Of a stretch of DNA of 64,000 bases, positions 1-64,000 are shown in pieces. The stretch is taken from assembly GCA_000091205.1 (NCBI GenBank), contig AP006502.2. One strand, given 5' to 3'. The DNA comes from Cyanidioschyzon merolae (lineage: Eukaryota). How positions within the stretch are numbered: position 1 is the stretch's first letter; the number at the start of each line of letters is the position of its first letter. The notes under the pieces were generated by a model. That model made no database searches. It was not told the origin of the DNA and saw only the letters and a list, made by a program, of their open reading frames with translations. The translations under genes were made by a program, and so were the position numbers.

Positions 1-238
1 GAACCGACACGTCAACGCCGCCGTCAATATCGGAAGAAATGTGGTACTAAAGAAGAGACCCAAGGAGCTGGCGCGAACCAACTTTGTGCGGCGACCTCTT
101 ATAATCGAAGTTCACAAACAGAGGCTTAAGCCGATAGCAGGCGTCGGGTTGAAATATGCTGGGAAGCATCTGCGGGTAGTTGTTAATTTACCCACGGTCG
201 CGACACTTTTTCGCTCCGTCGAGCAGTACCAACGATAG
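1..238 (+). mobile_element. TnpB/Fanzor-like nuclease C-terminal remnant (RuvC-III region), truncated by window start
   Basis: Reading frame from nt 2 gives N-R-H-V-N-A-A-V-N-I-G-R-N-V-V-L-K-K-R-P-K-E-L-A-R-T-N-F-V-R-R-P-L. It is collinear with E-F-V-K-R-D-L-N-A-A-I-N-I-R-R-C-A-L-L-K-T-R-P-A-E-L-T-R-S-K-F-M-G-Q-P-L at 12506-12718 and with the 48845-49219 copy. The catalytic Asp is replaced by His (RH instead of RD). Confidence 0.45.
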
Positions 239-1923
239 AGAAGGCCTAACTCTCCAGACACACTTCATTTTTCAGCAATTGCTCCAGCCTGTACTCTCCG
301 GTGGTAGGGCCTATCGCGCAGCCTTGCGGGTGCAAGGCATTCCTTTGGCACATCGCTGATACGATTTATGTGCGACGACGCTCCTCACAGGAATACAGAA
401 CAGGTTTAAGACGCTTTACGGGCCTCGGCTCGATATCGAGGAATGTTGGAATGCGATTCGAGTCATGCTCGTGGTGGACTGAGTGAGAAGCTCATAGCGC
501 TATTTGCGATAATATTTTTGGAATTCCACAAGTGAGAGACAACGTGGGACTCCTGAGCATGTTGCCGTGAAGCATCGGCAGGCAAGAAAGTTCGACTCCA
601 TACAGTTTAGGCTGAAGTGCACGCCTCCTGGAACATTCATTCATTACATGAAATGTGCATAGATGAACCAGCGAACCAGCGCCTTGAGCTTTCAGTGAGT
701 AAAGTCAAAAACAATGTGGAATTCGCCTGGGTGCTAAGCGGGAGCGTATTTTCTTTTCCCATGATAAACAACTAGAGAACCTTGGTGACAACCTTAAACA
801 TGTGCAATTGACGACAGCCTCCAACAGGCCAGGGTACTCAAGAGAAATACAAGTATCTGTAAAAAAACAAGATCCGATGCACCGGAGCATGAACTGATGA
901 GAAACCTATGCTTAGCCTACTCAAGAAAGTGATGCGGCCCATGCTCGCGGAGGCCTGCGCCCAGCATACTCGATTTCCGACAGCATGATACTAACAAACT
1001 GACTGCAGAACAACAATCCTCACGGTGAGCGTGATTCCATCATAAAGGTCACTGCCTTTCTCCCAGTCGCTCATAATTCAAAATGCCGTCCGAAGCAGCA
1101 TCCACGTAGCGATCAAACGCACGGAAAGATTTGAAGCAAGCGCTGCATGCACTGAACGCATTCCATCAAATTAGTGGGATCGAGTGCTTCGCTCCCAGTT
1201 ATTGCACAAGCAGTAACACGTATTTCACCACGGGGGCATGACCCTGTAACTACCCACAGCTGGGTCACTTTGGCGAGACGCGCACAACTCGCTTTCCATT
1301 GCGCATGCCAGCAGCAGCGATTTGCGATGCTCGCTGCCTCTGGCTCTGGCTCTGCCTCCGCCTCGCGCCATCGCAGCGCGGTGTCCAGCCCAGACCTGGC
1401 AGTGTCCGACGTGAAGCACACACACGTCCAGGTGAACAGACGATAACAGCCAGCAGCTGCGATCTCTGCGGAGCGTGCGTATCGGTCTGAACGAGGATCG
1501 CAAAGCGAGTGCACCAACGTTCTCCAGCGCAAGCCGTGTGCCGACACTGTGGCTGTTCATTCTGTGGCCGTCTACCAGCGAACAATGTGGTGCGGGCGAG
1601 TACGCCACAGGTAGGCCTCCAGCATCCATGCGTGCCGCACTCGGATATCGCCGGAAGCGCTCATGAACCCGCACAGGCCACGTTACTGCGCGCGATCGCT
1701 ACTTCTCGCCCCATCGAGCAGAGTCCCCGTGGCCTGCACTGCGCCAGTGGCAGAGATCGCCACGTTGCCCACTGCACTGCGTAAACCTCGATTCATATGT
1801 GCGTAATCACCCTAGCATCCGTACACGCACAGCAGCGCATCGAACACCGGTCCATCCGCAGGCGCGCCTCGCACGGACCCACTGCGGATGCGTGGCAACC
1901 CGTCCGCAGCGCTCGTGCCCCAT

Positions 1924-4377
1924 TCATGCGATACTACAGGCACTGCGCGCTCGATTTTGGGGCACGCTCGTCGCGGGCTTCCCTTGCGTCTGCGCAGCGG
2001 CATCCGGCTTGGGGTCCCCGAGCACGCCAGCACGCGCATCCACGAGACCTGCCCGCCTGCCGTCGGCTGCAGGTTCCACATCAGCCACCGCATCCCCTGC
2101 GGAAGGCGGAGGTGTCGCAACTGGCCGCGCTCTGCCACTACGATCGCCAAAGCACTGGCATACCCAGTGAAACCGCTTCCGCGCCACAGACTCGAGATTC
2201 CCGCTGCTGCGCAGCTTGGCAGCATCCAGATGCGCGACGCGTTCGCGGAAGCGTCGACGACGTTCGAGCATCTCACGGGTTGCACGCGCCTGCCGCTCGC
2301 GCAGTCGCCACTGCGCGGGAAACGCAGCACGCAGTAACCCGTCAATAGAGGACGCTCGCCGCTCGCGTTGCTCCGTCCGTGCGCACGCATCCGCAGGAGA
2401 CAGCGCATCGCGCTCGGCGCTCGACACGCATTCCTCGGGCGATGCCGATGCGTGCCTCGCGGCCTGCACCGCTGACGTGTCCGCTGTTTCGCAGCAGTGT
2501 CGGCGATACAGACCCGGCTGACACAACGGGCACGAGAGCGTAGCGCCTTGTAGCTCTGCGGAAAAGCGTGCCTCTTGGATGCAGACCTCGCAGAAACGAT
2601 GTCTGCAGGGGAGCTCGACGGTCTCAAAAAGCATATCCAGGCATATTGGGCACAAAAAGTGCATAGGAACGGATCGCGCAGCTCGGAGAAAAGCTTCGGC
2701 CGTCACCGCCGGTCCAGAGGCAGCCACGTTCGCCAGATAGAAGCGTGTCGCAACCTCGTATGGCGACGATGGATCTGTAGTCGGGTTGTAGGCCGCCAGC
2801 TGCGACTCGAGTTGGCGGGCTAAGAGGCGGCACTCCTCTGCGAAAGGTCGCACACGCCCGCCGGGCGGCAAAGCTGGTAGATGCGCTGAGGGAGCATGCA
2901 AAGAGTACTCACCTGGCGGAGGCACATCGTCCAAAACGTGCCGCAACAGCGTGAGCGCGCCTAACGTGCGCTGATCGCCATCGACGCCCCGACCTGGGGC
3001 ACATGCCGCCGCAGTATGCAGCTGCCCGGTAGGGGCACCACCCAGCGCCGCATCATCCCCGGTCGCAGCTGGTGTTAGGCTTTCTAAGATGCGGTGCAGC
3101 GCCAGAACTGCGCAATCCTTACGGTGGCGTAGATCGGCGAGAAAGCCCAACCGTCTTTGGTCGCACACAAAAGGTTGCTGCACCAGGAATCTGCGAAGGC
3201 GCGTAACCAGCACCAGCGGCGGTGCCTCTTCAGAGGGATCCAGCGCTAGGGCCGAGCTCAGCGACCCGCACATGGCCAACCGTACAGCACGCTCGAGTTT
3301 TGCATCCTGAATAGCGTTCGGGGCGGCGTTGCCAACGCCGCGGGTACCGCCTCGCCGCTTATCAACGCCATCGGCGTCGCTCCTACCGCCGCTGCCGGCC
3401 GGCGTCGCTGACGTCGTCGTCGTGGAGCTCTGCTCGCTCTCACTCTGGCCTGCGCCTTCGAGCGCGTCTTCGCGCACATCCGCAACATCCCAACCATGCC
3501 AGCCGCGAGCCGCCGCTTCGTCCGATGCGATCAGAGCCAACGCCTTGGTGAACTTTTTCAAAATCTTTCCAATGGCAACCTGGGCAATCTGCAAGCACAC
3601 TAGAACCTGCTCCGCCTCCGCGCCCAGCTCCAGCGCGCCACGCACGCTGCTAGATGCTCCCTGTTGGCGCAGCACATCCAGGCGGCACTGCAAGTCAGCT
3701 GTGCGCTCTTCGAAAACTCTTCGAAACGCCCCAATTTCTCGGATAATGGAGTCGAAAAAGACCCAAACCGCATCAAACACCTGCTCGAGGTCACTGGGGA
3801 TCCGACTCAGCTGCAGATTATTGCCCAGCAGCTTCAAATAGCGGGAGCGTCTGCCCAGCGCCTCTGGGGGCACTGATGTCCGATGATGAGCCCTTGGTGC
3901 GTGCTCGTCCATGGTTGCGCGTATGCACCGGACAGCGGCCTTTCCCGCCTTGTACATGGCGTACAGAGCGCGGTATCGATCACCGAGCTCAGAGCGCAGG
4001 TCCGGGAGCTGCGACGCTGGTGCTCGTGGTCCCATCACAGCAGCATCCGGCAGCGGGTCAGCTTCCGGGGTGGTGTCTTCCGCTGGCACCGGTGAAAGCG
4101 AGCGCTGCGAGCTGCCGCGGCCACCACCGGCCCCCGACGAGGCTGAAGTCTCGTAGCCAGCTGAGGAGTCACGGCCGGCATTCTCGGCTACGTCGCACAC
4201 GACCTCAGGCTCGACTTGTCGGTGCCAGTCGGACGCGCGGCTCTTCGGCGCCGTTCCAGGTGCAGGGCGCTCCCGAGCGTCGGGCGCAGTGCCGTCCGGG
4301 CCCACCTGATCCGCTGCCCCGAAAACCTCGTAAAACGCCCGAAGACGGTGACCGTATTTCATGGCTGTGGGCAGCAC
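1924..4377 (-). CDS. SPX-domain RING-finger protein (E3 ubiquitin-ligase-like, NLA-type architecture)
   Basis: 817-aa ORF. The N-terminus MKYGHRLRAFYEVF resembles the SPX-domain start (MKFGK). The C-terminal C3HC4 RING is CPICLDMLFETVELPCRHRFCEVCI...CPLC. The central region is Ser/Ala/Gly-rich and low-complexity. Confidence 0.55.
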   Translation of the reverse strand: MLPTAMKYGHRLRAFYEVFGAADQVGPDGTAPDARERPAPGTAPKSRASDWHRQVEPEVVCDVAENAGRDSSAGYETSASSGAGGGRGSSQRSLSPVPAEDTTPEADPLPDAAVMGPRAPASQLPDLRSELGDRYRALYAMYKAGKAAVRCIRATMDEHAPRAHHRTSVPPEALGRRSRYLKLLGNNLQLSRIPSDLEQVFDAVWVFFDSIIREIGAFRRVFEERTADLQCRLDVLRQQGASSSVRGALELGAEAEQVLVCLQIAQVAIGKILKKFTKALALIASDEAAARGWHGWDVADVREDALEGAGQSESEQSSTTTTSATPAGSGGRSDADGVDKRRGGTRGVGNAAPNAIQDAKLERAVRLAMCGSLSSALALDPSEEAPPLVLVTRLRRFLVQQPFVCDQRRLGFLADLRHRKDCAVLALHRILESLTPAATGDDAALGGAPTGQLHTAAACAPGRGVDGDQRTLGALTLLRHVLDDVPPPGEYSLHAPSAHLPALPPGGRVRPFAEECRLLARQLESQLAAYNPTTDPSSPYEVATRFYLANVAASGPAVTAEAFLRAARSVPMHFLCPICLDMLFETVELPCRHRFCEVCIQEARFSAELQGATLSCPLCQPGLYRRHCCETADTSAVQAARHASASPEECVSSAERDALSPADACARTEQRERRASSIDGLLRAAFPAQWRLRERQARATREMLERRRRFRERVAHLDAAKLRSSGNLESVARKRFHWVCQCFGDRSGRARPVATPPPSAGDAVADVEPAADGRRAGLVDARAGVLGDPKPDAAAQTQGKPATSVPQNRARSACSIA

Positions 4378-5856
4378 TAGCGCGACGCAAACAGTGCAGG
4401 CAACAGCTGCTGCAGCGAGCTAGAGCACTCGCGACTGCGCATCGAGGTAGCCCCAACCTAGAAAACCGCACAGAACGTCGCGCCACACACACTGAGCCAG
4501 AGAAAACGCAGCCTCAGAGCTGTACCGCCCTGTGTCCGCACACCAGCTGCTAGGTCCGCTGCAGCGCGTTGCCCCGCGCCTTACCGTAGCCGTCCGATAA
4601 ACGCGCTCGCCGCCAGACGCGCACAAGAAGCCCAAGTCCTCAAGGTGCCGACGTGCGCTTCGCGCTGCTGCTCTGTCTGATTGTTCGCACCGGATACCGG
4701 TGTCAACACTAGCGCTTCGCAATATACCTCCGTGTGAAGACGAACAGCTCCCGACAACTCGCCTCGACTAGCAGTCCAACGTCCACACACATCCAATACA
4801 CTTCACCGCACACAGGTACAGTAATTGGTACGCGTACGTGTCGCGTCTCCCGCCGTGCTCCCCTCGAGGGCAGCGCTTGCATGCGCGCGCTACCGCACGA
4901 TGGACGCGATGCGTTCCTGATCTGCTAGCGTTGCGTCTTGCAGAACGGCTGGCTCACAGCTGGTGGCGAGTCTCGCCACGCAGTGCGATGGGATCCAGGA
5001 GATGCGCATCCGGTGCGCTCGCGTTCTCGAGCGCTGCCGCCTCGGAACGCCGAACCGGGACACACACATCGACTGCGCACGCATTGGAATATTGGTGTAG
5101 GGAACTCTCGTGCGTGTATGCGCATGCAAGAGGCGGTGCCCCGCCGTGGCTATTCATTTACCCTGTCGATGGAAATGCTTTTTTCCGAATGCAGATTTTT
5201 TGTCGGTAATGCACGATAGTGACGCGTGCTGCTTCCCGATTGGATTCGTCGTGACTGCATACCGCGGTGATAAGAAAGTGATGGTGTAGGTATGGAACGT
5301 ACGCGGAGCGCTCTGATGCAACAAAACCTAATTTCATCCACAGGATAGCCGTGATAGATGTCCGGCCTGTAATGGACTGTACCAATGTTTTGTTGCGGGC
5401 ACAGAAGGAGCACTGTGTAGAGTCTCTATGCGAAAGGGTTTCAGTTTTCTCTGGCAGGTTCCAAAGAATTCGGGAGTTTTTGATAAGGTAAACGATCGCG
5501 ATTTGAGATCATCGCAGTCAGTTGGCAGACACCGCACAATGTCAAGCGTATTTCAGAACCGATGCGAAAATCTTCGGAAGATCACTGTACGTCCAGGAGT
5601 CCAGCGCCCTCAAACTAATGTTTTCTGCGGCCCGATCTGCGCTGACAGAGTCTCTTCTCTCAAACGTGCGTGAATGCAAATGCTTCATGCGCAATGCTGT
5701 TTCGGTCAGTATTCTACGCCAAGTTTCCGTGATTCCAATGCTATTACACGATCTTGTTCCCCGAAATTGGCAACAGAATTATCGCATTTACAGTAACTGA
5801 ACATAATCCTGCTCAATATACCCAACTAACTCCCTTGAAAGCATGCAAACGCACTC

Positions 5857-7211
5857 TCACTTGATGACTAAAAACTCTTGTTCGGCAATATTGAATTTGA
5901 TCGCGGCATCCTGCGATTCGCTTTGGGTATGAAGCAGGCGTGATAAAAGCTCATCACCAAGCACTGCGCCACATGTGAAGCAACCGGCCTTCTCCCGTAG
6001 AGCTGGTCTCGCCACAATTAGGCAGCGCGCCGTCTCAACAGCAAGTACAGCTGTGGCCTCGTACATCTCTATCGTGTTGCAGATCGCATGAACACGAACT
6101 CTGGCCTGACGATTGCTTTCTACCAAGCTCACCAACGCCTCAGCAAAGAAATGCACTTCCGCTCTAGTGTGCTTCCGAACTTCTTCGTCAGGCCCATAGC
6201 CGTCTGGTTTCCAGTACTTCAGAATCCTCCGACCGGCACGGCCTGCTTTAGAAAGGGCAAAAACAGTCATCGCCTGGAAGGAAAGTCTAAGCAATGCAGT
6301 TCTCGAGTCCAGAAGGACATAGTGACAGTATCGAGCTATTTTGGCAGACTGCGGATTCTGTCGTCCGAGCTGGCGTGCAGTAGCACGCACAACAAGAGGA
6401 TCTGAGCTCTGCAACGGCAGGGCGTAACCCTCAAGCTCGCCTCTCTTCATGTAATGCAGCCTGGGTTTGATGGGAACAGGCCTATTCTCTTGAAGATGGG
6501 TTTCATTAGCAACGCTCGACTGCGCAAAACGTTGCGATTTTCTCCGACGGTAGCTTGCCATATCCTTCAACGATTCCAAAATAGTGTAGAATGTCCCAGC
6601 ACTGACCCCATGGAGTGATCCTTGCGAAAGCGTACTCTGGCCAATGAAATGAATCAAGCATTCGATGCTTACAAGGGATTCAGCAGTGGGCGTCGCCACC
6701 TCGTGGGCATGCTTTTCCAGCAAATTGCTTACGTGTTTGAGAGAAAAAAGCACACCGAGGTCAGCGGGCACAGAATCAAAACCGCATGCTGGAATGACAA
6801 GCACCCCTGCCTCGACGGCGGATGAAAATACGTCGTTGCCCTCACTGTATGGAATACCAAGCTGGTCGATGAAGTTTGGCTCCCCCGTGATATCCACATA
6901 GTCCGCTCCCCCTTGTATACAGGAACGAACGACGTTAAGGCCAGACAGCGAGAAAGGACCTGCACAATTTAAGAGCACTTTTGTTCTTCTGGCCAGAGCA
7001 CTAGCCCCGAAGTGTCGCTCGAGTCCACACTGAAAATCTTGCACTTGCTGTCCAAGCTCTGGCGGAGAGCTTCCAGTTTTCTCAGGTTGCGTCCCGCAAG
7101 CGCTACTTTATCTTCACTTAAATGTTTGAGGGCATACTTCGCAACAAGCGTACCGGTAAAACCGGAAGCCCCGTAAACAATGATGTCAAACTCTCTCTCG
7201 ACTTGCGACAT
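5857..7211 (-). CDS. saccharopine dehydrogenase-like oxidoreductase (NAD-binding); single frameshift in a G-run near 7005
   Basis: ORF 6969-7211 gives the N-terminus MSQVEREFDIIVYGASGFTGTLVAKY...LAGRNLRKLEAL...VDSSDTSG. ORF 5857-7044 continues in the -1 frame with ALARRTKVLLNCAGPF...ADYVDITGEPNFID. A single extra G in the gggg run would join the two frames into the canonical SDH order. Confidence 0.6.
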
Positions 7212-7461
7212 GCCTCAAAAGTGCACCACGATTCCAGAACGCTGCAATAAATGCACTTAGAGGCGGGTCGAGGGGCGTGCGCAGCAAAAGGTACAAGCTC
7301 GGCAGATTTGTTGGCGTAGCGCACTAGACTACCCACTCCTAAGCAATAAAGCTGTTTGTTCTTTATGCGGCCGTAAAAATTCCGCAGCTTGTCGCAGAAG
7401 CCCTAAATCACTCACACGGGCCTCGGAAAACAAAAGTGCTTCCAGGAACTTTGGCTCCAAC

Positions 7462-9087
7462 ATGGAACCCGTTTGCCTCAGCTCTGGGCAACTGATTTCA
7501 GCCAGTGGTGCTTTCCTCGCAGCGCCGGGAACCAACGACGATTTCAAAGCTGAATCCTCTACAGGTACGCTCGCAGAGGACTTGCCTTTCGTTTGTGCAA
7601 TAATTGGGGCGCAGGGGAGCGGCAAGTCGACGCTTTTGAACGATCTGTTTCACACAGACTTCCCAGTCCTGGACGCCTCGAGGACCGGGCCCCGGCGCAC
7701 TACTGAAGGGATCTTTTATGCTTTGTTGCACCTCCAGGAACGCGGCAATTCGCTTCTGATTTTTGATGTGGAAGGATTAGACAGCAAAGAACGCGGATCT
7801 ACTGGTCGACACTTCGAATACAACGTGGCATTCTTTGTTGCCTACACTGCAGATATTGTGATTCTGAACGTGTTCAGTCATGATATTGGGAGGCAAAATG
7901 CCGCCACTTTTCATGCGCTAGTCACTGTTTTGAGGGAAAAATTCAAACTGGTCGAATCCAGTCATAAAAAAGACCGCACGCTTCTACTTGTCGCGATTCG
8001 AGACTTCGATGAGGTCGACGCACCCATAGATGATCTGAAACAAGCGCTCGAAGATGATTTTCACGCTCTTTGGCCCAGTGTTGTACAAGGCAGTGACATT
8101 AAGATGGAAGAACTTTATGATATTCAGTTCTACGGTCTCCCGAGCAAATTGTTTGAAATCGCTAGATTTGAGGAGAAAGTAGATCACATGCGAAAGAGCA
8201 TAATGGATCGATGGCTTCGCACGTCGGGTGGCCTATCCTCGTCATCATCTTTCCTCATGCTTTTCAAAGAGCTGTGGACGGAGATCTCTAATCGGACTTC
8301 TAGTCCTGAGCCATTGTGCATATCCGCAACGGCTTCACTGGTTGAGCTCCTGATTGACCTGCATTGCACGAGAATCATTCAGTACGTAATGGGAGGAGCG
8401 CGCGAGAAAGTACATCGGGCGCTCTCATCTATTCTCGAAAATTTTAGCGATGAAATATCTGTCGCTTCTCTCGCGCTTGAAATTCATGATGAGAGCATTC
8501 TCAAGTACCGCTGGATGGCTAGACACTATGTCCATTCTCCCACCTTTAGCCGGAAAGAAACGGAGCTGCATGGATTGCTGTGGTCACAGCCAGATGGGGA
8601 TCTTGCAAATCTCGTTCGGCAGTACTGGTTTGTCGTCACTGAAAATCGATGCAGGGACTTTGAAGCAGATTTCGCCTCCATTCTTGGAGGCACAGCCGAC
8701 TTTGAGCAGCAAACGCAGCAGCTACGCGGAAAATGGGCCTCTTCGTTGGCAGATTTCTTGCGTGAGGAGTCGCAAAAGCTTAATTCCCTGATGCCAGAGG
8801 TGCAGACGCTCCAGCATACTTGCATGGAGCGCTTCGAGAATCATGTCGGAAGCTGCATAGACGAGAGACGACGCCAGGGAGCTGTGATGTTGCCTACCCT
8901 GGATGGAAATTGGAGGCAATATGGAAAACCTGCTTCCAAAAAGGGAATCTTGCAAAAAATGCGACCCGTCCTGCTGCGCATTCTGGTCATTTACTTGAAT
9001 TACCTGCAGGCGAAGCAACGCATGAAGAGCATCCAATCCCGCAAACGCCGGTGCGACTTGAATATGCCTTTGGGCCCAACGTTCTAG
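7462..9087 (+). CDS. RHD3/Sey1-type dynamin-like GTPase (GB1/RHD3 G domain), possibly 3'-incomplete
   Basis: P-loop AIIGAQGSGKSTLLNDLFHTDFPVLDA...TTEGI...IFDVEGLDSKERG...NVFSHDIGRQNAATFHALV matches the RHD3/Sey1 G domain. The 541-aa ORF lacks the C-terminal TM hairpin, so a downstream exon is possible. Confidence 0.55.
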   Translation: MEPVCLSSGQLISASGAFLAAPGTNDDFKAESSTGTLAEDLPFVCAIIGAQGSGKSTLLNDLFHTDFPVLDASRTGPRRTTEGIFYALLHLQERGNSLLIFDVEGLDSKERGSTGRHFEYNVAFFVAYTADIVILNVFSHDIGRQNAATFHALVTVLREKFKLVESSHKKDRTLLLVAIRDFDEVDAPIDDLKQALEDDFHALWPSVVQGSDIKMEELYDIQFYGLPSKLFEIARFEEKVDHMRKSIMDRWLRTSGGLSSSSSFLMLFKELWTEISNRTSSPEPLCISATASLVELLIDLHCTRIIQYVMGGAREKVHRALSSILENFSDEISVASLALEIHDESILKYRWMARHYVHSPTFSRKETELHGLLWSQPDGDLANLVRQYWFVVTENRCRDFEADFASILGGTADFEQQTQQLRGKWASSLADFLREESQKLNSLMPEVQTLQHTCMERFENHVGSCIDERRRQGAVMLPTLDGNWRQYGKPASKKGILQKMRPVLLRILVIYLNYLQAKQRMKSIQSRKRRCDLNMPLGPTF

Positions 9088-9576
9088 TTTGAGTGGTTGC
9101 TCACACAGACGGGATCCACACGGGGTATTTCGAAAGAGGTTGCTGTCACCCGCGTTCACTAAACAGGATGCAGTGCACAGGACCTGAAAGTTTTGCATCG
9201 ACCAAGATGAACAAGCATCTTATCTGTTGATATCGCTGCATGCTGGAGGTCTCGCGAGCTTGCAGCATCGAACCAAATGGCACTGACAAAATGAGCCGAA
9301 TGTCGATATGCTCGACTGCTGAATACCTAAGGCCGTAAGCAAACTTTGGAGCTCGATGGTATCGATTGCATTATTTCTTTGCTTTTCCGTCAATAGAGCT
9401 CCAGTTTATTTGCGTGCGGGATACAAACATAGAGTGGGTCCGGAGCAGAATTTCTAGAAGACCCGTATATGGTCCGTAGCGCAATTACCTGGAAGCGCTT
9501 CCTGTGAAAGTGATGAGTCCTTTTTGCTGATGATGGTTACGTGATTCCGAGCAACATATCCATATGAGATTTCTGA

Positions 9577-9885
9577 TCACAGGAAGGTTCCTGTATGACG
9601 CAAAAGCGGACTCACGAGAAATACCGTGTCGCCGCGGACGTAAACCAGCTGAAGCTTGCGTCTCTCCTGTCTCACGATCTGCTCGTAAGTCTCCTCATCA
9701 AGTTCAGCTTTTTGTAGCGTTTCCTCGGCATCGCTTATAATAAGGTTCAGGTGCTGATCGTACGCGTGTAGAGTCCCAACGAGTTCTCGATCACCTTTCA
9801 GTTTAACGAACACCCTTTCGTCAAGGGCTATCCGAAGCAGCTCCACGGGCTCCTCTAATTGCCCTTTTCCGACAGTGAACGACAT
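9577..9885 (-). CDS. LSM3: U6 snRNA-associated Sm-like protein LSm3
   Basis: From the internal Met, [93 protein letters not shown] is collinear with LSm3 ([45 protein letters not shown]...EIDEETYEEI...FVRGDGVVLV). Confidence 0.8.
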   Translation of the reverse strand: [102 protein letters not shown]

Positions 9886-11966
9886 GGCACGCTTCCAGCG
9901 CAACAGAGAACCGCCCGCGTATTGACTGCTACGAAGTTCTTTGGCCGTGGAACGCCCGCGGTACTTAAACACAATTTGGCCCCACCGCTGCGTGGAATCG
10001 AGTGCTTGTCCAAAGCGAGGAGCAAGCGATCGAAATTATTATGCAACGTACACTAAAGATCTTAGGCGAGATCCCTGTAACATAGGTTCTTTATTGGATA
10101 GCGAAGGAGGACTGCATTCCTCCTTCTGGTAAGTCATACGACAGTACTCGGATAGCTGAGGAACCCTGAAAGAGAAAAATACGTGCGCTCAGCGCCAAAA
10201 ACCGGATTCTCATAAACAGTTTTGGTTTTACAGTAGAAAACGACCCGTTGATCACAGTGCACAAAGCAAAAGTGACGACGGTAGCCACCAGGGGCGTCTC
10301 TTTTTCTCGACAGCTTGTTCATATAGTTCTGCAAGCACTAGGATATGGTCGCAAAAAGGGTCCAATTTCATGCACGGCCATCTTCCACTGAAATCGCAAG
10401 TACAGATTTCCTGGAACGAAGCGATTGGTTTGAAGCACGGAGAAGTCGCTTTGTTTTTTCAGTCGATTAGACGTCCTTCCGATGAAATGGTCGAAGCCAA
10501 GGTAGGTTCTCGCGGAGCAGAGAACACGTTCTATGTACAATAGATCTCGAGGAGAACGAAGACGTCATCATCGGTTCTAGCTGCAGTGGAGTCATTTGGC
10601 GGCCTCAGTTTCGCTCGCAGAGAATGCTCGTCCACGAGTGCCGACTTTATCGAATCGTTGAAGACTTTTTCCCTGATGTCTGACAATGCCCTTCTGTTTG
10701 AAAATGCGATATTTCACCATTCCCTTTGTGTTCGACGTTTTCCAGACTCTATCGGGGAGTAGAACTGCTTCTCATACCTCCGAAAGCTCAGTGTTTCAAC
10801 CGCATCGAAAGAGTGTTTGCTATCGTGATATGTAATGATCGCTCCTCTGAGAGAATCCCTGAAGTACTTTGCACGGTGACACCAGGACATGCGTCGTTGT
10901 TGTTCCGCAAGTGCTTCTCCCTCTGAAAAGATCCTCATCTATGGGCAAAAAGAAGTGAGTTCATTTTCAAAAATAGAAAAATGAAGGAAAGTTATGGATA
11001 TGTAAGTCGAAGATACTGGAGGCCCGGCGTTGCCGGGATCCAACAAACGAAAAGAGTGCCGAGCCCAGAGGAACAGGAAAAGACGAAGAAGCAAAAGGGG
11101 CGCTAGATGTCGAGAGCGACACGATAGGGGACACTACGACGAGATTGTACTGAAAGCCTATCTTGTACGCCATATCAAGGATTCGCACTATCAAAAATTA
11201 AAAAAGCCATCAGAAACCGTAGCCCGTCCAACTCCAGATTCGTCGACGAAGAGACATCACCCAGGAGCACGAATGGAGATTCTGTGATCCGTGCTGTTCT
11301 GGGGCTTATCAACCCAACAGAAAATGTATCAGAGATATAAAATGGTGCTATCCCCTCATCCTGCTCTATTTCGTGTTCCTGAACCGAGAACTACAACGCA
11401 AGAAGGAGATGGAGCCGTGTGGGAAAAAATCAAGAGTCGTTGGAACGGAAGGCTTTCCTAATGGATAAGCGCTTCAACGTCGTTCCGTTATGCAACATCA
11501 AGTGGCACGTTGTGGCAACCATCGCAAGCGTCCTTTACGGCATCATGGAGATCTGTCCGGAGTTCGATGTAAGCAGGGATGAATTTACGGGTGAAAACAG
11601 GGAAACTCTTTGGAAGCGCACCTTCGATTTCAAACGTCTCAACACGAGCAAGTGAAAGGTATGCTCGGGGACGATCGAAAGCGATGGGGTATCTAAATGT
11701 GGACACTATTGGCACTTTAAATTGGATCGTTCTATTTTGTCTTCGGCTTCGCCCCCGCCGAAACGTGAAGACACAAGGAGATGGATCCTGCAACGCAGGA
11801 GGTGCAGGAGAACGACTTTGTCATCGGCGTGGAGCCCTGAAATACGAATGTCATGACCATCGCTGCTCCCATGCGTGAGGAAGATGGCACTGACGGCAAC
11901 TTACGACAAAAAGACATCCGTCTTTTAAAGTTCTCAAGAACGAGATATTATTGAGAATCGGGAATT

Positions 11967-12760
11967 ATGAATGCATGGAAAAAAAGTGAGGCATGGAGTG
12001 CAGGAGTGAAGGAGCATCGGGAAGCGATCAGCCGGGTGACGAGCCGCGGAGCGCACTTTCAAACTTCTCGTGAATTCATGAAAATTCGCGCTGCTCATGT
12101 CGCGGAGCTGTGGAGAGAGTATACAAAGTCCCGGTGGGCTCGTCAGCATATGAATCTGTATTGCTGGAAACAGCGTGCATTCGCAAAATTCTTCAATGCG
12201 TTGTGCGCTCTCACAGTTGATAAGAGTCAAAGGCTCGAAATAGCATAAACGCAGGGCCCTGTGTGCCCAGAAAAAGGAGCACACAAGCTTTGTCGAAATG
12301 AACATTCATGGATGGCACCCAGTGTCTTGTTCCGGTACGGATAGATGAATTCCGAACGTCATACGTGCACCATGAGCTGGGGTGTACAATTCAGAAGGTC
12401 GAGATGGAGCGAAGGCAGAGGAGCCCTGATGAGATAGAAAAGTACGGAGAGCTGAAAGATCATCGAACGGCGCAGAGGGCGCGAGTTCGAGGAATCCCTG
12501 CGTGAATGAGTTCCACCGGAGGCAATAAGCCAATGGAGTTCGTGAAGCGAGACTTAAACGCCGCGATCAATATCAGAAGATGTGCCCTGCTGAAGACGAG
12601 ACCTGCAGAGCTGACGCGATCCAAGTTTATGGGGCAGCCCCTTATGCCCGATACGTGCAGGAAGCAGCTGAAGCTGATGGCAGGGAGCCGATCAGAAAAG
12701 GCCGGGAGGCGCCTGTGAGGGGGTGTGAATTTACCCCACATGGTCCTGGGACATTTTTTC
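11967..12760 (+). mobile_element. TnpB/Fanzor-like nuclease C-terminal half, frameshifted (pseudogene); 3' end abuts inverted-repeat arm
   Basis: Three consecutive plus-strand ORFs in different frames carry the TnpB motifs in order. The first is W-A-R-Q-H-M-N-L-Y-C-W-K (the W...L.YK motif). The second is V-P-V-R-I-D-E-F-R-T-S-Y-V-H-H-E-L-G-C (the E/TSxxC motif). The third is E-F-V-K-R-D-L-N-A-A-I-N-I-R-R-C (RuvC-III). The zinc-ribbon cysteines are mostly lost. About 45 bp after the stop is still homologous to the 49220-49305 copy. Confidence 0.45.
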
Positions 12761-12789
12761 TTTTACTGAGGATACTATATTTGTTTCAA

Positions 12790-14118
12790 ATTAAAATGGT
12801 CCGTTAAGCTGCGCGCACTGTTTCTGCACTTCGATTTTTCCGAACACTTTTCGATATACAGCCTCATCATCCAATGTACTGCGACCGGGGGCTCCGCTTC
12901 ATCTGTTCTTTAGGGCTCTCTGTCGTCATCTCGAAGTGTCGACTCCGGCTCCGTGCCGCTGGAGCTCGTTCAGCCACACCAACTGGGATGGTTCGCGGCG
13001 CCCCACGGGCAAGAGTTCGTGAAAGTACTGATATCACAACTTAATTTTTACTTAAGAGCTTCCACTCTATTTCTTTCCCCGACTTGCGCCATGCTCAAAT
13101 CACGCACTCTCCGAATTTCGATCTCTCTGTTGCAAGGCAACTCGTGGGTTCAGCACTGAGCGCCGTTCCAGTGACGATGAAAACAACTCGACGTCGTTCC
13201 TCGACGGCTTGTTCACAAGCCCAGGCCGCGAGTTCACTGGACTTGTCATCCCAAATAATCGACTCTGTCCGAAGGATGAAAACTCCTCTCTTTGTGGCAA
13301 TGGATGAAATGGCACCCAACGGCAGCATGACACCTCTCGAGTGTTCTCCGGGGGGCCCCCGAATCTTCTGTCTGCGTGGAAAAGAATCTTGTTCTAAGAC
13401 TTGAATCATCGCAGCGATCGCCTCCAGTGGACAGTGCGTCTCAGTTGTGCACGAGGACGGAACAGACTGATCGAAATATCTGGATGTGTTCCCAATCTTG
13501 GGCTTTTTTCAGGTACTTATTTCAACATGGAAAGCATCGCGCACCACCAATCCTCGACTGAAATGGAACAGCGAGCGCTTGCGCGTGCAGCTGCCAGAGT
13601 GCTCGCGTGCGGGACTACTCAGGGAAAGCGCGTGAGCGTAGCGCACGGCACAGGGCGCAGGACCGGAGGGCATCTACGGGAGCCGCCGGCGCTCGTCAAG
13701 CGCATTCACCGGGCGACAAAGCAAGCGCGCATGTACCACGGGGCGGCGCTTGGCGGATTAGGCGTTGTGGACATTCGTGAGGACCTGAGCGCAGTCACCT
13801 ACCACCGCTATGTGGGCGCATTAAAGTTGAACAGAAAAAGGGTGAAAATGCGAAGCAAAGGCTTGATTGCAACCTTCGTCTGTACATGAAATACGTAGAA
13901 AACAAGAGGAAGCGGCGAAATCGTGGCTGTAACGTTGCCATCAACATCCCTCGACTGCTGGCAACAGAGCTGGACGGATAGGAGAGCACGACGTATTGAA
14001 GGCTGGAGATAAGAGCGGGGAGAAGAACCAGTCACAGAAAAAGCCCGCGCTGGCTGGCGTTGGTGGCATCGGGAAGAGATCCGAAGCTGGGTTGATTCGC
14101 CCTCGTCAGCCGAGTGCA
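12790..14118. repeat. Inverted repeat A, left arm (~1.33 kb), partner 17338-18666
   Basis: Every ORF in 12953-14120 has a mirror ORF of identical translation in 17335-18502, with coordinate sums of 31455-31456. Examples are 13401-13889(+) = 17566-18054(-) and 13095-13409(-) = 18046-18360(+). DNA identity runs from attaaaatggtccgttaagctgcgcgcactg to ccgagtgc. Confidence 0.9.
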
Positions 14119-14266
14119 ATCTTTCAATTTTTTGTCTCGCATGGTAAGGGGCTGTGTGGAGCGGCGAAGAAATGAGAGACGCTTCGTGACGCGCCCCGTT
14201 GCCTACAGTGCTAGGCGAATTATGCAGCCGCATACGCGCGATTTGTGAGCAAACATGCCCGTACAT
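13808..14266 (-). pseudogene. Divergent TnpB/Fanzor-like C-terminal remnant (RDVDGNVTATI sub-family) at inner edge of IR-A left arm
   Basis: The ORF reads ...HSADEGESTQLRISSRCHQRQ...LSVQLCCQQSRDVDGNVTATISPLPLVFYVFHVQ. The pattern D-E-x-x-S-T then C-H...C-C then R-D-x-D-x-N-V-T-A-T-I parallels the E-x-x-T-S / Cys / DxDxNAAxNI order of the TnpB C-terminus. Identical mirror copy at 17204-17647(+). A third, more decayed copy lies at 29555-29700. Confidence 0.3.
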
Positions 14267-15683
14267 TCAAAATCATTCTGCGTATAGTTTATCTTAGACT
14301 GAGCCCGTACCCCTCTGGGCATACTGAGCTGAGATGCGCTCTGTCTATCATAGTACAGATCATGGAAAAAGCCGTGTCATGTGCTGCATGCAAAAAGGTA
14401 CTTTCTGCAGGAATCTTTGTTTTCTGATGCAGCGCGGTTTGAGCTTCGTTTTCAAATGGAACATTTAGTTGTAAAATATTAAGGACAACAGAGGGCCTGG
14501 CTTCATACGCGTTACCGAAGCCATTAAGGCCTAAATCCTGATGCGAAATTGCTTCTGGCCGTTTCTTGGAAAACGAACGGACTTCGAATGCTATTTTTCT
14601 GCATGTTCTTCCATTATGAGACAACAACCTTGGGACTTATCGTGCCCCTTATGTCTGCTACATGGTTTGCTATTCCAGGAGAGCCCCAACAGGAAAAATG
14701 TGCGTGAAATTCCACCGCGAATCTTTTGTGAGGCCTTGAATCATAGGGGCGCCTAAAATACAGAGTCTACGCTGCTTAAAATCCGAATGAAAATATCCTG
14801 CGCCCCTGGGAACGAGAGTGCTTTCCCGAAAAGAGGGGCCCTCTGGAGCGATTTCTTTGTTCTCTTCGATTGACAATTCTTGGAATGTGTGGATATTTTG
14901 AACGTATACGCAAAATCACGGGGAGTTACGCCCAACAAACTTGCACGCGTGAATAGTGGATGAGGTTCATTAAGGCGTAAATTTTTGGTCTTCGAGGTTC
15001 CCCTGAGCGCCTATTCCCAATCATGAAGTAAAGAATTTACATATCTCTCCTCACGCATCTAGCACTGTAAGTACACTCGCAACTTGTTTCCGAATGTATG
15101 ATCAGCCACTCTGAAGCTAGTCATGAAGAGTTCATTCGCAATGTCTGGCGCATTTTCAAGCCTTTCAAGGTCTGATACCCTCTAAATGATATGCCATGAG
15201 GAAGACGCGTCAAGTAGACTAGCACTTCCTGCGCAGTGATAGCCCACCTATTTGATTCACAAAAGAACCTTTGAGCGAAGTGAAAAATACATCGAGCTTC
15301 CGAGAAGCAGGTTCCGTACTCCGAAACGCAAACTTCAACAATGCCACGGTAATTGCCATATGGATGCCGACTATGTTGCGTGCAAGGCTCAGGAACTTGA
15401 TACAATCAAACATTTTCCACCAGGAAGAGCCTACACTCCAACCTTGTATCCAAAGCCTCACGCAGTTTGAAGAATTTCTTGTAACGATGCAACAATCGTG
15501 CTTCAGCTATTTTCTTCGTGTGAGGCCCGCAAGTATAGAAGTCAGCCCTCGCTCCCTTACATTCTCTCGGTAAAACCATTATTGAAGCTAGTTGCTGTAC
15601 GAAACAGGTTCCCAAGCAGAAGCTACACCTATAGGTGGAACTTTTAGAGTTAAGCGCTCGGTGGTGAAACCGCAACTCCCAGC

Positions 15684-16097
15684 CTAGACGTTGAAGGACT
15701 CACCACAGCCGCAGGTTCCCTTCGCATTCGGGTTCCGGAAAACAAACTCACTGGCCAGGTCGTTTTCAACGTAATCCATTTCTGTGCCAACTACGTGAAG
15801 CATAGCTCTTGGGTCTACGAGTACTCGAACCCTCCCGTCCGCAGAAACGACTTCCTCTTCGAAACGTCTCCTCTCCTTCGCGTAGTCGAGCTGGTAAGAC
15901 AGCCCATTGCAGCCGCGCTGCTTCAGGGACAGTCGAACACCGTAAGACTCGGGATGTTTTTCGAGAAGGGACCGCAAACGCTTCGCTGCGGCTTCCGTTA
16001 TAGTCATAGCGGCTCTGCTGCGACACATGGTCAGAAACAGTTGTGTGGAAATCAAAACTTTGATTGCAATCTTTCGCTTCGCTTCCGGATATGACAC
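15684..16097 (-). CDS. ISCA: Iron-sulfur cluster assembly protein IscA/HesB (A-type carrier), probably organellar
   Basis: ITEAAAKRLRSLL...RLSLKQRGCNGLSYQLDY...RVLVDP...VGTEMDYVENDLASEFVFRNPNAKGTCGCGESFNV carries the three conserved Cys. The N-terminus is basic and presequence-like. Confidence 0.8.
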   Translation of the reverse strand: MSYPEAKRKIAIKVLISTQLFLTMCRSRAAMTITEAAAKRLRSLLEKHPESYGVRLSLKQRGCNGLSYQLDYAKERRRFEEEVVSADGRVRVLVDPRAMLHVVGTEMDYVENDLASEFVFRNPNAKGTCGCGESFNV

Positions 16098-17110
16098 GTC
16101 GTCGCCTCGTCACGTTCAGCAAGGCTTGTACCATTGTACCCACATATGAGTGCTTCAACCGGTGCACTTACTGTAATTTTCGAAAAGATGCTTCGGGTTG
16201 GATATCACTCTCCAAGGCGGCTGAGATTGCGCGAACTAACCGGGACGCTGGAGCAACGGAAGCTCTCGTTCTTTCCGGAGAAGTCCACCCAAAAAGTTCC
16301 CTCAGGAGGCACTGGATAGCACACACTGTCGAAATCTGCAAAGTTGCCATCCAGAATGGCTTGCTGCCGCACGTAAACGTAGGACCACTCAGCTGGGGTG
16401 AAATGAAAGAGCTCACAAAGTTCAGCGTGAGTATGGGTCTGATGTTGGAACAAGTCACAGATAAGTTAATGGCAAGCGTGCACCGAAGAGCACCTTCGAA
16501 AGACCCCTCACTTCGCATCGAACAGTTGCATCTTGCGGGTCAGCTGAAGATACCTTTCACAACAGGAATTCTTGTCGGTCTCGGAGAAGAAGAATGTGAT
16601 TGGAAAACCTCCCTGAATTGTATAGCAGCGGTGCACAACAAATACGGGCATATCCAAGAATGCATCATACAGCCCTTTCGTCCTGGTGATCGTGGTTACA
16701 TTTCGGGCCCGAAATTGAATGCATTCCATAGCGAGGCCCTTCCGTATGTTGTGTCACTCGCTCGCAAGATACTACCGACAGAAATCGCTATACAGATTCC
16801 ACCGAATTTAGTACTGTCTGATACAGACCGCCGAAAGGGACTAGAGCTCGTGTTCCGGTGCCTCGAAGCAGGGGCGTCCGATCTCGGAGGTATTTCCCCT
16901 GTCGATGAAGTTAATCCGACCTATGCGTTTCCTAGTATTACATGGCTGAGAGAAGTTCTTTTACTAGAGGGGTTCGAGCTTATGCACCGTTTGCCTATCT
17001 ATGAGCAATATATTCCATGGATTCAGAAAGCAGAGAAATTCGAACATCTTCAAAGACTCTTTCCCGTATACAAGCAAGGCAACTCAGCCAAATCAACCCC
17101 GAAATCGTGA
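16064..17110 (+). CDS. Radical-SAM enzyme, CofG-like (FO synthase subunit 1 family)
   Basis: N-terminal cluster motif VPTYECFNRCTYCNF (CxxxCxYCxF). Also GATEALVLSGEVHP and NGLLPHVNVGPLSWGEMKELTKFSVSMGLMLEQV (the G.LPH.N.G...E...naSmGlMLE block). The 348-aa length is typical of CofG. Confidence 0.55.
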   Translation: MQSFASLPDMTRRRLVTFSKACTIVPTYECFNRCTYCNFRKDASGWISLSKAAEIARTNRDAGATEALVLSGEVHPKSSLRRHWIAHTVEICKVAIQNGLLPHVNVGPLSWGEMKELTKFSVSMGLMLEQVTDKLMASVHRRAPSKDPSLRIEQLHLAGQLKIPFTTGILVGLGEEECDWKTSLNCIAAVHNKYGHIQECIIQPFRPGDRGYISGPKLNAFHSEALPYVVSLARKILPTEIAIQIPPNLVLSDTDRRKGLELVFRCLEAGASDLGGISPVDEVNPTYAFPSITWLREVLLLEGFELMHRLPIYEQYIPWIQKAEKFEHLQRLFPVYKQGNSAKSTPKS

Positions 17111-17203
17111 TTTTTTGACAAGCTCTGATAGGAGACCTTCACAAATGAGCCCACGTATCTATAACGGCTCGCAAAATATGTGCTGCAAAGGGCGACGTGA
17201 ACA

Positions 17204-17647
17204 TTGCTAACTAGGCGAAGATTGTTTTTCGTAGAGGGTTGGCTGAAATTAGTCAAGTTGCAAAATTTTCGAAGATTTTTACCTTTTCAGAGATGGTTTC
17301 CGTCACTTCACCAGTGTAAGCCAACAAATGAACGATCGCACTCGGCTGACGAGGGCGAATCAACCCAGCTTCGGATCTCTTCCCGATGCCACCAACGCCA
17401 GCCAGCGCGGGCTTTTTCTGTGACTGGTTCTTCTCCCCGCTCTTATCTCCAGCCTTCAATACGTCGTGCTCTCCTATCCGTCCAGCTCTGTTGCCAGCAG
17501 TCGAGGGATGTTGATGGCAACGTTACAGCCACGATTTCGCCGCTTCCTCTTGTTTTCTACGTATTTCATGTACAGACGAAGGTTGCAATCAAGCCTTTGC
17601 TTCGCATTTTCACCCTTTTTCTGTTCAACTTTAATGCGCCCACATAG
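17204..17647 (+). pseudogene. Mirror copy of divergent TnpB/Fanzor-like remnant at inner edge of IR-A right arm
   Basis: Identical C-terminal 100 aa to the 13808-14266(-) ORF. The unique N-terminal part EGWLKLVKLQNF resembles the TnpB W...L.YK block. Confidence 0.3.
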
Positions 17648-18666
17648 CGGTGGTAGGTGACTGCGCTCAGGTCCTCACGAATGTCCACAACGCCTAATCC
17701 GCCAAGCGCCGCCCCGTGGTACATGCGCGCTTGCTTTGTCGCCCGGTGAATGCGCTTGACGAGCGCCGGCGGCTCCCGTAGATGCCCTCCGGTCCTGCGC
17801 CCTGTGCCGTGCGCTACGCTCACGCGCTTTCCCTGAGTAGTCCCGCACGCGAGCACTCTGGCAGCTGCACGCGCAAGCGCTCGCTGTTCCATTTCAGTCG
17901 AGGATTGGTGGTGCGCGATGCTTTCCATGTTGAAATAAGTACCTGAAAAAAGCCCAAGATTGGGAACACATCCAGATATTTCGATCAGTCTGTTCCGTCC
18001 TCGTGCACAACTGAGACGCACTGTCCACTGGAGGCGATCGCTGCGATGATTCAAGTCTTAGAACAAGATTCTTTTCCACGCAGACAGAAGATTCGGGGGC
18101 CCCCCGGAGAACACTCGAGAGGTGTCATGCTGCCGTTGGGTGCCATTTCATCCATTGCCACAAAGAGAGGAGTTTTCATCCTTCGGACAGAGTCGATTAT
18201 TTGGGATGACAAGTCCAGTGAACTCGCGGCCTGGGCTTGTGAACAAGCCGTCGAGGAACGACGTCGAGTTGTTTTCATCGTCACTGGAACGGCGCTCAGT
18301 GCTGAACCCACGAGTTGCCTTGCAACAGAGAGATCGAAATTCGGAGAGTGCGTGATTTGAGCATGGCGCAAGTCGGGGAAAGAAATAGAGTGGAAGCTCT
18401 TAAGTAAAAATTAAGTTGTGATATCAGTACTTTCACGAACTCTTGCCCGTGGGGCGCCGCGAACCATCCCAGTTGGTGTGGCTGAACGAGCTCCAGCGGC
18501 ACGGAGCCGGAGTCGACACTTCGAGATGACGACAGAGAGCCCTAAAGAACAGATGAAGCGGAGCCCCCGGTCGCAGTACATTGGATGATGAGGCTGTATA
18601 TCGAAAAGTGTTCGGAAAAATCGAAGTGCAGAAACAGTGCGCGCAGCTCAATGGACCATTTTAATC
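17338..18666. repeat. Inverted repeat A, right arm
   Basis: Reverse complement of 12790-14118, near-identical. See the left-arm evidence. Confidence 0.9.
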
Positions 18667-18695
18667 TCTCACCGAGCTTGAACCGTCGAGAAATT

Positions 18696-19147
18696 CTAGC
18701 TGGAAGCGCGAAATTTGCGCGCGCGTTTGCATAGATTTTCGATCGCGATCTGAATTGTTCTCTTTATTTGGGAGCAATGTTTCATAACGTGCTTAGGCTC
18801 CTTACAAGTGTCGTGGCAGAAAACCGAACGGTCCAGTTCTGTTTGACGGGATTCTCGAACAACAATATCGCCGGAAGTTCGAGGGATTTGCATTCAGAAC
18901 AGAATATGTATTTCTTACGATTTCTTTGCTGGCAGCTTCGGGACCAGTGAGGTGGTTGGTTAATTCCAGTGAATCACTAATGTACAGCGAACCTTTATCG
19001 TTATATACTTGCACAGGAAAGCGTTTTCCTGTATTTACACTCGATTCACTAACCTCAATGGTTTGCTGTGCCATTCCATGCCAGAACCATGCTCCAGGCC
19101 AGAATACCATAAGTCTCATCTGGGTCAATTACTCTCTCTCACGGCAA
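18696..19147 (-). mobile_element. Degenerate TnpB/Fanzor-like C-terminal remnant flanking IR-A right arm (mirror position of 11967-12760)
   Basis: Minus-strand ORFs read ...F-R-R-Y-C-C-S-R-I-P / I-P-R-T-S-G-D-I-V-V...F-C-H-D-T-C...K-H-C-S-Q-I-K-R-T-I-Q-I-A-I-E-N-L-C-K-R-A-R-K-F. This shows RIxxRTS, Cys remnants about 36 aa on, then a K-R-x-I-x-I-A-I-x-N pattern equivalent to KRDLNAAINI. The match is at protein level only. The DNA is not alignable to the left copy. Confidence 0.3.
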
Positions 19148-19837
19148 TACTTTAGCGTTTCAGGAGAATGGATTGACTGAGTATTGAATGATTCCCTGGG
19201 AAGTTAACTCGACTCAAAGATGCTGAACGCTTCCAATGCACAAAACATTTCCGGACTTTGATCGAGGCGCTCACTTCTCGTTGCGGAGAATATTTGAGCG
19301 AATTTTTGCTGGTAGGAGCACACCCGAGCAAGTCTCTCACCTAGCTTTGCACTCCCATTTGACGTCTGCTCAGCTTGCTGGGGATCATCTGGTGAATCAG
19401 GCTCGTTTCACTTGTTTCCCCAGCAGCAATTTCAGTTTGCATTCTGCGCTCGTAATAAGTTTACGCCGCCTTGAATTCAATGGTGGTACTCGTAGAGAAT
19501 CATCTCTGCAATCAGTTCTCGCGCTCGTAGAAGGAACAGAAGAGCATCTTTGTACGCTATAACTCCAAGATCGTCACTGTCTACCTTCGAAACACAAGGC
19601 ATATCTGCCATTTCTTTTTTTGACTCCACTGAAGAAAAATGGCGAATGAACGCTTCCTGCATCCGTACAATCGACTGCATTGCGTTCCCCAGCGCAGGTC
19701 AACTAACCTCTAACGAAGATCGTCTTCAAGAGCCAGTTGGACTTTCAGGTCCTCTCTGGATCTAACCTCCACAGCATGCCACTCAGATGGATACGGTGCT
19801 CCAACCGTCGCTATCGGTTGTAACCCCGTCATTCCAA

Positions 19838-21152
19838 ACGTTCGTGTGCCTCCTGACGCCCATCATGCTTCACTCTAGTATAAAGCCCTCGAAAATTTGC
19901 ACACTATCATCTGGATTCTGTTCAACTCTTTCATTCCGCTCTCTTGATTTTGAGATAAGGCAACCGCGCGATGTATTTCTCTTCATTTATCTTGGACGGT
20001 TGAAAATCAGCATCGTTAGTTGAGTCAAGTTTAAGTTTCACAAAGTGCATGCAGCCTGGTCTTCCGTCGGTCTCCATTCTCCCTGCGTACTCCTTACGAT
20101 TTCCTGCCCTGTAAGGCGAAACGTCGAATCAGCTCTACCCATGATCTTCGGAAAGCTGTTCGAGTGACCCGTGCTCGCTGCCAGAGACCGGCCGTAGCCC
20201 ACTGAGTGGAACGTATAGTACAGAGGAGTCTGCTGTGATTAGTGGGCGTTGAAGTGACGAACGAGGGCCGCTTCGAGCAGACGCTTACGGAGTCGAGTGC
20301 ACCCGCATTGGTGGACGGAGTCTGCTTCGCTCTCGAGGGCTCTCTTGAGGCAAATATAATGGGGCGAGAGATGCAAGCAAGGCAGGTACCCCGTTAACGC
20401 CATGGTATGGATAAGACTTGTGCCGATCCTCTCGAGGGCTCTTTTGAGGCGAATATAATGGGGCGCGGAATGCAAGCAAGGCAGGTATCCCGTTGACACC
20501 ATCGTATGGATAAGACTTGTGCCGATCCTCTCGAGGGCTCTCTCGACGCGAATATAGTGGTGCGCGAATTGCAAGCAAGGCAGGTATCCCGTTGACGCCA
20601 TCGTATGGATAGGACGTGTGGCGATCCGAGTCCGAGATCCACTCGATAGGCGCGGGCGATCTGACGCGAGTCTCGCTCTCGGTGCGATATCGCTTCCGGC
20701 GTCGTTGGCACCTCGATCCCATCTGTCACCATCAGCTTGTCATTTGCCTCCTTCGGCACTCCAAGAAACCGTTCTATCAGTCACCACTTTTTTGGGCCAG
20801 TAAGGTGGCTAAAACGGTTCTAACTTCCAAACGGTGAACCGATTGAAGCACTCGAGATTGTCTCGCGTATCGTTTCATTTTTCAGGTTGATTCGATATTT
20901 TTCTCTTTCGTCATAGATATTCCGATTGCTGATGTGATTTCATGACGTACAAATGTTTTCTCGCAAGCGTGCGTGCAGATCTTGTATACTGCGATCAGGC
21001 CGTGTTTCACGTTCTGTCGCGAACGCTGGTAGAAGAACGAAGGATTTGTACAAAAATCCGTGTGGAATGAGGGCAGCTCGCAATGCGCATCCGGAACTTG
21101 CACGAGCATTTGCATGACGAGCTGTGCCATGGCAAGAGAAGCTATACTAGCC
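19838..21152. repeat. Inverted repeat B, left arm (~1.3 kb), partner 37853-39179
   Basis: ORFs 19787-20023(+), 20239-20601(-), 20285-20722(-), 20394-20759(-), 20616-20837(+) and the 3' part of 20882-21295(-) have near-identical mirror ORFs at 38982-39236(-), 38404-38967(+), 38283-38720(+), 38246-38611(+), 38202-38387(-) and 37874-38122(+). Confidence 0.9.
20331..20640. repeat. Tandem repeat, 99-bp unit x ~3.1 (mirror copy 38365-38674)
   Basis: The tctcgagggc landmark recurs at 20331, 20430 and 20529. Units are ~90% identical. The translated repeat STGYLPCLHSAPHYIRLKRALERIGTSLIHTM(V/A) appears in three frames. Confidence 0.85.
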
Positions 21153-22682
21153 TTCCTCGGGTAAAAGGCTACACAATATCTGATGGGGTCGTGCATGTCA
21201 CATGTAGGAAAATTCTTCCTGTTAAAATATTTTAGTCGGTTGGCTTCGCAGAGATTCCAGACCAAACGCTCCGACCAATTGTCTTTCCTGTGCATTCTTG
21301 TCTTACACTTGGTAGAATCTTTCTCTCCATTTTCTAGCAGTATTTCGCCTTCTCTTGCGCTCAGCTTGCTGGCTTCATTGTCGTCGGTAAACTCAACATC
21401 CGTTTTTCCGCCTGATTCATACGTACCGGATGGACGGTGAGATCAAGGCTCGCTTATTGTGAGTAAATAAGATTGCATCTTTTTTCCCACATATAACTTT
21501 ACATCATCTGTTCCCTAGCGACTTTGCCCATGGAATGGGATGTGCGTTTTGGTTCCCTCGCGCGCTCGCAAAGAGAAGCAATAGTTTGTTTCAGGACAAT
21601 AGAAAGAAGAGAATGATTTGTCTACGAGCGTTTTCACGAGCACGATAGACTCGTTCTCGCAGATGGCGTCTCACTATGTGAGACGAACATGCCCTTTGTG
21701 TGATAGAAATTCGCGTTTCAGTGCGAGATCGATAATATACAGTTAATCGTGCGACAATCTCACAATGTGGCGTAATTTTTTTGCTCATCCGTTTCTTTTC
21801 AATATCGTTCATATTAACGGTACATAAACTTCACATCACTTCTTTTCTTTGGTAGCTTTTCGTAGAGAACGTAGGGAATGGAATGGATCGATGGGGGAAG
21901 ACGCGTGTAGGTACAGTTTCGCAAATTCAGGCATGAGTGCATGACGTTCAGAACAAGGGCTAAACGAAGGGAAGCTCATCAACCTTTGAACCATAGAGCG
22001 ACTGACAGACGTAATGCCATTTTTCGCAGGCTCGTAGTGACAGCATACCCTCTCCCGAAACCTCTCTCCAGTTTGCAGGATGCATTTCATTTGTTGGTTA
22101 CGAGCGAGAAAATCAAAAATAAACAAAAAGAATGCGCTAGTCAATGTGCAACAGAACTCACTGTTCTGCGCACAACCACTCTGAGCGTAACGAACACGAT
22201 TCAATCGTGTAAAGCGTGTTTTCCGGGTGCTCCCACCATCGCACGATCTCATACCAAGTTACTTGAGGAGCGTACTTAATAGATCGTTTCCCCATACCCA
22301 GACACTGTCGTATGTCACAACGGCATACCAGTGCGCTTAGGAGTCAACTGACGACAAGTCAGGGAGTATACGCGAAGGGAGCCACACCGAGTGGCTCAAA
22401 ACCGGCTCCCGCGCCAATGCGCGTAGCTCTTGTACAATGGCTGCATAACCGCTTTTCATAGAAAACCAAAATGAAACCTAAGGCGTGTTGCAGCGACCAG
22501 CAAATCATCAATACTTTTTGGGCCGATTGGCGAGGGCGACTCCATCGACCGTTACACGAATCTCCGAGGCGGCGGATCCGCGACGCCTGCGGCTGCGATT
22601 TTATCTTCTAAATAATTTCGCATCCGCACAGTTCTAGCTCACAGTTGCCGATAGTAGTTTCCGGCTCCTTAGTTTCGTTTAG

Positions 22683-24092
22683 ATGGACCATGACTTTTGG
22701 TGTAGTGATCTGGAGTTTGAATCATATCCGGAGTTGATGAGTGGGAACGGGCGCGAGAGCTCCGTCGACGCAACTGCTGCCGACGGTGACGGTGCTGGCT
22801 GCAGAAACCCGCTCAGAGAGACACTTGACTCGCACGCAAAGCCACTCGGTAGCGATCAATTTTTCGAGCAGGTTCTGCCTAGAGAGGGCGACTTCCTTCA
22901 CGAAGGCCCTTTTCTTAGTGAGGACTCGTTGCAGCGTTTGCTGCTTTCTGTTTCGTCTCCCAGGACCCATGGCGAGTCACAGCTCTCGGAAGAGAAGTCC
23001 ACTCCGGACAAGAGGAGAAGCGGACAGTCAGGTAAAAGCAATAAGGCAGCCCAGGGAGACATACTTGAAGACCCGGAAAGCTTTGTCGGTACTCAAACGG
23101 ACGCCCATGGCGACAATACTGTCAGCCTTCGGGACGTTCTTGCGCTAGCGTTGCCGCGAGTAGACCCGTACTCGCGCCAGCGTCTCCTTGAGCTCCACGG
23201 TTTACTTCGCAAAGGTTCTCTCGATGTGTATGGATTTATCAGCGAGCTGCGTAGAGTTATAGGCTCTAGGATGCTTCGTGAGCTGGCAACCGAGCTGGAA
23301 ACGACTCAGCACGATTTTCTCGAGTGTGAGAGGACTCTTGGGGCGCACAAAACCCAAGAATCATTCATAGAACCGAGTCAACAAAACGCTATGGAGTCTG
23401 TTGAAGAGATTTCTCTCTTGGAACCAGCAACCATGGCGGGAACCGAGGTGTCATCAAGCGAAAGTACGCCACTCTCGACGTCCCAGAGCGCGTCCACCAG
23501 CAAACCGAAGAAGCGCGCTTGGACCCGACTCGAACATTATATATTTTTGAAGGCAATGCAGATCTACGGTAGAGGGAAGTGGAAGTATATCGCCGACGTC
23601 CTGCCCGGTCGAACTCCAAACCAGGTTGCGAGTCACGCCAAGAAGTTTTTCCTGCGACAGAGAAAGAGCTTGAAAGACAAGCGAATGCGCAGCATACATG
23701 ATCTCGTTCTCTCAAGTCCTGAAATGCGCGAAGTGGAACGGGCCCTCGAAACTGGAGCGATTGAAACGCCGGGGTTCAATCTGGCGGCACTGGGTATCGT
23801 TCGGAAGGTACAGTCCGTGTTTCCCCGGCCTGCGCCTTCACATCATGATGGAAGCCTCAGTGGGTGGGAGACTGCCCTTCCTGGGATCAGCAGGAGAGCG
23901 GAGTACACGTCTGCCCCCATGTATCCTTCCGCGGACTATGCGGGGACAAACGCTCACATGGGAGACCCGATGACGCGCAGCTGCGACCTGCGGCTGCGAC
24001 GTTTAGAGTACACGGCCCATTTGCTCCGTCAAACGATCTCCACGATGCGTGCTCAAGCTTGCGGCACCTTAGTCGATCCAAGAGGGTCTTGA
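22683..24092 (+). CDS. MYB-like transcription factor, SHAQKYF class (single MYB/SANT repeat)
   Basis: KKRAWTRLEHYIFLKAMQIYGRGKWKYIADVLPGRTPNQVASHAKKFFLRQRK is a MYB repeat with the SHAQK(Y/F)F signature (here SHAKKFF). The flanking regions are acidic and Ser-rich. Confidence 0.6.
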   Translation: MDHDFWCSDLEFESYPELMSGNGRESSVDATAADGDGAGCRNPLRETLDSHAKPLGSDQFFEQVLPREGDFLHEGPFLSEDSLQRLLLSVSSPRTHGESQLSEEKSTPDKRRSGQSGKSNKAAQGDILEDPESFVGTQTDAHGDNTVSLRDVLALALPRVDPYSRQRLLELHGLLRKGSLDVYGFISELRRVIGSRMLRELATELETTQHDFLECERTLGAHKTQESFIEPSQQNAMESVEEISLLEPATMAGTEVSSSESTPLSTSQSASTSKPKKRAWTRLEHYIFLKAMQIYGRGKWKYIADVLPGRTPNQVASHAKKFFLRQRKSLKDKRMRSIHDLVLSSPEMREVERALETGAIETPGFNLAALGIVRKVQSVFPRPAPSHHDGSLSGWETALPGISRRAEYTSAPMYPSADYAGTNAHMGDPMTRSCDLRLRRLEYTAHLLRQTISTMRAQACGTLVDPRGS

Positions 24093-24668
24093 ATGCTCTA
24101 TCTCCGAGAAGCATCCAAGGCATCTCACGGGTGAAAGGATCAGTGTTAGATTCCGCATTCGTACTTATAAGTGTCCAGACCTGATCCTTTACACGCTTCG
24201 ACGCAGGATTTAGATGTGTCCATGCATATGAACAGTTAGCATGTTGATAAATCGCTATTCTTTAACTTTCTGGGCACGAATGCAGAATCGTTTGATCCAT
24301 ACTTGCCCAGCTCCCACTATCTGAACACATGCTGGTACTCGTGTGAACGGATATCTGACGCTTTCTAGCCTTTTCGGAAGGATCTTGGCTTCGCAGGCGC
24401 TTCGGTGCGCCCCAAGAACTTGTGCTAGATTTCATCATACGGGAGAGCTTTCTGAGTACCATTATACATCTGAAAACGAAAACGTCTTTACTTTCTTTAA
24501 TTGGAGAAGCGCAGTCATATGCATCTCGGTCGGGCCGGGCATGTCATCAGGTGCGATGCGCATTCCACATGCGGGGCGATTCAGGACCCGAGTATGATGC
24601 AACCGCAGTTCAACCATGTACTGCAGCCTATAATTCACTCTCTATTTCTGTATCATTTGGATAATCTA

Positions 24669-26066
24669 CTAGGGAGTGCCACGTTCCATGTCCACTCGTC
24701 GAGTGGTTTTCCAGTAGGGAAGACATTCCGATGGCTTCCAAATGCAGAGCACGACAGTCCAGTATATAAAGAAGATCCGGTGCAATGAGAAGATAAGACC
24801 CAGAAGCGCTAGCCGCAGACTTGCGCAAGCTTGGCACATGAGTCCTAGGCCCCAGACGAGAAGGAACGCTAGATGAAACCAAACCGCACGGTTTCCATTG
24901 AACCAGAATGAGAGAATAAATTGCGGAAGCAAAAATATTGGTGCTAGGAGCACACAAAATTCTACGAGTTCGTCAGGGTCGTTCCACCAGAGGCAGGGCA
25001 ATGACTCCAGATAGTCCGTATAGCGACGGTAGCCGCCGTAGACCCAGCGAGCCCGCTGCTGAAAAAGTGCCTTCCAGCTAGGAGCTAGTTCCTCCATAAC
25101 GTAGGTATCATCGATGTAGTGGATCTTCAGACCCGCAATTTTGAGGCGACAAGTCATATCAACGTCATCACCCGTGGTTTGATCATTGAAGAAAAAGCCT
25201 CTGAGAGCCGACCTGCCATCAGCAACATGCAAGATGACAGCTTCGTCGAAAAACATGCCATTTCCTCGTAATGAAGCACAACCAGCCCGACGAATCTGTC
25301 TCTGAGAGGAGACGAACCAGTCAGCCATATAGTCCGCAACCTGGCAATCCTCAAGCAGGGATCTGCTACCCCATCGAATGGGCTTTTTGAGGACCTGAAG
25401 AACAAGCGCGTCTTCGCTCAAAAATACTGCCGCTAGAGCCGCGAGAAGGCGGGGATCGCACTGTGCATCCGCGTCCAAAAAGCCAATAATATGCCTCTTT
25501 TTCGGTGAAATAATCACATCTTGCTCTCGTTCATAGAAAATGTACTTGAGTGCTGCATTCAAAGCACCAGACTTGCCTCCGCCGATATCGTGCTGCGGAC
25601 GTGCAATCGCTTGGCACACAGGCAGAGGTCGCAATGTGTCCCGTATCCAATGATGAATACGGTCAAAGGAACCATCCGTCGAATGGTCATCAAGTACCAA
25701 AATCCGATAGGAATCCACTGGGTACTTAAGGCCAAAGCAGAGTTTCTGCAGAGTCTTGCAAATCACGCCGCTTTCATTTTTGCAAGGAACTACCAGAGTG
25801 AAGAACGGGAGACTTCCAGTATCAATATCAGCTTCAGGGATTTTTTTAGTTGTAACCTTTTTACGCACTAGGAACGCCAAAAGATATGCGTCTAGTAAGA
25901 TAGCCGCTATATGGTAAACTCGTGAGGCTGGTCTCCAGAGAAACGACACTACGCCCGCCCCGAGGACACACAAGGGCAAAAGCACCGATCTTGAGCGCCG
26001 GTTGCTCGTTTCCGGCAACATCGAGAGGCCCGCGCAAGGTACTCGGACAGAAGTACCGCACAGCAC
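24669..26066 (-). CDS. Family 2 glycosyltransferase, processive type (cellulose/chitin-synthase-like), multi-pass membrane
   Basis: LVVPCKNESGVI, LDDHSTDGS, the DxD motif in FLDADAQCD, and QQRARWVYG (the Q-x-x-R-W motif of processive GT2). Hydrophobic segments at both termini. Confidence 0.7.
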   Translation of the reverse strand: MLCGTSVRVPCAGLSMLPETSNRRSRSVLLPLCVLGAGVVSFLWRPASRVYHIAAILLDAYLLAFLVRKKVTTKKIPEADIDTGSLPFFTLVVPCKNESGVICKTLQKLCFGLKYPVDSYRILVLDDHSTDGSFDRIHHWIRDTLRPLPVCQAIARPQHDIGGGKSGALNAALKYIFYEREQDVIISPKKRHIIGFLDADAQCDPRLLAALAAVFLSEDALVLQVLKKPIRWGSRSLLEDCQVADYMADWFVSSQRQIRRAGCASLRGNGMFFDEAVILHVADGRSALRGFFFNDQTTGDDVDMTCRLKIAGLKIHYIDDTYVMEELAPSWKALFQQRARWVYGGYRRYTDYLESLPCLWWNDPDELVEFCVLLAPIFLLPQFILSFWFNGNRAVWFHLAFLLVWGLGLMCQACASLRLALLGLIFSLHRIFFIYWTVVLCIWKPSECLPYWKTTRRVDMERGTP

Positions 26067-26198
26067 ATATCCATTTGAGAACCTGACAGGACGTTATCAG
26101 AGCGGAACACTCCACACTAGAACGGACTGGAAACGGCACCGACGTCCACCCTTCGTCTCGCGCACGACGGAAGAACAAGAATCCGCGTTGCTCTATCC

Positions 26199-26741
26199 AT
26201 GATCGAGCTCCAGCTTGAACTGTTTCCGGGACATATCGCGGGTTTGCTGCTGGTTGAACTTTCGAAACCTGTTGAAGACTTTGCAAGCATTTTCATACAA
26301 GGAACCTGGGAGTGTGCGCTTCTTGATGCGGGTGTCGTTTTCCACAAGTCACAATTGCTGACTGCGGTTAACGTTGCGTTCCAAAGATTCGAGGCTGGAC
26401 GATTGAAGACTCACTCCCTCCACAATGAGGTGATGCTCGCTCTTTCAGCTAAGCTTAGTATAAGAGATGGACTTGCAGCTGTTCGTTTTTCATGGGAGAA
26501 AACTAGATGTTTAGTTGTTGCTGTGGACCCGCCTGCCTCGTTTCCTCAAGCGGCTGAGTCGACGTCGAACGCTCTGGCTGCAAAGGTCAGACATTTTCCG
26601 GAGGGTGCGAACGAGCTTTTCAACGAACTCCTTGTTCACGTTGATAAGCCTTCGATCCAGAATCTTTATGGAACAGATATCGATCCACACTGGATATGCA
26701 CGAAGATTGCTACCGTTGAGTATGTACGGCAGCTTCGTTGA
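26199..26741 (+). CDS. CGI121: KEOPS/EKC complex subunit Cgi121 (TPRKB)
   Basis: MIELQLELFPGHIAGLLLVEL...DAGVVFHKSQLLTAVNVAFQRFEAGRLKTHSLHNEVMLALSAKLSIRDGLAAVRFS is collinear with TPRKB (LDLFPECRVTLLLF...[56 protein letters not shown]). Confidence 0.7.
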   Translation: MIELQLELFPGHIAGLLLVELSKPVEDFASIFIQGTWECALLDAGVVFHKSQLLTAVNVAFQRFEAGRLKTHSLHNEVMLALSAKLSIRDGLAAVRFSWEKTRCLVVAVDPPASFPQAAESTSNALAAKVRHFPEGANELFNELLVHVDKPSIQNLYGTDIDPHWICTKIATVEYVRQLR

Positions 26742-27360
26742 TCGTGGCGGCATTACGCACACAGGAACGCTAGCGAACGGAATATTCAACGCGAGGGCAA
26801 CCATTTGTGGGCGCTAGGAAAGCGACTTGTACCGTCCAGAGCGCTCTGTTGTTATCATGGAATTTGTTACGAATCCATTCATGGTATCACGGTTAACCGA
26901 CGCTGGGATTGTCATTTTACTTGTCCAGAGCGTTCTGTTGTAATCATTGGGTTTCCTCTGCTGCATTCCCTATCTCATGAGCCGTCATCCAGCGCACAAC
27001 GCACAGTCTATGGGAACGTCACAAGGACTTATAAGCATGTCTTAATTGCGCGTCTGATTTGTCCTGACAAACGCCCTCCTGTTAGTTAACTAGCGCTCAT
27101 GCGGCGTTTCCTGTTTTCGCCAAAGCATCCATGCAGACGACAGCCTGAATCCTTTCGAAACAGTGTGTGATAGCCTCTTTGGACTTGCACGGAGGTCTTT
27201 TCCTCCGTGGTCGATGCAACAGAGCTTGGAAGGCCTGGGAACGTGAAGCCTCCCCTGAAAGCGTAAACGCTCTGCGAAATCGCAGTAAAACGCTTTAAGC
27301 TGGCGTCTGCCAGTTGGCGTGATTAAAAGGGCCCAACGCTTGCCATACAGCAGAAACAAC

Positions 27361-29247
27361 CTAACGCATTTGCGGTGCCTGTAGGATAGATCCATCCAAC
27401 GTGATGCCCAGTAAACGCAAAAATACGGCGATTTCTTCCCTCGAGTTTTCATCCGCAATACGTTGCTCCAAGTCTGAGAAACAGGAAGCGGTCCGTCGCC
27501 CTTGAACCGCATCAATCCCTTCAGGATGTAGCGATCCGTGCATGCTATTCAAATCGAGGCTCGGTCTCGAAAGGACCTGCTTATCCTCTCTGGTCGCCGT
27601 TGGACGTCCCGGAAAGGGTGAATTGCTCCGTTTGACTGTGTTCGTGCAATGATGCATTGAATCTGTGAATCTCGCGGACCGACTCGGAGCTGGGAGGTGC
27701 GCGTTTTTGATCGGAGCCTTTGGGATTTTCAGACGATCAAACCACCGATGCTTGAGCAACTCTTGACAAGACGGACGTTGCCTGTAATCTTGGGCTAAGC
27801 ATAAGGCAAGAAAGTTACGAGCGTTACTACTGAGGCGAATTTCCTGCGGAATTTCAGGCGATCCTTTTTCAAGCAGCGTTACGATCAAGTCAAGGTGTCC
27901 TCTGCAGCCCAAATAGTCATCATAGTTTGGATGCTTCCCTTGCAGGCACTCAAGGAGGCTGATTCCAAGACTATAAATATCCGCTCGGTAATCGTAAGGA
28001 CTCGCGCGAAGCATCTCGGGTGCCATATAAAGGCAAGTCCCGACGAATTTCCCTTCCCGAACTGGTCCGTGCACTCCGAGATCGGAATTATCTTTCTGAG
28101 GATTCTTCTGCACAGATATTGATGAAGATAGACCAAAATCTGCGAGTTTCACTTGCCCAAGACGATTCAACAGAAGGTTGGACGGCTTCACATCCCGATG
28201 CACGCGATGGCAGACGTTGTGGACGAACTGGAGTGCTCGGAGCGTCTGCCACGCAATCGCTCGTACAACTGATTCAGACAGCCGCTTCACGGACGATCGG
28301 CGGTATAAGCCGTCGATGCTTCCGACGTCCATAAGCTCCATAAGAATCATGACCCTGTTTCCGTCCTCGACGATTTCATGGTAATGAACGATGTTTTCGC
28401 AGTCGTGCGCTCGGGCCATTCTCAAGACGGATACTTCGCTTCGTATCTGAGCACGATGCGAGCTTGAATCAATGATCTTTATCGCTATCGGCTCCGATTT
28501 GTCCTTGTACATGGCAAGCTGAACAGATGCGAAGGAACCGCTTCCGATTGTACGGAGAAATTGTAGATGGTTCGCTTTCAGGCCAGAGCCAGTTCCAAAG
28601 CTATTAGATGTCGGACAATCAGATACTTGCATAACACGCGAGACACCCGATTCCATACGAGAGGATTTCATGGAAACGTCTTCCTGTTTGAGAGATTTCC
28701 AATCGGCCGCGGCCTGTCGAGTTTCATAGCTGGTTTCGCCTGCCTCTCCGGCAGATATACTACAAGCCATCACTTGTCGTTCTGCAGTCGAGTACGCGGT
28801 AGGAGCTTCATCTGCCTCTGCACAGCACTCAAAACTCGCACCGTACTCATCGTTTGGTTGGAGTGGGTCTCCAAAGTTGAGATCCGTTTCATTCAGGGTG
28901 AGCTTGCCGAGCCCGCGGCGAACGCTCAGGCTCTTGCTACGTGTTTCTAATAGATTCGATACTGCCACGACAGAATTCGAGGTTGCACTTCCGTAGTTGT
29001 CTTGAGGACGTTTTCGATTGTTCACAGCCGACGCTTGCAAACGCGTCTCGTCTGCAGCTGGTGGTGGACTTCGAGCGACCTTCCCTTTGAGGAGCCCGCT
29101 CAACCAGAGCGGGACGCGGTGGCGCCCTCGCTTCGGGGCAACTCGCCCGAGACGCGAATCAACTTGCGCATACCCTGGTGCGAACCGAGAGTGCAGTGTG
29201 CTGCCTTCTCCAGAGTGCTCCTCTGCGAACCGAAGACATCGCAACAT
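27361..29247 (-). CDS. Dual-specificity MAP kinase kinase (MEK/STE7-like) Ser/Thr protein kinase
   Basis: IGSGSFASVQLAMYK...IAIKII (G-loop and VAIK), HRDVKPSNLLLNRLGQVKLADFGLS (HRD and DFG), GTCLYMAPE. The long N-terminal extension is Ser-rich. Confidence 0.75.
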   Translation of the reverse strand: MLRCLRFAEEHSGEGSTLHSRFAPGYAQVDSRLGRVAPKRGRHRVPLWLSGLLKGKVARSPPPAADETRLQASAVNNRKRPQDNYGSATSNSVVAVSNLLETRSKSLSVRRGLGKLTLNETDLNFGDPLQPNDEYGASFECCAEADEAPTAYSTAERQVMACSISAGEAGETSYETRQAAADWKSLKQEDVSMKSSRMESGVSRVMQVSDCPTSNSFGTGSGLKANHLQFLRTIGSGSFASVQLAMYKDKSEPIAIKIIDSSSHRAQIRSEVSVLRMARAHDCENIVHYHEIVEDGNRVMILMELMDVGSIDGLYRRSSVKRLSESVVRAIAWQTLRALQFVHNVCHRVHRDVKPSNLLLNRLGQVKLADFGLSSSISVQKNPQKDNSDLGVHGPVREGKFVGTCLYMAPEMLRASPYDYRADIYSLGISLLECLQGKHPNYDDYLGCRGHLDLIVTLLEKGSPEIPQEIRLSSNARNFLALCLAQDYRQRPSCQELLKHRWFDRLKIPKAPIKNAHLPAPSRSARFTDSMHHCTNTVKRSNSPFPGRPTATREDKQVLSRPSLDLNSMHGSLHPEGIDAVQGRRTASCFSDLEQRIADENSREEIAVFLRLLGITLDGSILQAPQMR

Positions 29248-29554
29248 GCAGCAAAGCTAGTCCTTCTTTCCTAGTCGCATAGAAAACTCTGCGGCATTGA
29301 TCCTAATTTGCTAGTGCGCGTTGTACCCTCCAATACCGTGGCGGCTGCAGGCAGATGTGACTTCACACCCATATTAGACTAAACTGCAACAGGCTTTCAA
29401 ACAAAGCTGCGCAAACTAAAGTTTGATTTTGTTCCCGCTCTAATAAACACTAGCCTTTGTGGCTTGTTCTGCGATTGGGTTTGCTCCCTCTAACTTATTT
29501 CGGGCTTTGAATGCACTGGTCTATCCTTTTCCTCAAAATCCATCGTCTGCAGTT

Positions 29555-29700
29555 CGGGGATATTGATGGCAGCGTTGAGGTCCCGATTTCGCTGCTTCCC
29601 GCAATTGTCGACTCAGTCGATGCACCGGGCGGTAGATAAGTTCAGAGCTTCGCTCTCCATTTTCACCTTCTTTATGTACAGCGTGGAGCGCATATCGCAG
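29555..29700 (+). repeat. Decayed copy of the RDVDGNVTATI-type TnpB/Fanzor-like 3' end
   Basis: DNA GGGATATTGATGGCAGCGTTGAGGTCCCGATTTCGCTGCTTCC compared with GGGATGTTGATGGCAACGTTACAGCCACGATTTCGCCGCTTCC at 17505-17547. The later ...tt(c/t)atgtacag block is also shared. It translates as F-G-D-I-D-G-S-V-E-V-P-I-S-L-L-P. Confidence 0.35.
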
Positions 29701-31327
29701 AGTGACATATGGCTGCAGTCAGGTATTCAAGCATTTCCGACATACCTCATTCTTCTGCGCAAGGTACCCTACGGCGCGTGCAGGCATGGTTCATCGCTCC
29801 ATCATGCCATTGACGGGCATAGAAGATGCCCTCGGTGCTCTCTTCCGTTTCCGCGTATGGTGCCGTGCGCTACGAGCATGGGGGATCCTCCCTGTGAGAA
29901 CTCTGTTCTCTGGATACGCAAGCGCGCACTGTTCCATAAGATAGAGGATTCATGGAACACAATATCGTACATGATGGAACGCGTACTCGAAGGAATATCC
30001 GGGCTGGATATCACTCTGCGAAATTTCGATACGACTAAGCTACCCTCGTGCAAAATGTCACGTACTGCCCACTGCAAGCGGTCGCCGCGTGGACTGACGT
30101 CCAAGTCCGAGACCTTTTTCCATGTAAACAAAAGAGACGAGAAAAGCAACGAGCAGATATTGAGTGCCATTTCTTCGATACCGAAGAAGAGAGGAGGACG
30201 TATTTTCGAATCGAATGGTTTCTTTGATGTGGCAAGTTTAGTGGACTTTTGGAATGAGCTTGCGAAAAAAGTCGTCTAGGGACAGCGTCGAGTGTTTTAC
30301 GTCTTCATTCTAATGGTGCGAGTTGCTGCGCCCCGGGTCGGCTCGAAGCACAGAGGTCCAAAACGTGAGGAATATGTGAATTGAGCATGATAAGTGTGAG
30401 AAAAGGAGAGAGGCGGAGGTTTGTACCCATGAACTAGATGATGATGACGGCTATTCTACGAACCTGAATTCGACGGTATCGCGAAGGATCTTAATTACGG
30501 TGACATCCCGGTTTCCAGCAGCAAGGAGCGGATAGAGCTACTCCGAAACGACGACCGGGAATCCAAATACTCCGAATCAATCCATAAGCCCCTACTGCGG
30601 GACCTGGAGTTCCGAAGCCGCACATCCATAAATGGTCGAAAACATCGCAAGTCAGGAACAGAGCGGGCAGTTCAACTTTTCATTTTAATCTGACAGGGGC
30701 TAGGCCAGTCTCTGGATGAATCACAAATAGCAAGGAGACATCCTAGCAAGAGGAGAGCATCATTTGCAGAAAGTTCTGCGAAGATATTAAGGCGCGCATG
30801 CAGAAGTCCCCAGATATCCGGAACGTACACGAGCACCAGTTCGTCCACGAAGCGTTCATGACGAATCCTGGTCAGTTTGGAATATGCAAAGAAATATTCT
30901 AGCACACGCCAATCACTCAATGCGTTTTGCACCCAATTCAGCCTCTGGAACTCACGCCCTCGTTGGACACCCCACAGACATTCTGTCTCCATGCGACATC
31001 CGCAGATGCGTCAGCAACGACTCAGCGAGCGTCCGCAGTAGGCTCAATGCCACCTGCATCGCTGGATCTTTCAAGTTGCCGTTGTTTAGGACCAATGAGC
31101 CGGCCTCCAAGGCTGCGTGAATCGCGAGCACAGGGGAACAGTCCCTATGAGTTTCCGCGCAAACCGCAGTCGGTGTACGAGCGTACTTGAAGATGATTAC
31201 CATTCATGAGAAGACCCTCATGCAACGCTCCTCTGTGGCGACAGTAGACATGACAGCTCCTCGCATGACTGCATCAGAACCGGGTATATTCTTTGGCAGC
31301 GCCTTACCCTAGTATGTACCCAGGTCT

Positions 31328-32191
31328 TCAAATCCGTGCATTCGGACCAAGTGTTTTCTTGGGCAGCGCCTTACCCTCGTACGCATCCAGGTAAGAGCTA
31401 TCCGATAATTTTCGCTCCACATCGTAGCTCATTCTTCTGAGAACTTGAGGCGTCATTTGCAAAGGCTCAAACTGGAAAATTTCCGGGGGCGGTCTCGTGG
31501 AGGGTGGTCGCCTGCGCCGATTCTCGAGCCCTGTACCAGAACGCGTCGGCAACTCGCCCTCCGCTGAAGCAGACTTGTCGGGCGGTATAGCTGCGGACTG
31601 CTCCACGGCAGCTACCCAGTTCCAGTCAAGACTTTTCAATTCTTGCAGAGAAAACTCTAGTCGGCCCTGCTTCCCAACAATTTGGACGTTCGGAAGTGGC
31701 TCCGCCTCTGGCCTTTGGTCCCGCCTCAGGACCCGCAGCACAACGTCAGGCCTTCGATGAGCAGCTATTGTCCTTGCCTTTATTTTTTCTCTCAGAGGCT
31801 CTGGGAGCGTCTTCCCCCGATTCCAAGGCACACGCTCTCTGCTGTTTTTAGGTGGCGGCGGCTTCTTCTCTGCCTTCCGCTTCTGCGACGTGCGCTTCAC
31901 CGGAGCCTTCGCAGAGTCCTTTGCACGCGAAGCGTCTTGGATTTTACCGCTCCCCGGTGCGCGCTTCTTGCGGGTACGGCGCTCTTGTTTTGGTTCGCAG
32001 TCTGATGAACAGCTTACAAGCGGCTTGCGGAAAAAAAGGTGCCCGCGGAACGTCCTCGTAAGTATCGCCCACATGCGCAATGAAAAGATTTCATATACTA
32101 GCTGCGGGTAAATTCGTCTGAGGTTGTGCACGCGCATTCGGCGCCGTACGCCGATATATACTTCTGACTGCGCTTCAAAGGCGTGCGACAT
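31328..32191 (-). CDS. Hypothetical Lys/Arg-rich protein
   Basis: 287-aa ORF with long basic tracts (KKRAPGSGK...KRKAEKKPPPPK). No recognisable domain. Divergent from NAC-alpha. Confidence 0.3.
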   Translation of the reverse strand: MSHAFEAQSEVYIGVRRRMRVHNLRRIYPQLVYEIFSLRMWAILTRTFRGHLFFRKPLVSCSSDCEPKQERRTRKKRAPGSGKIQDASRAKDSAKAPVKRTSQKRKAEKKPPPPKNSRERVPWNRGKTLPEPLREKIKARTIAAHRRPDVVLRVLRRDQRPEAEPLPNVQIVGKQGRLEFSLQELKSLDWNWVAAVEQSAAIPPDKSASAEGELPTRSGTGLENRRRRPPSTRPPPEIFQFEPLQMTPQVLRRMSYDVERKLSDSSYLDAYEGKALPKKTLGPNARI

Positions 32192-32906
32192 GACTGAGGA
32201 ACTGCCTCGACAAACAGAACCTCTTACTGAAGAAGAGACGGATCAGGAAAGTGCGTCCGAATTAAAACAAGAAGATATCGCCGAGGCAGCGAGAGAAAGT
32301 GGCATTGATCCGAAAGAGCTTGCACAGCAAGCGGCGCTCCTTCAGGCGCATGAGCACGCCGTCGGCGCGGCTGGCGCAGGGGCTGGCCTCCCCGCTCGCC
32401 AGTCTCGAGCTGAGAAGAAGACGAGAAAAGCCCTCTCAAAACTTGGACTGAAAAAGGTACCGGGTGTAACGCGGATTGCAGTGAAAAAAGAAGGGACTTT
32501 ACTTTTTGTTGTTTCGCAACCCGATGTGTACAAGAGCTCGGCGTCTGACACGTACGTTTTCTTCGGAGAAGCCAAAATTGGTGAGAGTATTGGTGATGCC
32601 GGTGCACAGGCCGAGGCAAGGCGCTTCCTAGACTACAGCGCTGACTCTGATCAGTTTGGCCTCGAGGGCAAACTGCGCGACTATCTTGGCGGCGAGAGAG
32701 CGGGAGCCGACGGGGCTCCCGGCACACGCTCAGGTCCCAGCGGCGACGTGTCAGAACAGGAAGAGGAAGTTGATGAGACAGGGCTCGACCCTAAGGACAT
32801 TGAGCTCGTTGTCCAGCAGGCGGATGTTTCCCGAGCACGTGCAGCACGAGCGTTACGCAATAACAATGGTGATATTGTGAATGCTATACTTGAGTTGACG
32901 GTATAA
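32190..32906 (+). CDS. NACA: Nascent polypeptide-associated complex subunit alpha (NAC-alpha) with C-terminal UBA domain
   Basis: NAC domain KKVPGVTRIAVKKEGTLLFVVSQPDVYKSSASDTYVFFGEAKIGE. C-terminal UBA-like LVVQQADVSRARAARALRNNNGDIVNAILELT. Acidic N-terminus. Start taken at the second Met (32190). Confidence 0.8.
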   Translation: MTEELPRQTEPLTEEETDQESASELKQEDIAEAARESGIDPKELAQQAALLQAHEHAVGAAGAGAGLPARQSRAEKKTRKALSKLGLKKVPGVTRIAVKKEGTLLFVVSQPDVYKSSASDTYVFFGEAKIGESIGDAGAQAEARRFLDYSADSDQFGLEGKLRDYLGGERAGADGAPGTRSGPSGDVSEQEEEVDETGLDPKDIELVVQQADVSRARAARALRNNNGDIVNAILELTV

Positions 32907-33111
32907 AGAAAGAATTTGATGACGCCTTACGGGGTATGCTTTGAGATCGGGGCTGTTCTGCTGGACCACACGATCCTGGAGCCGATGCGTTTCATGCTCA
33001 CCGAGAAATCTGAGAGCGCATCACGGGAAGGAACCGAAGGCGCTCACGTCACTCAATGCGTGACGTTCTGACTTTGCATCACCGGATCCAGACACTTTCT
33101 TCAAGCCTTTT

Positions 33112-34371
33112 TTAACCCAATCCGTCGTGATTGCGAGCTCCGTAGAGTTCACGCAACAGATAATATGCAAAGTTGCTCGAGAAGCTCCCAATATCCGTGA
33201 CAAAAATTGAGACTTGCGAACTCGGCACGATCGCATAGCGCGGATTACTTACTCCGACTCTGGATTGGAACGGGCTAATGCTTTCATATGGCAACAGAGT
33301 GCTGGGCACAAAAGATTTTTCGATAGCGGAAATATCATGAGGGAACCGCTCAGAAATCCTGTGCAACTCCGTCAGAACTAGGACAGGAACAGCGTGCGCA
33401 CGCGCTGCATCCGCAGCAAGGCGACACGTTGGGCGCGTGATCACGGAACCCTCCGCAAGGACTACTTCGGCGCGGATGATCAGCTTGTGCACCCGAGCCA
33501 TAATTGCATATACTGCAGCGTCCGTAATCAACGTCGTATCAATACCGCGCCCAGCAAGCTCGCTTGCTAGCCTGTGACCACTGCACTCTGGCGCAGCTTC
33601 AGATACGAAGACCTTGAAACGGCGTTTTTTCCCAGCTTCTAATAGGAAATGCATAATTAAAGGCGAATACCCGCAGGTCAAAACCACCTCTTCCGAATGT
33701 ATATGCTCGCTGCTTTGCTGTGCTATCTGACTGTCAGCGCTCTCGAGCTCGTTCAGAAGTTCGACAACCGTTTCTTCTTGTCGAAATTCTTCCACGGTAC
33801 AGCTTTCTAGAAGCCGTCGACTGGAGTCGTTCCTCTCCTGGAAGATATTTGAGCTGTCGCTGGGACCCCTGCTGCCGAGTACCGAGACAGCCACGAAGGT
33901 CTCGAGTTCAGCGCCTGCAGTGGAGCTCGCGAATCCTTGAACACGTCGTTGTCTGAGAAGTAGTAGCCGCTTCAAAACATTTTCCAGTACGTACTGGCAA
34001 AGAATGTTCGAGAATAGTTTCTGATCATTCAAGAGTTTTGTGAGATCACGCAAAAAAGCCTCTAGGCTCCTCGTTGCACAGTACTGGAGCAGTACACGGA
34101 GCGCGCTTGCTAGTTGGTTACCGAACGGAACGGTATTCGTCTTTGACTTCTTTCCAGATTCGTTCTTCGGTTGCGTTTCTTCAGCAACAGCACGACGAGC
34201 GCTTGCACGGCAGTTGGAAGTGGGATACGTTACGGGCTTCAAAAAAACCGACGTGAAAAACTCCGCTCCGTAAAGACTCTCATACGCTTCATCTAAACTC
34301 TTTAGCAGCTTCAACGCAATTTCCTCGAAGCGTTGATCTTCGGAATCAGCCTCTGCTGAACTTGAAGCCAT
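33112..34371 (-). CDS. Translation initiation factor eIF2B subunit (beta/delta family; IF-2B fold)
   Basis: C-terminal Rossmann-like block EVVLTCGYSPLIMHFLLEAGKKRRFKVFVSEAAPECSGHRLASELAGRGIDTTLITDAAVYAIMARVHKLIIRAEVVLAEGSVI...AHAVPVLVLTELHRIS is typical of eIF2B alpha/beta/delta and MtnA. The 419-aa length fits beta/delta. Confidence 0.6.
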   Translation of the reverse strand: MASSSAEADSEDQRFEEIALKLLKSLDEAYESLYGAEFFTSVFLKPVTYPTSNCRASARRAVAEETQPKNESGKKSKTNTVPFGNQLASALRVLLQYCATRSLEAFLRDLTKLLNDQKLFSNILCQYVLENVLKRLLLLRQRRVQGFASSTAGAELETFVAVSVLGSRGPSDSSNIFQERNDSSRRLLESCTVEEFRQEETVVELLNELESADSQIAQQSSEHIHSEEVVLTCGYSPLIMHFLLEAGKKRRFKVFVSEAAPECSGHRLASELAGRGIDTTLITDAAVYAIMARVHKLIIRAEVVLAEGSVITRPTCRLAADAARAHAVPVLVLTELHRISERFPHDISAIEKSFVPSTLLPYESISPFQSRVGVSNPRYAIVPSSQVSIFVTDIGSFSSNFAYYLLRELYGARNHDGLG

Positions 34372-34555
34372 CGCTCAGTGAAACCCAGTATCTCAACTAT
34401 GCCAGCCGCGTCTTGTTCTCTGCTGGAATGGGACGGATCCGAGCTTGCGCGGCATCAATAGCAACGTGACAGTATGTCCCTGGACCACGGAGGATGGAAT
34501 CGCACCGTCATGCGCCTCATCATTCTTTATAGCCTTTAAGCTCAGTTGTGTTCGA

Positions 34556-35307
34556 CCCTTGGATGAGTATAATGAAATGGTATTTCGCTGGTTATAGAAG
34601 ATGCGTTCGAAGAGTGCTAATTTTCAAAACTAAAAAATCGAGGGGAAAGGTAAGGACACGGAAGTCGGGGATCCTGGAGTCCCAGTATCGCCAGGTGCCG
34701 GAAAAGAAACAAAAAATCTTCTTCTCGTCGACAATGGATCCAAGAAGAGCAAGTGACAATGAAGAAGAGGAGGGTAGATAGGCGAGAAAAGGTGCTTGCG
34801 CGGTGGGGCCACGGCGAGATTGTAGTGGCGCCGATGGGTCGTCTTCTAAGAATCAATGCAAAGGTGACTTCAATCAGCTGTAGAGCATTCAAGGAGTTTG
34901 TGAACCGCGACTTCAACACCACCATCAATGTCAGATGGAGCGTGATGCGGAAGTCTCGGTTCATGGACTCCATGATTGGTTGCCTCTGGTTGAAATCATC
35001 AATTCAAGGATTACTAGAACTCGTCTCATCGGCGCCCCTACAATCTCGCCGTGGCCCCACCGCGCAAGCACCTTTTCTCGCCTATCTACCCTCCTCTTCT
35101 TCATTGTCACTTGCTCTTCTTGGATCCATTGTCGACGAGAAGAAGATTTTTTGTTTCTTTTCCGGCACCTGGCGATACTGGGACTCCAGGATCCCCGACT
35201 TCCGTGTCCTTACCTTTCCCCTCGATTTTTTAGTTTTGAAAATTAGCACTCTTCGAACGCATCTTCTATAACCAGCGAAATACCATTTCATTATACTCAT
35301 CCAAGGG
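34556..35307. repeat. Foldback palindrome built from a TnpB/Fanzor-like 3' fragment
   Basis: ORF 34548-34781(+) = 35082-35318(-), 34630-34812(-) = 35051-35233(+), and the C-terminus of 34617-34973(-) = the C-terminus of 34935-35246(+). The arms (34556-34842 and 35021-35307) encode G-I-L-E-S-Q...F-S-S-T-M-D-P-R-R-A-S-D-N-E-E-E-E-G, homologous to the 48858-48990 copy. The 178-bp spacer (34843-35020) encodes A-F-K-E-F-V-N-R-D-F-N-T-T-I-N-V-R. Confidence 0.6.
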
Positions 35308-35488
35308 TGGAACACCACTGAGGTGAGAGACTATAATCTAACTCTCAGTTACCGTGATTGCTCTCATGCCACAAATGGATAGACCTGGAGAAGCCCGTAC
35401 TACAGTTGGACGGCGCACGAATCTACCAACTCAGCACCCGCGCTGTTCCGATTTGTGCTGACGAATTGGGCGGGAAAGATGAAACAGT

Positions 35489-36094
35489 TTGAGAAAGGAC
35501 GTTCTAGCTCAAATGCCGCAGTGGAGCGCAGAAAACGCTGCGGTTGTTAATAGGGATTCTCTAAATAAGGATGAAGAGTGCAATACGTCTAACGCAAACT
35601 GCTCAGAGCGAGTGAAGAGAACAAAGAAAGCCATTGTGAAACCTCGTCTACCAGTCCGGTGTGCGCTGCTTCAAAGCCCTCCGCGAAAGCGATACAAAAA
35701 TGTTTCAACGCTTTCTTCGATTCAAGTGGCTGGCGCTCTAGGAGCTCCGAGAGTTCCACAAGAAACTCCACTAAAAACGCAACATAGATGTTACAGACTG
35801 AAGCTCGACGCTAAGGATAAAGGCACTCGCCGGCAGAGTCACGGCGATGGCGACGGCTTTAGCCCCGAAAGCTCAGATATCAGGCGCAATGTCCTGCACA
35901 AACCACTCCAACTTTCGAGTGGTCTTGAATGTGACGGCATCAATAGGCAGCGGAGTTCCCCGCCGGACCCTGTGTCCAACACAACCGAGCTCTTGGAACG
36001 GCCAAGTGATGGAGACGTGGTTTGTACTGTTCCTCGTGAGGTTCTGATTCTTTGCAATGAAAAGGACGAATTTTTCCAAGCAATATTCAGATGA
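35489..36094 (+). CDS. Hypothetical protein
   Basis: 201-aa ORF in a gene-sized gap. No recognisable motif. Confidence 0.2.
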   Translation: MRKDVLAQMPQWSAENAAVVNRDSLNKDEECNTSNANCSERVKRTKKAIVKPRLPVRCALLQSPPRKRYKNVSTLSSIQVAGALGAPRVPQETPLKTQHRCYRLKLDAKDKGTRRQSHGDGDGFSPESSDIRRNVLHKPLQLSSGLECDGINRQRSSPPDPVSNTTELLERPSDGDVVCTVPREVLILCNEKDEFFQAIFR

Positions 36095-37852
36095 CTTTGT
36101 TTTTCCCGTCGCCGCTATCTGGAAAGAGTCACTCAGGGCAACCTCTTGCTGGCGGCGGCCCGATTTTTGCGTCACATGATGGGCAACTAGCGAGCCGGTC
36201 AAGAGTTGAATCACAGCAACGATTGCCTGTTATTTAATGAGTGGTACATATAGCCTCAACTGCTTGGTATAACCTTTCCATTGTTTCGGAGAATCAGGTT
36301 CGTTCAACGCAGGCTCGGTTCCGGATAATTTCACAGATCAGAATCGAGCAGATAGCATCATGAATTTTCTTCCACAAAATGACTGGCATTAGGATCATTA
36401 TAACCGACGCAAAACATAAACTCCGTTAATCCTATCTCAAAATCGTAGCAGTGAGTTCCGGAAACCTTGGCTTGAGTACCATTGTTCTGAATGTGCTTTT
36501 TCTCATGGATATGAAACAAACTAAGACGTCCTGTAAATTAGAGAAATGTAGCGGCAAGCCTCTATTCTCTGACTTGTCGCTCACGAGAAAAAATACCTTT
36601 CATGTGTCATTCAGTCATTACTACGTTCAGCAGCTGGATGAATCGCCTTTCTTGCAGCGCTTGTCCTGAACTTCGTGCATCCAAAACAGAATGTCTGAAT
36701 GTTTCTCTATGCGACCGTTTCTCCATGTATCTATTCCACCACAAGCGTTCTCGAGGTGATATCTTCACAAACGTTGCAGGATGTCAGCCTTCGGTAGCAC
36801 TGATACAAGCGATGATGAAGAGGCATGCGTGGGCAAAAATAGAAGAGCCCTGCTATTGGAAACACTCGCAAGTTGTACAAAACATTATTGATTTCGAACT
36901 GAAACGCAAACGGCTTTTGCAGAAAAGTCTGGTGCTCGCCTCACTGGATTAGACATCATCCGGGAAAAACGGTAAACCTATATAAGGAAAATGATAGAGG
37001 GGCGAACAACTGTTCGAAAAGAAGGCAAAAGCGAGCATTAAGAGAAAATCAGCCCCAGCAGAAATGCAATCGTGTTATTGCCCTCTAATCAGCAATCGAA
37101 CTGGATCGTTGGATACCTCACCCAGCGTGGTAACACTCTTCATGATCTGCTCTTCGCACCCTCTTCTGTCATTCTCCGAGACAACTTCGCCGTACATCTT
37201 TGAAAAGCGAGAGGAGAGAACGATACTCAGATTGGCACTGAGCTACTCTTCGTGCCAGGATATACCCCTGGTTCAATGCAGGAGAGGCGTATATTTAAGT
37301 GCCAGACGCGGTCTTAACGGACATGGATCCATGGAAGAATCATTAGCATCCATGTCTTTGTTCGTTGAGAAATCGTTCTCTGCCATCGCAAGCCTTAAAC
37401 TGATATGTTCCTTTTCCTACCGTGTGCGGGAGGGAGCGGAGTGGCGCTTCGGATTGTAACACGTGCTCGCTACGAAGGAAGTGACCAAAATGTACTCGAG
37501 AAATAAAAAGTACATATCCAGGAAAAGTGACCTTCGCACTGATCATCCCCGAAATGCGTCCGATCCGCGAGGAATAGACCTGGTATGGAGTATAGCAATA
37601 GCATGGAAATCGCCATACCCAGCAAGGGGAAAATACGAGGAAAGAGAAGGGGATGCATCAACCAGACAAAGTAGAGAATTGTACCCCGAAACAAGCACAA
37701 ATAACGACAGGACAAAAACTATAGAAGTGGAAAGATCAGTCCAAAATCGCTGCAAAGGCATAAACACTAATATACATGAACAGGAAGAGAATTCCAGAAA
37801 CTGAAATTCGGAGCACCAGTAAGGATCATATAACTTCGTTTTCGAGGAGGGC

Positions 37853-39179
37853 TCTCATAGCTTTTCTCTTACCGTGGCACAGCTCGTCATGCAAATGCTC
37901 GTGCAAGTTCCGGATGCGCATTGCGAGCTGCCCTCATTCCACACGGATTTTTGGACAAATCCTTCGTTCTTCTACCAGCGTTCGCGACAGAACGTGAAAC
38001 ACGGCCTGATCGCAGTATACAAGATCTGCACGCACGCTTGCGAGAAAACATTTGTACGTCATGAAATCACATCAGCAATCGGAATATCCATGACGAAAGA
38101 GAAAAATATCGAATCAACCTGAAAAATGAAACGATACGCGAGACAATCTCGAGTGCTTCAATCGGTTCACCGTTTGGAAGTTAGAACCGTTTTAACCTAC
38201 CTTACTGGCCTAAAAAAGTGGTGACTGATAGAACGGTTTCTTGGAGTGCCGAAGGAGGCAAATGACAAGCTGATGGTGACAGATGGGATCGAGGTGCCAA
38301 CGACGCCGGAAGCGATATCGCACCGAGAGCGAGACTCGCGTCAGATCGCCCGCGCCTATCGAGTGGATCTCGGACTCGGATCGCCACACGTCCTATCCAT
38401 ACGATGGCGTCAACGGGATACCTGCCTTGCTTGCGATTCGCGCACCACTATATTCGCGTCGAGAGAGCCCTCGAGAGGATCGGCACAAGTCTTATCCATA
38501 CGATGGTGTCAACGGGATACCTGCCTTGCTTGCATTCCGCGCCCCATTATATTCGCCTCAAAAGAGCCCTCGAGAGGATCGGCACAAGTCTTATCCATAC
38601 CATGGCGTTAACGGGGTACCTGCCTTGCTTGCATCTCTCGCCCCATTATATTTGCCTCAAGGGAGCCCTCGAGAGCGAAGCAGACTCCGTCCACCAATGC
38701 GGGTGCACTCGACTCCGTAAGCGTCTGTTCGAAGCGGCCCTCATTCGTCACTTCAACGCCCACTTATCACTGCAGACTCCTCTGTACTATACGTTCCACT
38801 CAGTGGGCTACGGCCGGTCTCTGGCAGCGAGCACGGGTCACTCGAACAGCTTTCCGAAGATCATGGGTAGAGCTGATTCGACGTTTCGCCTTACAGGGCA
38901 GGAAATCGTAAGGAGTACGCAGGGAGAATGGAGACCGACGGAAGACCAGGCTGCATGCACTTTGTGAAACTTAAACTTGACTCAACTAACGATGCTGATT
39001 TTCAACCGTCCAAGATAAATGAAGAGAAACACATCGCGCGGTTGCCTTATCTCAAAATCAAGAGAGCGGAATGAAAGAGTTGAACAGAATCCAGATGATA
39101 GTGTGCAAATTTTCGAGGGCTTTATACTAGAGTGAAGCATGATGGGCGTCAGGAGGCACACGAACGTTTGGAATGACGG
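37853..39179. repeat. Inverted repeat B, right arm
   Basis: Reverse complement of 19838-21152. Includes the 99-bp tandem array at 38365-38674. Confidence 0.9.
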
Positions 39180-41445
39180 CGTCAGGGCCCAAATCAATGC
39201 CTTTAGCACCGCATCGAAGAGACTAATGCTTTGCACGGTTATTCAGAGAGTCCATCAGCGTCCAACAGGCGCATGCGGACGATCCTTGGAAGGTGCACAT
39301 GAGACAGCGCTAGCGTGATCATCAGTACCGATTATAGGGAAGCATGAAACACGCATTAACCAACTTTTTAAATGAATTCGAAAAGCAAGTATCTGGTAAG
39401 TCGCGTCGTTTGGTGGAAACCTACGAAGTTGTACAAGCTATAGAACGCAAAAACTGTACTTGCTCTCCTTCGACGAGGGCGTACAACGAGTGCAAGATTC
39501 GATTCTGAAAGATTCACTCCGATGCATTCAGAAAGACATACAGTCTTCACGAGCACGGGTGCGCGTTGAATCTGGTAGACACGAAAAAGAGAAACTGAGA
39601 CGGATGCGCTTGCCGATGTACAGCAAGCTGAACGATCCTCAGATCGATAGAAAATCGAGCGTGAGAGGTTTTCTACGGTTTGAATCCACTCGCAACCATG
39701 CGCACAAGCAGTTTCCGAACGGAGACTCGAATGCTTCGATCAACATCCGGCGACCTTGTGCTTCCGGAGCGTCCAGTGGCCTTTTGCAGAAGGGTCCTGC
39801 ATTGGTATCCCCTAGTACTCATTGTGGGCATTGGGATGAGACGCGGAAGACTTGCGGTTAAACAAAATTCGATGGCCTGGACACATGGGATTCGATTCTC
39901 CCACTGAGCGAGGCAAATGTATGGCGCAGTTCAGCAGTATGGAATGGCAGGTGCGTAGAATATACAGAACGCAAGAGATATCCTTGCGCAATCGGTGAAC
40001 GATAACTATGCTGGATTATTCGATATTGCTGATTATACTGAACGCCTCGCTTGATGTGGCAGGAACTTTACAATTTTGGAAACGCACTCGGGCTTTCGTA
40101 TGCTGCGCTTTGCTTGGATCCAAAAATTGTAAGCACTGATAAATGAGACTGCTCTCTCGAGGTGCGTCGATCAAATGCGCATCTACGAGCATGCTCCAGG
40201 TATCTCCTCTCGCCCCGGAACGGCACAGCTCTGATTTTTAGCAGCGCGATTTACGTGGAGATCAGGTTTTGTTTCCGGGCTCGTAGTGCTCTGCGAAATG
40301 TCCTCTTACGTAAGGTTTTAAATGCTATTCAGAGGGAGCAGCTTCCATGAGAAGCGATGCGCGTAGACTCTCATGGACATGTTCGTAGCCTTTTTTAATG
40401 ACGCAGAATCCCATTGGACGAGATCCATTGGGAAGAGAGAGTCCACTAGCTCATTTCGTGGACCAAAACGAGCTTTCTTTTTGATAAATGCAGACAGAGC
40501 TGCATAGCGTACGTTGTGCGAGGCGCTGCCCTGTTTTTGAGCCACTGGGTGAGGCATCGGTGCTTCATTTACGCTTTTATCGCAAAGACATCAACAAACG
40601 ATATTTCACACAACTTTTGATTCAGTCCACATCAGGAGAAGACGACCAGTTTGCTCATTCGCGCATTTCGATGACTGGCCAACTTCAGCGGCTGGCGTCC
40701 ACACGCGACCACCGACCGTTTCACTGGCAGGTTTTCTACAATGAGACCATCCCTTGGAGAGGACAACACCCGTCGGACTTCAGCGTAAGGGCGTTTGCTC
40801 TGTAAGCCATTCGCACCTTGCCCCATGCTCACTGCAAGGAGCAACGTCCCAACCTAATATGCAGTGTATCAATTTTCATTTGACCAGCACTTTGCGTACC
40901 CGTGCATTAAACCTTCCAAACGTCCTTTTGAAATTGTAGTTTTGATACAGAGAGCAAGACTCGCGAACACGCGAAAGCTGTATATAAAAAATTGTACCGA
41001 GTAACGCTATCCGTGGTGCATCAAATTTCCAATTTTTCCAGAAACATTTCCCTGCAAAACGCATATTGTCGGTGAGAGGGTGATAAATCTCACCAGAGTC
41101 CCTCGGACACGAGAATACTGCTGTTATCCCCTTGGAAAGGGTTTCAAACTACCCTAGCAAGGTCAGCTTTCCATCTGGTCCACATCAGTTCTGCTATCGG
41201 GCGTGGCAGCACGGTCAGTCTAATAACTGCAGAGATTCCCGAACTACATTCTTCTGTCATCTGCTTCCCTTGTATCGGATTTATATATGGACTGGAATCA
41301 AGTGCCCCAATGATCACTCGATCGAACTCGCCCATGCCGACCGCATCAAGGCGCTGTGTTTGCGCGCCCTGGGGGCCTGCATTTGGTAGAAGCGCGGCAC
41401 CTTGAAAACTCAGCTTCGCGCGTTTTTGCTCAAGGCTTTCGACTG

Positions 41446-43563
41446 ATGGCTGATAACTTTCGCGTACGCTCACCCGCTGAGTTTTTCGCGGAAAACAAAA
41501 ACATTGCAGGTTTCGATAACGATGGGCGCTCTCTTTATACCACCGTGCGCGAGCTCGTAGAAAACGGCCTCGATGCTGCAGAGGCCGCTGAAGTGCTGCC
41601 CTCGATTCGCATACGACTCGAGGAACTTAGGGGTAAGGACTTTCAAGCGCGCCTGGGACTTGGGGGCATCGTCAGAAGAGACTTCAGTATGTACAAAGAC
41701 TTTCATGAGCAGCGGAAACTAGCTCAGGGCAAAGCCGCTGCACTGCGGCGCAAGAAAAGGCGGGCTCCGAACGTTGGACCCGAGGGCACGAGCGAACCCG
41801 CCGATGAGCCTCAGTTAGAGGCTCCCAGCGACGGTGCCACGCTCGAAACCTGCACGGATGAAGCGGCTACCGCAGATGCAGGAGCCGGTGTAGATGAACC
41901 GCAAAGTGGGGATGCCCAGTTTTTCATTGTTTCTGTACAGGACAATGGAACTGGGATCGAGCACGAGCGCATTCCTCAGATGTTCGGTATTGTTCTCGCC
42001 GGCACCAAGTACAGCGTTCAGCAGTCTCGCGGTAAATTCGGACTCGGATCGAAGATGGCGCTTCTATGGAGTAAGATGTCTACTGGTCTTCCGATACGTA
42101 TCTGTTCTTCTACAGATTCGCGTCAGCCATTATCGCTCTGTATGCTGGATATCGACATCGCTAGAAACAAACCTCGAGTGCTTGTTCACAAGAAAATCGA
42201 AAATGCGATTGGGTTTCGCGGCACGGAAGTCTCAGTAACCATTAGAGGTAACTGGAAGACGTACCGCACATATATCCTGCAATATTTGCGTCACATGGCA
42301 ATTATTACCCCATATGCTGAGTTTTTCTTTAGTTATCGTGGACCAATAGCATCCAAGAATTTTGATCTCTATTTCGCGAGGAGGTCCGATTGTGTTCCGC
42401 CACAACCAACCCAAGTGAAGCATCATCCGAGCTCGGTGAACCAACTCGTCCTCCAGCAACTGATGAATAGTGTGCCAGCCAGCACCAAACTAATCGATTT
42501 CTTGGCAAACGAGCTCTCATCTATTTCGCGTGACTACGCAAAAAGATTGGTGTGCGAGTTAGGCTGCTCTTTTTCCGAGGAAACCTCCGTTGCCGAGGTG
42601 AAAGGTAACATGTTACGCCATCTACTCGAACTCTTGAGGCAAGCACATTTTCTGCCGCCTAGTGGAGATTGTTTGAGCCCCGCCGGTGAATACAATCTGC
42701 GTCTAGGTATCATCAAAGAATTAAGCCCCGAAATAGTCGCAACGCATACAGAGCCTGTCGGCGTGCTTGACGGCCATCCGTTCATTGTTGAGGTTGGTGT
42801 GAGTTTCGGTGGTGCCAAGGTGAAGCCAGGCATCAACGTTTTCAGGTTCGCAAACCGCATTCCTCTACTCTTCGAGGGTGGTAATGATGTTGTCACGCGA
42901 ACCGCGACCAAATTAATCCCCTGGACGAATTACAAAATCAATCCCATCACGGATCGCGTAGGAGTATTCTGCTCAATCGTATCTACGCGTTGCCCGTTCA
43001 AGGGTACCGGAAAAGAGTATATCGGAGCTGACGCAGAGCCCATCCAGAAATCCGTTCGCCATGCTATCATGCAGTGTTGCCAGCAGCTGCGAATCAAGCT
43101 CGTTCGAAAGAGCATCCAACAGGAGCGACAGGAACGAAAGAAAAGGCTCTCCAAATACGTTCCCCACGTTGCTCGTGCAATCCACAAGGTTTTGCTCGCG
43201 ATGGCCAACCATATGGAGGTGCTCGACGGAACTTCTCGCGAGAAAGACCATGGGCAGAGTCTACTCGCGAAAGTTCAAGCAGGGTTGATTTCAGAGTCAG
43301 TTATAGGGGAGCACCTCATGCGACATGTTGCAGAAACTGAAGTCGAAGAGCACCAAGACTCCAAGAAGGGCGTTGCGCAGATCGATCTAAGCCATGTATA
43401 TCCCGGAATACTACCACCGGCAGTGCAGTCTCTGCTCCGTCCTAGTTTCAAATCCGCGCACGACGACGCAAACATTGATGACATATTCCGTCTTCATTTC
43501 CTTGATACTCAGAAAGCCTCTACGGCTGCACGCCTTGGTGAGTGTGATGGGGTCCCGATCTGA
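41446..43563 (+). CDS. TOP6B: DNA topoisomerase VI subunit B
   Basis: From MADNF: [46 protein letters not shown] is near-identical in pattern to plant TOP6B ([38 protein letters not shown]). GHKL/Bergerat ATPase blocks VQDNGTGI and [10 protein letters not shown]. Transducer domain downstream. Confidence 0.85.
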   Translation: [705 protein letters not shown]

Positions 43564-44969
43564 GCGATGAAACGCTCCACACAGTCGATGAATCGATCCG
43601 CCATCTCTTCATGGGGCAGATGCCCGCAATGATCGAAGATACAGAGTTCGCATCCCAGGTACTGGGCAAGAAGTTGGGAGTTTCTCAGTGGCACTATACG
43701 GTCGTCTCTGCCATGAATGATTAACACGGGAATGGAGAGCTTTCTCAGATTTTGAAGAAGATCCGTGTAATCCTCTGCTGTCCCTCCATGTGCTATTCGA
43801 TGGACTTGCTGCGCGAATTCCTTGATGCTGAAGACTCCCTGATATCGGTTGAGCACGAAAGCGAGAAGCGCGCGATCCCATCCACGTACCCTGTCCGGTA
43901 ATCGATATCCCTCGATAACATCAGGTCGAATGAGTGTTCGATCCTCTACTGCAAGCCTTAATCCGTATCGCCAGAGACGCTCTTGACTGACGACCAACCG
44001 GACAAGTCCCCGAAGCACAGGAGATATTCCGCGCGATATTTGCGCCGTCAAAAAGCGAAAAGACACCTGCACCGTCGCCAGCGCGTACCGCAGGGGTAAC
44101 AGAACTGTTTGCAAGCAACGCCGAATACCGCGTGCACGCTGCTTGGTCTCGCGAAAATAGATCGCAGGCGATACAAGAATTAGAGCACGTGGTGCACACG
44201 GCAGCTGCGCCACAGACTGTAAAGCTACTAAACCGCCCAGTGAGTGACCTACCAGGCAAATGTCGTTTGCTTGCCTTGCGGGCATACGAGCGAACTGCCC
44301 GACGACTTCAGCCATGGAACGAAGAGAGTAGTGGTGATTGCTCCAGGAACGGCTCGTAAGACCAAATGCCGGTAGGTCCAGAGCCTCCACGTTGCTCCCA
44401 GTCTTCCGTGCAAGCTCGTCCATGACATTACGAAAAGTGAAAAGAGAGGCTCCGAATCCATGCAGTAGAATGATGCGGCGCCGAGTTACAGAGGCGTTCG
44501 GACTGGAAGGCTCCGGGTTTCGCTCCTTCCAGCGCACATTGAGGTTGCAAAACCGAGAGAAATTCGAGTCCGGATCCGCCAAACTTTCAGGTTTGTTAAG
44601 CCTTTTCGTATACTCAATATTGAAGAATATCCACGAAGACAAGAGGCTGGCACCGATTCCAGCGGAGCCAGCTCCGAGGTTGGTAGCAGCCGCAGTATCC
44701 GTGCGCCTGCTTGCAAGCGCGTTTCCGTAAAGGCGGACGGCAAACCAAGTCGCGAGCCCTGTAAGACCGCTTATAAACTTCTCGGTAACAGTCAATCTAG
44801 GCCAACGGTCAGCATCAAATGGGTCCACGTACGACATCGGCGTGTTGCTCCGACAACGCTGCTTTCTCTTCAAGTCATACAACCTCAGTGGATGCACTAC
44901 TAAAACCGATTCGTCGCTAAGCTCATGTACGCAAGGCACTGCGCGGCGGCGTCGCAGCTGGTTATGCAC
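43509..44969 (-). CDS. Alpha/beta-hydrolase-fold protein with N-terminal membrane segment
   Basis: ILLHGFGASLFTFRNVMDEL (HGxG oxyanion region) and the nucleophile elbow VGHSLGG. A C-terminal His region is present. The 3' end overlaps the TOP6B 3' end by 55 bp (convergent). Confidence 0.6.
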   Translation of the reverse strand: MHNQLRRRRAVPCVHELSDESVLVVHPLRLYDLKRKQRCRSNTPMSYVDPFDADRWPRLTVTEKFISGLTGLATWFAVRLYGNALASRRTDTAAATNLGAGSAGIGASLLSSWIFFNIEYTKRLNKPESLADPDSNFSRFCNLNVRWKERNPEPSSPNASVTRRRIILLHGFGASLFTFRNVMDELARKTGSNVEALDLPAFGLTSRSWSNHHYSLRSMAEVVGQFARMPARQANDICLVGHSLGGLVALQSVAQLPCAPRALILVSPAIYFRETKQRARGIRRCLQTVLLPLRYALATVQVSFRFLTAQISRGISPVLRGLVRLVVSQERLWRYGLRLAVEDRTLIRPDVIEGYRLPDRVRGWDRALLAFVLNRYQGVFSIKEFAQQVHRIAHGGTAEDYTDLLQNLRKLSIPVLIIHGRDDRIVPLRNSQLLAQYLGCELCIFDHCGHLPHEEMADRFIDCVERFIAQIGTPSHSPRRAAVEAF

Positions 44970-56056: not shown

Positions 56057-58135
56057 ATGGACAGCCACCAAAATATGTTCGTCCATAAATTCGTGCTTGC
56101 GCGCACATTTTTAACAGTAGGAGATAATACGGTGTGCACCGTCAAAGGACTCCGCTCTACCTCTCTCAAGTCCCGTTTTGTGCCGATAGTCTCCCACGAT
56201 TTTCGTGTTCGGAAAATGTTCGCAGCCTCGGCGCTGCCTCTATGGAGTTCCAGGTCTTGCAATGTTGCTGTTGCATCCGCGAGGGCGAACGTGGTGCGGC
56301 AACACAGTCATATCGAAGGCGCAGGCCGACCTCGGCGGCATCGCTTTAAGATGTGCTTTGCAGCAACCAGAGAGCACGATGACGACAGAAATTTTCGAGT
56401 GGGTGAGGATTTTTTGGCTAAAGCTCGCGCTTCTGCTGAGGATTTACGTGCACGTCTCTGCACAGTCGCGGACGGAAAGTTGCGAGTTATCTCTCTGATC
56501 ACTTATACGGACACGCAGTTAAGGCCTCTGGCACCTGAGAAAAGAACAAGCTCTACTCGAGTTAACGGCTGTACTTCGGTAACGTTTGTCGAGCCACACT
56601 TTGGAACGACTTGCGGGGGCGAAACCTGCGTCAGGTACCTCGAGGGTTATTCTGACTCGCGCCTCGCAAGCGGAGCAATTGTTTTGTTGTCCTTGGCACT
56701 CTGTGGAAAAACGCTTCCAGAGATTGAGCGCTTTCGGGCGGATACGCTTCTCGAGTCTTTTTGTTTGCGCGAGATCGTGATGTCGCCCCGAATGGGAGGC
56801 GTAAAAGCCATTCTGCGGCACGTTCAAGAACGAATGCAAGTCGTATGCAGCGGGCGCCATCTCGCGCCGCAAGAACCTGCAACGCTCACCCAGAAGTCTT
56901 ACAGCGCAAACCTTGATGTTGTAGGACCTGTTCTAGGGGACGAATCGCCTGCAGAGGTTGCGGTCCTGCTCTCTGGTGGGGTCGACTCCGCTGTCGCGAT
57001 GGCTTCTTTGTTGGAGCGAGGATTCCGAGTGCAGCCCTTTTATCTCAAGATATGGCTGGAGGACGAACTAGCCAATTTGGGCCGTTGCCCCTGGGAGGAC
57101 GATATCCGGGACGCCGAGAAGGTCTGCGCAGCACTGGCCCGAAAGTACAACCAAAGGGTGCAACTCGAGACACTATCTCTCCAAGAGGAATACTGGAGTC
57201 GTGTCGTCCAGTATACAATAGACGAGGCGCGCCGAGGGCGAACGCCGAACCCTGACATCATGTGCAACAGCCGAATCAAATTTGGGGCCTTCCTGGATTC
57301 TTTGGGTCAGAGATACGCTCTAGTAGCTAGTGGGCACTATGCCCGGGTAGTAACTATGCGGCATACTGAGAGGGGAGGCGAGACGCATGCTGTGGCGCAG
57401 CTCTTCTGCTCCCCTGACATCGTCAAAGATCAGACGTACTTTCTCTCGCAGCTGTCCCAGCAGCAATTGTTGAAAGCTACATTTCCCATAGGTGACTTGA
57501 CAAAGAGCGCGGTCCGTCGACTCGCTCGGGAACGCTATAATCTGCCTAATTGTGACCGACCAGACTCTCAGGGTATTTGTTTTCTAGGAAAATTGAAATT
57601 CGAACAATTTCTCGAGCATTACCTTGGCACCTGGGCGGGGCCCATCATGGAGGCAGAGTCGGGTCGATTTTTGGGCACGCATCGAGGATTTTGGTTCTAC
57701 ACCATAGGACAGCGGAAAGGGCTGGCACTGCCTGGCGGCCCTTGGTACGTCGTCGGAAAAGATCTAGAGAACAACATCGTGTTGGTCAGTCGAGAACGTT
57801 CACAATGCAACGTGACTTGTCGCTCGTTTATTGTGGAAAATGTGAACTGGATCGGATGGGAACATAGCAACACTAACGAAGAACCCATGCGATGTCGCGT
57901 GAAGATCCGTCACGGTCCAAGAAGCGTGTCAGCAGAGGTCCACTGCCTAGAACCGAAAAATCAGTCTTGGATCATTGCTCTCGATGAACCGGAGTCTGGT
58001 ATTGCCCCGGGGCAGTTTGCAGTGTTTTATAGAGAAAACCAGTGCCTTGGGGGCGGCGTCATCGCTTCGGTACCCGCGCTACAAGTGTCCCGAACAATCC
58101 AGAGACGCAGCATGACCGAGGAGTGCACCATCTAG
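56057..58135 (+). CDS. MNMA: SufE-domain / tRNA-specific 2-thiouridylase MnmA fusion protein (organellar targeting likely)
   Basis: Residues ~130-270 carry the SufE signature: VNGCTSVTFVEP (V.GC.S.vWl), GYSDSRLASGAIVLLSLALCGKTLPEI (dSDA.IVkGL...g.tp.EI) and MSPRMGGVKAILRHVQ. The remainder is MnmA: PP-loop VAVLLSGGVDSAVAM, then NPDIMCN...ASGHYAR...DQTYFL...SQGICFLG and the C-terminal barrel. The N-terminus is S/A/R-rich and transit-peptide-like. Confidence 0.8.
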   Translation: MDSHQNMFVHKFVLARTFLTVGDNTVCTVKGLRSTSLKSRFVPIVSHDFRVRKMFAASALPLWSSRSCNVAVASARANVVRQHSHIEGAGRPRRHRFKMCFAATREHDDDRNFRVGEDFLAKARASAEDLRARLCTVADGKLRVISLITYTDTQLRPLAPEKRTSSTRVNGCTSVTFVEPHFGTTCGGETCVRYLEGYSDSRLASGAIVLLSLALCGKTLPEIERFRADTLLESFCLREIVMSPRMGGVKAILRHVQERMQVVCSGRHLAPQEPATLTQKSYSANLDVVGPVLGDESPAEVAVLLSGGVDSAVAMASLLERGFRVQPFYLKIWLEDELANLGRCPWEDDIRDAEKVCAALARKYNQRVQLETLSLQEEYWSRVVQYTIDEARRGRTPNPDIMCNSRIKFGAFLDSLGQRYALVASGHYARVVTMRHTERGGETHAVAQLFCSPDIVKDQTYFLSQLSQQQLLKATFPIGDLTKSAVRRLARERYNLPNCDRPDSQGICFLGKLKFEQFLEHYLGTWAGPIMEAESGRFLGTHRGFWFYTIGQRKGLALPGGPWYVVGKDLENNIVLVSRERSQCNVTCRSFIVENVNWIGWEHSNTNEEPMRCRVKIRHGPRSVSAEVHCLEPKNQSWIIALDEPESGIAPGQFAVFYRENQCLGGGVIASVPALQVSRTIQRRSMTEECTI

Positions 58136-60196
58136 GGATACTATGTGACCGCCTAGGGAGCCACAGCTGCGCGCGGGACGTTCTGCCGCAGCCTGGCGGT
58201 AAGCATATTACCCAGAGCCGTGGATTCTGGAGCACTTATAGCGACCCGCCTCTTCGCTTGTTTTGCTTGCTGGCATCCAGCAAGAAGAATGTCTCCTGCA
58301 GGCTAGAGAAAGGTTGTCGAAACACGTCATACAGGCACTGCTTGCTTACGAGAATCTGTGTAATTTTACGCGTCCGTCCTCGTACCGTCAGTGGTTAGGT
58401 GAAGCAGCCTTCACGTAGTCCTTACTCTGAATATCGCGCACCCCAATCAGAAGTTATAAACCTCTATCCAAACGACTGTCGTATTGTAAGTCTAATTCAA
58501 TCCAGACAACCTATAGTAAAATCTGTCAAAGAAGCTGAATGATTTGAAGTTGCCTTATCGTTCATACGAAGGGTGATTAAGAGCCACGGATGGACGAAGA
58601 AACAGAGCACGTTTCTGTGGGAGGCAGTCGCACTTTGAGCCCCACAAAACCGAGTTTGTCTCTTGTGATGAGACTCCTTTCGGACGAAATGTTTTACGTA
58701 TAAATGGGAACCCGAGGTGGGGCAATCCGCTGTCCGTCAAAAAGAGACGAGCCAGCACACCGACATCGTGAGCCCTAGCGGGATTCAGTCTTATCGAAGA
58801 CTACAAATAGCCATGCGGCCGGGAACATTCCGAACATTACCCGTCGTCGAAGCGTTCCTCGTGGCTTCGCCTTCCCACACTCTTCTGTCCGGCTCTCGGA
58901 AATTCATCACTTTCCATAACTCAAAAGCTCTCAATGAATTCGAGGCTTACAATGGTACTCCGCTGTTTTTCCCGCCAGCATATGCTTCTTGGCCAAATAC
59001 TGTCGAAGATGTTTTTCCATTTGTCAAAAAATTCAGATTCACGATGATCGATCAACAGATGAGTTTTTCGTATCTGTGGCGTCGGCCATCGACAAGTTGT
59101 TCCCTACTACCGTCAACTGCTCCGCTCTGCTAGTTTGCTTCTCTGTTCGTGCGTAAGAACAAGTATAAAAGCGGACTTCGATTAGTGGTCATGCTCTCGA
59201 TGGAGAAGGTGGAGAAAGGACTCTTAGGATGTAGTAGATATATGCACAGAAAATGCGAGCTCAAGTCACGCTACCGGCCCAGTCTTTATCGACCCCGATA
59301 TGAAAACGGTCCTGGAATATAGCACGGCGGCCCGTACAGCGGTTTCATTTGCTCAGTCGAAAGGAAATGCAGAAGCATGAACAGCTTGGGCAAGCGTTAC
59401 CAGTTGTTCAATGCCTCTCCTCGTTGGAAACGATACTCTGCTCGCTTGAGAGACGCATGGTGTCGAATTGTTCCCTCGCGAGCTTTCCTAGGCGTGGATT
59501 CTGTTGGTCTTAGTAGCACTGATTCCCGGCTTCTCGCAATCGCGAGGACTATCCCAACGGTAGTGACGCTGTTACCGCTACGTGCGAAGCACGGTACGTT
59601 TCATGGGTGCAATTTGTTAGAGAACCTGTCAGTGCCTACTTAACCTATCAATTCCACTGATGATTGCACATGAATCGATTCTCGATTCTCTAGACATCGC
59701 CGACGTCGCGAGTAGCAAGCCCTGACAAACCCCTGACTGCCTCCTATCCGCGATCGTGCAAGCGCCAAGTGTGTGTTTTTGCAGTTGAAAAGCATCGAAT
59801 CGATGGTCTGGCCACAAAAAGCAACTTTCTCTCGTATCATTCCCATTAAATATTTTGAACCTCACGGACTATAGCGACCGCCCTTTGCAAAGCAGGACAC
59901 CTTTTCGAGGCAAGATTTACGATACATTGATCAGCATCCGGATTCGAACATGTCGCACACGATGTCTCGGTGCTGAAGAAAGTGCATGTGGGCTTTCAAA
60001 AATTTGGATCCAGCGGTGACACATCCAAACGCACAGATGCACGGAAAGCGGGTTCAGAGCTAACGTTTCTTTCGATACACAGTGAAACTCGTGCAGCTCC
60101 AGCATATCAAGCATCCAAGACAAAGAGTTGCTTCGAATGGTGCAGATGACCTCAGACACATCCGGAGCGATTCGTGCATCAAGGTTCTATTCAGAA

Positions 60197-61966
60197 TCAG
60201 ACGGCAGCGTATTCTGAACGTATGGATGTTCTCCTTAAGCGGAAGACAATTGGCGCAGAGAGGACCAGAATGAATCCGATCGTACCAATGATCAGTACGC
60301 GAGCGAATTGACGAGAAAATGCACCCCCAGAGGCGCTCTGCTCTCGCACCGCTTTGTGTCCAGACTGAAACGCATTGTCCTCTTTGGCGACGTTTCCGAG
60401 CGCTCTCCGGAGGATATCTGGTGCACGTTCTGTCCGAATGCACGCTTCGGAGACGTTGTTCGGAACCGTATTGAGCACCCAGGAGAAAAACGATGACGCC
60501 GTACATGAAAAGTTTCCATCGCAAAACGGCCCAAACAATGGTCTAGGTTTCTGATCATAGTGTCCTGCATAAACGCTGACTCGAAAGTCATTCTCTTCGG
60601 GTCCCGTCCTGCGCAGTTCAAAGATCACGTGCGAGGCATAGGGTGCGATGCCGTCTTCGATTGCAGTCACTCCAAGCGCAGCGCGAATATCGAAAATCGT
60701 CGTGTCATGGCCAGAATAATAGACCAGCTTACGATAGCAGTTACCGATCTCGTCACCATCGTGACCTTTTCGATTGCACTCGTCTTTTGCCCTCGCAAGC
60801 ACCTGCACGTTCCCATTGTCCGCTTCAATAGCAGTGGCGAGACGTGTTGAGATGGATCGCAGCAGGCGCCCGCCAACAAGCGGTCCGAGTCCAGAGGCAT
60901 CCCATTTGGCTCCATTCAGCCGCGCAGTCAACACCTCTAGGTCTGCATCAAATCGTGAAACCGTTGCAGGGGCGGGAATAGAATGTGACTTCTGGCATAT
61001 TCGGATATCACGCAGTGTCGCCGCGAGCGCAAGCTTCTTCTTCTTCTTCATGCTCTGAAAGGCCTCGACGCTTACGTTCGCCAGTGATGGTAGCGCTGCA
61101 TACAGATCCGAGCGCCTTTGTAGCTCCCCGTAAACGAAGTCCGATTTCAGCATCTTCTTGGATACGATGTCCCAGAGTTGGCAGCGGCCCTTCCCGCTGC
61201 CGTCTAACAGCCTGTCGTCCCCGTATAAACGTGTATGGATTGGAACATACTGGAAGCCTCCAGGAATATGGTACTGCTTTTTGCTGTAGCGATGGCGCCT
61301 TTGGTGTGAAGGATTCGATGCTGCAGGATAGAGGCCGTGCATGACGGCTGCTGCGGACACCAGGGTGCGGTCTACGTCAGTAGCCCGTACATGCGTCTCC
61401 TCATGGTTGTAGCGAGCGCGCAAGAGTCGATCATTCGGATGGCCTTGCACGTAGCGTTCGTGTAGGAATCTTCCGAACCGATAACACTGGTACATGCCTA
61501 AGGCGGTGAGCTCTCCATAGTCGACATCCCACTTGGTCTTGTCGAACGGAAACGGCTTGTAAGGTCGCCGCCGCGTCCCCGTTGCATAGGCTGGTGCGTA
61601 GTTCTGCGGAGCTCGATCACAATGCCGCGCAACAATAACGACCGCCTTTACTTTTCCTTCACTGTGGAGTGACTCGTACGGTGACGCGTTTCTCGGAACG
61701 ACGTACGACGAAACATCGCCTAAAGGGACCCCTCCAAGCCAAGCCTCTTTTGACTCTACGGTAAGCCGGTGCTCGAGGCCCTGCTGAAACGCTCTAACAA
61801 CGTCCGCGGAGCCGAGGATGTGTATTGCAACCAGCAAAACTAGTACTGCAAAGAAAACAATCGAAAATAGCTCCCGTCCCCACATCAGAACCGAGTCGCG
61901 CAAAGAGTCTGTCCGGCAGCCGACCAGCGATCCAGTCGATAAACCACCTGGAAAGACAGCTACCAA
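60197..61966 (-). CDS. Histidine acid phosphatase family protein, membrane-anchored
   Basis: VIVARHCDRAPQ (RH[GC]xRxP catalytic His motif) and YSGHDTTI (HD motif). Hydrophobic segments at both termini. Confidence 0.7.
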   Translation of the reverse strand: MVAVFPGGLSTGSLVGCRTDSLRDSVLMWGRELFSIVFFAVLVLLVAIHILGSADVVRAFQQGLEHRLTVESKEAWLGGVPLGDVSSYVVPRNASPYESLHSEGKVKAVVIVARHCDRAPQNYAPAYATGTRRRPYKPFPFDKTKWDVDYGELTALGMYQCYRFGRFLHERYVQGHPNDRLLRARYNHEETHVRATDVDRTLVSAAAVMHGLYPAASNPSHQRRHRYSKKQYHIPGGFQYVPIHTRLYGDDRLLDGSGKGRCQLWDIVSKKMLKSDFVYGELQRRSDLYAALPSLANVSVEAFQSMKKKKKLALAATLRDIRICQKSHSIPAPATVSRFDADLEVLTARLNGAKWDASGLGPLVGGRLLRSISTRLATAIEADNGNVQVLARAKDECNRKGHDGDEIGNCYRKLVYYSGHDTTIFDIRAALGVTAIEDGIAPYASHVIFELRRTGPEENDFRVSVYAGHYDQKPRPLFGPFCDGNFSCTASSFFSWVLNTVPNNVSEACIRTERAPDILRRALGNVAKEDNAFQSGHKAVREQSASGGAFSRQFARVLIIGTIGFILVLSAPIVFRLRRTSIRSEYAAV

Positions 61967-63089
61967 AGCACACGGCTACCTGGGTAGTCACCTGTCCAGT
62001 CGATCGACCAACTAGACAGATAGCTGCCGAAGCTGGCGGCTATCCAGACAAACAGCAACAACGTCAGTCGGCTAACGATGCAGACGGCTTTCGAGGCGGA
62101 CGGAAATCCGAGCGAAACAGAAGTGCAGCACTGAACTATGGGCACTGTTCGAGCCTTTCGAATTTTCCCCCTACTCTTGTTGACATGGTGAGTCGCGCGG
62201 TTCGAAGTATACCAATAGCGGTTTATGGATTTGTCTCAATTTTTAAGATTCTCGGTCATCTTTTCGGAATGGCTGCTTCTACGCCTTGATGGTGGATTTC
62301 GTACCGGCTCCGGAGTCAACGTGGTTCTCATCGCTATCGAACGAAGGATTCGAAAAATAACCGACACCGTCGTCCTATTCATACGAACAAGCGTCCAATC
62401 TTCTCTTTTCTTTACGTGTGGCATGCTCACATAGCACATTCTTAAAAATTTCGATCTTCCGTTCCAAGCCGACTTGTGGACGCAGCAATGCGTGCCGCTG
62501 CATTGATAAGTGAGAAATTTGAAGTCGCCGCTTGAGGACTCGCTCATAAGCTCATGCGGAAAGTTCACTGGACCTGGGGCGTCACATAATAGATCCACTC
62601 GAAACCCAGATCCTCTACTCTCCGTAGCCTACGACGAAACGGGATTCCACACCAGCATGACGCATCTGATAGAGCATGCTCCCAGAGGCTTCAGTCCTTC
62701 TGTCTGCATGGAAAATGGTCTTGAACTCGGATTTGAGTCACTGCAGGGATCGCTCTTAGTGGATATTGGGTTACACCTTGCCAGAAAGGAGCGAAAATGG
62801 ATCAGAATCTCTCGACTTTCTCTCCAAATTGAATTTTTTGTTCGATACTTTTTACATCATGAACAGCAGCGCGTGCCACAACCTATCTAACGAATGGAAC
62901 AGCGTACGCTTGCATTTGCAGAGGACAGAGTACTCGCGAAAGGGATAGCGCTGAAGAAGTCTGTGATCGTTGGGCACGGCACCAGGCTCCGAAACGGAGG
63001 AGGGCATCGAGGGGAGCCCCTGCACCCTCCAAGGACATGTACTGAGCGATGAAGCAGGCGCTCATGCACCACAAGGCAGTGCTCGGAGC

Positions 63090-63103
63090 GGGGGGGGGGG
63101 GGG
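63090..63103. repeat. Poly-G homopolymer tract (14 nt)
   Basis: Direct reading: g at 63090 through 63103. Confidence 0.9.
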
Positions 63104-63170
63104 TGCAGTAGACTCCTGGGGATCCGCGGCCACAGTCGAGTGTCATCCCCGCGAGGAACGCCCCGAGGCA

Positions 63171-63971
63171 TTATAAAACGCAGACGGGAATGGCAGACGA
63201 AGCAGAAATTGCTGCTTTTGTCTGAGCGCGGAATGCATCGAAAGTGGCCTGATGCAGCAAAACCATGGCTTTAGCGCTAATGTCGATATCTCTGGACTGC
63301 TGTCTTCGGAGCCCGGGAGACAGCAAAAACCGGCGTATTGAAAACGGGAGATAATATAGAGGAAAAGGAAGCAGTCGGAGAAAAATCCCGCAAATAAAAG
63401 TGTTGATGACATAGAGAGAAGATCCAATATTTTGATTGCAAGTTCGAGTTGGGAGACCTGCTTTATGGTATCCACACATGGATGGAACTGGATGTGTCCA
63501 CGGCCGCGAACGACGGCCGCGATACAACGCAGCTCTCGAATAACGCCTCTGATGACTATCTGTGAACCTGCTTGCGAGTAGGCACTGGAGAGGTAGCGCG
63601 TGCTCTAGTTTGAAAACACTTACCACTAAACTTGCAGCATATCTGTGTGTCTGGCTGCAGGCAGGTACTCGAAACGCTGGGCGAGTTTTAGATCGAGCAC
63701 GCACCCTCCTGGGTCCGTCACCTGTTCTTGACACACTTACGTGAAGCCAGAGAATACCCAAGATCGAGAACTGTAGAACGACAGAACGCTTTATTTTTAG
63801 GGACATGGAGCAGTTTTCTTGCGGCGGGAGACTAACTTCGGCGCAAGTGAAGCAGATCGCACCGGAGGCCGTTAACTTTCCCGATCGCGAGAGGCTTGTG
63901 CTCTCGTTTTGGAACGATTCGAGAGCGTTTGAGCGCTCAAACGAGTTAGCTGTCGGGAAACCGCTCTTCAC
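63171..63971 (-). CDS. Hypothetical protein
   Basis: 266-aa ORF with no recognisable motif. Confidence 0.2.
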   Translation of the reverse strand: MKSGFPTANSFERSNALESFQNESTSLSRSGKLTASGAICFTCAEVSLPPQENCSMSLKIKRSVVLQFSILGILWLHVSVSRTGDGPRRVRARSKTRPAFRVPACSQTHRYAASLVVSVFKLEHALPLQCLLASRFTDSHQRRYSRAALYRGRRSRPWTHPVPSMCGYHKAGLPTRTCNQNIGSSLYVINTFICGIFLRLLPFPLYYLPFSIRRFLLSPGLRRQQSRDIDISAKAMVLLHQATFDAFRAQTKAAISASSAIPVCVL

Positions 63972-64000
63972 GTTTTACGACGGCCCGCCATTTGCCACGG

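Follow-up and report, generated by a model that had tools for sequence, protein, structure and literature searches.

What are the scattered 3' ends of a TnpB/Fanzor-like nuclease that appear at positions 11967-12760 and elsewhere in this DNA: products of separate truncations, non-autonomous derivatives that still carry a guide RNA, or old decay products? [quoted passage not shown] Scans of the whole window for tRNAs and Rfam families gave no match. With a probability of roughly 0.88, we read the window as a stretch of C. merolae 10D chromosome with seven dead copies of CMe-1A, a transposable element that encodes Fanzor1, two of which (copies D and F) come from one internal-deletion derivative. 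The organism, the family membership, the anatomy of the copies, the common junction and the lesions are all shown by the data. Together the family copies cover about 16% of the window (summed copy extents); all seven are dead, none could make a nuclease, and their decay looks neutral. They are as follows.

Copy A, 1 to 190, plus strand: 3'-terminal part of a Fanzor1 element interrupted by the start of the window, with a non-coding tail to about 240.
Y-up, about 9950 to 10952, plus strand: alternative 5' region of about 1 kb attached to copy B (blastn).
Copy B, 10953 to 12770, plus strand: near-full-length Fanzor1 pseudogene that contains 11967-12760 (HMM, nhmmer, translation).
Copy C, 19155 to 21340, minus strand: long and heavily decayed copy of a second subfamily (tblastn and HMM).
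Copy D, 34527 to 35338: palindrome of 811 bp, formed by two partial copies of the short derivative in inverted orientation (self-match and nhmmer).
Copy E, 37843 to 39844, plus strand: long decayed copy of the subfamily of C (tblastn and HMM).
Copy F, 48726 to 49322, plus strand: complete short derivative of about 600 bp (nhmmer and alignment).
Copy G, 50236 to 51119, plus strand: separate internal-deletion derivative of the C/E subfamily (tblastn and HMM).

A pseudo-protein rebuilt from positions 11440-12718 of copy B had 144 protein matches, with E values down to 1e-142 and identities of 48-58%. The 37 matches of at least 400 residues were used to build a family HMM of 731 positions, which was run on the six-frame translation of the window and matched at 2-115, 11066-12652, 19185-21340 (minus strand), 34867-34962, 38877-39759, 49004-49201 and 50559-51038. 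The pieces at 1-238, 11967-12760 and 48840-49305 scored E values of 1e-7 to 3e-46, far above chance. An exhaustive profile search retrieved 2599 relatives at E <= 1e-3, many of them of 600-700 residues. When the translated window fragments and six close relatives were scanned against Pfam, there was no TnpB-related match, and a narrow profile of 17 close relatives gave chance matches only against PDB sequences, so the assignment to Fanzor1 rests on a broader profile of 77 full-length relatives. This profile matched the solved structures of Parasitella PpFz1 (9cf0, 1.4e-21), Spizellomyces SpuFz1 (8gkh, 1.1e-14) and Guillardia GtFz1 (9cer, 1.4e-10), with vdEFrTS aligned opposite IDEFRTS and nRDlNAA opposite NRDQAA, and 19 of the 77 relatives also matched PF07282 (the Cas12f1-like TNB domain, best E = 2e-8). 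Judged by this wider sequence profile, the family can be placed in Fanzor1. The claim that decayed TnpB/Fanzor homologues sit in this eukaryote thus stands, and the profile check suggested for it was blank for the fragments in direct Pfam scans but positive for the family as a whole.

The DPG aspartate, the DEFRTS glutamate and the RuvC-III R-D-x-N do not vary among the 77 relatives and give a family-level catalytic triad of D398, E569 and D636 (numbering of the relative P0058), positions that correspond to D383, E541 and D606 of SpuFz1 (PMC10432273). PpFz1, SpuFz1 and GtFz1 share with the family the RuvC-I DPG, the Glu in (I/V)DEFRTS, the RuvC-III NRDxNAAxN and a helical N-terminal half, with profile E values of 1e-21 to 1e-10; the identity between the solved proteins and the Cyanidioschyzon clade is too low for detection with a single sequence or a narrow profile. 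The AlphaFold2 model of P0058, built on a 20-sequence alignment, had a mean pLDDT of 50.3, with the RuvC half below 50, too poor there to serve as evidence of the fold. DUF8286 is the sole precomputed Pfam label of the clade proteins, and with a DUF-only label and blank fragment scans, annotation pipelines will keep missing the family. One difference concerns the zinc ribbon, as PpFz1 has a CxxC ribbon (SSFCPKC) after DEFRTS, whereas the Cyanidioschyzon clade reads SYTHHELGC and has no CxxC. The clade sequence here, VDEFRTSYTHHELGC, is found also in copies with long open frames and in the consensus; as these too have no CxxC, the absent cysteines are a trait of the whole clade and not an inactivating lesion.

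Three of the seven copies (B, C and E) are long pseudogenes. The protein-HMM pieces of copy B span HMM positions 18-721, and at the nucleotide level its homology to the family core begins at 10953, with 10953-11236 and 11238-12715 corresponding to element-HMM positions 260-550 and 960-2553 (nhmmer). Positions 551-959 are missing, which represents an internal deletion of about 136 codons. The coordinates of the HMM pieces and the translations reveal at least five frameshifts and at least four in-frame stops. A match to the central region of the family, MDKRFNVVPLCNIKWH, lies at about 11440, and a three-frame reading of 11700-13100 recovers the motifs AELWREYTKSRWARQ, RIDEFRTSYVHHELGC and EFVKRDLNAAINIRRC, with stops and frame changes between them. 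RuvC-I is mutated at about 11815, where FVIGVEP*NTNVMTIAAP stands against the family GADPGNTN (D to E, followed by a stop). DEFRTS remains readable, as does the RuvC-III EFVKRDLNAAINIRRC at about 12535 (RDLNAAINI), so that copy B keeps the Glu and the RuvC-III Asp of the triad. The coding remnant closes with a stop codon at 12716-12718; the 3' terminus, ...TTTTACTGA, follows at about 12769.

The 5' regions of the family are modular. The Y-up region in front of copy B has 67-71% identity by blastn to L055, L073, L052, L059, L045, L027, L047, L041 and L044, which belong to the set of related loci described below, and it precedes short derivatives in at least seven other loci, always joined at the same point. 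It may be the TE-N2_CMe-like 5' module of Bao & Jurka, who found the 5' 635 bp of CMe-1A also in another repeat, TE-N2_CMe (PMC3627910).

Copies C, E and G form a second, more diverged subfamily. In copy C, tblastn with P0058 and a further relative, P0171, placed residues 113-676 at 19155-21068, the HMM matched at 19185-19340, 20018-20128 and 21071-21340, and a degenerate RuvC-III, REVSASIKVRKC, is found at about 19185-19295. A minisatellite of 99 bp occupies 20330-20627, and over 19718-21159 the copy matches copy E, which has the opposite orientation, at 95.9% identity (self-blastn). Copy E covers residues 113-676 at 37936-39844 by tblastn, with HMM matches at 38877-39759 and the minisatellite at 38378-38675. 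In copy G, residues ~118-208 are fused to ~490-676; tblastn with the same two relatives matched 50236-50523 and 50547-51119 with E values down to 8e-24, and the HMM covers positions 540-701.

Copy A is a terminal piece only, with protein-HMM positions 686-723 at 2-115 (E = 1e-7) and element-HMM positions 2382-2572 at 1-190 (nhmmer, E = 1e-17). Copy F contains the 5' leader, about 60 N-terminal codons, a junction, the last ~83 codons with the RuvC-III motif (EFVNRDLNAASNIRRC at about 49085) and the 3' tail ending in ...TTTTACTGA; by nhmmer, 48726-48964 and 49017-49264 map to HMM positions 182-410 and 2303-2554. Copy D consists of two arms, 90% identical, joined tail-to-tail at about 34931 inside RuvC-III; each arm contains the 5' leader, some 60 codons of the N-terminal part and the junction before it ends in RuvC-III. 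Its nhmmer matches at 34527-34774 and 34857-34950 (HMM 176-412 and 2334-2430) are mirrored at 35100-35338 and 34949-35023, and the 3' terminus is lost altogether. The reading IEDAFEE in copy D is 5' leader sequence and not the DEFRTS block. Copy D lies 156 bp upstream of the start codon of eIF2B-beta. Contigs with the orthologous eIF2B locus, which agree with the window at 99.5-99.9% identity, mostly stop within the palindrome, and no empty site was recovered from them.

This anatomy departs in several ways from the earlier note, which had listed five loci, each with the three C-terminal blocks in order, 75-80% identical to one another and all truncated from the 5' side. Three of the listed loci (1-238, 11967-12760 and 48840-49305) are borne out by motifs and HMM. 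The third listed locus, 18696-19147, has no motif or HMM match on either strand and lies just 3' of copy C, which adjoins it, and 34556-35307 is no single ordered copy, as it falls in the palindrome of 34527-35338 with its two inverted partial copies. The count rises to seven with copies E (37843-39844) and G (50236-51119), which had been missed. Only copy B, and in degenerate form copy C, has all three blocks; RuvC-I, RuvC-II, the W-block and DEFRTS are deleted from D and F. DNA identity between window copies is 69-74%. General 5' truncation does not hold either: B, C and E are long, and what the short copies have lost is internal, with the 5' leader and some 60 N-terminal codons still in place. 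The flagged copy itself, supposed to be limited to its last ~250 codons, has HMM matches over 11066-12652, DNA homology from 10953 and Y-up from about 9950. As to inactivation, frameshifts and stops were found in B, frameshifts or stops in all short copies, and the Asp to His change in the copy at the window start (RuvC-III NRHVNAAVNI) was read directly, but the loss of zinc-ribbon cysteines, counted as a lesion, is the clade trait seen in open-frame relatives.

To place the window copies among their paralogues, we used 80 related loci from hot-spring metagenomes that contain a strain 99.5% identical to the window, as a proxy for a genome-wide sample. In these loci the focal copies, most of them pseudogenes, are near full length, and the median of their longest ORFs is 325 aa. 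The consensus built from 27 copies has a core of about 2.6 kb with an ORF of about 759 codons, a pairwise identity of about 0.8 and a sharp 3' boundary about 62 nt past the stop codon. Intact full-length copies, the object of another proposed check, were found only in part: the longest ORF, of 778 aa in L003, keeps DPG, DEFRTS and NRDFNAA and with them D/E/D, but most copies are pseudogenes.

Secondary copies in the flanks of the 80 loci, which had not been selected for, are with few exceptions short pieces reaching the normal 3' terminus. Mapped on copy B, the short pieces comprise the 5' leader and the first ~60 codons (to about 11040) and then resume at 12469-12475, as seen in L055, L045, L027, L006, L059, L047, L041 and copy F of the window, the last at 12469 as in five other loci. 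A multiple alignment of short copies reveals a single junction, in which ...GAGACTGTAGTGGCAC is followed directly by AGAGGGCACGAGTTCGAGG... and ...EMVVKA is fused to RRAKVRGLL..., common to copies D and F and at least eight other loci. Both arms of D and copy F also begin at the same 5' position, at HMM ~175-182 (nhmmer), and stops or frameshifts are present in all short copies. The suggestion that truncation points might cluster is thus confirmed, with the clustering seen at the junctions (12469-12475 in copy B coordinates).

Such 3' fragments could instead be independent 5' truncations, left by abortive, LINE-like reverse transcription or by deletions at random. The unselected copies nearly all end at HMM ~700-723 with apparent starts anywhere from 461 to 688, CMe-1A has neither terminal inverted repeats nor known target-site duplications (PMC3627910), and other forms do exist (G, L050 at 461-722 and L046 at 584-731), all of which would fit independent events. 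Against this, D, F and at least eight other loci have one and the same nucleotide-level junction together with the 5' leader and N-terminal codons, and the 3' terminus carries neither a poly(A) nor a simple-repeat tail. We consider independent truncation very improbable, and as the junction is common and the 5' leader and N-terminal codons are retained, D and F are not 5' truncations and a LINE-like origin is rejected for both. By their sequence, the short copies D and F descend instead from a single ORF-less internal-deletion derivative of about 600 bp. An ORF-less derivative that keeps both element ends and is present in many copies from one ancestor is what characterizes the ghost type of Fanzor derivative, and this is what we find.

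The next matter is whether the descendants of this internal-deletion derivative still hold a guide RNA. RNAalifold gave essentially no consensus structure for the last ~230 nt of 29 main-subfamily copies (-1.9 kcal/mol) or for 10 copies of the old subfamily to which A, B and F belong (-1.7 to 0 kcal/mol), and single-sequence folding z-scores of the A, B and F tails were about 0 (-0.05 to +0.5). Main-subfamily copies end in a hairpin of about 10 bp, GGCGTCGTTCGA-CTT-TCGAACGGCG or the variant AACGTTTTTC-TTTT-GAAAGACGTT, in which 75.7% of cells are paired and covariation, assessed by pair counting, is no better than in shuffles; the window subfamily (A, B and F) differs from it and ends in ...TTTTACTGA. 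For short copies compared pairwise, identity is 0.72 (5' leader), 0.64 (N-terminal remnant), 0.65 (C-terminal remnant) and 0.57 (3' UTR), and neither long nor short copies have a 3' end more conserved than the rest of the element. Neither RNA structure nor conservation gave any sign that a guide RNA survives in the window copies. Because of this, of the uniform identity and of the stops or frameshifts in all short copies, the window copies appear to be relics, in neutral decay, of a derivative that had multiplied in the past. The earlier proposal of guide-RNA-bearing non-autonomous derivatives is upheld as regards non-autonomous copies with one ORF-less ancestor, but not as regards the guide RNA.

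A more active role can be argued, in which the short copies would still be functional ghost loci, transcribed from the 5' leader and serving the few near-intact Fanzor1 nucleases elsewhere in the genome with guide RNA in trans. The short form retains exactly the two parts needed for this, the 5' leader and the last ~300 nt, and outnumbers long copies among the unselected flank copies; moreover, ghost loci of about 550 nt with working omega-RNAs are known for SpuFz1 (PMC10432273), long ORFs keeping D/E/D occur in related contigs (e.g., 778 aa in L003), and Nozaki reported the repeat family to be transcribed (PMC1955436). However, the identity of the 3' part in short copies (0.65 and 0.57) is not above that of the 5' part (0.64-0.72). 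The missing consensus RNA structure and the z-scores near 0 for A, B and F speak against function as well, as do the divergence of about 30-35% among short copies and the loss of the 3' terminus in D. We therefore regard functional ghost loci as unlikely and keep to the reading of the window copies as neutral relics. It is conceivable, although doubtful, that by analogy the short derivatives are the red-algal counterpart of ghost loci and that younger copies elsewhere would still supply guide RNAs in trans to near-intact CMe-1A nucleases.

Near-identical repeats, here called X, lie just after copies B, C and F and were considered as a target of guide-directed or site-specific insertion. This candidate was rejected, because the gaps after the Fanzor copies differ (20 nt, 43 nt and, by estimate, roughly 350-500 nt) and X is never found directly after the Fanzor 3' end in the 80 other loci.

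The Fanzor1 family of C. merolae has already been published for this same genome, so the finding is real yet already known, and the mere rediscovery of a published repeat family adds little. Bao & Jurka (2013, PMC3627910) list one Fanzor1 family for the alga, CMe-1A, with ~150 copies, each about 80% identical to a consensus of ~3 kb and some still intact, without terminal inverted repeats and with target-site duplications left undetermined. Nozaki (2007, PMC1955436) described an interspersed repeat of 3.2 kb in 253 copies, about 5% of the genome, with a truncated ORF resembling WSV486 of WSSV, and a WSSV protein was classed as Fanzor1 by Bao & Jurka (PMC3627910). The Nozaki repeat and CMe-1A are the same repeat, and the window copies are members of CMe-1A by organism, protein family, element size, divergence and copy number. 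At least 205 related stretches occur in the metagenomes with the near-identical strain mentioned above. CMe-1A and the window copies agree in organism, protein family, size (~3 kb), identity (~80%; 0.8 pairwise here), the lack of terminal inverted repeats, a modular 5' region common with another repeat and the predominance of pseudogenes with few long ORFs, and differ in nothing essential. The ~600-bp single-junction derivative, the palindromic copy and the diverged subfamily C/E/G are absent from both accounts (PMC3627910, PMC1955436).

From these data we propose the following history. The ancestral element would have been about 2.6-3 kb long and would have encoded a RuvC nuclease of ~760 residues of the TnpB/Cas12 lineage. 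To judge from the characterised Fanzor1 proteins, to which it is homologous, the guide of this nuclease was probably an RNA transcribed from the element's 3' end. An internal deletion would then have joined codon ~60 to codon ~640, creating the derivative of about 600 bp, which lost the nuclease, kept the 5' leader and the 3' end and multiplied, presumably mobilised in trans, to give rise to D and F. Copy G would have arisen as a separate internal-deletion derivative, and at present every window copy would be in neutral decay.

The closest parallel is in S. punctatus, where 134 ghost Spu-1 loci of about 550 nt have no ORF and keep a functional omega-RNA (Saito et al. 2023, PMC10432273). Both these ghosts and the C. 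merolae short copies are ORF-less and about 550-600 nt long, keep the element ends including the region that encodes, or in C. merolae would encode, the guide RNA, and outnumber the coding copies. Inverted repeats of 30 nt, good conservation and omega-RNAs of demonstrated function set the Spu-1 ghosts apart; the short copies of C. merolae have no inverted repeats, are ~35% diverged, show no RNA signal and retain about 60 codons from the N-terminal end and about 83 from the C-terminal end, which in the ancestor were fused in frame. A bacterial counterpart is offered by the PATEs, which Meers et al. reportedly described in 2023 as ORF-less derivatives of IS200/IS605. These too are said to be non-autonomous and to keep the transposon ends and the guide-RNA region of the TnpB element, but they occur in bacteria, are moved by the TnpA Y1 transposase and possess a TAM and defined subterminal hairpins, features of which none is established for CMe-1A. 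The single ORF-less ancestor of the short copies implies that ghost-type Fanzor derivatives are not peculiar to Spizellomyces.

The native role of Fanzor proteins could be well studied in a tractable alga with a handful of near-intact copies, and if ghost loci did supply guides, C. merolae would be a knockout system for the native role of a eukaryotic RNA-guided nuclease. Homologous recombination is efficient in C. merolae. A published account describes the alga as having no RNAi (PMC11376382). Its genome sequence is complete, at 16.5 Mb, with few intact Fanzor copies.

Besides the Fanzor1 copies, the window holds a second repeat family, here named X, which is about 1.3 kb long and has no clear ORF. 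Its copies are collinear though only 58-61% identical pairwise, and every one has the same sharp 5' end, ATTA(A/G)AAT...CTGC.CG..CTGT...TTTTCCGAAC. Six of the 80 metagenome loci also carry X-related sequences.

Copies of repeat family X in the window.
12790-14137, + strand, X copy
18665-17319, - strand, X copy
49361-50216, + strand, X copy
53493-~54800, + strand, X copy
30689-~29400, - strand, X copy
62122-~63430, + strand, X copy

Three decayed Fanzor copies have an X downstream in the same orientation, starting 20 nt past copy B, 43 nt past copy F (a short derivative), and a few hundred nucleotides past copy C. Two pairs of X are nearly identical, and the three X copies just mentioned all belong to them.

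Near-identical X pairs.
12790-14137 versus 18665-17319, inverted, 99.5% identical
49360-50216 versus 53492-54348, direct, 99.5% identical

The inverted pair encloses 3.2 kb, including a radical-SAM (CofH/FO-synthase-like) ORF at 16064-17110, while the direct pair encloses 3.3 kb with Fanzor copy G, an internal-deletion derivative, and an ORF at 51387-53387. As identity within both pairs is 99.5% and begins exactly at the 5' end of X, the sequences point to a recent duplication, gene conversion or recent mobility of X.

The long decayed Fanzor copies C and E, inverted and about 17 kb apart, are 95.9% identical across 1.44 kb (19718-21159 versus 39284-37843), whereas their 3' parts are far more diverged, which suggests partial gene conversion or partial duplication between two old copies. 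Within the decayed ORF of both lies a minisatellite of three units, 85-90% identical to each other, whose translation reads ...ESETRVRSPAPIEWISDSDRHTSYPYDGVNGIPALLA...

Minisatellites in the decayed Fanzor ORFs.
20330-20627, copy C, three units of 99 bp
38378-38675, copy E, three units of 99 bp

Comparison of 5' ends among the main-subfamily Fanzor copies (metagenome loci L002-L081) revealed a modular 5' side, with at least four different upstream blocks, each common to several copies, attached to a common core that starts near the GCGCTCGGTGAGCGC hairpin. Inverted pairs of short derivatives may be recurrent for this element, as they also occur in L007, L045 and L006, where the pair (5109-5273, - strand, and 5402-5587, + strand) is head-to-head, while the two copies forming palindrome D of the window are tail-to-tail. 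The 4.5-kb metagenome contig L090 (Ga0506604_002050) matches the window at 99.8% identity over eIF2B-beta and diverges completely from 32 nt upstream of its start codon (window 34403), 124 nt before palindrome D; past this point it codes for an 898-aa lysine-ketoglutarate reductase/saccharopine dehydrogenase. The divergence reflects a chimeric assembly or else a rearrangement adjoining the palindrome. Several other contigs simply terminate inside palindrome D.

Last, valyl-tRNA synthetase is encoded in two neighbouring ORFs on the same strand (45202-46881 and 47032-48405), a split that could represent a frameshift or an intron, the latter being a rarity in the C. merolae genome.

Follow-up and report, generated by a model that had tools for sequence, protein, structure and literature searches.

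The Fanzor1 family of Cyanidioschyzon merolae, CMe-1A, was published by Bao & Jurka (2013, Mobile DNA 4:12; PMC3627910), who described about 150 copies of an element of about 3 kb, about 80% identical to its consensus and without TIRs; the class of the transposon was left unsettled, and neither a 3' tail nor any RNA is mentioned in that account. For SpuFz1, a conserved block of 75-80 nt that extends from the stop codon to the right end of the element is the scaffold of the guide RNA, the guide itself reaches 14-15 nt into the flank, and "ghost" loci of ~550 nt that have no ORF keep the element ends (Saito et al. 2023). The omega-RNA of Fanzor1 consists of a stem-loop SL1 of 7 bp and a variable SL2, followed by the guide (Xu et al. 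2024). Fanzor fRNAs adjoin the right end. We found no description in the literature of a Fanzor RNA from C. merolae.

The window analysed here is a stretch of 64,000 nt from C. merolae 10D, contig AP006502.2, and it contains several decayed copies of an element with a gene of this kind (Table 1). Four of its ORFs match proteins of strain 10D at 100% identity, all encoded on a chromosome of 1.62 Mb. We think it probable, at roughly 60%, that positions 12719-12769 and their twin at 49267-49317 are the last 51 nt of an old and degenerate CMe-1 subfamily, here called "B", and that these nucleotides have omega-RNA scaffold ancestry, the latter by analogy with the systems described above.

Table 1. 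Features of the element copies in the window, with the basis of each assignment
Feature	Position	Strand	Basis or remark
Copy 1, Fanzor1-like pseudogene body	10953-12718	+	three-frame translation, protein identity, collinear BLAST to loci L001/L003/L004
TGA common to copies 1 and 2	12716-12718; 49264-49266	+	after ...GRRL/RRRL
Tail of copy 1, 51 nt, candidate remnant of omega-RNA scaffold	12719-12769	+	71% identity to 49267-49317, z = 13; six-copy boundary
SL1-like hairpin GGGGUG/UACCCC (6-bp stem, loop of 6 nt), close behind the TGA	12720-12737	+	p = 0.02 vs shuffles of the 28-nt 5' half
Flank 3' of the copy-1 right end	12770-12789	+	unrelated to the flanks of other copies; guide position if the tail was transcribed as an omega-RNA
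Copy 2, ~600-bp internally deleted "ghost"-like element	48718-49317	+	sequence comparison with copy 1
Tail of copy 2, 51 nt	49267-49317	+	TGA directly 5'; flank from 49318
Copy 3, truncated by the window edge to its 3' end	1-222	+	tail 176-222, ends ...CCGTCGA
Copies 4a and 4b, short-form, inverted, without tails	34527-35335	.	sequence comparison

The gene that precedes the copy-1 tail is a frameshifted relic related to the Fanzor1 family CMe-1A. Its three-frame translation reveals several frameshifts and an in-frame TGA at 12503-12505; compared with the younger subfamily, about 400 nt are missing internally, and the left end is uncertain, at about 10870-10950. The translation reads DEFRTS...NRDLNAAINIRRC, with the motifs DEFRTS...NRDLNAAINI present, and is 55-59% identical to the proteins P0001-P0066 and 50-59% identical to a family with more than 472 relatives in metagenomes. 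The metagenomes with these relatives also contain the copy-1 window locus. RuvC-I, RuvC-II and RuvC-III motifs of Fanzor1 type follow one another in the expected order (the D in GxDPG, [DE]EF/Y-R-T-S, a zinc-finger-like segment and RD-x-NAA-x-NI); the family consensus is GADPGNTNI ... VDEFRTSYTHHELGC ... NRDFNAAINIRRC, copy 1 has IDEFRTSYVHHELGC ... KRDLNAAINIRRC, and the residues of the C4 zinc finger have degenerated to H,H,C,C. An AF2 model of P0001, with a mean pLDDT of 52.8 and values of 65-88 in the core only (residues ~110-290), finds SpuFz1 (8GKH) as its best Foldseek match (E = 1.8e-5, probability 1.00, 189 columns), followed by GtFz1 (9CER, E = 1.1e-3) and then by PpFz1 and Cas12 proteins. 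This fold search alone gave a match, as phmmer and hmmsearch/profile searches against PDB sequences returned none. Pfam matched no piece of the window and yielded nothing usable for the homologues, its hits elsewhere being PF07282, below threshold, on P0076, a distant homologue (E = 0.0095), and, for neighbours, DUF8286.

An intact nuclease ORF is absent from all copies in the window: copy 1 can be read through only with several changes of frame and contains in-frame stops, copy 2 carries an internal deletion and a frameshift, copy 3 runs off the edge of the window, and copies 4a and 4b are truncated. Copies 1 and 2 are dead relics today, the former a frameshifted pseudogene and the latter an internally deleted derivative that retains both ends, with a 5' part corresponding to about copy-1 positions 10953-11020 and a 3' part corresponding to about 12469-12769. 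Copies 4a and 4b are joined head-to-head, with the junction near 34942 falling within the RuvC-III "NRDFN" motif, and their existence means that the short form is itself multi-copy. At the left end, the similarity core begins near CACCTGGGAGATC, upstream of which at least five alternative modules occur, each common to groups of copies; no conserved left-flank motif or TAM was seen among the copies compared. The window copies are ~71% identical in nucleotide sequence to the younger subfamily, A, and ~66% to each other, and they seem better named a diverged sister subfamily ("B") than CMe-1A proper, a family that they match in genome and in kind of element. Subfamily B is apparently rarer than A. 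No empty site was found for the copy-1 locus: eight further contigs all carry the insertion and are ~99.7% identical (99.5-99.8%), so that they give no information on constraint or on the exact ends.

Where, then, does the element end? The original prediction was that copies 1 and 2 stay alignable past their stop codons, and they do. Self-BLAST aligns 12469-12769 with 49018-49317 at 71.2% identity over 306 columns (E = 9e-33), the motif string quoted in the prediction is present in both copies, and the alignment score of the two tails lies at z = +13 relative to shuffles, versus z = 1.4 for the first 100 nt of the flanks and z = -0.4 for the next 326/348 nt. Several details of that prediction need correction. 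Similarity ceases at ...TTTTACTGA, on the last A of ...ttttactga at 12769 and 49317, rather than at 12760 and 49305, and the shared block starts at 12469 and 49018; each tail is exactly 51 nt long, rather than extending for 45-85 bp; the stop codons, taken to differ, are one TGA common to both copies, the earlier stop of copy 2 (49217-49219) being the product of a 1-nt deletion; and the unrelated repeats, placed directly at the boundary, begin 20 nt beyond it in the case of IR-A (12790) and 42 nt beyond it in the case of repeat C (49360).

The same right boundary, YTGA/TCGA, is common to six copies, namely copies 1, 2 and 3 and three from metagenome loci beyond the window (L047(-), L011 and L067). 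Its last two bases, GA, are invariant, as is a T-run at -15 to -12, and over positions +1 to +30 the six flanks have a pairwise identity of ~0.23, which is random. The boundary ...YTGA is strongly supported as the right end of the element: common descent from one mobile element accounts for the likeness of the copies, and that likeness stops at ...YTGA because the right end of the element lies there. Thus the transposon right end that had been predicted is upheld by six independent copies, by a gene related to Fanzor1 and by a published Fanzor1 family in the same genome. The six copies also fit the layout of an omega-RNA locus, in which a conserved stretch, located at the 3' end of the nuclease ORF or beyond it, runs exactly to the right end and gives way to a copy-specific flank. 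A segmental duplication of copies 1 and 2 together with their flanks is unneeded to account for the boundary, since the four other copies confirm it; the flanks of copies 1 and 2 have no similarity for 326/348 nt and then share collinear patches of another repeat family.

It had been argued that conservation that ignores the reading frame speaks for a scaffold over coding sequence, an argument that is weak for pseudogenes with a derived TGA and with a tail that is open in frame up to the boundary TGA (in copies 1 and 2 and L067). At the site of the TGA common to copies 1 and 2, the other four copies have CGG (copy 3), CGA, CGC or TGT, the TGA probably having arisen later as a nonsense mutation. 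Since every copy is a pseudogene under neutral decay, any part of the element stays alignable and the similarity of the tails needs no selection; the tail is less conserved than the CDS (47% vs 26% divergence).

Does the tail fold as a scaffold should? Here the predicted omega-RNA scaffold stands on its position and on analogy, but it gains nothing from folding stability or a consensus structure in the B tails. MFE z-scores for the six copies are +0.5, -2.2, -1.6, 0.0, -0.2 and +1.7, with no significant folding stability, RNAalifold finds no consensus structure among them, and a search of Rfam gave no family for the window or for three related loci. The covariation that had been proposed as a check gives no support in the six B tails compared, where a hairpin in the 5' half is the one element of structure. 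Counterparts of the copy-1 hairpin are present in copy 3, L047m and L011, and copy 2 has two small hairpins, at 49263-49282 and 49295-49313 (z = -2.2). The 5'-half hairpin reaches a nominal p of 0.05 or less in four of the six copies, with stems that differ in sequence and measure 6-7 bp in copies 1, 2 and 3 and L047m, shortening to 5 bp in L011 and to 4 bp in L067, so that 4-5 of the six have such a stem close behind the stop; its register is lost in a MAFFT alignment of the six tails. The 3' half is unstructured, with no consistent or convincing SL2. On the strength of position and analogy, a role of the B tail as an omega-RNA scaffold is plausible.

The younger and abundant sister subfamily A has a core of ~2.5 kb and a variable 5' part, its copies are ~80-90% alike, a hairpin (GCGCTC-GGT-GAGCGC) lies near its left core, and a long palindrome lies at its right end. 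Several of these younger copies are only 60-190 nt upstream of a host gene on the same strand. The A tail, 65 nt long, forms two stem-loops, SL1, with 5-9 bp and the stop codon within it, and SL2, with 10-19 bp; it has MFE z-scores of -1.9 to -5.3 and markedly better folding in the sense than in the antisense orientation (-18.1 vs -12.5 kcal/mol, p = 1.7e-8). RNAalifold on a MAFFT alignment of 47 A tails missed the terminal hairpin, which occurs as two variants in different registers, and a covariance model was used instead. In the resulting model-fitted alignment of 52 copies, 84.4% of cells are paired, compared with 77.7% in shuffles (0/500) and 32-52% when the structure is slid, and two-sided changes occur at 19 of 27 pairs, compared with 12.8 in shuffles (0/500). 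An unfitted MAFFT alignment of 19 copies gives 86% paired cells, against 31-50% when slid, and a covariation score of 0.149 against 0.118, a level reached by 4 of 500 shuffles and weaker than in the fitted alignment. Measured against the A consensus, divergence rises from 0.09-0.12 in the CDS through 0.18-0.25 in the tail to 0.53-0.60 in the flank. The structure of the A tail is strand-specific and covarying, as expected for a Fanzor1 omega-RNA. The covariation check thus succeeds for the related younger subfamily, but the A tail is different in sequence and its covariance model does not detect the window tails, and consequently the structural evidence is not transferable to B by homology.

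Set beside the described systems, the element resembles each of them in part. With CMe-1A it shares the genome, the protein family, many decayed copies and the absence of TIRs and of a transposase gene, and the published description fits subfamily A; the window copies differ in being more diverged (55-59% amino acid identity to A) and in having a tail of 51 instead of 65 nt. SpuFz1 (structures 8GKH, 9CEU-9CEZ) is the solved protein closest in fold to the core of the nuclease, the flank is variable beyond its right end as well, its ghosts of ~550 nt are comparable to copy 2, at ~600 bp, and to copies 4a and 4b, and its two-stem-loop layout resembles the A tail. However, Spu-1 elements carry inverted repeats of 30 nt and, at the left flank, a CA/CATA motif, whereas CMe-1 is without TIRs, and the RNA of SpuFz1 has been seen by small-RNA-seq and cryo-EM, whereas the RNA here is a candidate, in window tails with no convincing SL2. 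The omega-RNA (reRNA) of TnpB in IS200/IS605 elements such as ISDra2 offers a parallel in a scaffold that adjoins or overlaps the 3' end of the nuclease ORF and extends as far as the right end, in a flank that serves as guide, and in hairpins in place of inverted repeats; these elements, though, are prokaryotic and have a Y1 TnpA transposase as partner and a defined left-flank TAM, neither of which was found for the window element. Helitrons and Helitron2 likewise lack TIRs and have a 3' palindromic hairpin with compensatory changes (as in A) and Fanzor1 as frequent cargo (Bao & Jurka 2013, PMC3627910), but the element has neither a CTRR 3' terminus nor a RepHel gene, the A hairpin extends right up to the terminus of the element where a Helitron hairpin would be 10-30 nt further in, and the B tails have no such hairpin.

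These resemblances raise the question of what else the terminal 51 nt could be. One answer is a cis-acting DNA end without any RNA role, recognised by a transposase, perhaps as a single-stranded hairpin in the manner of IS200/IS605 or Helitron2. The lack of TIRs and the unsettled class of CMe-1A would suit such an end, as would the left-core hairpin and right-end palindrome of the younger subfamily, the retention of both ends by short, internally deleted copies, and the precedent of Helitrons, which often carry Fanzor1 genes and, in Helitron2, have hairpins with compensatory changes at both ends (Bao & Jurka 2013, PMC3627910). Nevertheless, we consider this reading unlikely: in the A hairpins, which contain many G.U pairs, the sense strand folds far better than the antisense, and this fits RNA, or else single-stranded DNA of the top strand only; the B tail is without a strong hairpin; and a transposase gene is not seen in the element. 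Moreover, both roles coexist in TnpB systems, so an omega-RNA stays compatible with a DNA end. Very improbable, and without specific support, is a 3' UTR of the nuclease whose U-rich run would supply termination or polyadenylation signals at the edge of the element. Such an element does require 3'-end signals of its own, the T-run near the boundary is invariant in the six copies, and the 60-190 nt that separate several younger copies from a same-strand host gene are in keeping with this idea; yet a guide RNA occupies the same region in characterised Fanzor loci, and a strand-specific, covarying double stem-loop such as that of the A tail is atypical of a eukaryotic poly(A) signal.

Two further readings turn on the TGA common to copies 1 and 2. 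If the 51 nt were an ancestral C-terminal coding extension of the B nuclease, 16 codons long, the boundary TGA would be the true stop and the TGA at 12716 and 49264 a later nonsense mutation. The codons in the other four copies agree with this, CGA to TGA being a CpG transition, and the tails of copies 1 and 2 and L067 are 51 nt long with no internal stop and with an in-frame terminal TGA; moreover, subfamily-A homologues run eight codons past RRL, and their read-through frame, as seen in P0010, closes with a TGA that lies 5 nt short of the right end. We hold a coding extension to be quite unlikely, as divergence by codon position is 0.50/0.54/0.38 in the tail, least at the third position and with no coding signature, versus 0.22/0.22/0.34 in RuvC-III, an in-frame length has a prior of 1 in 3, and 16 stop-free codons are expected by chance with a probability of ~0.46 per copy, so that the pattern may have arisen by chance. 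Such an extension would also not be exclusive of a scaffold, since in TnpB systems the omega-RNA as a rule shares sequence with the 3' end of the ORF. An intron, finally, would have its 5' splice site, CTG/GTGAG, at the "stop" and a branch-point-like TACTGA at its end; copy 2 indeed reads GTGAGTGAGT, both tails end TTTTACTGA(T), and the window contains a real intron, in the ValRS gene at 46879-47045 (GTAAGT...CTAAC...TAG). We reject it: the GTGAG donor is confined to copies 1 and 2, with GCGGGT, GCGAGT, GTGTGT and GCGCCT in the other four, it is also missing in subfamily A (CTGCACGTC), and nothing is conserved beyond the boundary, where the flanks are random and hold no conserved 3' exon.

Returning to the scaffold remnant that we favour, the known systems suggest how an active ancestor may have worked. 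Its terminal stretch, transcribed as one RNA with the nuclease ORF's 3' end, would have formed the 3' part of an omega-RNA scaffold, made up of an SL1-like hairpin that followed the ORF directly or overlapped its end and of a U-rich linker. By analogy with SpuFz1 and TnpB, the transcript would have continued ~15-20 nt into the flanking DNA, which would have served as guide. Any present RNA function of the window copies could only be in trans, as "ghost" guide donors for intact nucleases of the younger subfamily, and is unlikely because the B and A tails differ in sequence. More broadly, and tentatively, for we doubt it somewhat, the CMe-1 lineage may encode a very compact omega-RNA located between or over the stop codon and a right end without TIRs, of 65 nt with two G.U-rich stem-loops in A and of ~51 nt in B, with short ORF-less copies such as that at 48718-49317 acting now or once as "ghost" guide donors.

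For the most part, the finding re-discovers a known architecture in dead copies, as Fanzor1 has been known in C. merolae since 2013 and the rule for the placement of the scaffold since 2023. What is new is the exact right-end boundary (...YTGA) of a diverged subfamily, the evidence for short ORF-less derivatives, and the 65-nt A tail, whose two stem-loops are strand-specific and covarying and make it an omega-RNA candidate for a Fanzor from an organism of 42-45 °C and pH 2. If the RNA were confirmed, it would provide a compact scaffold and would aid in classifying the transposon. Should the compact omega-RNA prove true, C. merolae, a thermoacidophile, would have a red-algal, heat-adapted Fanzor1 system with a scaffold among the shortest known, and the hairpin ends would suggest single-strand movement of an IS200/IS605-like or Helitron2-like kind.

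On the evidence of a structure model, the gene that the conserved tail adjoins is a Fanzor1 relic, and the Fanzor-like label of the original prediction was apt. Three-frame translation of copy 1, the relic whose right end lies at 12769, reveals a decayed ORF containing IDEFRTSYVHHELGC and KRDLNAAINIRRC and broken by frameshifts and an in-frame TGA. A stitched 254-aa sequence from this gene retrieved 80 homologues at 50–59% identity, and a scan of metagenome contigs confirmed more than 472 relatives, with four contigs (L005–L008) representing the very locus of the window copy. Pfam and PDB-chain sequence searches returned nothing informative on the gene's identity; the assignment is made because an AlphaFold model of one homologue, P0001 (mean pLDDT 52.8; core 65–88), best matches SpuFz1 (8GKH, E 1.8e-5), then GtFz1, PpFz1 and Cas12 proteins. 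Four ORFs in the window encode proteins identical to those of C. merolae 10D, from a chromosome of 1,621,617 bp. A Fanzor1 family of C. merolae, CMe-1A, has already been described, with ~150 copies of ~3 kb that are ~80% identical to their consensus, without TIRs, with TSDs undetermined and of unknown class (Bao & Jurka 2013; PMC3627910).

Once duplicates were removed, 55 distinct 3′ ends were left. Forty-eight belong to a young subfamily, A, that agrees with CMe-1A as described and whose protein ends in ...GRRLHVSWRRFV; six make up an old subfamily, B, namely window copies 1, 2 and 3 and the copies at metagenome loci L047 (minus strand), L011 and L067, which are ~66% identical to one another in the coding part. 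The A protein is ~810 aa long in the family consensus and carries acidic repeats (...KDEEKKEADPATQEVEDNDLVV...), variable in number, immediately before the RuvC-I motif GADPGNTN; nearly all of the 48 A copies examined have stops or frameshifts.

In a self-comparison of the window, copies 1 and 2 align at 71.2% identity over 306 columns (E 9e-33), and further partial relatives were found. The two had been described as having differing stop codons. Read directly from the DNA, both carry the same TGA, after ...GRRL or RRRL, and copy 2 stops earlier on account of a 1-nt deletion; the difference is thus a secondary frameshift. Past the shared TGA lie exactly 51 nt in each copy, terminating ...TTTTACTGA. 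These tails are 71% identical, with an alignment score 13 SD above shuffles, and the flanks give z=1.4 for the first 100 nt and z=-0.4 for the next 326/348 nt. An alignable tail with an abrupt end is therefore confirmed, with corrected coordinates: the end points 12760 and 49305 fell 9–12 nt short, and the repeats thought to begin directly at the boundary start 20 and 42 nt past it. Copy 2 is an internally deleted element of ~600 bp, in which ~240 bp from the 5′ part and ~300 bp from the 3′ part survive. The same short architecture is seen in copies 4a and 4b, so derivatives lacking the ORF were mobile in their own right; they resemble the S. punctatus "ghost" loci of roughly 550 nt.

The likeness ends at the same point in all six B copies, where the final GA is invariant, five of the copies have T as the third-last base, and positions -15 to -12 are a T-run; beyond this point (+1 to +30), pairwise identity is ~0.23, as in random sequence. 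That this conserved boundary, anticipated at ttttactga, is the element's right end is strongly supported by the sequence comparison. No empty site was found at the copy-1 locus, the insertion being present in all eight further contigs, which are ~99.7% identical (99.5–99.8%) and too close for measuring constraint. The left end and TAM were not definable from the copies compared. Among A copies, similarity starts near CACCTGGGAGATC. A small hairpin (GCGCTC-GGT-GAGCGC) lies ahead of it, and upstream of the hairpin are at least five alternative modules, each common to several copies; these may correspond to the relationship of CMe-1A with the 635-bp TE-N2_CMe that has been published. For several younger CMe-1A-like copies, the start codon of a host gene on the same strand follows only 60–190 nt after the end of the copy, a spacing suggestive of insertion into 5′ intergenic DNA or promoters.

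What, then, is the tail? An intron is excluded, as GTGAG occurs in copies 1 and 2 only, with zero conservation downstream; the genuine intron of the window's valyl-tRNA synthetase gene, by contrast, reads GTAAGT...CTAAC...TGTAG, and its exons rejoin as ...DTW/FSSGLWPFSTMGWP. Introns are very few in C. merolae. A coding tail is another alternative. At the TGA site, the other four B copies read CGG, CGA, CGC and TGT, which would make the TGA probably a derived CpG-type nonsense mutation, and in copies 1 and 2 and at L067 the 51 nt form an open frame closing on the boundary TGA; thus, the ancestral ORF may have run to the element's very end. Bacterial tnpB genes overlap their omega-RNA. Divergence by codon position (0.50/0.54/0.38 in the tail vs 0.22/0.22/0.34 in the RuvC-III region) counts against real coding constraint, and within the element conservation is lowest in the tail. 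In subfamily A, the ORF frame past TAG is open (...RRSTFERR) up to a TGA that lies 5 nt short of the right end; A copies with a mutated stop appear as predicted longer proteins, e.g. P0010, and TTGAT is present in the terminal sequence of A variant 1. Similarity that ignores the reading frame, which had been taken as a sign of RNA, is expected for any part of the transposon because all copies are pseudogenes, and is not itself a mark of an RNA gene.

By analogy, an omega-RNA scaffold is a reasonable reading of the window tails. In SpuFz1, the scaffold is the 75–80 nt between stop and right end, and transcripts extend 14–15 nt into the variable flank; other Fanzor RNAs also adjoin the right end, and the Fanzor1 layout is a 7-bp stem-loop (SL1), a variable stem-loop (SL2) and the guide. 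The position of the tail thus argues for a scaffold, as had been proposed. Structure gives this part of the proposal little backing in subfamily B: RNAalifold, applied to the six copies as a covariation check, predicts none in the tail, and MFE z-scores are +0.5, -2.2, -1.6, 0.0, -0.2 and +1.7. When the halves of the tail are taken separately, four of the six copies have a hairpin in the 5′ 28 nt (nominal p<=0.05), with differing stems (GGGGUG/UACCCC, GGGUAG/UUACCC, GAGUGGG/CCCGCUC, GGCUG/CAGCC), and the 3′ half is without structure. Rfam holds no matching family for the window or three related loci.

Sister subfamily A provides good structural evidence for the scaffold reading. Its 65-nt tail folds as an SL1 that takes in the stop codon, plus a long SL2 (z -1.9 to -5.3), and the terminal region folds better in sense than in antisense (-18.1 vs -12.5 kcal/mol, 45 copies, p=1.7e-8) because of many G.U pairs. 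In an alignment of 52 copies made with the covariance model, and hence biased towards it, 84.4% of cells are paired vs 77.7% when shuffled (0/500) and 32–52% when partners are slid, and 19 of 27 pairs show two-sided changes vs 12.8 expected; for 19 copies in an alignment not fitted to the model, 86% of cells are paired vs 31–50% when slid. Divergence from consensus is 0.09–0.12 in the CDS, 0.18–0.25 in the tail and 0.53–0.60 in the flank. The window tails go undetected by the A model, and in nhmmer the homology of A with B stops at ...GGAGGCGTCTG; therefore, this evidence supports a habit of the lineage rather than the window tail sequence itself.

IR-A and direct repeat C include members of another dispersed family of repeats, for which Pfam gives no match. 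One such repeat, in the same orientation, follows ~330–350 nt downstream of each of copies 1 and 2 (collinear patches ~70%), and the family also occurs near Fanzor copies in L011, L012, L021, L022 and L024. Copies 4a and 4b, each ~69% identical to copy 2, meet head-to-head within the RuvC-III "NRDFN" motif as a near-palindrome of ~800 bp, and the arrangement resembles a product of fold-back or break repair.

Coordinates of features in the window and, where a locus is named, in related metagenome loci
Feature	Location	Detail
Aligned block, copies 1 and 2	12469-12769; 49018-49317	
Copy 2	about 48718-49317	
Partial relatives	1-99; 34950-35281	the latter approximate, an inverted pair
In-frame TGA, copy 1	12503	
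Shared TGA	12716-12718; 49264-49266	copies 1; 2
Early stop, copy 2	49217-49219	
51-nt tail	12719-12769; 49267-49317	copies 1; 2
Copies 4a; 4b	34582-34935 (+); 35281-34950 (-)	pair within 34527-35335, meeting near 34942
IR-A	12790-14137; 17319-18665	99.5% duplicates
Direct repeat C	49360-50216; 53492-54348	99.5% duplicates
Listed with IR-A, repeat C and their repeat family	62390-63086; 29784-29945	
Valyl-tRNA synthetase gene	45202-48405	
Spliceosomal intron	46879-47045	~167 nt, canonical
Inverted repeat pair	19718-21159; 37843-39284	1.4 kb, 96%, 17 kb apart
Tandem 99-bp units in its arms	20330-20627; 38378-38675	~three per arm, 84-90% alike
A upstream modules	L047 2150-2200; L049 920-970; L066 2130-2175; L048 2050-2100; L003 1560-1610	examples
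Copies ending near host genes	L001 3437-3514; L004 2344-2460; L003 4077-4264	hydrolase; TACC-like protein; PI3/PI4 kinase
A tail with open frame	L052 1653-1717	also other A tails
A protein	L065 2351-4687	

The window copies are dead and diverged, and their tails are candidate omega-RNA scaffold remnants. The feature is part of a transposon lineage already known from C. merolae, and the architecture of the locus is a known one too.

Follow-up and report, generated by a model that had tools for sequence, protein, structure and literature searches.

The near-perfect inverted repeat around the IscA-CofG gene pair of Cyanidioschyzon merolae: two apparently Fanzor1-derived repeat copies and their probable homogenisation by gene conversion

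Results and Discussion

The near-perfect inverted repeat around the IscA-CofG gene pair in the 64,000-nucleotide stretch of Cyanidioschyzon merolae DNA analysed here (GCA_000091205.1 AP006502.2; hereafter the window) is a commonplace type of genome structure. Each of its arms is a complete copy of a dispersed repeat of ~1.36 kb (the R-unit), and the two are probably old, resident copies whose interiors were homogenised by arm-to-arm gene conversion. What catches the eye as a repeat around two metabolic genes is a decayed Fanzor1-type pair, neither a gene cassette nor a switch, and a concrete case in the Cyanidiophyceae of dispersed Fanzor1 remnants acting as recombination substrates.

Extent and identity of the arms

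The inverted-repeat parts of the arms run from 12790 to 14132 (arm 1, plus strand) and from 17323 to 18665 (arm 2, minus strand), each 1343 nt long, and are separated by 3190 nt of unique DNA (14133-17322). The initial annotation, which had placed them at 12790-14118 and 17338-18666 and called them virtually identical, was essentially right: base-by-base comparison found 6 mismatches in 1343 nt (12803, 12806, 14118, 14122, 14127 and 14130), every one at most 17 nt from an arm end, a clustering with P = 2.6e-10 under uniform placement. Neither the unique DNA at 14133-15683 nor the right outer flank (18666-19202) has further copies in the sequence material compared. The core of arm 1 (12807-14117, 1311 nt) is 100% identical to arm 2, and its 0 differences count in favour of a history that needs no gene conversion, namely a recent duplication or transposition: either arm was newly copied from its partner, or the two come from a young, active R-unit subfamily, and the few mismatches at the ends arose by later mutation or as junction noise. 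We consider this possible but rather unlikely; that six of the six mismatches fall at the arm ends speaks against it, as do several observations given below.

The arms as copies of a dispersed repeat

As complete R-units the arms occupy 12790-14152 (plus strand; 5' end outside, 3' end inside) and 17303-18665 (minus strand; 5' end at 18665, 3' end at ~17303). At least four copies lie in the window besides the arms, namely a diverged copy at 62108-63500 (plus) with boundaries equal to those of the arms, and copies at 29360-30712 (minus), 49361-50218 (plus, truncated) and 53493-54845 (plus); with other contigs included, the family occupies at least ten sites. The alternative named in the initial annotation, a genome-wide repeat to which the arms belong, is thereby largely borne out.

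The 5' terminus of the R-unit (ATTARAAT) is common to six copies in the window whose upstream flanks are unrelated, the arms begin exactly there, and the identical tract comes within 17 nt of it. At the other end, R-unit homology extends ~15-35 nt past the end of the identical tract, and in this terminal stretch the arms match at 20 of 35 positions, which is about the family background of 54-60%. Over the whole unit the arms are 98.8% identical, whereas unrelated R-unit copies share 54-60%. The arms thus carry a last ~35 nt that is diverged as between unrelated members, yet homologous to the family terminus. Duplication or gene conversion had both been offered at the outset; of these, conversion is favoured here, and a plain recent duplication leaves the diverged unit ends unexplained.

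Two observations do suit a duplication. A third copy in another gene context (contig L016, next to a Ran GTPase gene) has a core 98-99% identical to the arms, suggesting a young subfamily at three or more sites, and a direct R-unit pair in the window (49360-50216 and 53492-54348) has a core with only 2 mismatches and sharp edges. On the other side, the R-unit lacks an intact ORF, and most of the changes in the longest one present (~6/7) are non-synonymous. When arm 1 was compared in six frames with the copy at 62 kb, no coding frame was preferred. The genes around the L016 copy are Ran and PDH E1-alpha, and the copy may be near-identical to the arms or a recombinant.

Fanzor1 ancestry and flanking remnants

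The R-unit family consensus matches positions 492-612 of our profile A4 (E 1.1e-13), the C-terminal RuvC part of Fanzor1, and because of this match we take the arms to be decayed, apparently non-coding Fanzor1 3' parts that point inward; the ancestry is visible only in the family consensus. Profile A4, built from full-length homologues and P0123 (a relative of the left-hand remnant, Fanzor-A), matches solved structures of the Fanzor1 proteins of Parasitella (9cf0, 5e-22), Spizellomyces (8gkh, 7e-15) and Guillardia (9cer, 1e-7), and the homologue P0466 passes Pfam PF07282 (Cas12f1-like TNB domain). The broader profile was required: the narrower profile A2 alone reached only E 0.25 against Fanzor, and the left remnant searched as a single sequence against Pfam and PDB gave no match. 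An AlphaFold2 model of P0123 from the shallow A2 alignment had a mean pLDDT of 40.

The only RuvC motif in the arms is NRGCNVAINIP; it is restored to NRDFNAAINI in the family consensus and reads RNRDLNAAINIP in copy c30. Judged by sequence, such mutated yet recognisable motifs would be as expected for pseudogenes. The RDVDGNVTATI fragments that the initial annotation saw at the inner boundaries, pointing outward, turned out to be a wrong-strand reading of NRGCNVAINIP, a decayed RuvC-III motif (NRDxNAAxNI) that points inward. The idea that the R-unit is merely a 3' module belonging to full Fanzor elements was also considered; we reject it because no R-unit adjoins five other Fanzor loci and because all R-units share one start base.

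Outside arm 1, the left Fanzor-like remnant is real and larger than first described. Fanzor-A (~10968-12789, plus strand) is a near-full-length decayed Fanzor1 with stops and frameshifts, and its 3' end adjoins arm 1 (within 20 nt). Its protein-profile matches cover 11075-12631 (profile positions 6-608), it carries the motifs GVEP, IDEFRTS and KRDLNAAINI, and its DNA is 70-73% identical to Fanzor copies on other contigs. The right-hand counterpart proposed at 18696-19147 (minus strand) gave no signal with two Fanzor profiles, and the profile search found none in the whole spacer from arm 2 onward (18666-19202). The nearest Fanzor1 remnant on that side, ~540 nt from the arm, is the pseudogene Fanzor-C (19203-21220, minus strand; 3' end toward arm 2), which is part of a second repeat pair, I2; its matches (19203-19748, 20015-20263 and 20538-21220) follow the profile in order from position 606 to position 41. 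Further pseudogene remnants (Fanzor-C') lie at 38739-39756 (plus strand). The idea of arms set between older insertions thus holds for the Fanzor-type insertions outside them, but the arms themselves are dispersed Fanzor1-derived repeats.

About ten Fanzor1-derived pieces occur in the 64 kb, and all large repeat pairs in the window are Fanzor1-derived or adjoin Fanzor1 remnants. This last point would suit a history in which a trans-acting Fanzor1 makes RNA-guided cuts at R-unit ends and repair from the other arm brings about homogenisation and nearby rearrangements, the guides being transcripts that run out of the 3' end of a Fanzor into the neighbouring unit. The closeness of Fanzor-A to arm 1 (20 nt) and the reach of the identical tract to within 17 nt of the unit 5' terminus would fit as well, and a Fanzor-A-related 3' end lies ~43 nt upstream of the R-unit at 49361. 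Against such cutting, the window's Fanzor copies are all pseudogenes with stops and frameshifts (an intact ORF of ~600-700 aa is absent), no omega-RNA was identified and an Rfam scan of the window gave no match (a tRNA scan was also empty), five other Fanzor loci stand without an R-unit beside them, and both Fanzor/R-unit adjacencies may stem from one old composite. We therefore regard it as very unlikely. The wider claim, that gene order is reshaped mainly by recombination at Fanzor1-derived repeats and that RNA-guided Fanzor cutting of the unit termini drives their homogenisation, again with guides that run out of a Fanzor 3' end into the neighbouring unit, strikes us as similarly improbable; if true, the IscA-CofG arms would be a by-product of nuclease-triggered repair and not of passive recombination.

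Junctions and strain variation

Our comparison material consisted of metagenome contigs, which may be mosaics of strains or repeat copies, and the results are therefore at the level of contigs, not reads. Ten independent contigs span 14133-17322 at 99.6-99.8% identity and end inside the arms. The left outer junction recurs in L017-L019, both inner junctions in L003-L009 and L020, and the right outer junction in L021; no metagenome contig reads through an entire arm into the flanks on its two sides, and no inversion isomer of the IscA-CofG segment was observed. That short-read contigs end at the arms, and that polishing is able to yield perfect identity of long repeats, would be in keeping with an assembly or polishing artefact, either a collapsed or duplicated contig end, as the initial annotation had allowed for, or equalisation of the arms by polishing with multi-mapped reads. 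All four junctions, however, recur in independent assemblies from different samples, and the arms of L004 are identical, ragged inner edges aside, within one read length of unique DNA, so that an artefact is extremely unlikely.

The same contigs carry variants on both arms. The pair 14090G>A and 17365C>T is found on both arms in L003 and L007, and a 3-nt insertion at 14021 is present on both arms in L004 and on arm 1 only in L003. In L001 and L010 the arm-1 bases are present at 17333 and 17337, and the tract boundary therefore varies among strains. Both the variable boundary and the derived variants on both arms argue against duplication without conversion.

The enclosed genes

As first described, the ~3.2 kb of unique DNA holds only an IscA and a CofG gene, both confirmed by profile matches. 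The A-type iron-sulfur carrier gene (IscA/SufA family; 15684-16028, minus strand) encodes 114 aa (PF01521 3e-17; TIGR00049 109 bits), and CofG, FO synthase subunit 1, a radical SAM protein (16091-17110, plus strand), has 339 aa and scores 347.5 bits with NF004884 (cutoff 209) and 251 bits with TIGR03550. CofG is 99% identical to the metagenome protein P0001, 64% to that of the sister species and 59% to that of Cyanidiococcus. The genes are divergent, with ~60 nt between them, and one arm lies downstream of IscA, the other downstream of CofG.

Comparison of orthologous loci, a check proposed in the initial annotation, found two related species with the IscA-CofG pair and without the arms. The order LSM-IscA-CofG, followed by the downstream genes, and the orientation are shared by the sister species and Cyanidiococcus, IscA is at the same position in the loci of three relatives, and there are no R-units or Fanzor remnants at this locus in the relatives L011-L014 and Cyanidiococcus (L015). 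IscA and CofG are a resident, syntenic pair of housekeeping genes in the nuclear DNA of this hot-spring red alga of the Cyanidiophyceae, and the orientation of the segment, which agrees with both relatives, is ancestral. Like elements, inverted around a small gene pair, are also the layout of a composite transposon, in which two inward-pointing elements would mobilise IscA-CofG as cargo. With the genes in the same place by LSM in two element-free relatives, and with elements that are decayed and encode no transposase, this reading is barely credible.

Proposed history of the arms

Gene conversion is favoured because of the perfect core, the diverged unit ends and the variants common to both arms across strains. 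In the proposed sequence of events, homologous-recombination repair would have copied one arm onto the other, making unit positions 18 to ~1328 identical, and the R-unit termini would have escaped conversion and retained their older divergence. With identical interiors, the arm pair is a recombination substrate, and crossing-over inside the arms would reverse the 3.2-kb segment that carries IscA and CofG, with no gene broken. We infer both that gene conversion homogenised the arms and that this pair is able to invert, and we regard a flip of the 3.2-kb segment as plausible. Cyanidioschyzon merolae carries out homologous recombination efficiently (PMC3764038, PMC5348525), which we count in favour of conversion. 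Counted against it is the ~58% identity of unrelated R-units: at so low an identity conversion could not begin between copies as old as these, so the arms must have been much more alike at its onset, or were overwritten from a third, young copy. The near-identical third copy or recombinant in L016 likewise counts against simple arm-to-arm conversion.

The closest described relatives are the C. merolae Fanzor1 element CMe-1A and its partner TE-N2_CMe (Bao & Jurka 2013, PMC3627910). The likeness, which is one of description and not of sequence, is to an old Fanzor1 (TnpB-like) family of a cyanidiophycean red alga that is present in numerous diverged copies, lacks terminal inverted repeats and clear target-site duplications, and has shorter, non-coding relatives with part of the element in common. 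TE-N2_CMe, however, matches the 5' 635 bp of the element, whereas the R-unit corresponds to the 3' (RuvC C-terminal) part; R-unit copies are far more diverged from one another (54-60%, against ~80% to the consensus for the CMe-1A family), and the density of Fanzor1-derived pieces in the window also differs.

In plastid inverted repeats and Y-chromosome palindromes, arms are kept identical by arm-to-arm gene conversion. The IscA-CofG arms resemble these in their near-identity, in differences confined to the edges, in variants common to both arms across strains and in the potential for flip-flop inversion of the spacer. Conversion-maintained palindromes bear genes, whereas each IscA-CofG arm is a small copy (1.3 kb) from a dispersed mobile-element family.

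A neighbouring repeat pair and a seven-gene inversion

Inverted transposable-element copies can give rise to inversions by ectopic recombination, and the I2 pair has this form, with two inverted Fanzor1 pseudogene copies at both breakpoints of a seven-gene inversion. Its left arm (19718-21159) lies inside Fanzor-C, its right arm (37843-39284, plus strand) overlaps Fanzor-C', and the block between them (21160-37842) is inverted relative to Cyanidiococcus (CofG-IF2B-NAC-248aa-kinase-CGI121-GT2-Myb-TopoVIB) and Cyanidium (kinase-CGI121-GT2-Myb-TopoVIB). The claim that such a structure can invert DNA is supported indirectly, through this block; the IscA-CofG segment differs in having kept its ancestral orientation, and for it the mechanism is a capacity only. 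Like the IscA-CofG arms, I2 has a perfect core and ragged edges, and nearby Fanzor1-derived copies thus appear to evolve in concert, one pair marking the breakpoints of an inversion relative to two genera. This bears on synteny loss in the very compact, recombination-proficient genomes of Cyanidiophyceae, and the IscA-CofG locus is a simple place to search for inversion isomers with long reads.

One contig, L021, joins 35039-38576 to 20528-18548, which would place the I2 block in the opposite orientation. We set this join aside as a possible chimeric assembly, because the two I2 cores share ~99% identity and, at the few diagnostic sites, L021 is a mosaic. Ragged edges are also seen in a palindrome within the block, at 34527-35336, whose core (34555-34825) is 100% identical.

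Structure of the inverted repeat

The initial annotation described near-identical inverted arms enclosing the divergent genes IscA (-) and CofG (+), and the repeat proved to be real. A repeat finder and self-BLAST placed arm 1 at 12790-14132 and arm 2 at 17323-18665, each of 1343 nt and separated by 3190 nt. Base-by-base comparison revealed six mismatches (12803, 12806, 14118, 14122, 14127 and 14130), all within 17 nt of an arm end (P = 2.6e-10, assuming uniform placement), whereas the 1311 nt between 12807 and 14117 are identical between the arms. The unique segment is covered by ten metagenome contigs (JGI, ENA and Logan; 99.6-99.8% identity) that end inside or at the arms, and a scan of metagenome contigs for one 37-mer of the arm recovered six more. 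The left outer junction is crossed by L017-L019 and the right outer junction by L021, while L020 extends from 12807 across arm 1 and the entire spacer into arm 2. An assembly artefact, the alternative raised in the annotation, is ruled out because all four junctions are present in contigs of independent assemblies. No metagenome contig includes an entire arm together with the flank on each side. L001, L002 and L010, each from a different sample, start no more than 25 nt apart in the unique segment (14449-14471), where no repeat or low-complexity sequence was evident.

The CofG protein of the window shares 99% identity with a protein on many hot-spring metagenome contigs, 64% with the sister species and 59% with Cyanidiococcus yangmingshanensis; TopoVI-B ranks the relatives in the same way, with Cyanidium caldarium next (62%). 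These identities, and housekeeping genes of eukaryotic type that occur as long intron-free ORFs (G+C ~50%), indicate that the window is nuclear DNA of a Cyanidiophyceae red alga. Valyl-tRNA synthetase lies in two ORFs (45202-46881 and 47032-48405) with ~150 nt between them, as it does in L032 and the sister species (L044); in Cyanidiococcus it is a single 1002-aa gene model. The gap is probably a conserved intron.

Fanzor1 origin of the arms

Rather than being unique DNA between Fanzor remnants, the arms are themselves a pair of copies of a Fanzor1-derived repeat that occurs genome-wide, here termed the R-unit. A DNA profile detected further copies at 29360-30712 (-), 49361-50218 (+, truncated) and 53493-54845 (+), and outside the window on contigs L016, L033-35 and L037-43; another, at ~62.1-63.5 kb, shares ~65% identity with the arms by BLAST and has the same extent. 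All six R-units in the window start at ATTARAAT with unrelated DNA upstream, and in arm 1 the family homology extends to a common CATGG-type motif at ~14150. This common start and end indicate that the arms are complete copies of a discrete, interspersed unit of ~1.36 kb. Identity among unrelated copies is 54-60% in a star-like pattern, and the only near-identical groups are arm 1, arm 2 and the L016 copy, and the copies starting at 49361 and 53493.

No conserved reading frame was found between single R-unit copies. A majority consensus built from eight copies, and read along the R-unit's own strand, matched the Fanzor1 protein profile A4 at positions 492-612 (E 1.1e-13), in an alignment that takes in VIVGHGTG...PSVPVKG, VVDIWEY and NRDFNAAINI. 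A4, built from full-length homologues retrieved with the left-flank remnant, itself matches Fanzor1 proteins of known structure from Parasitella (5e-22), Spizellomyces (7e-15) and Guillardia (1e-7), and one of its homologues passes the Pfam Cas12f1-like TNB domain. The consensus match identifies each arm as the decayed 3' part of a Fanzor1 element, its 5' end facing outward and its 3' end inward. The inner QQSRDVDGNVTATI fragments had been read on the wrong strand; their reverse complement encodes NRGCNVAINIP, a mutated RuvC-III motif.

The outer Fanzor fragment was correctly recognized on the left (+), where Fanzor-A (10968-12789), a Fanzor1 pseudogene that is almost full-length and shares 70-73% identity with Fanzor copies elsewhere, lies next to arm 1, which begins 20 nt past the Fanzor-A end. 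The supposed right fragment (18696-19147, -) is without Fanzor signal, and altogether two of the four fragments had been mis-assigned. A second full-length pseudogene, Fanzor-C (19203-21220, -), points toward arm 2. Fanzor1-derived DNA is very dense here, with more than ten pieces, all decayed and all intergenic, in the 64 kb (1-223, 11075-12631, 19203-21220, 29505-29588, 34528-35370, 38739-39756, 49004-49189 and 50236-51086, plus the six R-units). Cyanidioschyzon merolae Fanzor1 is known from ~150 diverged copies that have no terminal repeats, with an unclassified short partner element (PMC3627910).

Probable gene conversion between the arms

The identical tract ends 17 nt short of the R-unit 5' terminus and ~15-35 nt short of the 3' terminus, and in the terminal 35 nt the arms agree at 20 positions, about the family background. 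Plain segmental duplication or a fresh insertion could also have made the arms identical but is less favoured, as either predicts identity up to the boundary, whereas the tract ends inside both termini. Strains differ at several sites, none much more than a read length away from unique DNA. L004 has a 3-nt insertion at 14021 in both arms and L003 in arm 1 only; L003 and L007 combine 14090G>A with its counterpart 17365C>T; and in L001 and L010 positions 17333 and 17337 show the arm-1 base, so that the tract is longer there. Such variation is as expected for ongoing conversion.

Related patterns are seen at other pairs. The neighbouring inverted repeat I2 (19718-21159 / 37843-39284) is ~99% identical in its core and ragged at its edges; ragged edges also border a near-palindrome at 34527-35336 (351-nt arms 108 nt apart), the core of which (34555-34825) is 100% self-complementary. 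A direct R-unit pair (49360-50216 / 53492-54348; 857 nt) has two core mismatches and sharp edges. Taken together with the diverged termini and the strain variants, these pairs lead us to favour the view that two resident copies were homogenized by gene conversion, towards which the initial annotation reasonably leaned; homologous recombination is efficient in the related C. merolae (PMC3764038, PMC5348525). A weakness of this reading is that conversion could not start from ~58% identity; the two copies must already have been similar at its onset, or both were overwritten by a younger copy.

Contig L016 (Ga0080006_1152659, 1-12553) carries the left flank and arm 1 (window 10901-14078) followed by Ran GTPase, PDH E1-alpha and other genes rather than IscA-CofG; its copy is 98-99% arm-like in the core, with a different 3' end. 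It represents either a third arm-like copy elsewhere, a recombinant or rearranged strain, or a chimeric contig, and also carries an old R-unit (2130-3560) and a Fanzor 3' end (4547-4666). The palindrome sits in a Fanzor-A-like 3' end and looks like a fold-back duplication there. The direct pair flanks a 666-aa gene (51387-53387, -) that would be lost through crossover between the two R-units, the first of which is cut short by the Fanzor1 remnant at 50236-51086.

At two sites (12770-12790; 49317-49361) an R-unit follows a Fanzor-A-type 3' end, at a distance of 20 and ~43 nt respectively, and the two spacers align poorly. The adjacency, absent at five other Fanzor loci, reflects either one old composite that was copied or a head-to-tail insertion preference. 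It is the sole point in favour of a Fanzor nuclease driving the conversion, which we consider very improbable.

The resident gene pair and inversion

Between the arms lie the A-type Fe-S carrier gene IscA (15684-16028, -) and a genuine CofG gene (radical-SAM FO synthase; 16091-17110, +). Four sister-species contigs (L011-L014) and Cyanidiococcus (L015) share the order saccharopine dehydrogenase-like(-), RHD3(+), LSM(-), IscA(-), CofG(+), IF-2B(+), with an LSM-IscA gap of 0.85-1.6 kb, and these loci gave no match to the Fanzor protein profile or the arm-family DNA profile. The synteny and the arm-free loci indicate that IscA-CofG is a resident pair, in the window still in its ancestral orientation, and that the flanking repeats are lineage-specific. 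A mobile gene cassette is thus ruled out, since the pair occupies the syntenic place in relatives without repeats. The two genes diverge across a gap of ~60-90 nt in each of the three algae (window 15684-17110; L011 5636-7067; L015 9585-11038), a conserved head-to-head pair that may have a common promoter.

The I2 arms lie inside the pseudogenes Fanzor-C and Fanzor-C' and enclose seven genes at 21160-37842 (Myb, GT2, CGI-121, kinase, a 287-aa ORF, NAC and IF-2B). This block is wholly reversed in the window relative to Cyanidiococcus (CofG-IF2B-NAC-248aa-kinase-CGI121-GT2-Myb-TopoVIB), Cyanidium (kinase-CGI121-GT2-Myb-TopoVIB) and the sister species (CofG-IF2B-NAC-248aa-kinase); the inversion is therefore derived, and its breakpoints fall at the two I2 arms. 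It is the outcome expected of crossover between inverted element copies, and because the block inverted at its arms, the same capacity is credible for the IscA-CofG pair. The locus exemplifies known phenomena, namely inverted repeats derived from mobile elements, concerted evolution and inversion through recombination. L021 (JGI24721J44947_10030711, 1-5319) joins window 35039-38576 to 20528-18548, giving the ancestral block orientation beside arm 2; this is either an inversion polymorphism or, because the I2 core is near-identical, a chimeric assembly through the repeat. Each I2 arm also contains three tandem 99-bp units that are 84-91% alike (20330-20626 and 38378-38674).

Follow-up and report, generated by a model that had tools for sequence, protein, structure and literature searches.

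Chromosome 20 of the red alga Cyanidioschyzon merolae 10D most probably (with a likelihood of roughly 88 %) carries a nuclear, intronless, split-form CofG gene which was inherited from the ancestor of the plastid and serves in the supply of FO as an antenna chromophore, with the divergently oriented ISCA1 gene alongside it representing a mere housekeeping neighbour. CofG, also termed FO synthase subunit 1 or 7,8-didemethyl-8-hydroxy-5-deazariboflavin synthase, is a radical-SAM enzyme which catalyses the second half of FO (8-hydroxy-5-deazaflavin, 8-HDF) synthesis, using an intermediate that is made by CofH, its obligatory partner, from tyrosine and 5-amino-6-ribitylamino-uracil. ISCA1 is a housekeeping factor for mitochondrial [4Fe-4S] proteins. 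The stretch of DNA that was analysed (64,000 nucleotides; hereafter the window) consists of nuclear DNA of this chromosome, and the gene pair within it comprises the following features:

16091..17110, plus strand: CofG coding sequence, 339 aa plus a TGA stop (17108-17110), intronless, matched by HMMs and by the reference protein
16151..16180, plus strand: radical-SAM [4Fe-4S] motif C21-x3-C25-x-Y-C28-x-F (CFNRCTYCNF, preceded by E), residues 21-30 of the ATG-started CofG
16029..16090, no strand assigned: spacer of 62 bp between the divergent ATG codons, the two genes being head-to-head and non-overlapping
15684..16028, minus strand: ISCA1 coding sequence, A-type Fe-S carrier, 114 aa plus stop, matched by Pfam, TIGR00049 and the reference protein

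The assignment as CofG, which the first-pass annotation had based on the CxxxCxYCxF motif and on downstream blocks, is borne out by the presence of this motif and by NCBIfam profile searches, in which the product passed both CofG equivalog models, with 346.7 bits against NF004884 (cut-off 209) and 251.2 bits against TIGR03550 (cut-off 213.35). The CofG profile alignment spans residues 4-314 of 339 (HMM positions 8-323 of 340), while the Pfam Radical_SAM domain (PF04055) is found at residues 15-176 with 38.3 bits. C21, C25, Y27, C28 and F30, as well as approximately sixty other positions, are invariant in an alignment of eleven CofG sequences from algae, cyanobacteria and Thermomicrobium. The ATG-started product is identical, letter for letter (100 %), to XP_005539275.1 / BAM83239.1 / UniProt M1VCJ7, which is named "hypothetical protein, conserved" in GenBank and also occurs as "Radical SAM core domain-containing protein". 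XP_005539275.1 and the ISCA1 product XP_005539274.1 are neighbouring annotated proteins, both located on the 1,621,617-bp C. merolae record. The plus-strand gene is a genuine CofG in a eukaryotic nuclear genome, and XP_005539275.1 / M1VCJ7 can safely be renamed as CofG / FO synthase subunit 1. As a member of a known family the gene is ordinary, and neither its kind nor its recognition in the databases is new. For example, metagenomic proteins with 99.4 % identity, which fall in the same 90 % cluster, carry the JGI label "FO synthase subunit 1", and the UniRef name for the Cyanidiococcus orthologue is 7,8-didemethyl-8-hydroxy-5-deazariboflavin synthase.

The probability that the gene instead encodes a member of another radical-SAM subfamily, such as MqnC or MqnE of the futalosine pathway, ThiH, HydG or HmdB, is negligible. 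MqnC, MqnE, ThiH and HmdB are related families to which the protein produces weak matches, and a PDB sequence search, which returned no solved CofG structure, placed HydG and ThiH as its nearest solved relatives at marginal E-values. However, the scores against the sister families lie 300-400 bits under their cut-offs, whereas both CofG models were passed, and this alternative is thus already refuted. The MqnC and MqnE models, against which the first-pass annotation had proposed that the gene be checked, gave 21.8 bits (cut-off 428) and 16.8 bits (cut-off 435), respectively, and the ThiH (26.5 bits) and HmdB (18.8 bits) scores are likewise far under the cut-offs.

Two divergent reading frames were correctly described in the first-pass annotation, with the ORF listing giving one on the plus strand (16064-17110; 348 aa from a TTG codon) and one on the minus strand (15684-16097; 137 aa from a GTG codon). 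The 34-bp overlap at their 5' ends (16064-16097), however, exists only where TTG and GTG starts are allowed. The first ATG codons occur at 16091 (CofG; 339 aa) and 16028 (ISCA1; 114 aa), and as the products that start there match the reference proteins of C. merolae 10D exactly, the true layout is one with a 62-bp gap and zero overlap. Both ATG starts are furthermore kept in two other Cyanidiales lineages, with the patterns M-x-x-x-R-x-VT-[FW]-SK in CofG and M-x-R-x-RAAM in ISCA1. The 34-bp overlap and the CofG length of 348 aa, which needs the TTG start, are thus artefacts of applying bacterial alternative starts to a eukaryote. A shared promoter, if any, and both 5' UTRs must fit within the 62-bp spacer or enter the neighbouring gene.

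The description of CofG as free-standing and unfused to CofH holds, with the stop at 17108-17110 agreeing with the lengths of the CofG orthologues (338-345 aa) and no CofH-like sequence found downstream. When the 64-kb window was searched by tblastn with the Thermomicrobium roseum CofH and the Paenarthrobacter FbiC (fused CofGH), both taken from plasmid records, no CofH-like sequence was observed and the CofG gene itself was the sole match. The CofH models give 27-33 bits (cut-offs 260-426), and the fused CofGH model NF006687 gives 208 bits (cut-off 1018), with the CofG half alone being aligned. FbiC or bifunctional CofGH enzymes incorporate both domains in a polypeptide of approximately 850 aa, and the C. 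merolae gene falls outside this group. The first-pass annotation also envisaged an upstream exon that would make the gene the CofG half of an FbiC-like fusion. This route does not apply, since the CofH domain is C-terminal in FbiC, and a fusion would thus require downstream rather than upstream sequence.

The eukaryotic host which the first-pass annotation had assigned is confirmed by the annotated C. merolae 10D chromosome and by the genes neighbouring CofG in the window, which are typically eukaryotic (RING, RHD3 GTPase, LSM, Myb, kinase, NAC, eIF2B, Topo VI-B and ValRS), with the ValRS gene containing a canonical spliceosomal intron. The nearest relatives of CofG form a 99 % cluster, which includes proteins from hot-spring metagenomes as well as that of C. 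merolae, and are followed by the orthologues of the metagenome-assembled genome (MAG) GCA_041825655.1, a third Cyanidiales lineage (64 %), and of Cyanidiococcus yangmingshanensis (59 %), both in the same gene order. Thereafter a plateau of cyanobacterial CofG proteins is reached at 50-55 % identity, with those of Purpureofilum (a red alga) and Amorphochlora (a chlorarachniophyte) interspersed. Among 185,579 prokaryotic species genomes, the best 80 cofG loci are all cyanobacterial (47-54 % identity), one of them being titled "Candidatus Gracilibacteria", while the CofG proteins of Chloroflexi, Actinobacteria, Proteobacteria and haloarchaea share 31-37 % identity with that of C. merolae. The Cyanidiales CofG proteins group together in a rough NJ tree, in a clade that branches close to the base of the cyanobacterial sequences. 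The cyanobacterial closest relatives and the basal branching thus point to an old transfer, by which CofG would have been inherited from the cyanobacterial plastid ancestor, rather than to recent horizontal transfer or contamination. That the closest non-algal relatives are cyanobacteria would also fit a bacterial contaminant or a gene acquired very recently from a cyanobacterium by horizontal transfer. However, the gene lies between eukaryotic genes in a finished chromosome, is syntenic in three algal lineages, and is only ~50-55 % identical to any cyanobacterium with a basal branch, leaving these two origins effectively refuted and with a vanishingly small probability.

No cofH occurs within 6 kb of cofG at any of the best 80 cyanobacterial loci (0/80), and in Synechococcus elongatus the two genes are found at separate loci (PMC9178010). 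Unlinked cofG and cofH genes are thus the normal cyanobacterial layout, and the absence of CofH from the 64 kb carries no weight. This bears on the possibility that the C. merolae gene is a CofG-like relic or encodes a moonlighting radical-SAM enzyme, in an alga which has no CofH and makes no FO. The tblastn result for CofH in the 64-kb window and the hypothetical protein name still used in GenBank are compatible with such a relic, but the ORF is intact, with clear constraint across three Cyanidiales lineages and all motif residues invariant, and its CofG score is 138 bits over the equivalog cut-off of NF004884. Loss of the FO function is thus considered very unlikely.

Unicellular algae have FO-using photolyases, with the FO synthase consisting of CofG and CofH or the fused FbiC (PMC8498797; PMC9178010), and FO represents the 8-HDF antenna of algal photolyase/cryptochrome-family proteins (PMC8498797; PMC6125616; PMC8591175). 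PHR1 of Chlamydomonas, a bifunctional FO synthase, is needed for photoreactivation (PMC6125616), and it is from green algae, in the fused PHR1/FbiC form, that an algal FO synthase has been described (PMC8498797; PMC6125616). Synthesis of F420 is not known in eukaryotes (PMC8498797), and a literature search retrieved no paper on FO synthase or FO synthesis in red algae. On the basis of the algal literature, the most likely role of the C. merolae CofG would be in supplying FO as antenna chromophore to photolyase/cryptochrome-family proteins. Following the established enzymology of the family, the [4Fe-4S] cluster on C21, C25 and C28 would reductively cleave S-adenosylmethionine, a 5'-deoxyadenosyl radical would abstract hydrogen from the CofH-made intermediate, and ring closure would yield FO. 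When aligned with the cyanobacterial CofG proteins, the C. merolae protein has no N-terminal extension, and a plastid location is thus not indicated.

A CofG located outside the plastid would still have to meet its plastid-made riboflavin-pathway substrate, which counts against the proposed role.

The first-pass annotation had paired CofG divergently with a gene for an A-type Fe-S carrier, and this identification is upheld by the Fe-S_biosyn domain of the neighbour (PF01521; 63.9 bits) and by the general A-type-carrier model TIGR00049 (109.8 bits; cut-off 58.8). Its product is identical to XP_005539274.1 / BAM83238.1, "probable iron-sulfur cluster assembly protein IscA", and contains the three conserved cluster-ligand cysteines (C-x(n)-C-G-C) within ...RGCNGLSY... 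and ...KGTCGCGESFNV. The bacterial equivalog models for SufA (114.9 bits; cut-off 136.2), IscA (96.5 bits; cut-off 150.6) and ErpA (78.8 bits; cut-off 117) all remain below their cut-offs. The protein shares 82 % identity with that of Cyanidiococcus, and its top named matches are animal proteins termed "ISCA1, mitochondrial" (55-62 % identity), along with a homologue from the red alga Gracilaria. The best relatives being eukaryotic ISCA1 proteins, and the SufA, IscA and ErpA cut-offs not having been reached, the neighbour is the orthologue of the eukaryotic mitochondrial ISCA1. Across the whole domain, animal ISCA1/MagR and the Gracilaria homologue share 55-62 % identity and the three cluster-ligand cysteines with the C. 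merolae protein, but the animal proteins (128-136 aa) have ~15-25 more residues ahead of the domain. As just seven residues (MCRSRAA) precede the conserved domain in C. merolae ISCA1, a presequence is not evident.

The divergent ISCA1-CofG pair is kept in Cyanidiococcus and in the MAG lineage, where the two genes are separated by 71 and 70 bp, respectively, and forms part of a block of five genes (saccharopine-dehydrogenase-like, RHD3-type GTPase, LSM, ISCA1 and CofG) which is collinear in all three Cyanidiales lineages. It could be argued that ISCA1 and CofG represent a co-regulated module, in which a bidirectional promoter in the 62-bp spacer would tie the expression of the Fe-S carrier to that of the radical-SAM enzyme loaded by it, possibly with the same non-plastid compartment for both products. 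The head-to-head layout has been kept with a gap of 62-71 bp in three lineages with CofG proteins that are only 59-68 % identical, and a recognisable N-terminal targeting extension is absent from both CofG and ISCA1. However, such a module is improbable, considering that the neighbour is orthologous to the general mitochondrial ISCA1, that the collinearity of the five-gene block leaves the pair no better conserved than its neighbours, and that no conserved promoter block is visible in an alignment of the spacers of the three species. The conservation of the pair is thus no evidence of functional coupling. Furthermore, no IscA gene occurs within 6 kb of cofG at any of the best 80 cyanobacterial loci (0/80), and short gaps (177-379 bp) also separate other divergent pairs in the window, with the first ATG codons of the NAC gene and its neighbour abutting (possibly near zero). 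A sigma-70 scan gave no match, this model being irrelevant to a eukaryote. The adjacency of ISCA1 and CofG is therefore concluded to reflect the compactness of the genome along with a local gene order that has been conserved, and not a dedicated pairing.

The idea that IscA and cofG were transferred together from a cyanobacterium was likewise rejected, given the 0/80 loci with IscA within 6 kb and the eukaryotic ISCA1 type of the neighbour.

The suggestion in the first-pass annotation that IscA could service the CofG cluster is unsupported in the sense of a dedicated role, given that the neighbour is a mitochondrial-type ISCA1 orthologue with ~60 % identity to animal ISCA1. A scheme in which FO synthesis takes place in a compartment other than the plastid, with one minimal bidirectional promoter driving both CofG and the ISCA1-type carrier and the latter assisting in the loading of the CofG cluster, is held to be very improbable. 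If true, it would mean that in a eukaryote a housekeeping A-type carrier is wired to a single radical-SAM client.

The gene pair is flanked by an inverted repeat of which it occupies the centre (3,190 bp), and the arms of which are:

12790..14132, no strand assigned: left arm, 1343 nt, with a perfect core at 12807-14117
17323..18665, no strand assigned: right arm, starting 213 bp past the CofG stop, with a perfect core at 17338-18648

The arms differ at only six positions, all of them ≤15 nt from the ends, and the 1311-nt core is free of mismatches, which implies that the duplication is recent or that gene conversion is still going on. Two related Cyanidiales lineages lack the inverted repeat and have much shorter intergenic regions flanking the pair. 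No convincing ORF, tRNA or Rfam match is present in the arms, and tRNA and Rfam scans of the window as a whole produced no matches. Diverged relatives of the arms occur elsewhere in the window, as do several other repeat pairs. Metagenome contigs (L008-L009; 99.6-99.7 % identity) contain the centre of the repeat together with the inner end of each arm, and contigs also break off precisely where the core has its outer limits, at 12807 and 18648. An assembly artefact was rejected as the source of the inverted repeat, as independent contigs span the centre and the inner arm ends and as contigs break at the outer limits of the core. Two further contigs contain the CofG gene. On a Logan contig (L015), CofG without its first 13 nt is joined to an amoeba-like ARP2 gene with its 3' UTR (76-88 % identical to amoebozoan-type ARP2), and this contig was treated as chimeric and rejected as a structural variant. 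A CofG call of 235 aa on a JGI contig (L014) was discounted as the choice of the gene caller, the full 339-codon ORF being intact there.

The practical gain is limited to a better annotation of the C. merolae entry, and the use of FO by algal photolyases and cryptochromes is already established. The Cyanidiales red algae are also documented to carry a split CofG of the cyanobacterial type, as opposed to the fused FbiC type of the green algae, a useful detail for work on photolyase/cryptochrome antennae in a genetically tractable extremophile.

Among the known systems, MqnC, MqnE, ThiH and HydG belong to the same broad radical-SAM clade as the C. merolae CofG, but with 17-27 bits against cut-offs of 380-435 the latter is not a member of the MqnC, MqnE or ThiH families. 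PHR1 of Chlamydomonas reinhardtii is, like the C. merolae protein, a eukaryotic algal 8-HDF/FO enzyme, and feeds both photolyases and cryptochromes (PMC6125616). It is, however, a CofG-CofH fusion, whereas the C. merolae gene encodes CofG only, with no CofH within 64 kb. Similarly, the N-terminal half of FbiC from Paenarthrobacter ureafaciens (WP_201435035.1) matches the entire C. merolae CofG (35 % identity; E 3e-46), but FbiC, at ~850 aa, carries a C-terminal CofH domain and the C. merolae protein ends after the CofG domain. The closest counterparts are the cyanobacterial CofG proteins (e.g. those of Okeania, Lusitaniella, Gloeothece and Synechococcus elongatus; ~310-345 aa), which have the same start relative to the domain, the CxxxCxYCxF motif and 47-55 % full-length identity in common with the C. 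merolae protein, and are likewise encoded by a separate gene unlinked to cofH. The C. merolae gene differs from these in being nuclear, and its product in having a short C-terminal tail and a seven-residue insertion (around DTDRRKG, residues 244-250) which is partly common to other algal CofG proteins.

The head-to-head ISCA1-CofG pair, encoding a mitochondrial-type A-type Fe-S carrier and FO synthase subunit 1, respectively, is enclosed by one of several long repeats in the window:

12790-14132 (left arm) and 17323-18665 (right arm): 1.3-kb inverted repeat enclosing exactly the ISCA1-CofG pair
19718-21159 and 37843-39284: second inverted repeat with long copies (1,446 nt, 95.9 % identical, ~17 kb apart)
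20330-20627 and 38378-38675: short array of 99-bp tandem units, one in each copy of the second inverted repeat
34527-35336: palindrome-like inverted repeat (811 bp, matching its own reverse complement at 90 % identity)
49360-50216 and 53492-54348: direct repeat (857 bp, 99.5 % identical)

The arms of the 1.3-kb repeat flank a centre of 3,190 bp holding the two genes, and share a core of 1,311 bp (12807-14117 and 17338-18648) without a single mismatch. This perfect identity suggests that the arms have undergone recent duplication or gene conversion, and the centre could possibly invert. No convincing open reading frame was observed in the arms. The repeat also occurs in independent metagenome contigs, while comparison of the loci showed it to be absent from Cyanidiococcus and the related Cyanidiales MAG (GCA_041825655.1). 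The palindrome-like repeat is located directly upstream of the eIF2B-family gene and is similar in part to 48775-49105, while the direct repeat brackets a gene coding for a 662-aa protein (51387-53387, - strand) with a weak match to Rxt3.

Near-identical copies of CofG are carried on eight metagenome and SRA contigs (L006-L011, L014 and L015). Compared with strain 10D, all of these copies differ at the same two codons, both non-synonymously (K172E and D244E), and at no synonymous site over 1,020 nt. On the basis of these sequences, the environmental and SRA copies appear to derive from one closely related wild lineage. In the Logan contig L015 (SRR29605868), positions 1-1428 hold the coding sequence and 3' UTR of an amoeba-type ARP2 and are joined to window positions 16104-18648, with the junction 13 nt past the CofG ATG. 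Most likely, this contig is chimeric, having been assembled from a sample in which an amoeba and a Cyanidioschyzon occurred together.

Three further genes were noted in the window:

45217-48405: valyl-tRNA synthetase gene, with a spliceosomal intron at 46878-47045 (168 nt, canonical GTAAGT ... CTAAC ... TAG)
56057-58135: SufE-MnmA fusion gene (692 aa)
5857-7190: saccharopine-dehydrogenase-like gene

Introns are rare in C. merolae, and that of the valyl-tRNA synthetase gene interrupts the conserved DTW|FSSGLWPF motif. The 692-aa protein is a sulfur-relay fusion, combining a SufE domain (residues 141-258) with a full MnmA-type tRNA 2-thiouridylase (residues 300-669). In the saccharopine-dehydrogenase-like gene, the match to the 451-aa homologue is split between two frames (residues 8-70 at 7190-7002; residues 40-447 at 7095-5872), which suggests a frameshift, small duplication or unannotated intron near 7000-7095.

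The first ATGs of NAC (+ strand, 32190) and a divergent unknown gene coding for 287 aa (- strand, 32191) abut or overlap at 32189-32192. If both are real starts, these genes form a tighter head-to-head pair than ISCA1-CofG; their Cyanidiococcus counterparts lie 125 bp apart. The ISCA1-CofG pair itself forms a 1.4-kb coding island within ~12.8 kb, where the repeat-rich flanks (9870-15683 and 17111-22682) are otherwise devoid of convincing genes. By contrast, the corresponding neighbours in Cyanidiococcus and the related MAG are only 0.85-3.9 kb away and, relative to these two lineages, the right-hand eIF2B and NAC genes of C. merolae have been displaced to a distance of ~15 kb and are inverted.

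Follow-up and report, generated by a model that had tools for sequence, protein, structure and literature searches.

A 16.7-kb block of about nine genes in the nuclear genome of Cyanidioschyzon merolae 10D lies between two near-identical inverted repeats, and its orientation in the reference is opposite to that in three outgroup lineages and in three environmental contigs from wild C. merolae-like strains. We consider it probable that a crossover between the two repeat arms inverted this block in the 10D lineage, with the arms representing an old, lineage-specific duplication whose core has been homogenised by exchange and with the 10D arrangement being the derived one. The analysis was based on a window of 64,000 nucleotides (contig AP006502.2 of assembly GCA_000091205.1), in which the repeat pair was termed IR-B and a neighbouring pair IR-A. 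In the literature searched, no published description of IR-B or of the inversion was found; inverted repeats are unmentioned in Nozaki 2007 (PMC1955436), and Cho 2023 (PMC9812998) notes inversions between genera in general terms only.

Results

IR-B consists of a homogeneous core with diverged extensions

The core arms of IR-B (1320 and 1323 bp) are inverted relative to each other and separated by a spacer of 16,711 bp (21146-37856). Aligned globally, they match at 1307 positions and mismatch at 13, with 3 gap columns, which corresponds to 98.8% identity, with 13 substitutions and 2 indels distinguishing the arms and with sharp edges at both core boundaries. The arms have the form of an inversion substrate, namely inverted copies with high identity (98.8%) across at least hundreds of bases, and on the alignment a 1.3-kb match at 99% cannot have originated by chance. 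A repeat search of the window recovered the same structure as two pairs, 19790-20814/38191-39215 at 97% and 20788-21140/37864-38216 at 96%. The left core has a GC content of 51%. The parts of the repeat are as follows.

19826-21145: left arm core of IR-B; 98.8% identity with 37857-39179 in reverse complement
37857-39179: right arm core of IR-B (global alignment and repeat search)
20330-20627: minisatellite of the left arm, 99-bp x 3.0 (Tandem Repeats Finder), inside the putative exchange interval 19975-20794
38378-38675: minisatellite of the right arm, 99-bp x 3.0 (Tandem Repeats Finder)
19141-19825: outer extension, left copy; about 62% identity with 39180-39858 in reverse complement
39180-39858: outer extension, right copy (blastn and local alignment)
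21146-22163: inner extension, left copy, with about 64% identity between 21146-21256 and its partner and 59% between 21654-22163 and 36968-36449
36449-37856: inner extension, right copy (blastn and local alignment)

The near-identical inverted arms that the first-pass annotation had placed at 19838-21152 and 37853-39179 are therefore real, with coordinates within about 12 bp of the cores, and the three-copy 99-bp array that it described was found in both arms. The copy number of this minisatellite is variable, with 2 units in the environmental contig L021. Two further statements of the annotation had to be corrected: the distance from the end of the right arm of IR-A (18665) to the left arm is 1,160 bp, not about 700 bp, and the region is not a set of nested inverted duplications, as IR-A and IR-B are neighbours and only a small palindrome is nested within IR-B. 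Its arm length of 1.3 kb holds for the core, but the duplication itself is larger and older than had been noted.

Beyond the 99% core, homology of about 62% reaches about 680 bp outward and about 1 kb inward, and a single blastn alignment connects 19141-21256 with 39858-37745. For the outer extension (61.9% identity), local alignment scores were 38 and 51 in the first two 300-bp blocks compared to shuffle means of about 10, with a z of about 21 against shuffles for the first block, and the second inner block, 21654-22163, was recovered by blastn with E = 5e-22; local alignment of the inner extension gave a z of about 13.6. These extensions suggest, at the level of sequence comparison, that IR-B arose long ago as an inverted duplication spanning 3 kb or more and that its core has been homogenised. 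Because the flanks beyond the core are only about 62% identical, the duplication long predates the divergence of strains, which amounts to 0.4-2%. We also considered the mirrored ORFs 21836-22252 (minus strand) and 36602-36952 (plus strand) as homologous genes and rejected this because their protein sequences are dissimilar.

The arms show no sign of being coding sequence or a dispersed repeat

No Pfam match was obtained for ten ORFs of the arms and flanks. A 145-aa arm ORF had no homologue among 5.8 billion proteins, and a search of 1.84 billion representatives gave one match for a 187-aa arm ORF, a fragment of 87 aa with 92% identity that presumably represents the same locus. In these searches the arms showed no sign of a coding function. 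Neither Rfam matches nor tRNAs were present in the window.

A pair of arms could also have arisen from a transposable element or dispersed repeat inserted twice in opposite orientation, in line with a repeat content of 12.7% in the C. merolae genome compared to 0.59% in Cyanidiococcus (Cho et al. 2023, PMC9812998) and with the presence of other repeat families in the window. However, no transposase or reverse-transcriptase ORF, Pfam match or protein homologue was found in the arms, and the homology fades gradually into the flanks of about 62% identity with no element termini. The window contains no third copy of the arm, a scan of JGI metagenomes returned five loci that all map to these two arms, and the arm was absent from the prokaryotic genomes and the viral contigs scanned. 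The high copy number that the first-pass annotation had named as evidence for an ordinary dispersed repeat was thus not seen in the window or in the JGI metagenome scan, and we regard an origin by insertion as very unlikely.

The gene block is reversed relative to the outgroups

Between the arms, the order is an orphan ORF, MYB(+), GT2(-), Cgi121(+), a kinase(-), orphan ORFs, NAC-alpha(+), eIF2B(-), a palindrome, and further orphan ORFs.

21146-37856: invertible interval, 16,711 bp (Pfam, called genes, outgroup order and environmental junctions)
22683-24092, plus strand: MYB (Myb; Pfam)
24669-26066, minus strand: GT2 (Pfam)
26199-26741, plus strand: Cgi121 (CGI-121; Pfam)
27361-29247, minus strand: STE-group protein kinase (Pfam)
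32124-32906, plus strand: NAC-alpha (NAC/UBA; Pfam)
33112-34371, minus strand: eIF2B (eIF-2B; Pfam)
34527-34877/34986-35336: internal palindrome (repeat search)
41446-43563, plus strand: TopoVIb (topoisomerase VI subunit B), marker gene of the right flank
18666-19825: unique left-flank sequence separating IR-A from IR-B, joined via an arm to the 37856 side in the environmental contigs L019 and L021

Pfam and the repeat search confirmed the MYB, GT2, Cgi121, NAC-alpha and eIF2B genes and the internal palindrome of the earlier gene list. Its "MEK" is a kinase of the STE group for which MEK is plausible but not established, the closest solved relatives being STE20-type kinases as well as MAP2K7/5/4/6. 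The ten longest ORFs of the interval and seven orphan ORFs of the arms and flanks yielded no recombinase domain in Pfam; the scanned ORFs and the arms, which are long tracts of general homology, do not resemble a site-specific invertible switch.

In two assemblies of Cyanidiococcus yangmingshanensis (L022, L023), the order is kinase(+) Cgi121(-) GT2(+) MYB(-), a 3.2-kb gap, TopoVIb(+) hydrolase(-) LeuRS(+). The order is the same in Cyanidium caldarium (L042), with a gap of 840 bp between MYB and TopoVIb. An uncultured lineage (L028-L030) carries Sacchrp_dh(-) RHD3(+) ... radical SAM(+) ... eIF2B(+) NAC(-) ... kinase(+) Cgi121(-) GT2(+) MYB(-), and in the one outgroup contig reaching that far, which is from this lineage, eIF2B is located on the radical-SAM side. 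The flanks of the window match the outgroups, and the block from MYB to eIF2B is reversed with breakpoints at the arms: MYB is the divergent neighbour of TopoVIb in all outgroups and in the environmental contig L001, and the two genes are 17 kb apart in the window. The IR-B repeat was absent from the outgroup spacers in blastn, sensitive blastn and six-frame tblastn searches. The lone match in an outgroup spacer was a stretch of 70 bp upstream of MYB.

Environmental contigs cross the arms in the ancestral orientation

Three contigs from wild C. merolae-like strains with 98-99.6% identity cross an arm (L001, L019 and L021). In L001 (25.3 kb), the reverse complement of 42805-37843 is fused directly to 19823-34759, and in L019 and L021, 37689/35039-37856 is connected through an arm to 19825-18972/18548. 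All three show the ancestral orientation with an arm present, and both ancestral junction types bear an arm, in different samples (L001 versus L019 and L021). In a comparison of individual sites, the bases of L019 and L021 are of the left type outside the arm and of the right type within it, L001 shows the opposite, and the flank type switches in the three contigs exactly across the core (19825/19826 and 21145/21146). These contigs come from short-read metagenome assemblies, in which an arbitrary path through a collapsed repeat is possible, and the chance of agreement in 3/3 under random assembly paths is 1/8. No independent contig in the reference orientation was found. The difference in orientation that the first-pass annotation had considered possible was seen between the window on one side, where 10D is represented by the reference alone, and L001, L019 and L021 together with the outgroup contigs L022, L023, L028 and L042 on the other, as a difference between strains and lineages.

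Other assemblies stop at the repeat. Short-read contigs entering from the right flank end 54-290 bp into the right arm, and exact-protein look-ups with a 79-aa right-flank, a 108-aa left-flank and a 104-aa right-interior ORF yielded no further spanning contigs, as all hits stop inside the arms. A 16,993-bp contig of the interval from JGI sample 3300050356 has identical 127-bp inverted stubs of the arm at its ends, and L001 terminates in a 351-bp palindrome.

The main rival explanation is that the 10D reference was mis-oriented at this interval during Sanger-era assembly and finishing, so that 10D would truly be ancestral with no inversion. All sources other than the reference have the opposite orientation (three outgroup lineages and three spanning environmental contigs). 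Inverted repeats are a classic source of such errors, and short-read assemblies do break within the arms. Against this stand several indirect points: 13 substitutions and 2 indels distinguish the arms, plasmid mate pairs and BACs can span arms of 1.3 kb, and the genome was finished per chromosome to "100% complete" (PMC1955436). We judge a reference error to be unlikely.

It is also conceivable, although quite improbable, that the inversion is real and fixed in all C. merolae-like strains and that the three spanning contigs are chimeras. De Bruijn or merged assemblies may take an arbitrary path through a repeat with two copies, most assemblies collapse the arms, and the contig L018 has outer markers of the right-flank type beside the right inner side, like 10D. 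On the other hand, the identical non-reference join occurs in three independent assemblies of three samples and equals the outgroup arrangement, L020 adds a fourth case by its markers, and the same assemblies halt at other repeats, as L001 does at the 351-bp palindrome.

The arms could instead be a by-product of the inversion according to the staggered-break model, which Ranz et al. reportedly described in 2007 for inverted duplications at Drosophila inversion breakpoints. The repeat is missing in the outgroups and present in the derived 10D arrangement, as this model would have it. The inverted duplications are, however, not confined to the derived arrangement, since L001, L019 and L021 carry an arm at both junction types in the ancestral orientation; because of these contigs, the model would need a second flip back via the arms. 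The flanks of about 62% identity, which make the duplication far older than the strain divergence of 0.4-2%, likewise count against it, and we consider an origin of the arms by staggered breaks most improbable.

Two arm markers would fit a single exchange, with one exception

Because most of the differences between the left and right arms of 10D are private to 10D, they are uninformative on the exchange, and mapping the crossover from them failed. Two sites were informative across contigs. At site 19975, an A accompanies the left flank (10D left arm, L021 and L031) and a G the right flank (10D right arm, L001 and L007). At site 20794, arms next to the MYB side (10D left arm, L001) have a G, and those next to the other inner side (10D right arm, L018-L021) have an A. 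Both sites would fit a single reciprocal exchange between them, with L019 as an exception, having a G at 19975 despite its join to the left flank. In L018, which covers the right inner side and an arm, the markers are of the right-flank type, as in 10D. L018 derives from sample Ga0207433 and L021 from JGI24721J44947.

Discussion

In the explanation that we favour, a segment of 3 kb or more would have been duplicated in inverted orientation specifically in the C. merolae lineage, and exchange between the copies, probably by gene conversion, would have maintained the central 1.32 kb at about 99% identity or recently restored it to that level. Non-allelic homologous recombination with a crossover between the cores would then have flipped the 16.7-kb block with its about nine genes, the exchange point lying between 19975 and 20794 in a span that includes the minisatellite. 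The 10D reference would represent the derived, flipped state, and the arm-crossing wild strains and the outgroups examined the ancestral state, in which MYB is divergent from TopoVIb and, in the one outgroup contig covering that side, eIF2B lies toward the radical-SAM gene. C. merolae integrates DNA efficiently by homologous recombination with arms of about 1 kb, and a crossover within the arms is the mechanism that we infer. Because the exchange would occur within identical sequence, no gene would be broken, and since the flanking genes keep at least about 3 kb of unaltered upstream DNA, the flip is probably neutral.

Flipping might also be recurrent, with both orientations coexisting in natural populations and at a low level in cultures, and with a core kept identical by conversion as the driver and its variable 99-bp minisatellite as the preferred site of exchange. 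A hint of this is that the right inner side joins an arm of the right-flank type in L018 and the left flank in the related L021. We regard recurrence as possible, though rather unlikely. If it were true, the locus would serve as a small natural reporter of recombination, and locally as a suppressor of crossovers, in a very simple eukaryotic genome.

Inversions between inverted segmental duplications are well known in mammals, as at FLNA-EMD at Xq28 and F8 intron-22; the FLNA-EMD inversion, with inverted repeats around about 48 kb, is polymorphic in humans and recurrent across mammals. IR-B resembles both loci in having high-identity inverted copies around intact genes, an orientation that differs between close relatives, breakpoints inside the copies and, as we infer for IR-B, copies kept alike by gene conversion. 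It differs from them in that its arms of 1.3 kb are about ten times shorter and its host is a haploid alga with a repeat-poor genome of 16.5 Mb. Recurrence and polymorphism within populations, as seen at FLNA-EMD, would be no more than possible at IR-B. The plastid flip-flop isomers share with it the reversal of a segment by recombination of inverted copies and the concerted evolution of these copies, but IR-B is nuclear, the plastid inverted repeat greatly exceeds its arms in length, and no sign was seen of both isomers at appreciable frequency in one cell line. As in the staggered-break inversions of Drosophila, non-coding inverted duplications bound the inversion and are lacking in the outgroups, but in IR-B the arms also occur in genomes of ancestral orientation and the duplication long predates the flip. 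Because of these two differences, the arms are better read as the cause. In Hin/Gin/Cin and in FLP/FRT of the yeast 2-micron plasmid, a segment between inverted repeats is likewise reoriented; in contrast to these systems, the IR-B repeats are 1.3 kb of general homology and not short crossover sites, and neither a recombinase domain in the scanned ORFs nor an apparent regulatory output accompanies them.

C. merolae 10D is a model organism prized for its "100% complete" and very simple genome. If the interval were mis-oriented, the reference would contain a 16.7-kb error that affects synteny work, for example counts of inversions between Cyanidioschyzon and Cyanidiococcus. Either outcome would be useful but unsurprising. 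No gene is disrupted, and a regulatory consequence is not expected. If the inversion is true, as we think probable, the locus would provide a dated and mechanistically clear repeat-mediated rearrangement for which the ancestral state, the derived state and the substrate are all in hand, together with a ready PCR marker that distinguishes 10D from wild Yellowstone-type strains.

Structure of the IR-B inverted repeat

The two cores of the inverted repeat IR-B (19826–21145 and 37857–39179) align with 98.8% identity (1307 matches, 13 substitutions and 3 gap columns), have sharp edges and a GC content of 51%, and are separated by a spacer of 16,711 bp. The first-pass annotation had located this repeat correctly to within ~12 bp, and the three-copy 99-bp tandem array that it described is present in both arms. 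It had also put ~700 bp between IR-B and its left neighbour, the inverted repeat IR-A, and called the two nested; they lie side by side, 1,160 bp apart.

The genes of the window are long ORFs, nearly without introns:

First gene group: RING protein, saccharopine-dehydrogenase-like protein, RHD3 GTPase, radical SAM
Second gene group: MYB, GT2, CGI-121, protein kinase, NAC/UBA, eIF-2B
Third gene group: topoisomerase VI-B, alpha/beta hydrolase, leucyl-tRNA synthetase
22683–24092: ORF, exact match to C. merolae 10D MYB-related protein BAM83240
26199–26741: ORF, exact match to C. merolae 10D hypothetical protein BAM83242/XP_005539278

Leucyl-tRNA synthetase lies in two ORFs (45202–46881 and 47032–48405, ~150 bp between them); this split, which recurs in environmental contigs and the second outgroup, is probably one of the group's rare introns, and the Cyanidiococcus enzyme is annotated as a single 1002-aa product.

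The IR-B arms show no sign of coding and hold only short orphan ORFs without a Pfam match. A protein search returned no homologue for the 145-aa arm ORF and, for the 187-aa arm ORF, a single 87-aa fragment (92% identical) that presumably represents the same locus; Rfam and tRNA searches gave no matches for the arms. The window holds no third arm copy, and an arm search of JGI metagenome contigs yielded five loci, all placed on these two arms. This absence of other copies from the window and these contigs, together with the absence of element features, leads us to disfavour a pair of transposable elements as the source of the arms.

Sensitive blastn joined 19141–21256 to 39858–37745 as one continuous alignment and 21654–22163 to 36968–36449 at 59% identity. 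Outside the core, the homology is ~62–64% identical (z = 13–21 against shuffled controls). Judged from these alignments, the inverted duplication behind IR-B spans 3 kb or more, larger than first noted, and its central 1.32 kb is near-identical. A near-identical core inside diverged flanks suggests gene conversion, or that one copy has recently overwritten the other.

Environmental contigs carry the opposite orientation

A 25.3-kb ENA contig (L001), found through a CGI-121 protein look-up, matches window positions 42805–37843 in reverse and then directly 19823–34759 forward, and so runs from the TopoVIb flank through an arm to the MYB end. The reciprocal junction was seen twice in the JGI metagenome search, in L019 (37689–37856, arm, 19825–18972) and L021 (35039–37856, arm, 19825–18548). 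A site-by-site table confirmed the joins: in L019 and L021 the bases are left-type outside the arm and right-type within it, and in L001 the pattern is reversed. We judge chimerism of the three environmental joins to be improbable. The arm-crossing strains are 98–99.6% identical to 10D, and '10D-like' Cyanidioschyzon is dominant at Lemonade Creek, Yellowstone (PMC11662350). The L021 arm has two 99-bp minisatellite units (L021 3339–3537; window 20405–20503 equivalent), whereas both 10D arms and the remaining contigs have three, so the copy number is variable.

All contigs other than these three end within the arms, and one strain's 16,993-bp interval contig bears identical 127-bp inverted arm stubs at its ends. 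Interval contigs from two JGI samples (L005 and L006) start 445 bp inside the interval (window 21590 equivalent), not in the arm, which may reflect a difference between strains or another repeat at 21146–21590.

Outgroup gene order polarizes the probable inversion

Both Cyanidiococcus yangmingshanensis assemblies read kinase(+) Cgi121(-) GT2(+) MYB(-), 3.2 kb, TopoVIb(+) hydrolase(-) LeuRS(+). Cyanidium caldarium has the identical order with a MYB–TopoVIb distance of 840 bp, and a third lineage reads, on a single contig, RHD3(+) ... radical SAM(+) ... eIF2B(+) NAC(-) ... kinase(+) Cgi121(-) GT2(+) MYB(-). On these gene orders, the L001/L019/L021 arrangement is ancestral and that of the window derived, with the inversion breakpoints at the IR-B arms. 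The earlier view of IR-B as an inversion substrate is thereby supported and made more precise: repeats bound the inversion, and its ancestral state is known.

The main rival, which we regard as unlikely, though less so than chimeric joins, is that the 10D reference is mis-oriented: every independent source has the other orientation, and contigs in the reference orientation were sought and none found. The evidence speaks against staggered breaks as the source of the arms: contigs in the ancestral orientation carry them as well, and the duplication is old. No repeat and no counterpart of an arm could be detected in the outgroup spacers, so the duplication arose in the C. merolae lineage, in agreement with the repeat expansion reported for C. 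merolae (PMC9812998).

Three independent assemblies of the second outgroup lineage (starts of L024–L026, ends of L028–L030) all break ~1.4 kb upstream of TopoVIb and ~400 bp past MYB. This MYB–TopoVIb spacer contains hard-to-assemble sequence; an inverted repeat was looked for there and none was detected.

Other repeats in the window

The IR-A arms (12790–14132 and 17323–18665; 1343 bp each) are 100% identical and enclose the radical-SAM gene (16064–17110, +), whose orientation agrees with outgroup contig L028. IR-A is a potential second inversion substrate, now in the ancestral orientation, and short-read contigs from the IR-B left flank also end within it. DNA 65–75% similar to its arms occurs at 62390–63086, 30044–30693, 49158–50218 and 53797–54310, which points to a dispersed repeat family that has diverged. 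No protein-level relatives of the 162-aa ORF of the IR-A arm occur within the window.

An 857-bp direct repeat (49360–50216 and 53492–54348, 99.5% identical) flanks an Rxt3-like gene (51387–53387, -) and could serve as a substrate for deletion or duplication; L001 appears to stop at its left copy. An internal palindrome (34527–34877 and 34986–35336) has 351-bp arms, 94% identical, around a 108-bp spacer; L001, L018 and L021 terminate within it, and its stretch 34950–35281 is 68.6% similar to 49105–48775.

Mechanism and consequences

The simplest account is that a crossover between the two IR-B cores inverted the interval. Two arm sites are informative, the other 10D arm differences being private to 10D. 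Arms attached to the left flank (10D left arm, L021, L031) have A at 19975 and those attached to the right flank (10D right arm, L001, L007) have G, with L019 as the exception; at 20794, the MYB side is marked by G (10D left arm, L001) and the other inner side by A (10D right arm, L018–L021). These markers weakly suggest that the arms underwent reciprocal exchange somewhere from 19975 to 20794, a stretch that includes the minisatellite. The right inner side in L018 leads into an arm whose outer markers are of the right-flank type, a combination also present in 10D; the derived orientation could also exist in the wild, or the join could equally reflect gene conversion or assembly smoothing.

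Because the exchange would lie within identical sequence, no gene would be broken and upstream regions would stay intact for ~3 kb, and we therefore expect no phenotype. The IR-B inversion belongs to a well-known kind of rearrangement, and its value is practical: it can serve to tell strains apart, or to point out an error in the reference.

What the first reader, a model, noticed from the sequence alone, without database searches (positions are those of the whole stretch)
34556..35307. Foldback palindrome made from a Fanzor-like 3' fragment, RuvC-III codons in the loop
The element 5' part (GIL...FSST...RASDNEEEEG region) is present twice in inverted orientation as 287-bp arms. The RuvC-III-encoding piece (A-F-K-E-F-V-N-R-D-F-N-T-T-I-N-V) sits in the 178-bp spacer. 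The downstream half of the fragment has been replaced by an inverted copy of the upstream half. This is a hairpin or cruciform-capable structure typical of template switching or foldback formation. It could also be a source of hairpin RNA or siRNA against the family.
Basis: seen in the sequence. Interest (0 to 1): 0.5.

Follow-up and report, generated by a model that had tools for sequence, protein, structure and literature searches.

The report
Old transposon-fragment palindrome kept identical by conversion
An 810-bp palindrome in a red-alga chromosome is two tail-to-tail copies of a decayed short Fanzor-transposon derivative whose outer arms are kept identical by copying between arms; it is real but is an ordinary kind of genome relic, and it is very unlikely to be an siRNA source because the host lacks RNA interference.

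Summary
The inverted repeat is real. Window 34527-35336 is symmetric about ~34931.5, with 271 bp of perfect complementarity (34555-34825 / 35038-35308). It is colinear in independently assembled metagenome contigs, so it is not a chimeric assembly. The window is Cyanidioschyzon merolae 10D. Each arm is a copy of a short, internally deleted derivative of the Fanzor1 transposon family CMe-1A. Both arms start at that derivative's 5' terminus and both lack its last ~185 bp. It is the diverged inner part of both arms (70.8% identical) around a 33-nt loop, and the RuvC-III codons (NRDF) occur on both strands. The junction is exactly what snap-back priming at a 5-nt inverted microhomology in the family would give. 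Inner arms carry mostly private changes, whereas outer arms are identical yet 20% from the family consensus. Strain differences are mirrored in both arms, and one haplotype carries a 10-site conversion tract. Together these indicate an old palindrome homogenised by arm-to-arm gene conversion. The host lacks Dicer and Argonaute, so the siRNA idea is unsupported. Interest is low to moderate: it is a new example of a known kind.

The parts
34527..34842 (+). Left arm: a copy of the short, internally deleted CMe-1A derivative, starting at its 5' terminus (TTATAG...).
   Evidence: 34528-34716 is homologous to positions ~132-320 of long elements. The remainder runs into the Fanzor C-terminal remnant.
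34555..34825 (.). Zone of perfect arm identity on the left; its mirror is 35038-35308.
   Evidence: 271/271 positions are complementary. The arms are nevertheless 44/219 (20%) diverged from the short-family consensus.
34826..34914 (+). Left inner arm, diverged. It holds the RuvC-III-like codons AFKEFVNRDF (34885-34914).
   Evidence: 70.8% identical to the right inner arm. The family HMM matches 34855-34950, i-Evalue 4.5e-6.
34916..34948 (+). Asymmetric 33-nt loop, retained in the orientation of the left copy.
   Evidence: It has the same length as the family segment between CTTCA and TGAAG. It is 72.7% identical to that segment in + orientation and 57.6% in reverse complement.
34949..34964 (.). 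Junction: GGAAG (family TGAAG microhomology) followed by TCTCGGTTCAT, the reverse complement of ATGAACCGAGA.
   Evidence: The snap-back product predicted from the family consensus is ...TGAAGTCTCGGTTCA. The observed sequence is ...GGAAGTCTCGGTTCA.
34950..35037 (-). Right inner arm, diverged. It codes M-N-R-D-F on the minus strand at 34964-34950.
   Evidence: The HMM match is weak: 34973-34899, i-Evalue 0.068. In haplotype L002, ten sites at 34999-35026 are converted to the complement of the left arm.
35021..35336 (-). Right arm: an inverted copy of the same short derivative, ending at its 5' terminus (CTATAA on the + strand).
34753..35271 (+). Spurious 172-aa ORF running from the left inner arm through the loop and antisense into the right arm.
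   Evidence: It appears in the ORF listing and was called as a gene in metagenome contigs L001 and L003. It has no Pfam match.
48727..49317 (+). Non-palindromic reference copy of the same short derivative, with its 3' end intact.
   Evidence: It is 68.7% identical to the arms over 34582-34935 and has the same 5' boundary.
33112..34371 (-). Flanking gene: eIF2B-family subunit. Its ATG lies 156 bp from the left end of the palindrome.
   Evidence: Pfam IF-2B, E = 3e-41.

Best explanation
The locus is a decayed, non-functional relic in the intergenic region upstream of an eIF2B-subunit gene on the 1.62-Mb chromosome of Cyanidioschyzon merolae 10D. It consists of two tail-to-tail copies of a ~577-bp internally deleted, non-autonomous derivative of the Fanzor1 transposon CMe-1A. 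Each copy keeps the derivative's 5' terminus and both are cut off at the same point, ~11 codons after the RuvC-III NRD motif. Most likely origin (inferred): a strand ending in ...TGAAG folded back on the CTTCA 33 nt upstream and was extended along its own upstream sequence to the element's 5' end. That gives a palindromic dimer with a 33-nt loop. Later history (supported by data): this happened long ago. The ~90 bp next to the loop then diverged freely. The outer ~270-290 bp have been kept identical by repeated gene conversion between the arms, and the boundary of the identical zone moves between strains. The structure can form a very stable hairpin or cruciform, but nothing indicates that it is used, and the host has no RNAi machinery to process a hairpin transcript.
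For: Organism: window ORF 7462-9084 is identical to C. merolae 10D XP_005539272.1 on a 1,621,617-bp contig. Family: the arms are 68-70% identical to ~10 short copies that share the same internal deletion. That derivative equals long-element positions ~132-320 plus ~2187-2540. Family ORFs carry GxDPGxTN, DEFRTS and NRDxNAAxNI. A predicted structure of one (pLDDT 68) has solved Fanzor structures as its best matches (SpuFz E = 2.5e-8, TM 0.50), then TnpB and Cas12. Bao & Jurka describe CMe-1A as Fanzor1 with ~150 copies (PMC3627910). Termini: all short copies and both arms lose homology upstream of [GT]TATAG. The family 3' terminus ...ACTG(T)A is absent from both arms. Junction and loop fit the snap-back prediction. 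Age and homogenisation: in the outer arms all 44 differences from the family consensus (of 219 sites) are shared by both arms. In the inner arms only 5 are shared, against 12 left-private, 9 right-private and 3 three-way. Conversion: all 5 SNPs between 10D and contigs L001-L003 within the identical zone (34559, 34617, 34682, 34760, 34788) have the complementary change at the mirror position. Changes at 35309 and 35316 restore pairing. L002 has 10 extra changes at 34999-35026, all making the right arm complementary to the left. A third haplotype (L004/L005) carries 34554C, complementary to the G at 35309 in the 10D right arm; its own right arm is not in the contigs. The arms' SNP density (1.6-2.5%) resembles that of the flanking non-coding DNA, 0.65% (1/155) on the left and 2.3% (4/176) on the right, 1.5% combined, so sequence is unconstrained and only arm identity is kept.
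Against: Short-read assemblers may collapse the identical zone of the two arms into one unitig. If so, the five mirrored SNPs in the metagenome contigs are partly identical by construction. The L002 tract and the boundary changes lie outside that zone and are not affected. The snap-back origin cannot be separated from two insertions followed by a symmetric central deletion. The inner arms are almost as far from each other as from the family consensus, which either scenario predicts. The L002 tract is patchy: site 35020 is not converted. No orthologous locus from an intermediate lineage was found to show the ancestral state. Transcription and any regulatory effect on the neighbouring genes were not testable.
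Confidence: 0.6

Rival explanations
1. Two independent insertions of the short element landed tail-to-tail. A symmetric central deletion (hairpin or cruciform tip cleavage and microhomology-mediated rejoining) then removed both 3' ends, and gene conversion homogenised the outer arms afterwards.
For: The inner arms share only 5 derived sites against 24 private ones, as expected for separate insertions from one master copy. The family often sits in inverted pairs (L052, L072, L021, and window 19718-21159 / 37843-39284). The centre of the head-to-head dimer L061/L079/L091 is structurally polymorphic by a 75-bp segment. A microhomology junction fits end joining as well as it fits snap-back.
Against: The loop is exactly the 33-nt family spacing between CTTCA and TGAAG and keeps one orientation. 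Both truncations map to the same family position within 1 nt. That is automatic for snap-back but needs a precisely symmetric deletion here.
Confidence: 0.22
2. The palindrome is a functional hairpin: a source of hairpin RNA or siRNA against the Fanzor family, or a structured RNA or DNA cruciform that regulates the divergent eIF2B / ORF 35513 promoters. Arm complementarity would then be kept by selection (compensatory changes).
For: All five strain differences in the arms preserve pairing. The predicted hairpin is extremely stable. The palindrome lies 156 bp from the eIF2B ATG.
Against: C. merolae lacks Argonaute and Dicer (PMC11376382). A block of 10 changes arriving together in L002 is a conversion tract, not stepwise compensation. 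No G-U or unpaired intermediates are seen. Arm sequence evolves at the neutral intergenic rate. There is no Rfam match. The arms are only 68-70% identical to other family copies, which makes a poor siRNA trigger.
Confidence: 0.05
3. The whole 810-bp palindrome is a mobile foldback- or MITE-like element that transposes as a unit, using its two inverted 5' ends as terminal inverted repeats.
For: Both outer boundaries coincide with the short element's 5' terminus, so the unit has TIR-like ends.
Against: About 1.1 Mb of Cyanidioschyzon-like contigs (family loci L007-L096) and the rest of the window hold no second copy of this unit. All other short copies are single. No target-site duplication is visible at the flanks. 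The parent family has no TIRs (PMC3627910).
Confidence: 0.05
4. The structure is an assembly artefact, such as a chimeric foldback clone or read.
For: Palindromes are a classic cloning and assembly artefact, and three metagenome contigs (L004-L006) break inside it.
Against: The reference is a finished Sanger/BAC telomere-to-telomere assembly (PMC1955436). Three metagenome assemblies with their own SNPs span it colinearly without gaps. The arms' inner parts are 29% diverged and the arms are 20% from the family consensus, which no read-level artefact would produce.
Confidence: 0.02

Closest known systems
CMe-1A, the Fanzor1 transposon family of Cyanidioschyzon merolae (Bao & Jurka 2013, PMC3627910)
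   Same: The arms are DNA homologues of this family (5' region plus the C-terminal RuvC-III region). The family is old (~80% to consensus), abundant and lacks TIRs, as described there.
   Different: This is not a Fanzor gene. It has stops and frameshifts and no RuvC-I. It belongs to a short internally deleted derivative (~577 bp) that differs from the described TE-N2_CMe, which is the 5' 635 bp only. It is present as an inverted dimer.
Large sex-chromosome palindromes with arm-to-arm gene conversion (human Y P1-P8, X palindromes; PMC8600007, bioRxiv 10.1101/800185)
   Same: It has inverted arms with near-100% identity around a non-identical spacer. Arm identity is far higher than the divergence between lineages. 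Changes are shared by both arms, meaning concerted evolution.
   Different: It is 10-1000 times smaller (0.8 kb against 9 kb-1.45 Mb). It carries no genes, is made of a dead transposon, sits in a haploid unicellular alga, and its identical zone is shrinking from the centre.
Palindrome formation by intrastrand annealing at a short inverted repeat next to a break (Tetrahymena rDNA, yeast and mammalian fold-back inversions; from my own knowledge, not read here)
   Same: A 5-nt inverted microhomology is separated by a short loop exactly at the centre, and the junction sequence equals the predicted fold-back product.
   Different: The duplication stops at the transposon's 5' terminus on both sides instead of running on into chromosomal DNA. 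This suggests fold-back on a free element copy or a second switch. The process was not observed, only inferred.
Foldback transposons and MITEs
   Same: It is a short non-coding unit with long terminal inverted repeats derived from a transposon.
   Different: It is a single copy with no target-site duplication and no subrepeat structure in the arms. The parent element has no TIRs.
Hairpin-RNA (endo-siRNA) loci of animals and plants (from my own knowledge)
   Same: It is an inverted duplication of transposon sequence able to give a long dsRNA if transcribed.
   Different: The host has no Dicer or Argonaute, and expression was not tested.
Inverted-repeat boundary shifts by gene conversion in plastid genomes (from my own knowledge)
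   Same: The border between the identical and non-identical parts of the repeat differs between close relatives through short conversion tracts (L002, L004).
   Different: This is a nuclear locus that is tiny, non-coding and presumably neutral.

Membership tests
Fanzor1 / TnpB-derived sequence (CMe-1A family) | Nucleotide homology to bona fide family copies | tested here: met
   blastn gives 68-70% identity over 250-357 nt to the window copy at 48775-49126 and to L082, L095, L053, L042, L021 and L024. The 5' region matches long elements in more than 30 loci.
Fanzor1 / TnpB-derived sequence (CMe-1A family) | The family proteins have the RuvC fold of Fanzor/TnpB with the D-E-D motifs | tested here: met
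   P0018 and P0021 carry GxDPGxTN, DEFRTS and NRDxNAAxNI. The AlphaFold model (pLDDT 68, pTM 0.63) has SpuFz, PpFz and GtFz as best PDB matches (E = 2.5e-8 to 1.6e-6), then TnpB 8H1J. Sequence-only tests were weak: Pfam Cas12f1-like_TNB at E ~0.003 in distant members only, and no PDB sequence hit.
Fanzor1 / TnpB-derived sequence (CMe-1A family) | RuvC-III motif recognisable in the palindrome itself | tested here: met
   The family HMM matches + strand 34855-34950 (HMM 249-282, i-Evalue 4.5e-6). The minus-strand copy 34973-34899 matches only weakly, at 0.068.
Fanzor1 / TnpB-derived sequence (CMe-1A family) | Intact nuclease ORF (RuvC-I, -II and -III in one frame) and a 3' end that could encode the omega RNA | tested here: not met
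   There are stops and frame changes. RuvC-I is absent because of the internal deletion. The last ~185 bp of the element are missing from both arms.
Palindrome maintained by arm-to-arm gene conversion | Arm-arm identity far exceeds what the age of the duplication allows | tested here: met
   The outer arms show 0/271 differences yet are 20% from the family consensus. The inner arms are 29% apart, with mostly private changes.
Palindrome maintained by arm-to-arm gene conversion | Differences between lineages are present in both arms, and conversion tracts are visible | tested here: met
   5/5 SNPs are mirrored. Changes at 35309 and 35316 restore pairing. L002 carries a tract of 10 sites. Caveat: the identical zone may be collapsed in short-read contigs.
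Palindrome maintained by arm-to-arm gene conversion | Both arms verified on single molecules | not testable with these tools
   No read-level data are available.
Foldback transposon / MITE | Multiple genomic copies of the same palindromic unit, flanked by target-site duplications | tested here: not met
   No second copy was found in the window or in ~1.1 Mb of related contigs (L007-L096), and no target-site duplication is visible at the flanks. The whole 10D genome was not searchable.
Hairpin-RNA / siRNA locus | Host encodes Dicer and Argonaute | tested here: not met
   The literature says C. merolae lacks both (PMC11376382). I did not re-scan the proteome.
Hairpin-RNA / siRNA locus | Transcription through both arms and 21-24-nt small RNAs | not testable with these tools
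   No expression data are available. There is no Rfam family match.
Assembly artefact | Structure absent from independent assemblies | tested here: not met
   L001-L003 span the palindrome colinearly at 99.7% with no gaps, and L004 reaches the centre.

The most novel reading that the evidence does not exclude
Palindromic dimers bounded by element termini and truncated symmetrically inside may be a recurrent by-product of how this TIR-less, unclassified Fanzor1 transposon moves. Examples are the tail-to-tail dimer here and a head-to-head dimer of the long element in L061/L079/L091, whose outer ends are the 3' termini and whose centre is CTTCGCC-cc-GGCGAAG. On this reading, transposition goes through a single-stranded or linear DNA intermediate that can snap back and self-prime, as in the ssDNA-based IS200/IS605 relatives of TnpB. 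The dimer then persists for a very long time through mitotic arm-to-arm gene conversion in a haploid alga. It may also locally raise the mutation rate: the 1.7 kb around it differ 11-fold more between strains than the neighbouring 13 kb.
Probability: 0.15. Interest if true: 0.55.

Novelty: new member of a known kind. Interest (0 to 1): 0.3.

Why it matters
It matters modestly. It gives a small, clean, sequence-level example of concerted evolution of a palindrome in a minimal eukaryotic genome that has efficient homologous recombination and no RNAi. The 'frozen' diverged centre shows how long palindromes can stabilise themselves. It also documents a short non-autonomous derivative of the C. merolae Fanzor1 transposon. 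It hints, weakly, that this unclassified transposon can form snap-back dimers, which would bear on its unknown transposition mechanism. For annotation, the 172-aa ORF across the loop is spurious.

Tried and rejected
1. Pfam scans of the fragment ORFs gave nothing. I went through longer family members instead.
2. A metagenome-wide DNA pattern for two inverted NRD-coding motifs found 0 loci. L001 and L003 carry a SNP in the pattern, and L002's sample is apparently not in that collection.
3. A search for eIF2B orthologues from intermediate lineages, to see the ancestral state of the site, found only the >=99% cluster and relatives at 51% and 46% identity. This was a dead end.
4. A PDB sequence search with the family profile gave no meaningful hit. 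A fold search was needed.
5. The Rfam scan gave only chance-level matches.
6. I briefly thought the left and right inner arms came from two family sub-lineages, 'type A' like 48727-49317 and 'type B' like 11674-12718. I dropped this after aligning eight short copies, which showed no clean dichotomy.
7. I first took L079/L089, L091/L093 and L061 for separate palindromic loci. Alignment shows they are alleles of one locus.
8. I first mis-stated a 4-nt offset between the arms. The correct value is a single 1-nt indel.

Full report
OBSERVATION. The inverted repeat is there. The repeat finder gives one pair, 34527-34877 / 34986-35336, with 351-nt arms that are 94% complementary. The uninterrupted perfect run is 34555-34825 <-> 35038-35308, 271 bp. 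As single-stranded DNA the 810 nt fold into one hairpin of -429.9 kcal/mol, against -102 +/- 5 for shuffles (z = -63). The quoted peptides are in the stated places: the ORF 34548-34781 ends ...GILESQYRQVPEKKQKIFFSSTMDPRRASDNEEEEGR, and AFKEFVNRDFNTTINV is at 34885-34932.

One correction is needed: the '178-bp spacer' is not unique sequence. Aligning the left half with the reverse complement of the right half shows that both arms continue inward through a second NRDF, coded on the minus strand at 34961-34950. The inner arms 34826-34914 and 35037-34950 are 70.8% identical with one 1-nt indel. Only 34916-34948 (33 nt) is asymmetric.

WHERE WE ARE. Neighbouring ORFs are eukaryotic and intron-poor: TopoVI-B, RHD3-type GTPase, eIF2B, ValRS, protein kinase and Myb. 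The ORF 7462-9084 is identical to XP_005539272.1 of Cyanidioschyzon merolae 10D on a contig of 1,621,617 bp. That genome is a finished Sanger/BAC telomere-to-telomere sequence (PMC1955436). The palindrome lies between two divergent ORFs. It is 156 bp from the ATG of an eIF2B-family gene (33112-34371, minus strand) and ~175 bp from ORF 35513-36094.

NOT AN ARTEFACT. Looking up the eIF2B protein returned metagenome contigs carrying the same locus. L001-L003 are 16,993-bp contigs from three samples, each with its own SNPs. They are colinear with the window from 23112 to 37998 at 99.7% without gaps, straight through the palindrome. L004 runs through the left arm to 34881. L005 and L006 stop inside the left arm, as short-read assemblies tend to do at inverted repeats.

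WHAT THE ARMS ARE MADE OF. The window holds other related pieces at 2-181, 11674-12718, 19191-19961 (minus strand), 39041-39759, 48727-49317 and 50553-51083. A conceptual translation of 11967-12718 found 73 homologues, all from metagenomes. The longer ones carry GxDPGxTN, DEFRTS and NRDxNAAxNI. Sequence-only tests were weak: Pfam Cas12f1-like_TNB at E ~0.003 in distant members only, and no PDB sequence hit. A structure predicted from a 33-sequence alignment (pLDDT 68, pTM 0.63) has solved Fanzor structures as its best matches. SpuFz scores E = 2.5e-8 with TM 0.50, PpFz and GtFz follow, and then come TnpB and Cas12. Bao & Jurka (PMC3627910) describe this C. merolae family as the Fanzor1 element CMe-1A. 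It has ~150 copies at ~80% identity to the consensus, is ~3 kb long, has no TIRs and is of unknown class. So 'Fanzor-like' is correct for the family.

Only part of each arm is Fanzor coding remnant, however. A family HMM matches 34855-34950 (i-Evalue 4.5e-6) and, weakly, the minus-strand mirror. The outer 34528-34716 is instead homologous to the 5' non-coding region of long elements, ~1.25 kb upstream of their ORF (L007, L008 and more than 30 other loci). The arms, the copy at 48727-49317 and at least eight copies in metagenome loci (L082, L095/L084, L053, L042 twice, L021, L024/L020) share one structure. It equals long-element positions ~132-320 joined to ~2187-2540, that is, a ~577-bp internally deleted non-autonomous derivative. 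All short copies, and both arms independently, lose homology to the family upstream of the same [GT]TATAG. Long elements continue ~135-150 bp further. The family's 3' terminus (...CTACTGTA in long copies...TTTTACTGA in short ones) is present in the other copies but missing from both arms. Both arms stop ~185 bp short of it.

ORIGIN (INFERRED). In the short-family consensus the RuvC-III codons ...GACTTCAAC are followed, 33 nt later, by ...GCTGAAGAC. This gives a 5-nt inverted microhomology, CTTCA/TGAAG. A 3' end at ...TGAAG folding back on CTTCA and being extended would give ...TGAAG|TCTCGGTTCA.... The window reads ...GGAAG|TCTCGGTTCA... at 34949-34963. The loop is exactly 33 nt, and it matches the family segment better in + orientation (72.7%) than reversed (57.6%). 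Because the duplication ends at the element's own 5' terminus on both sides, one of two things happened. Either the fold-back took place on a free copy of the element, or two elements inserted tail-to-tail and later lost a symmetric central piece. I cannot separate these two, and I prefer snap-back because the loop length and the truncation points fit it without further assumptions.

AGE AND MAINTENANCE. I compared the arms with the consensus of eight short copies. In the outer zone, 44 of 219 sites are derived and all 44 are shared by the two arms. In the inner zone (84 comparable sites) only 5 derived states are shared, against 12 private to the left arm, 9 private to the right arm and 3 three-way differences. 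So the two halves separated early, about as long ago as the element itself is old. Yet the outer 271 bp show no difference at all.

That step from 0% to 29% divergence needs homogenisation, and the strain comparison shows it at work. All five differences between 10D and L001-L003 inside the identical zone (34559, 34617, 34682, 34760, 34788) are accompanied by the complementary change at the mirror site (35304, 35246, 35181, 35103, 35075). Changes at 35309 and 35316 turn two arm mismatches of 10D into pairs. L002 alone has ten further changes within 34999-35026. Every one of them makes the right arm complementary to the left, which moves the border of the identical zone ~25-40 bp inward. That tract is patchy, since site 35020 is untouched. 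A third haplotype (L004/L005) has 34554C, which is complementary to the G at 35309 in the 10D right arm. This suggests that conversion can also run from right to left, although the right arm of that haplotype is not in these contigs.

One caveat applies. In short-read contigs the identical zone may be a collapsed unitig used twice, so the five mirrored SNPs are not fully independent evidence. The L002 tract and the border changes lie in non-identical sequence and could not arise that way.

Arm sequence itself is not conserved. The arms differ between strains by 1.6-2.5%, similar to the flanking non-coding DNA (0.65% on the left, 2.3% on the right, 1.5% combined). Only identity between the arms is maintained.

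FUNCTION. Nothing points to one. There is no Rfam family match. No intact ORF exists, and the 172-aa ORF 34753-35271 is an accident of the palindrome. The proposed hairpin-RNA/siRNA role conflicts with the reported absence of Argonaute and Dicer in C. merolae (PMC11376382). The arms are also only 68-70% identical to other family copies. A block conversion of ten sites argues for DNA-level conversion rather than selection for RNA pairing. An effect on the divergent promoters cannot be excluded and was not testable.

OTHER FOLDBACKS. I fetched 80 family loci from metagenomes; together with the ten loci fetched earlier for two family proteins (L007-L016) they make ~1.1 Mb with many redundant alleles. 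None of the ~10 short copies is palindromic. One other palindromic dimer exists. In L061 2469-4489 (alleles L079/L089 and L091/L093), two long-element 3' portions lie head-to-head. Their arms are 73% identical, the outer ends coincide with the elements' 3' termini, the centre is CTTCGCC-cc-GGCGAAG, and a 75-bp tandem duplication at the centre is polymorphic. Inverted neighbours with spacers are also common (L052, L072, L021, and window 19718-21159 / 37843-39284). So symmetric inverted dimers recur in this family, but rarely, and this particular geometry is unique in the sample. The complete 10D genome could not be searched here.

COMPARISON AND VERDICT. The locus behaves like the sex-chromosome palindromes that are homogenised by arm-to-arm gene conversion (PMC8600007; bioRxiv 10.1101/800185). 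It is far smaller and made of dead transposon sequence. Its origin resembles short-inverted-repeat-primed palindrome formation. It is not a Fanzor gene, not a foldback transposon or MITE (single copy, no target-site duplication), not an hpRNA locus and not an artefact. It is a new example of known processes. Interest is low to moderate (0.3). The most novel reading still open is that snap-back dimers report on a single-stranded transposition intermediate of this unclassified Fanzor1 element; I give that about 15%.

Noticed in passing
window 34372-36094 compared with 23112-34371 and 36095-37998: Between 10D and metagenome strain L001, 27 of 45 SNPs fall in the 1.7 kb around the palindrome. That is 1.57% against 0.14% elsewhere (binomial p ~1e-14). 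The region includes ORF 35513-36094, which has 7 SNPs and no Pfam match. Possible causes are palindrome-associated mutagenesis, relaxed constraint or an old haplotype.
   Followed up: partly
window 12790-14137 and 17319-18665: A 1,348-bp inverted repeat at 99.5% identity flanks a 3.2-kb segment that holds a radical-SAM ORF (16064-17107). It starts ~20 bp after the 3' end of the long Fanzor pseudogene at 11674-12769. It belongs to another repeat family that is ~65% similar to 62390-63086 and to L008 17694-18658.
   Followed up: partly
window 19718-21159 and 37843-39284: A 1,446-bp inverted repeat at 95.9% identity has Fanzor-like remnants adjoining and partly overlapping its arms (19191-19961 minus strand, 39041-39759 plus strand). 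It also contains 99-bp tandem repeats (20330-20627, 38378-38675). It brackets a 16.7-kb gene-bearing segment that contains the palindrome and could mediate inversion of that segment.
   Followed up: no
window 49360-50216 and 53492-54348: An 857-bp direct repeat at 99.5% identity, 4.1 kb apart, starts just downstream of the short element at 48727-49317.
   Followed up: no
window 48727-49317; L082 8305-8655; L095 8723-9074; L053 3743-4024; L042 9099-9363 and 14514-14752; L021 12781-12499; L024 8793-8463: These are copies of a discrete ~577-bp internally deleted derivative of CMe-1A (5' region joined to the Fanzor C-terminal codons and 3' end) with its own 5' boundary at [GT]TATAG. It differs from the TE-N2_CMe described in the literature, which is the 5' 635 bp only.
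   Followed up: yes
L061 2469-4489 (alleles L079 11-1219, L091 13-1233, L093, L089): This is a head-to-head palindromic dimer of two long-element 3' portions. The arms are 73% identical, the outer ends are the 3' termini, and the centre is CTTCGCC-cc-GGCGAAG. A 75-bp segment at the centre is duplicated in tandem in two haplotypes and single in the third.
   Followed up: yes
window 11674-12718: This is a nearly full-length pseudogene of the 358-aa Fanzor ORF type (62% identical to P0021, with frameshifts near 12245 and 12505). Together with the pieces at 2-181, 39041-39759 and 50553-51083, it gives seven family remnants in 64 kb. That is far denser than the genome average implied by ~150 copies in 16.5 Mb.
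   Followed up: partly
L007 7980-8603 compared with L008 7857-7230: A ~630-bp repeat lies immediately upstream of the 5' end of two different long elements, in opposite orientations (69% identity). It may be another transposon that associates with CMe-1A ends.
   Followed up: no
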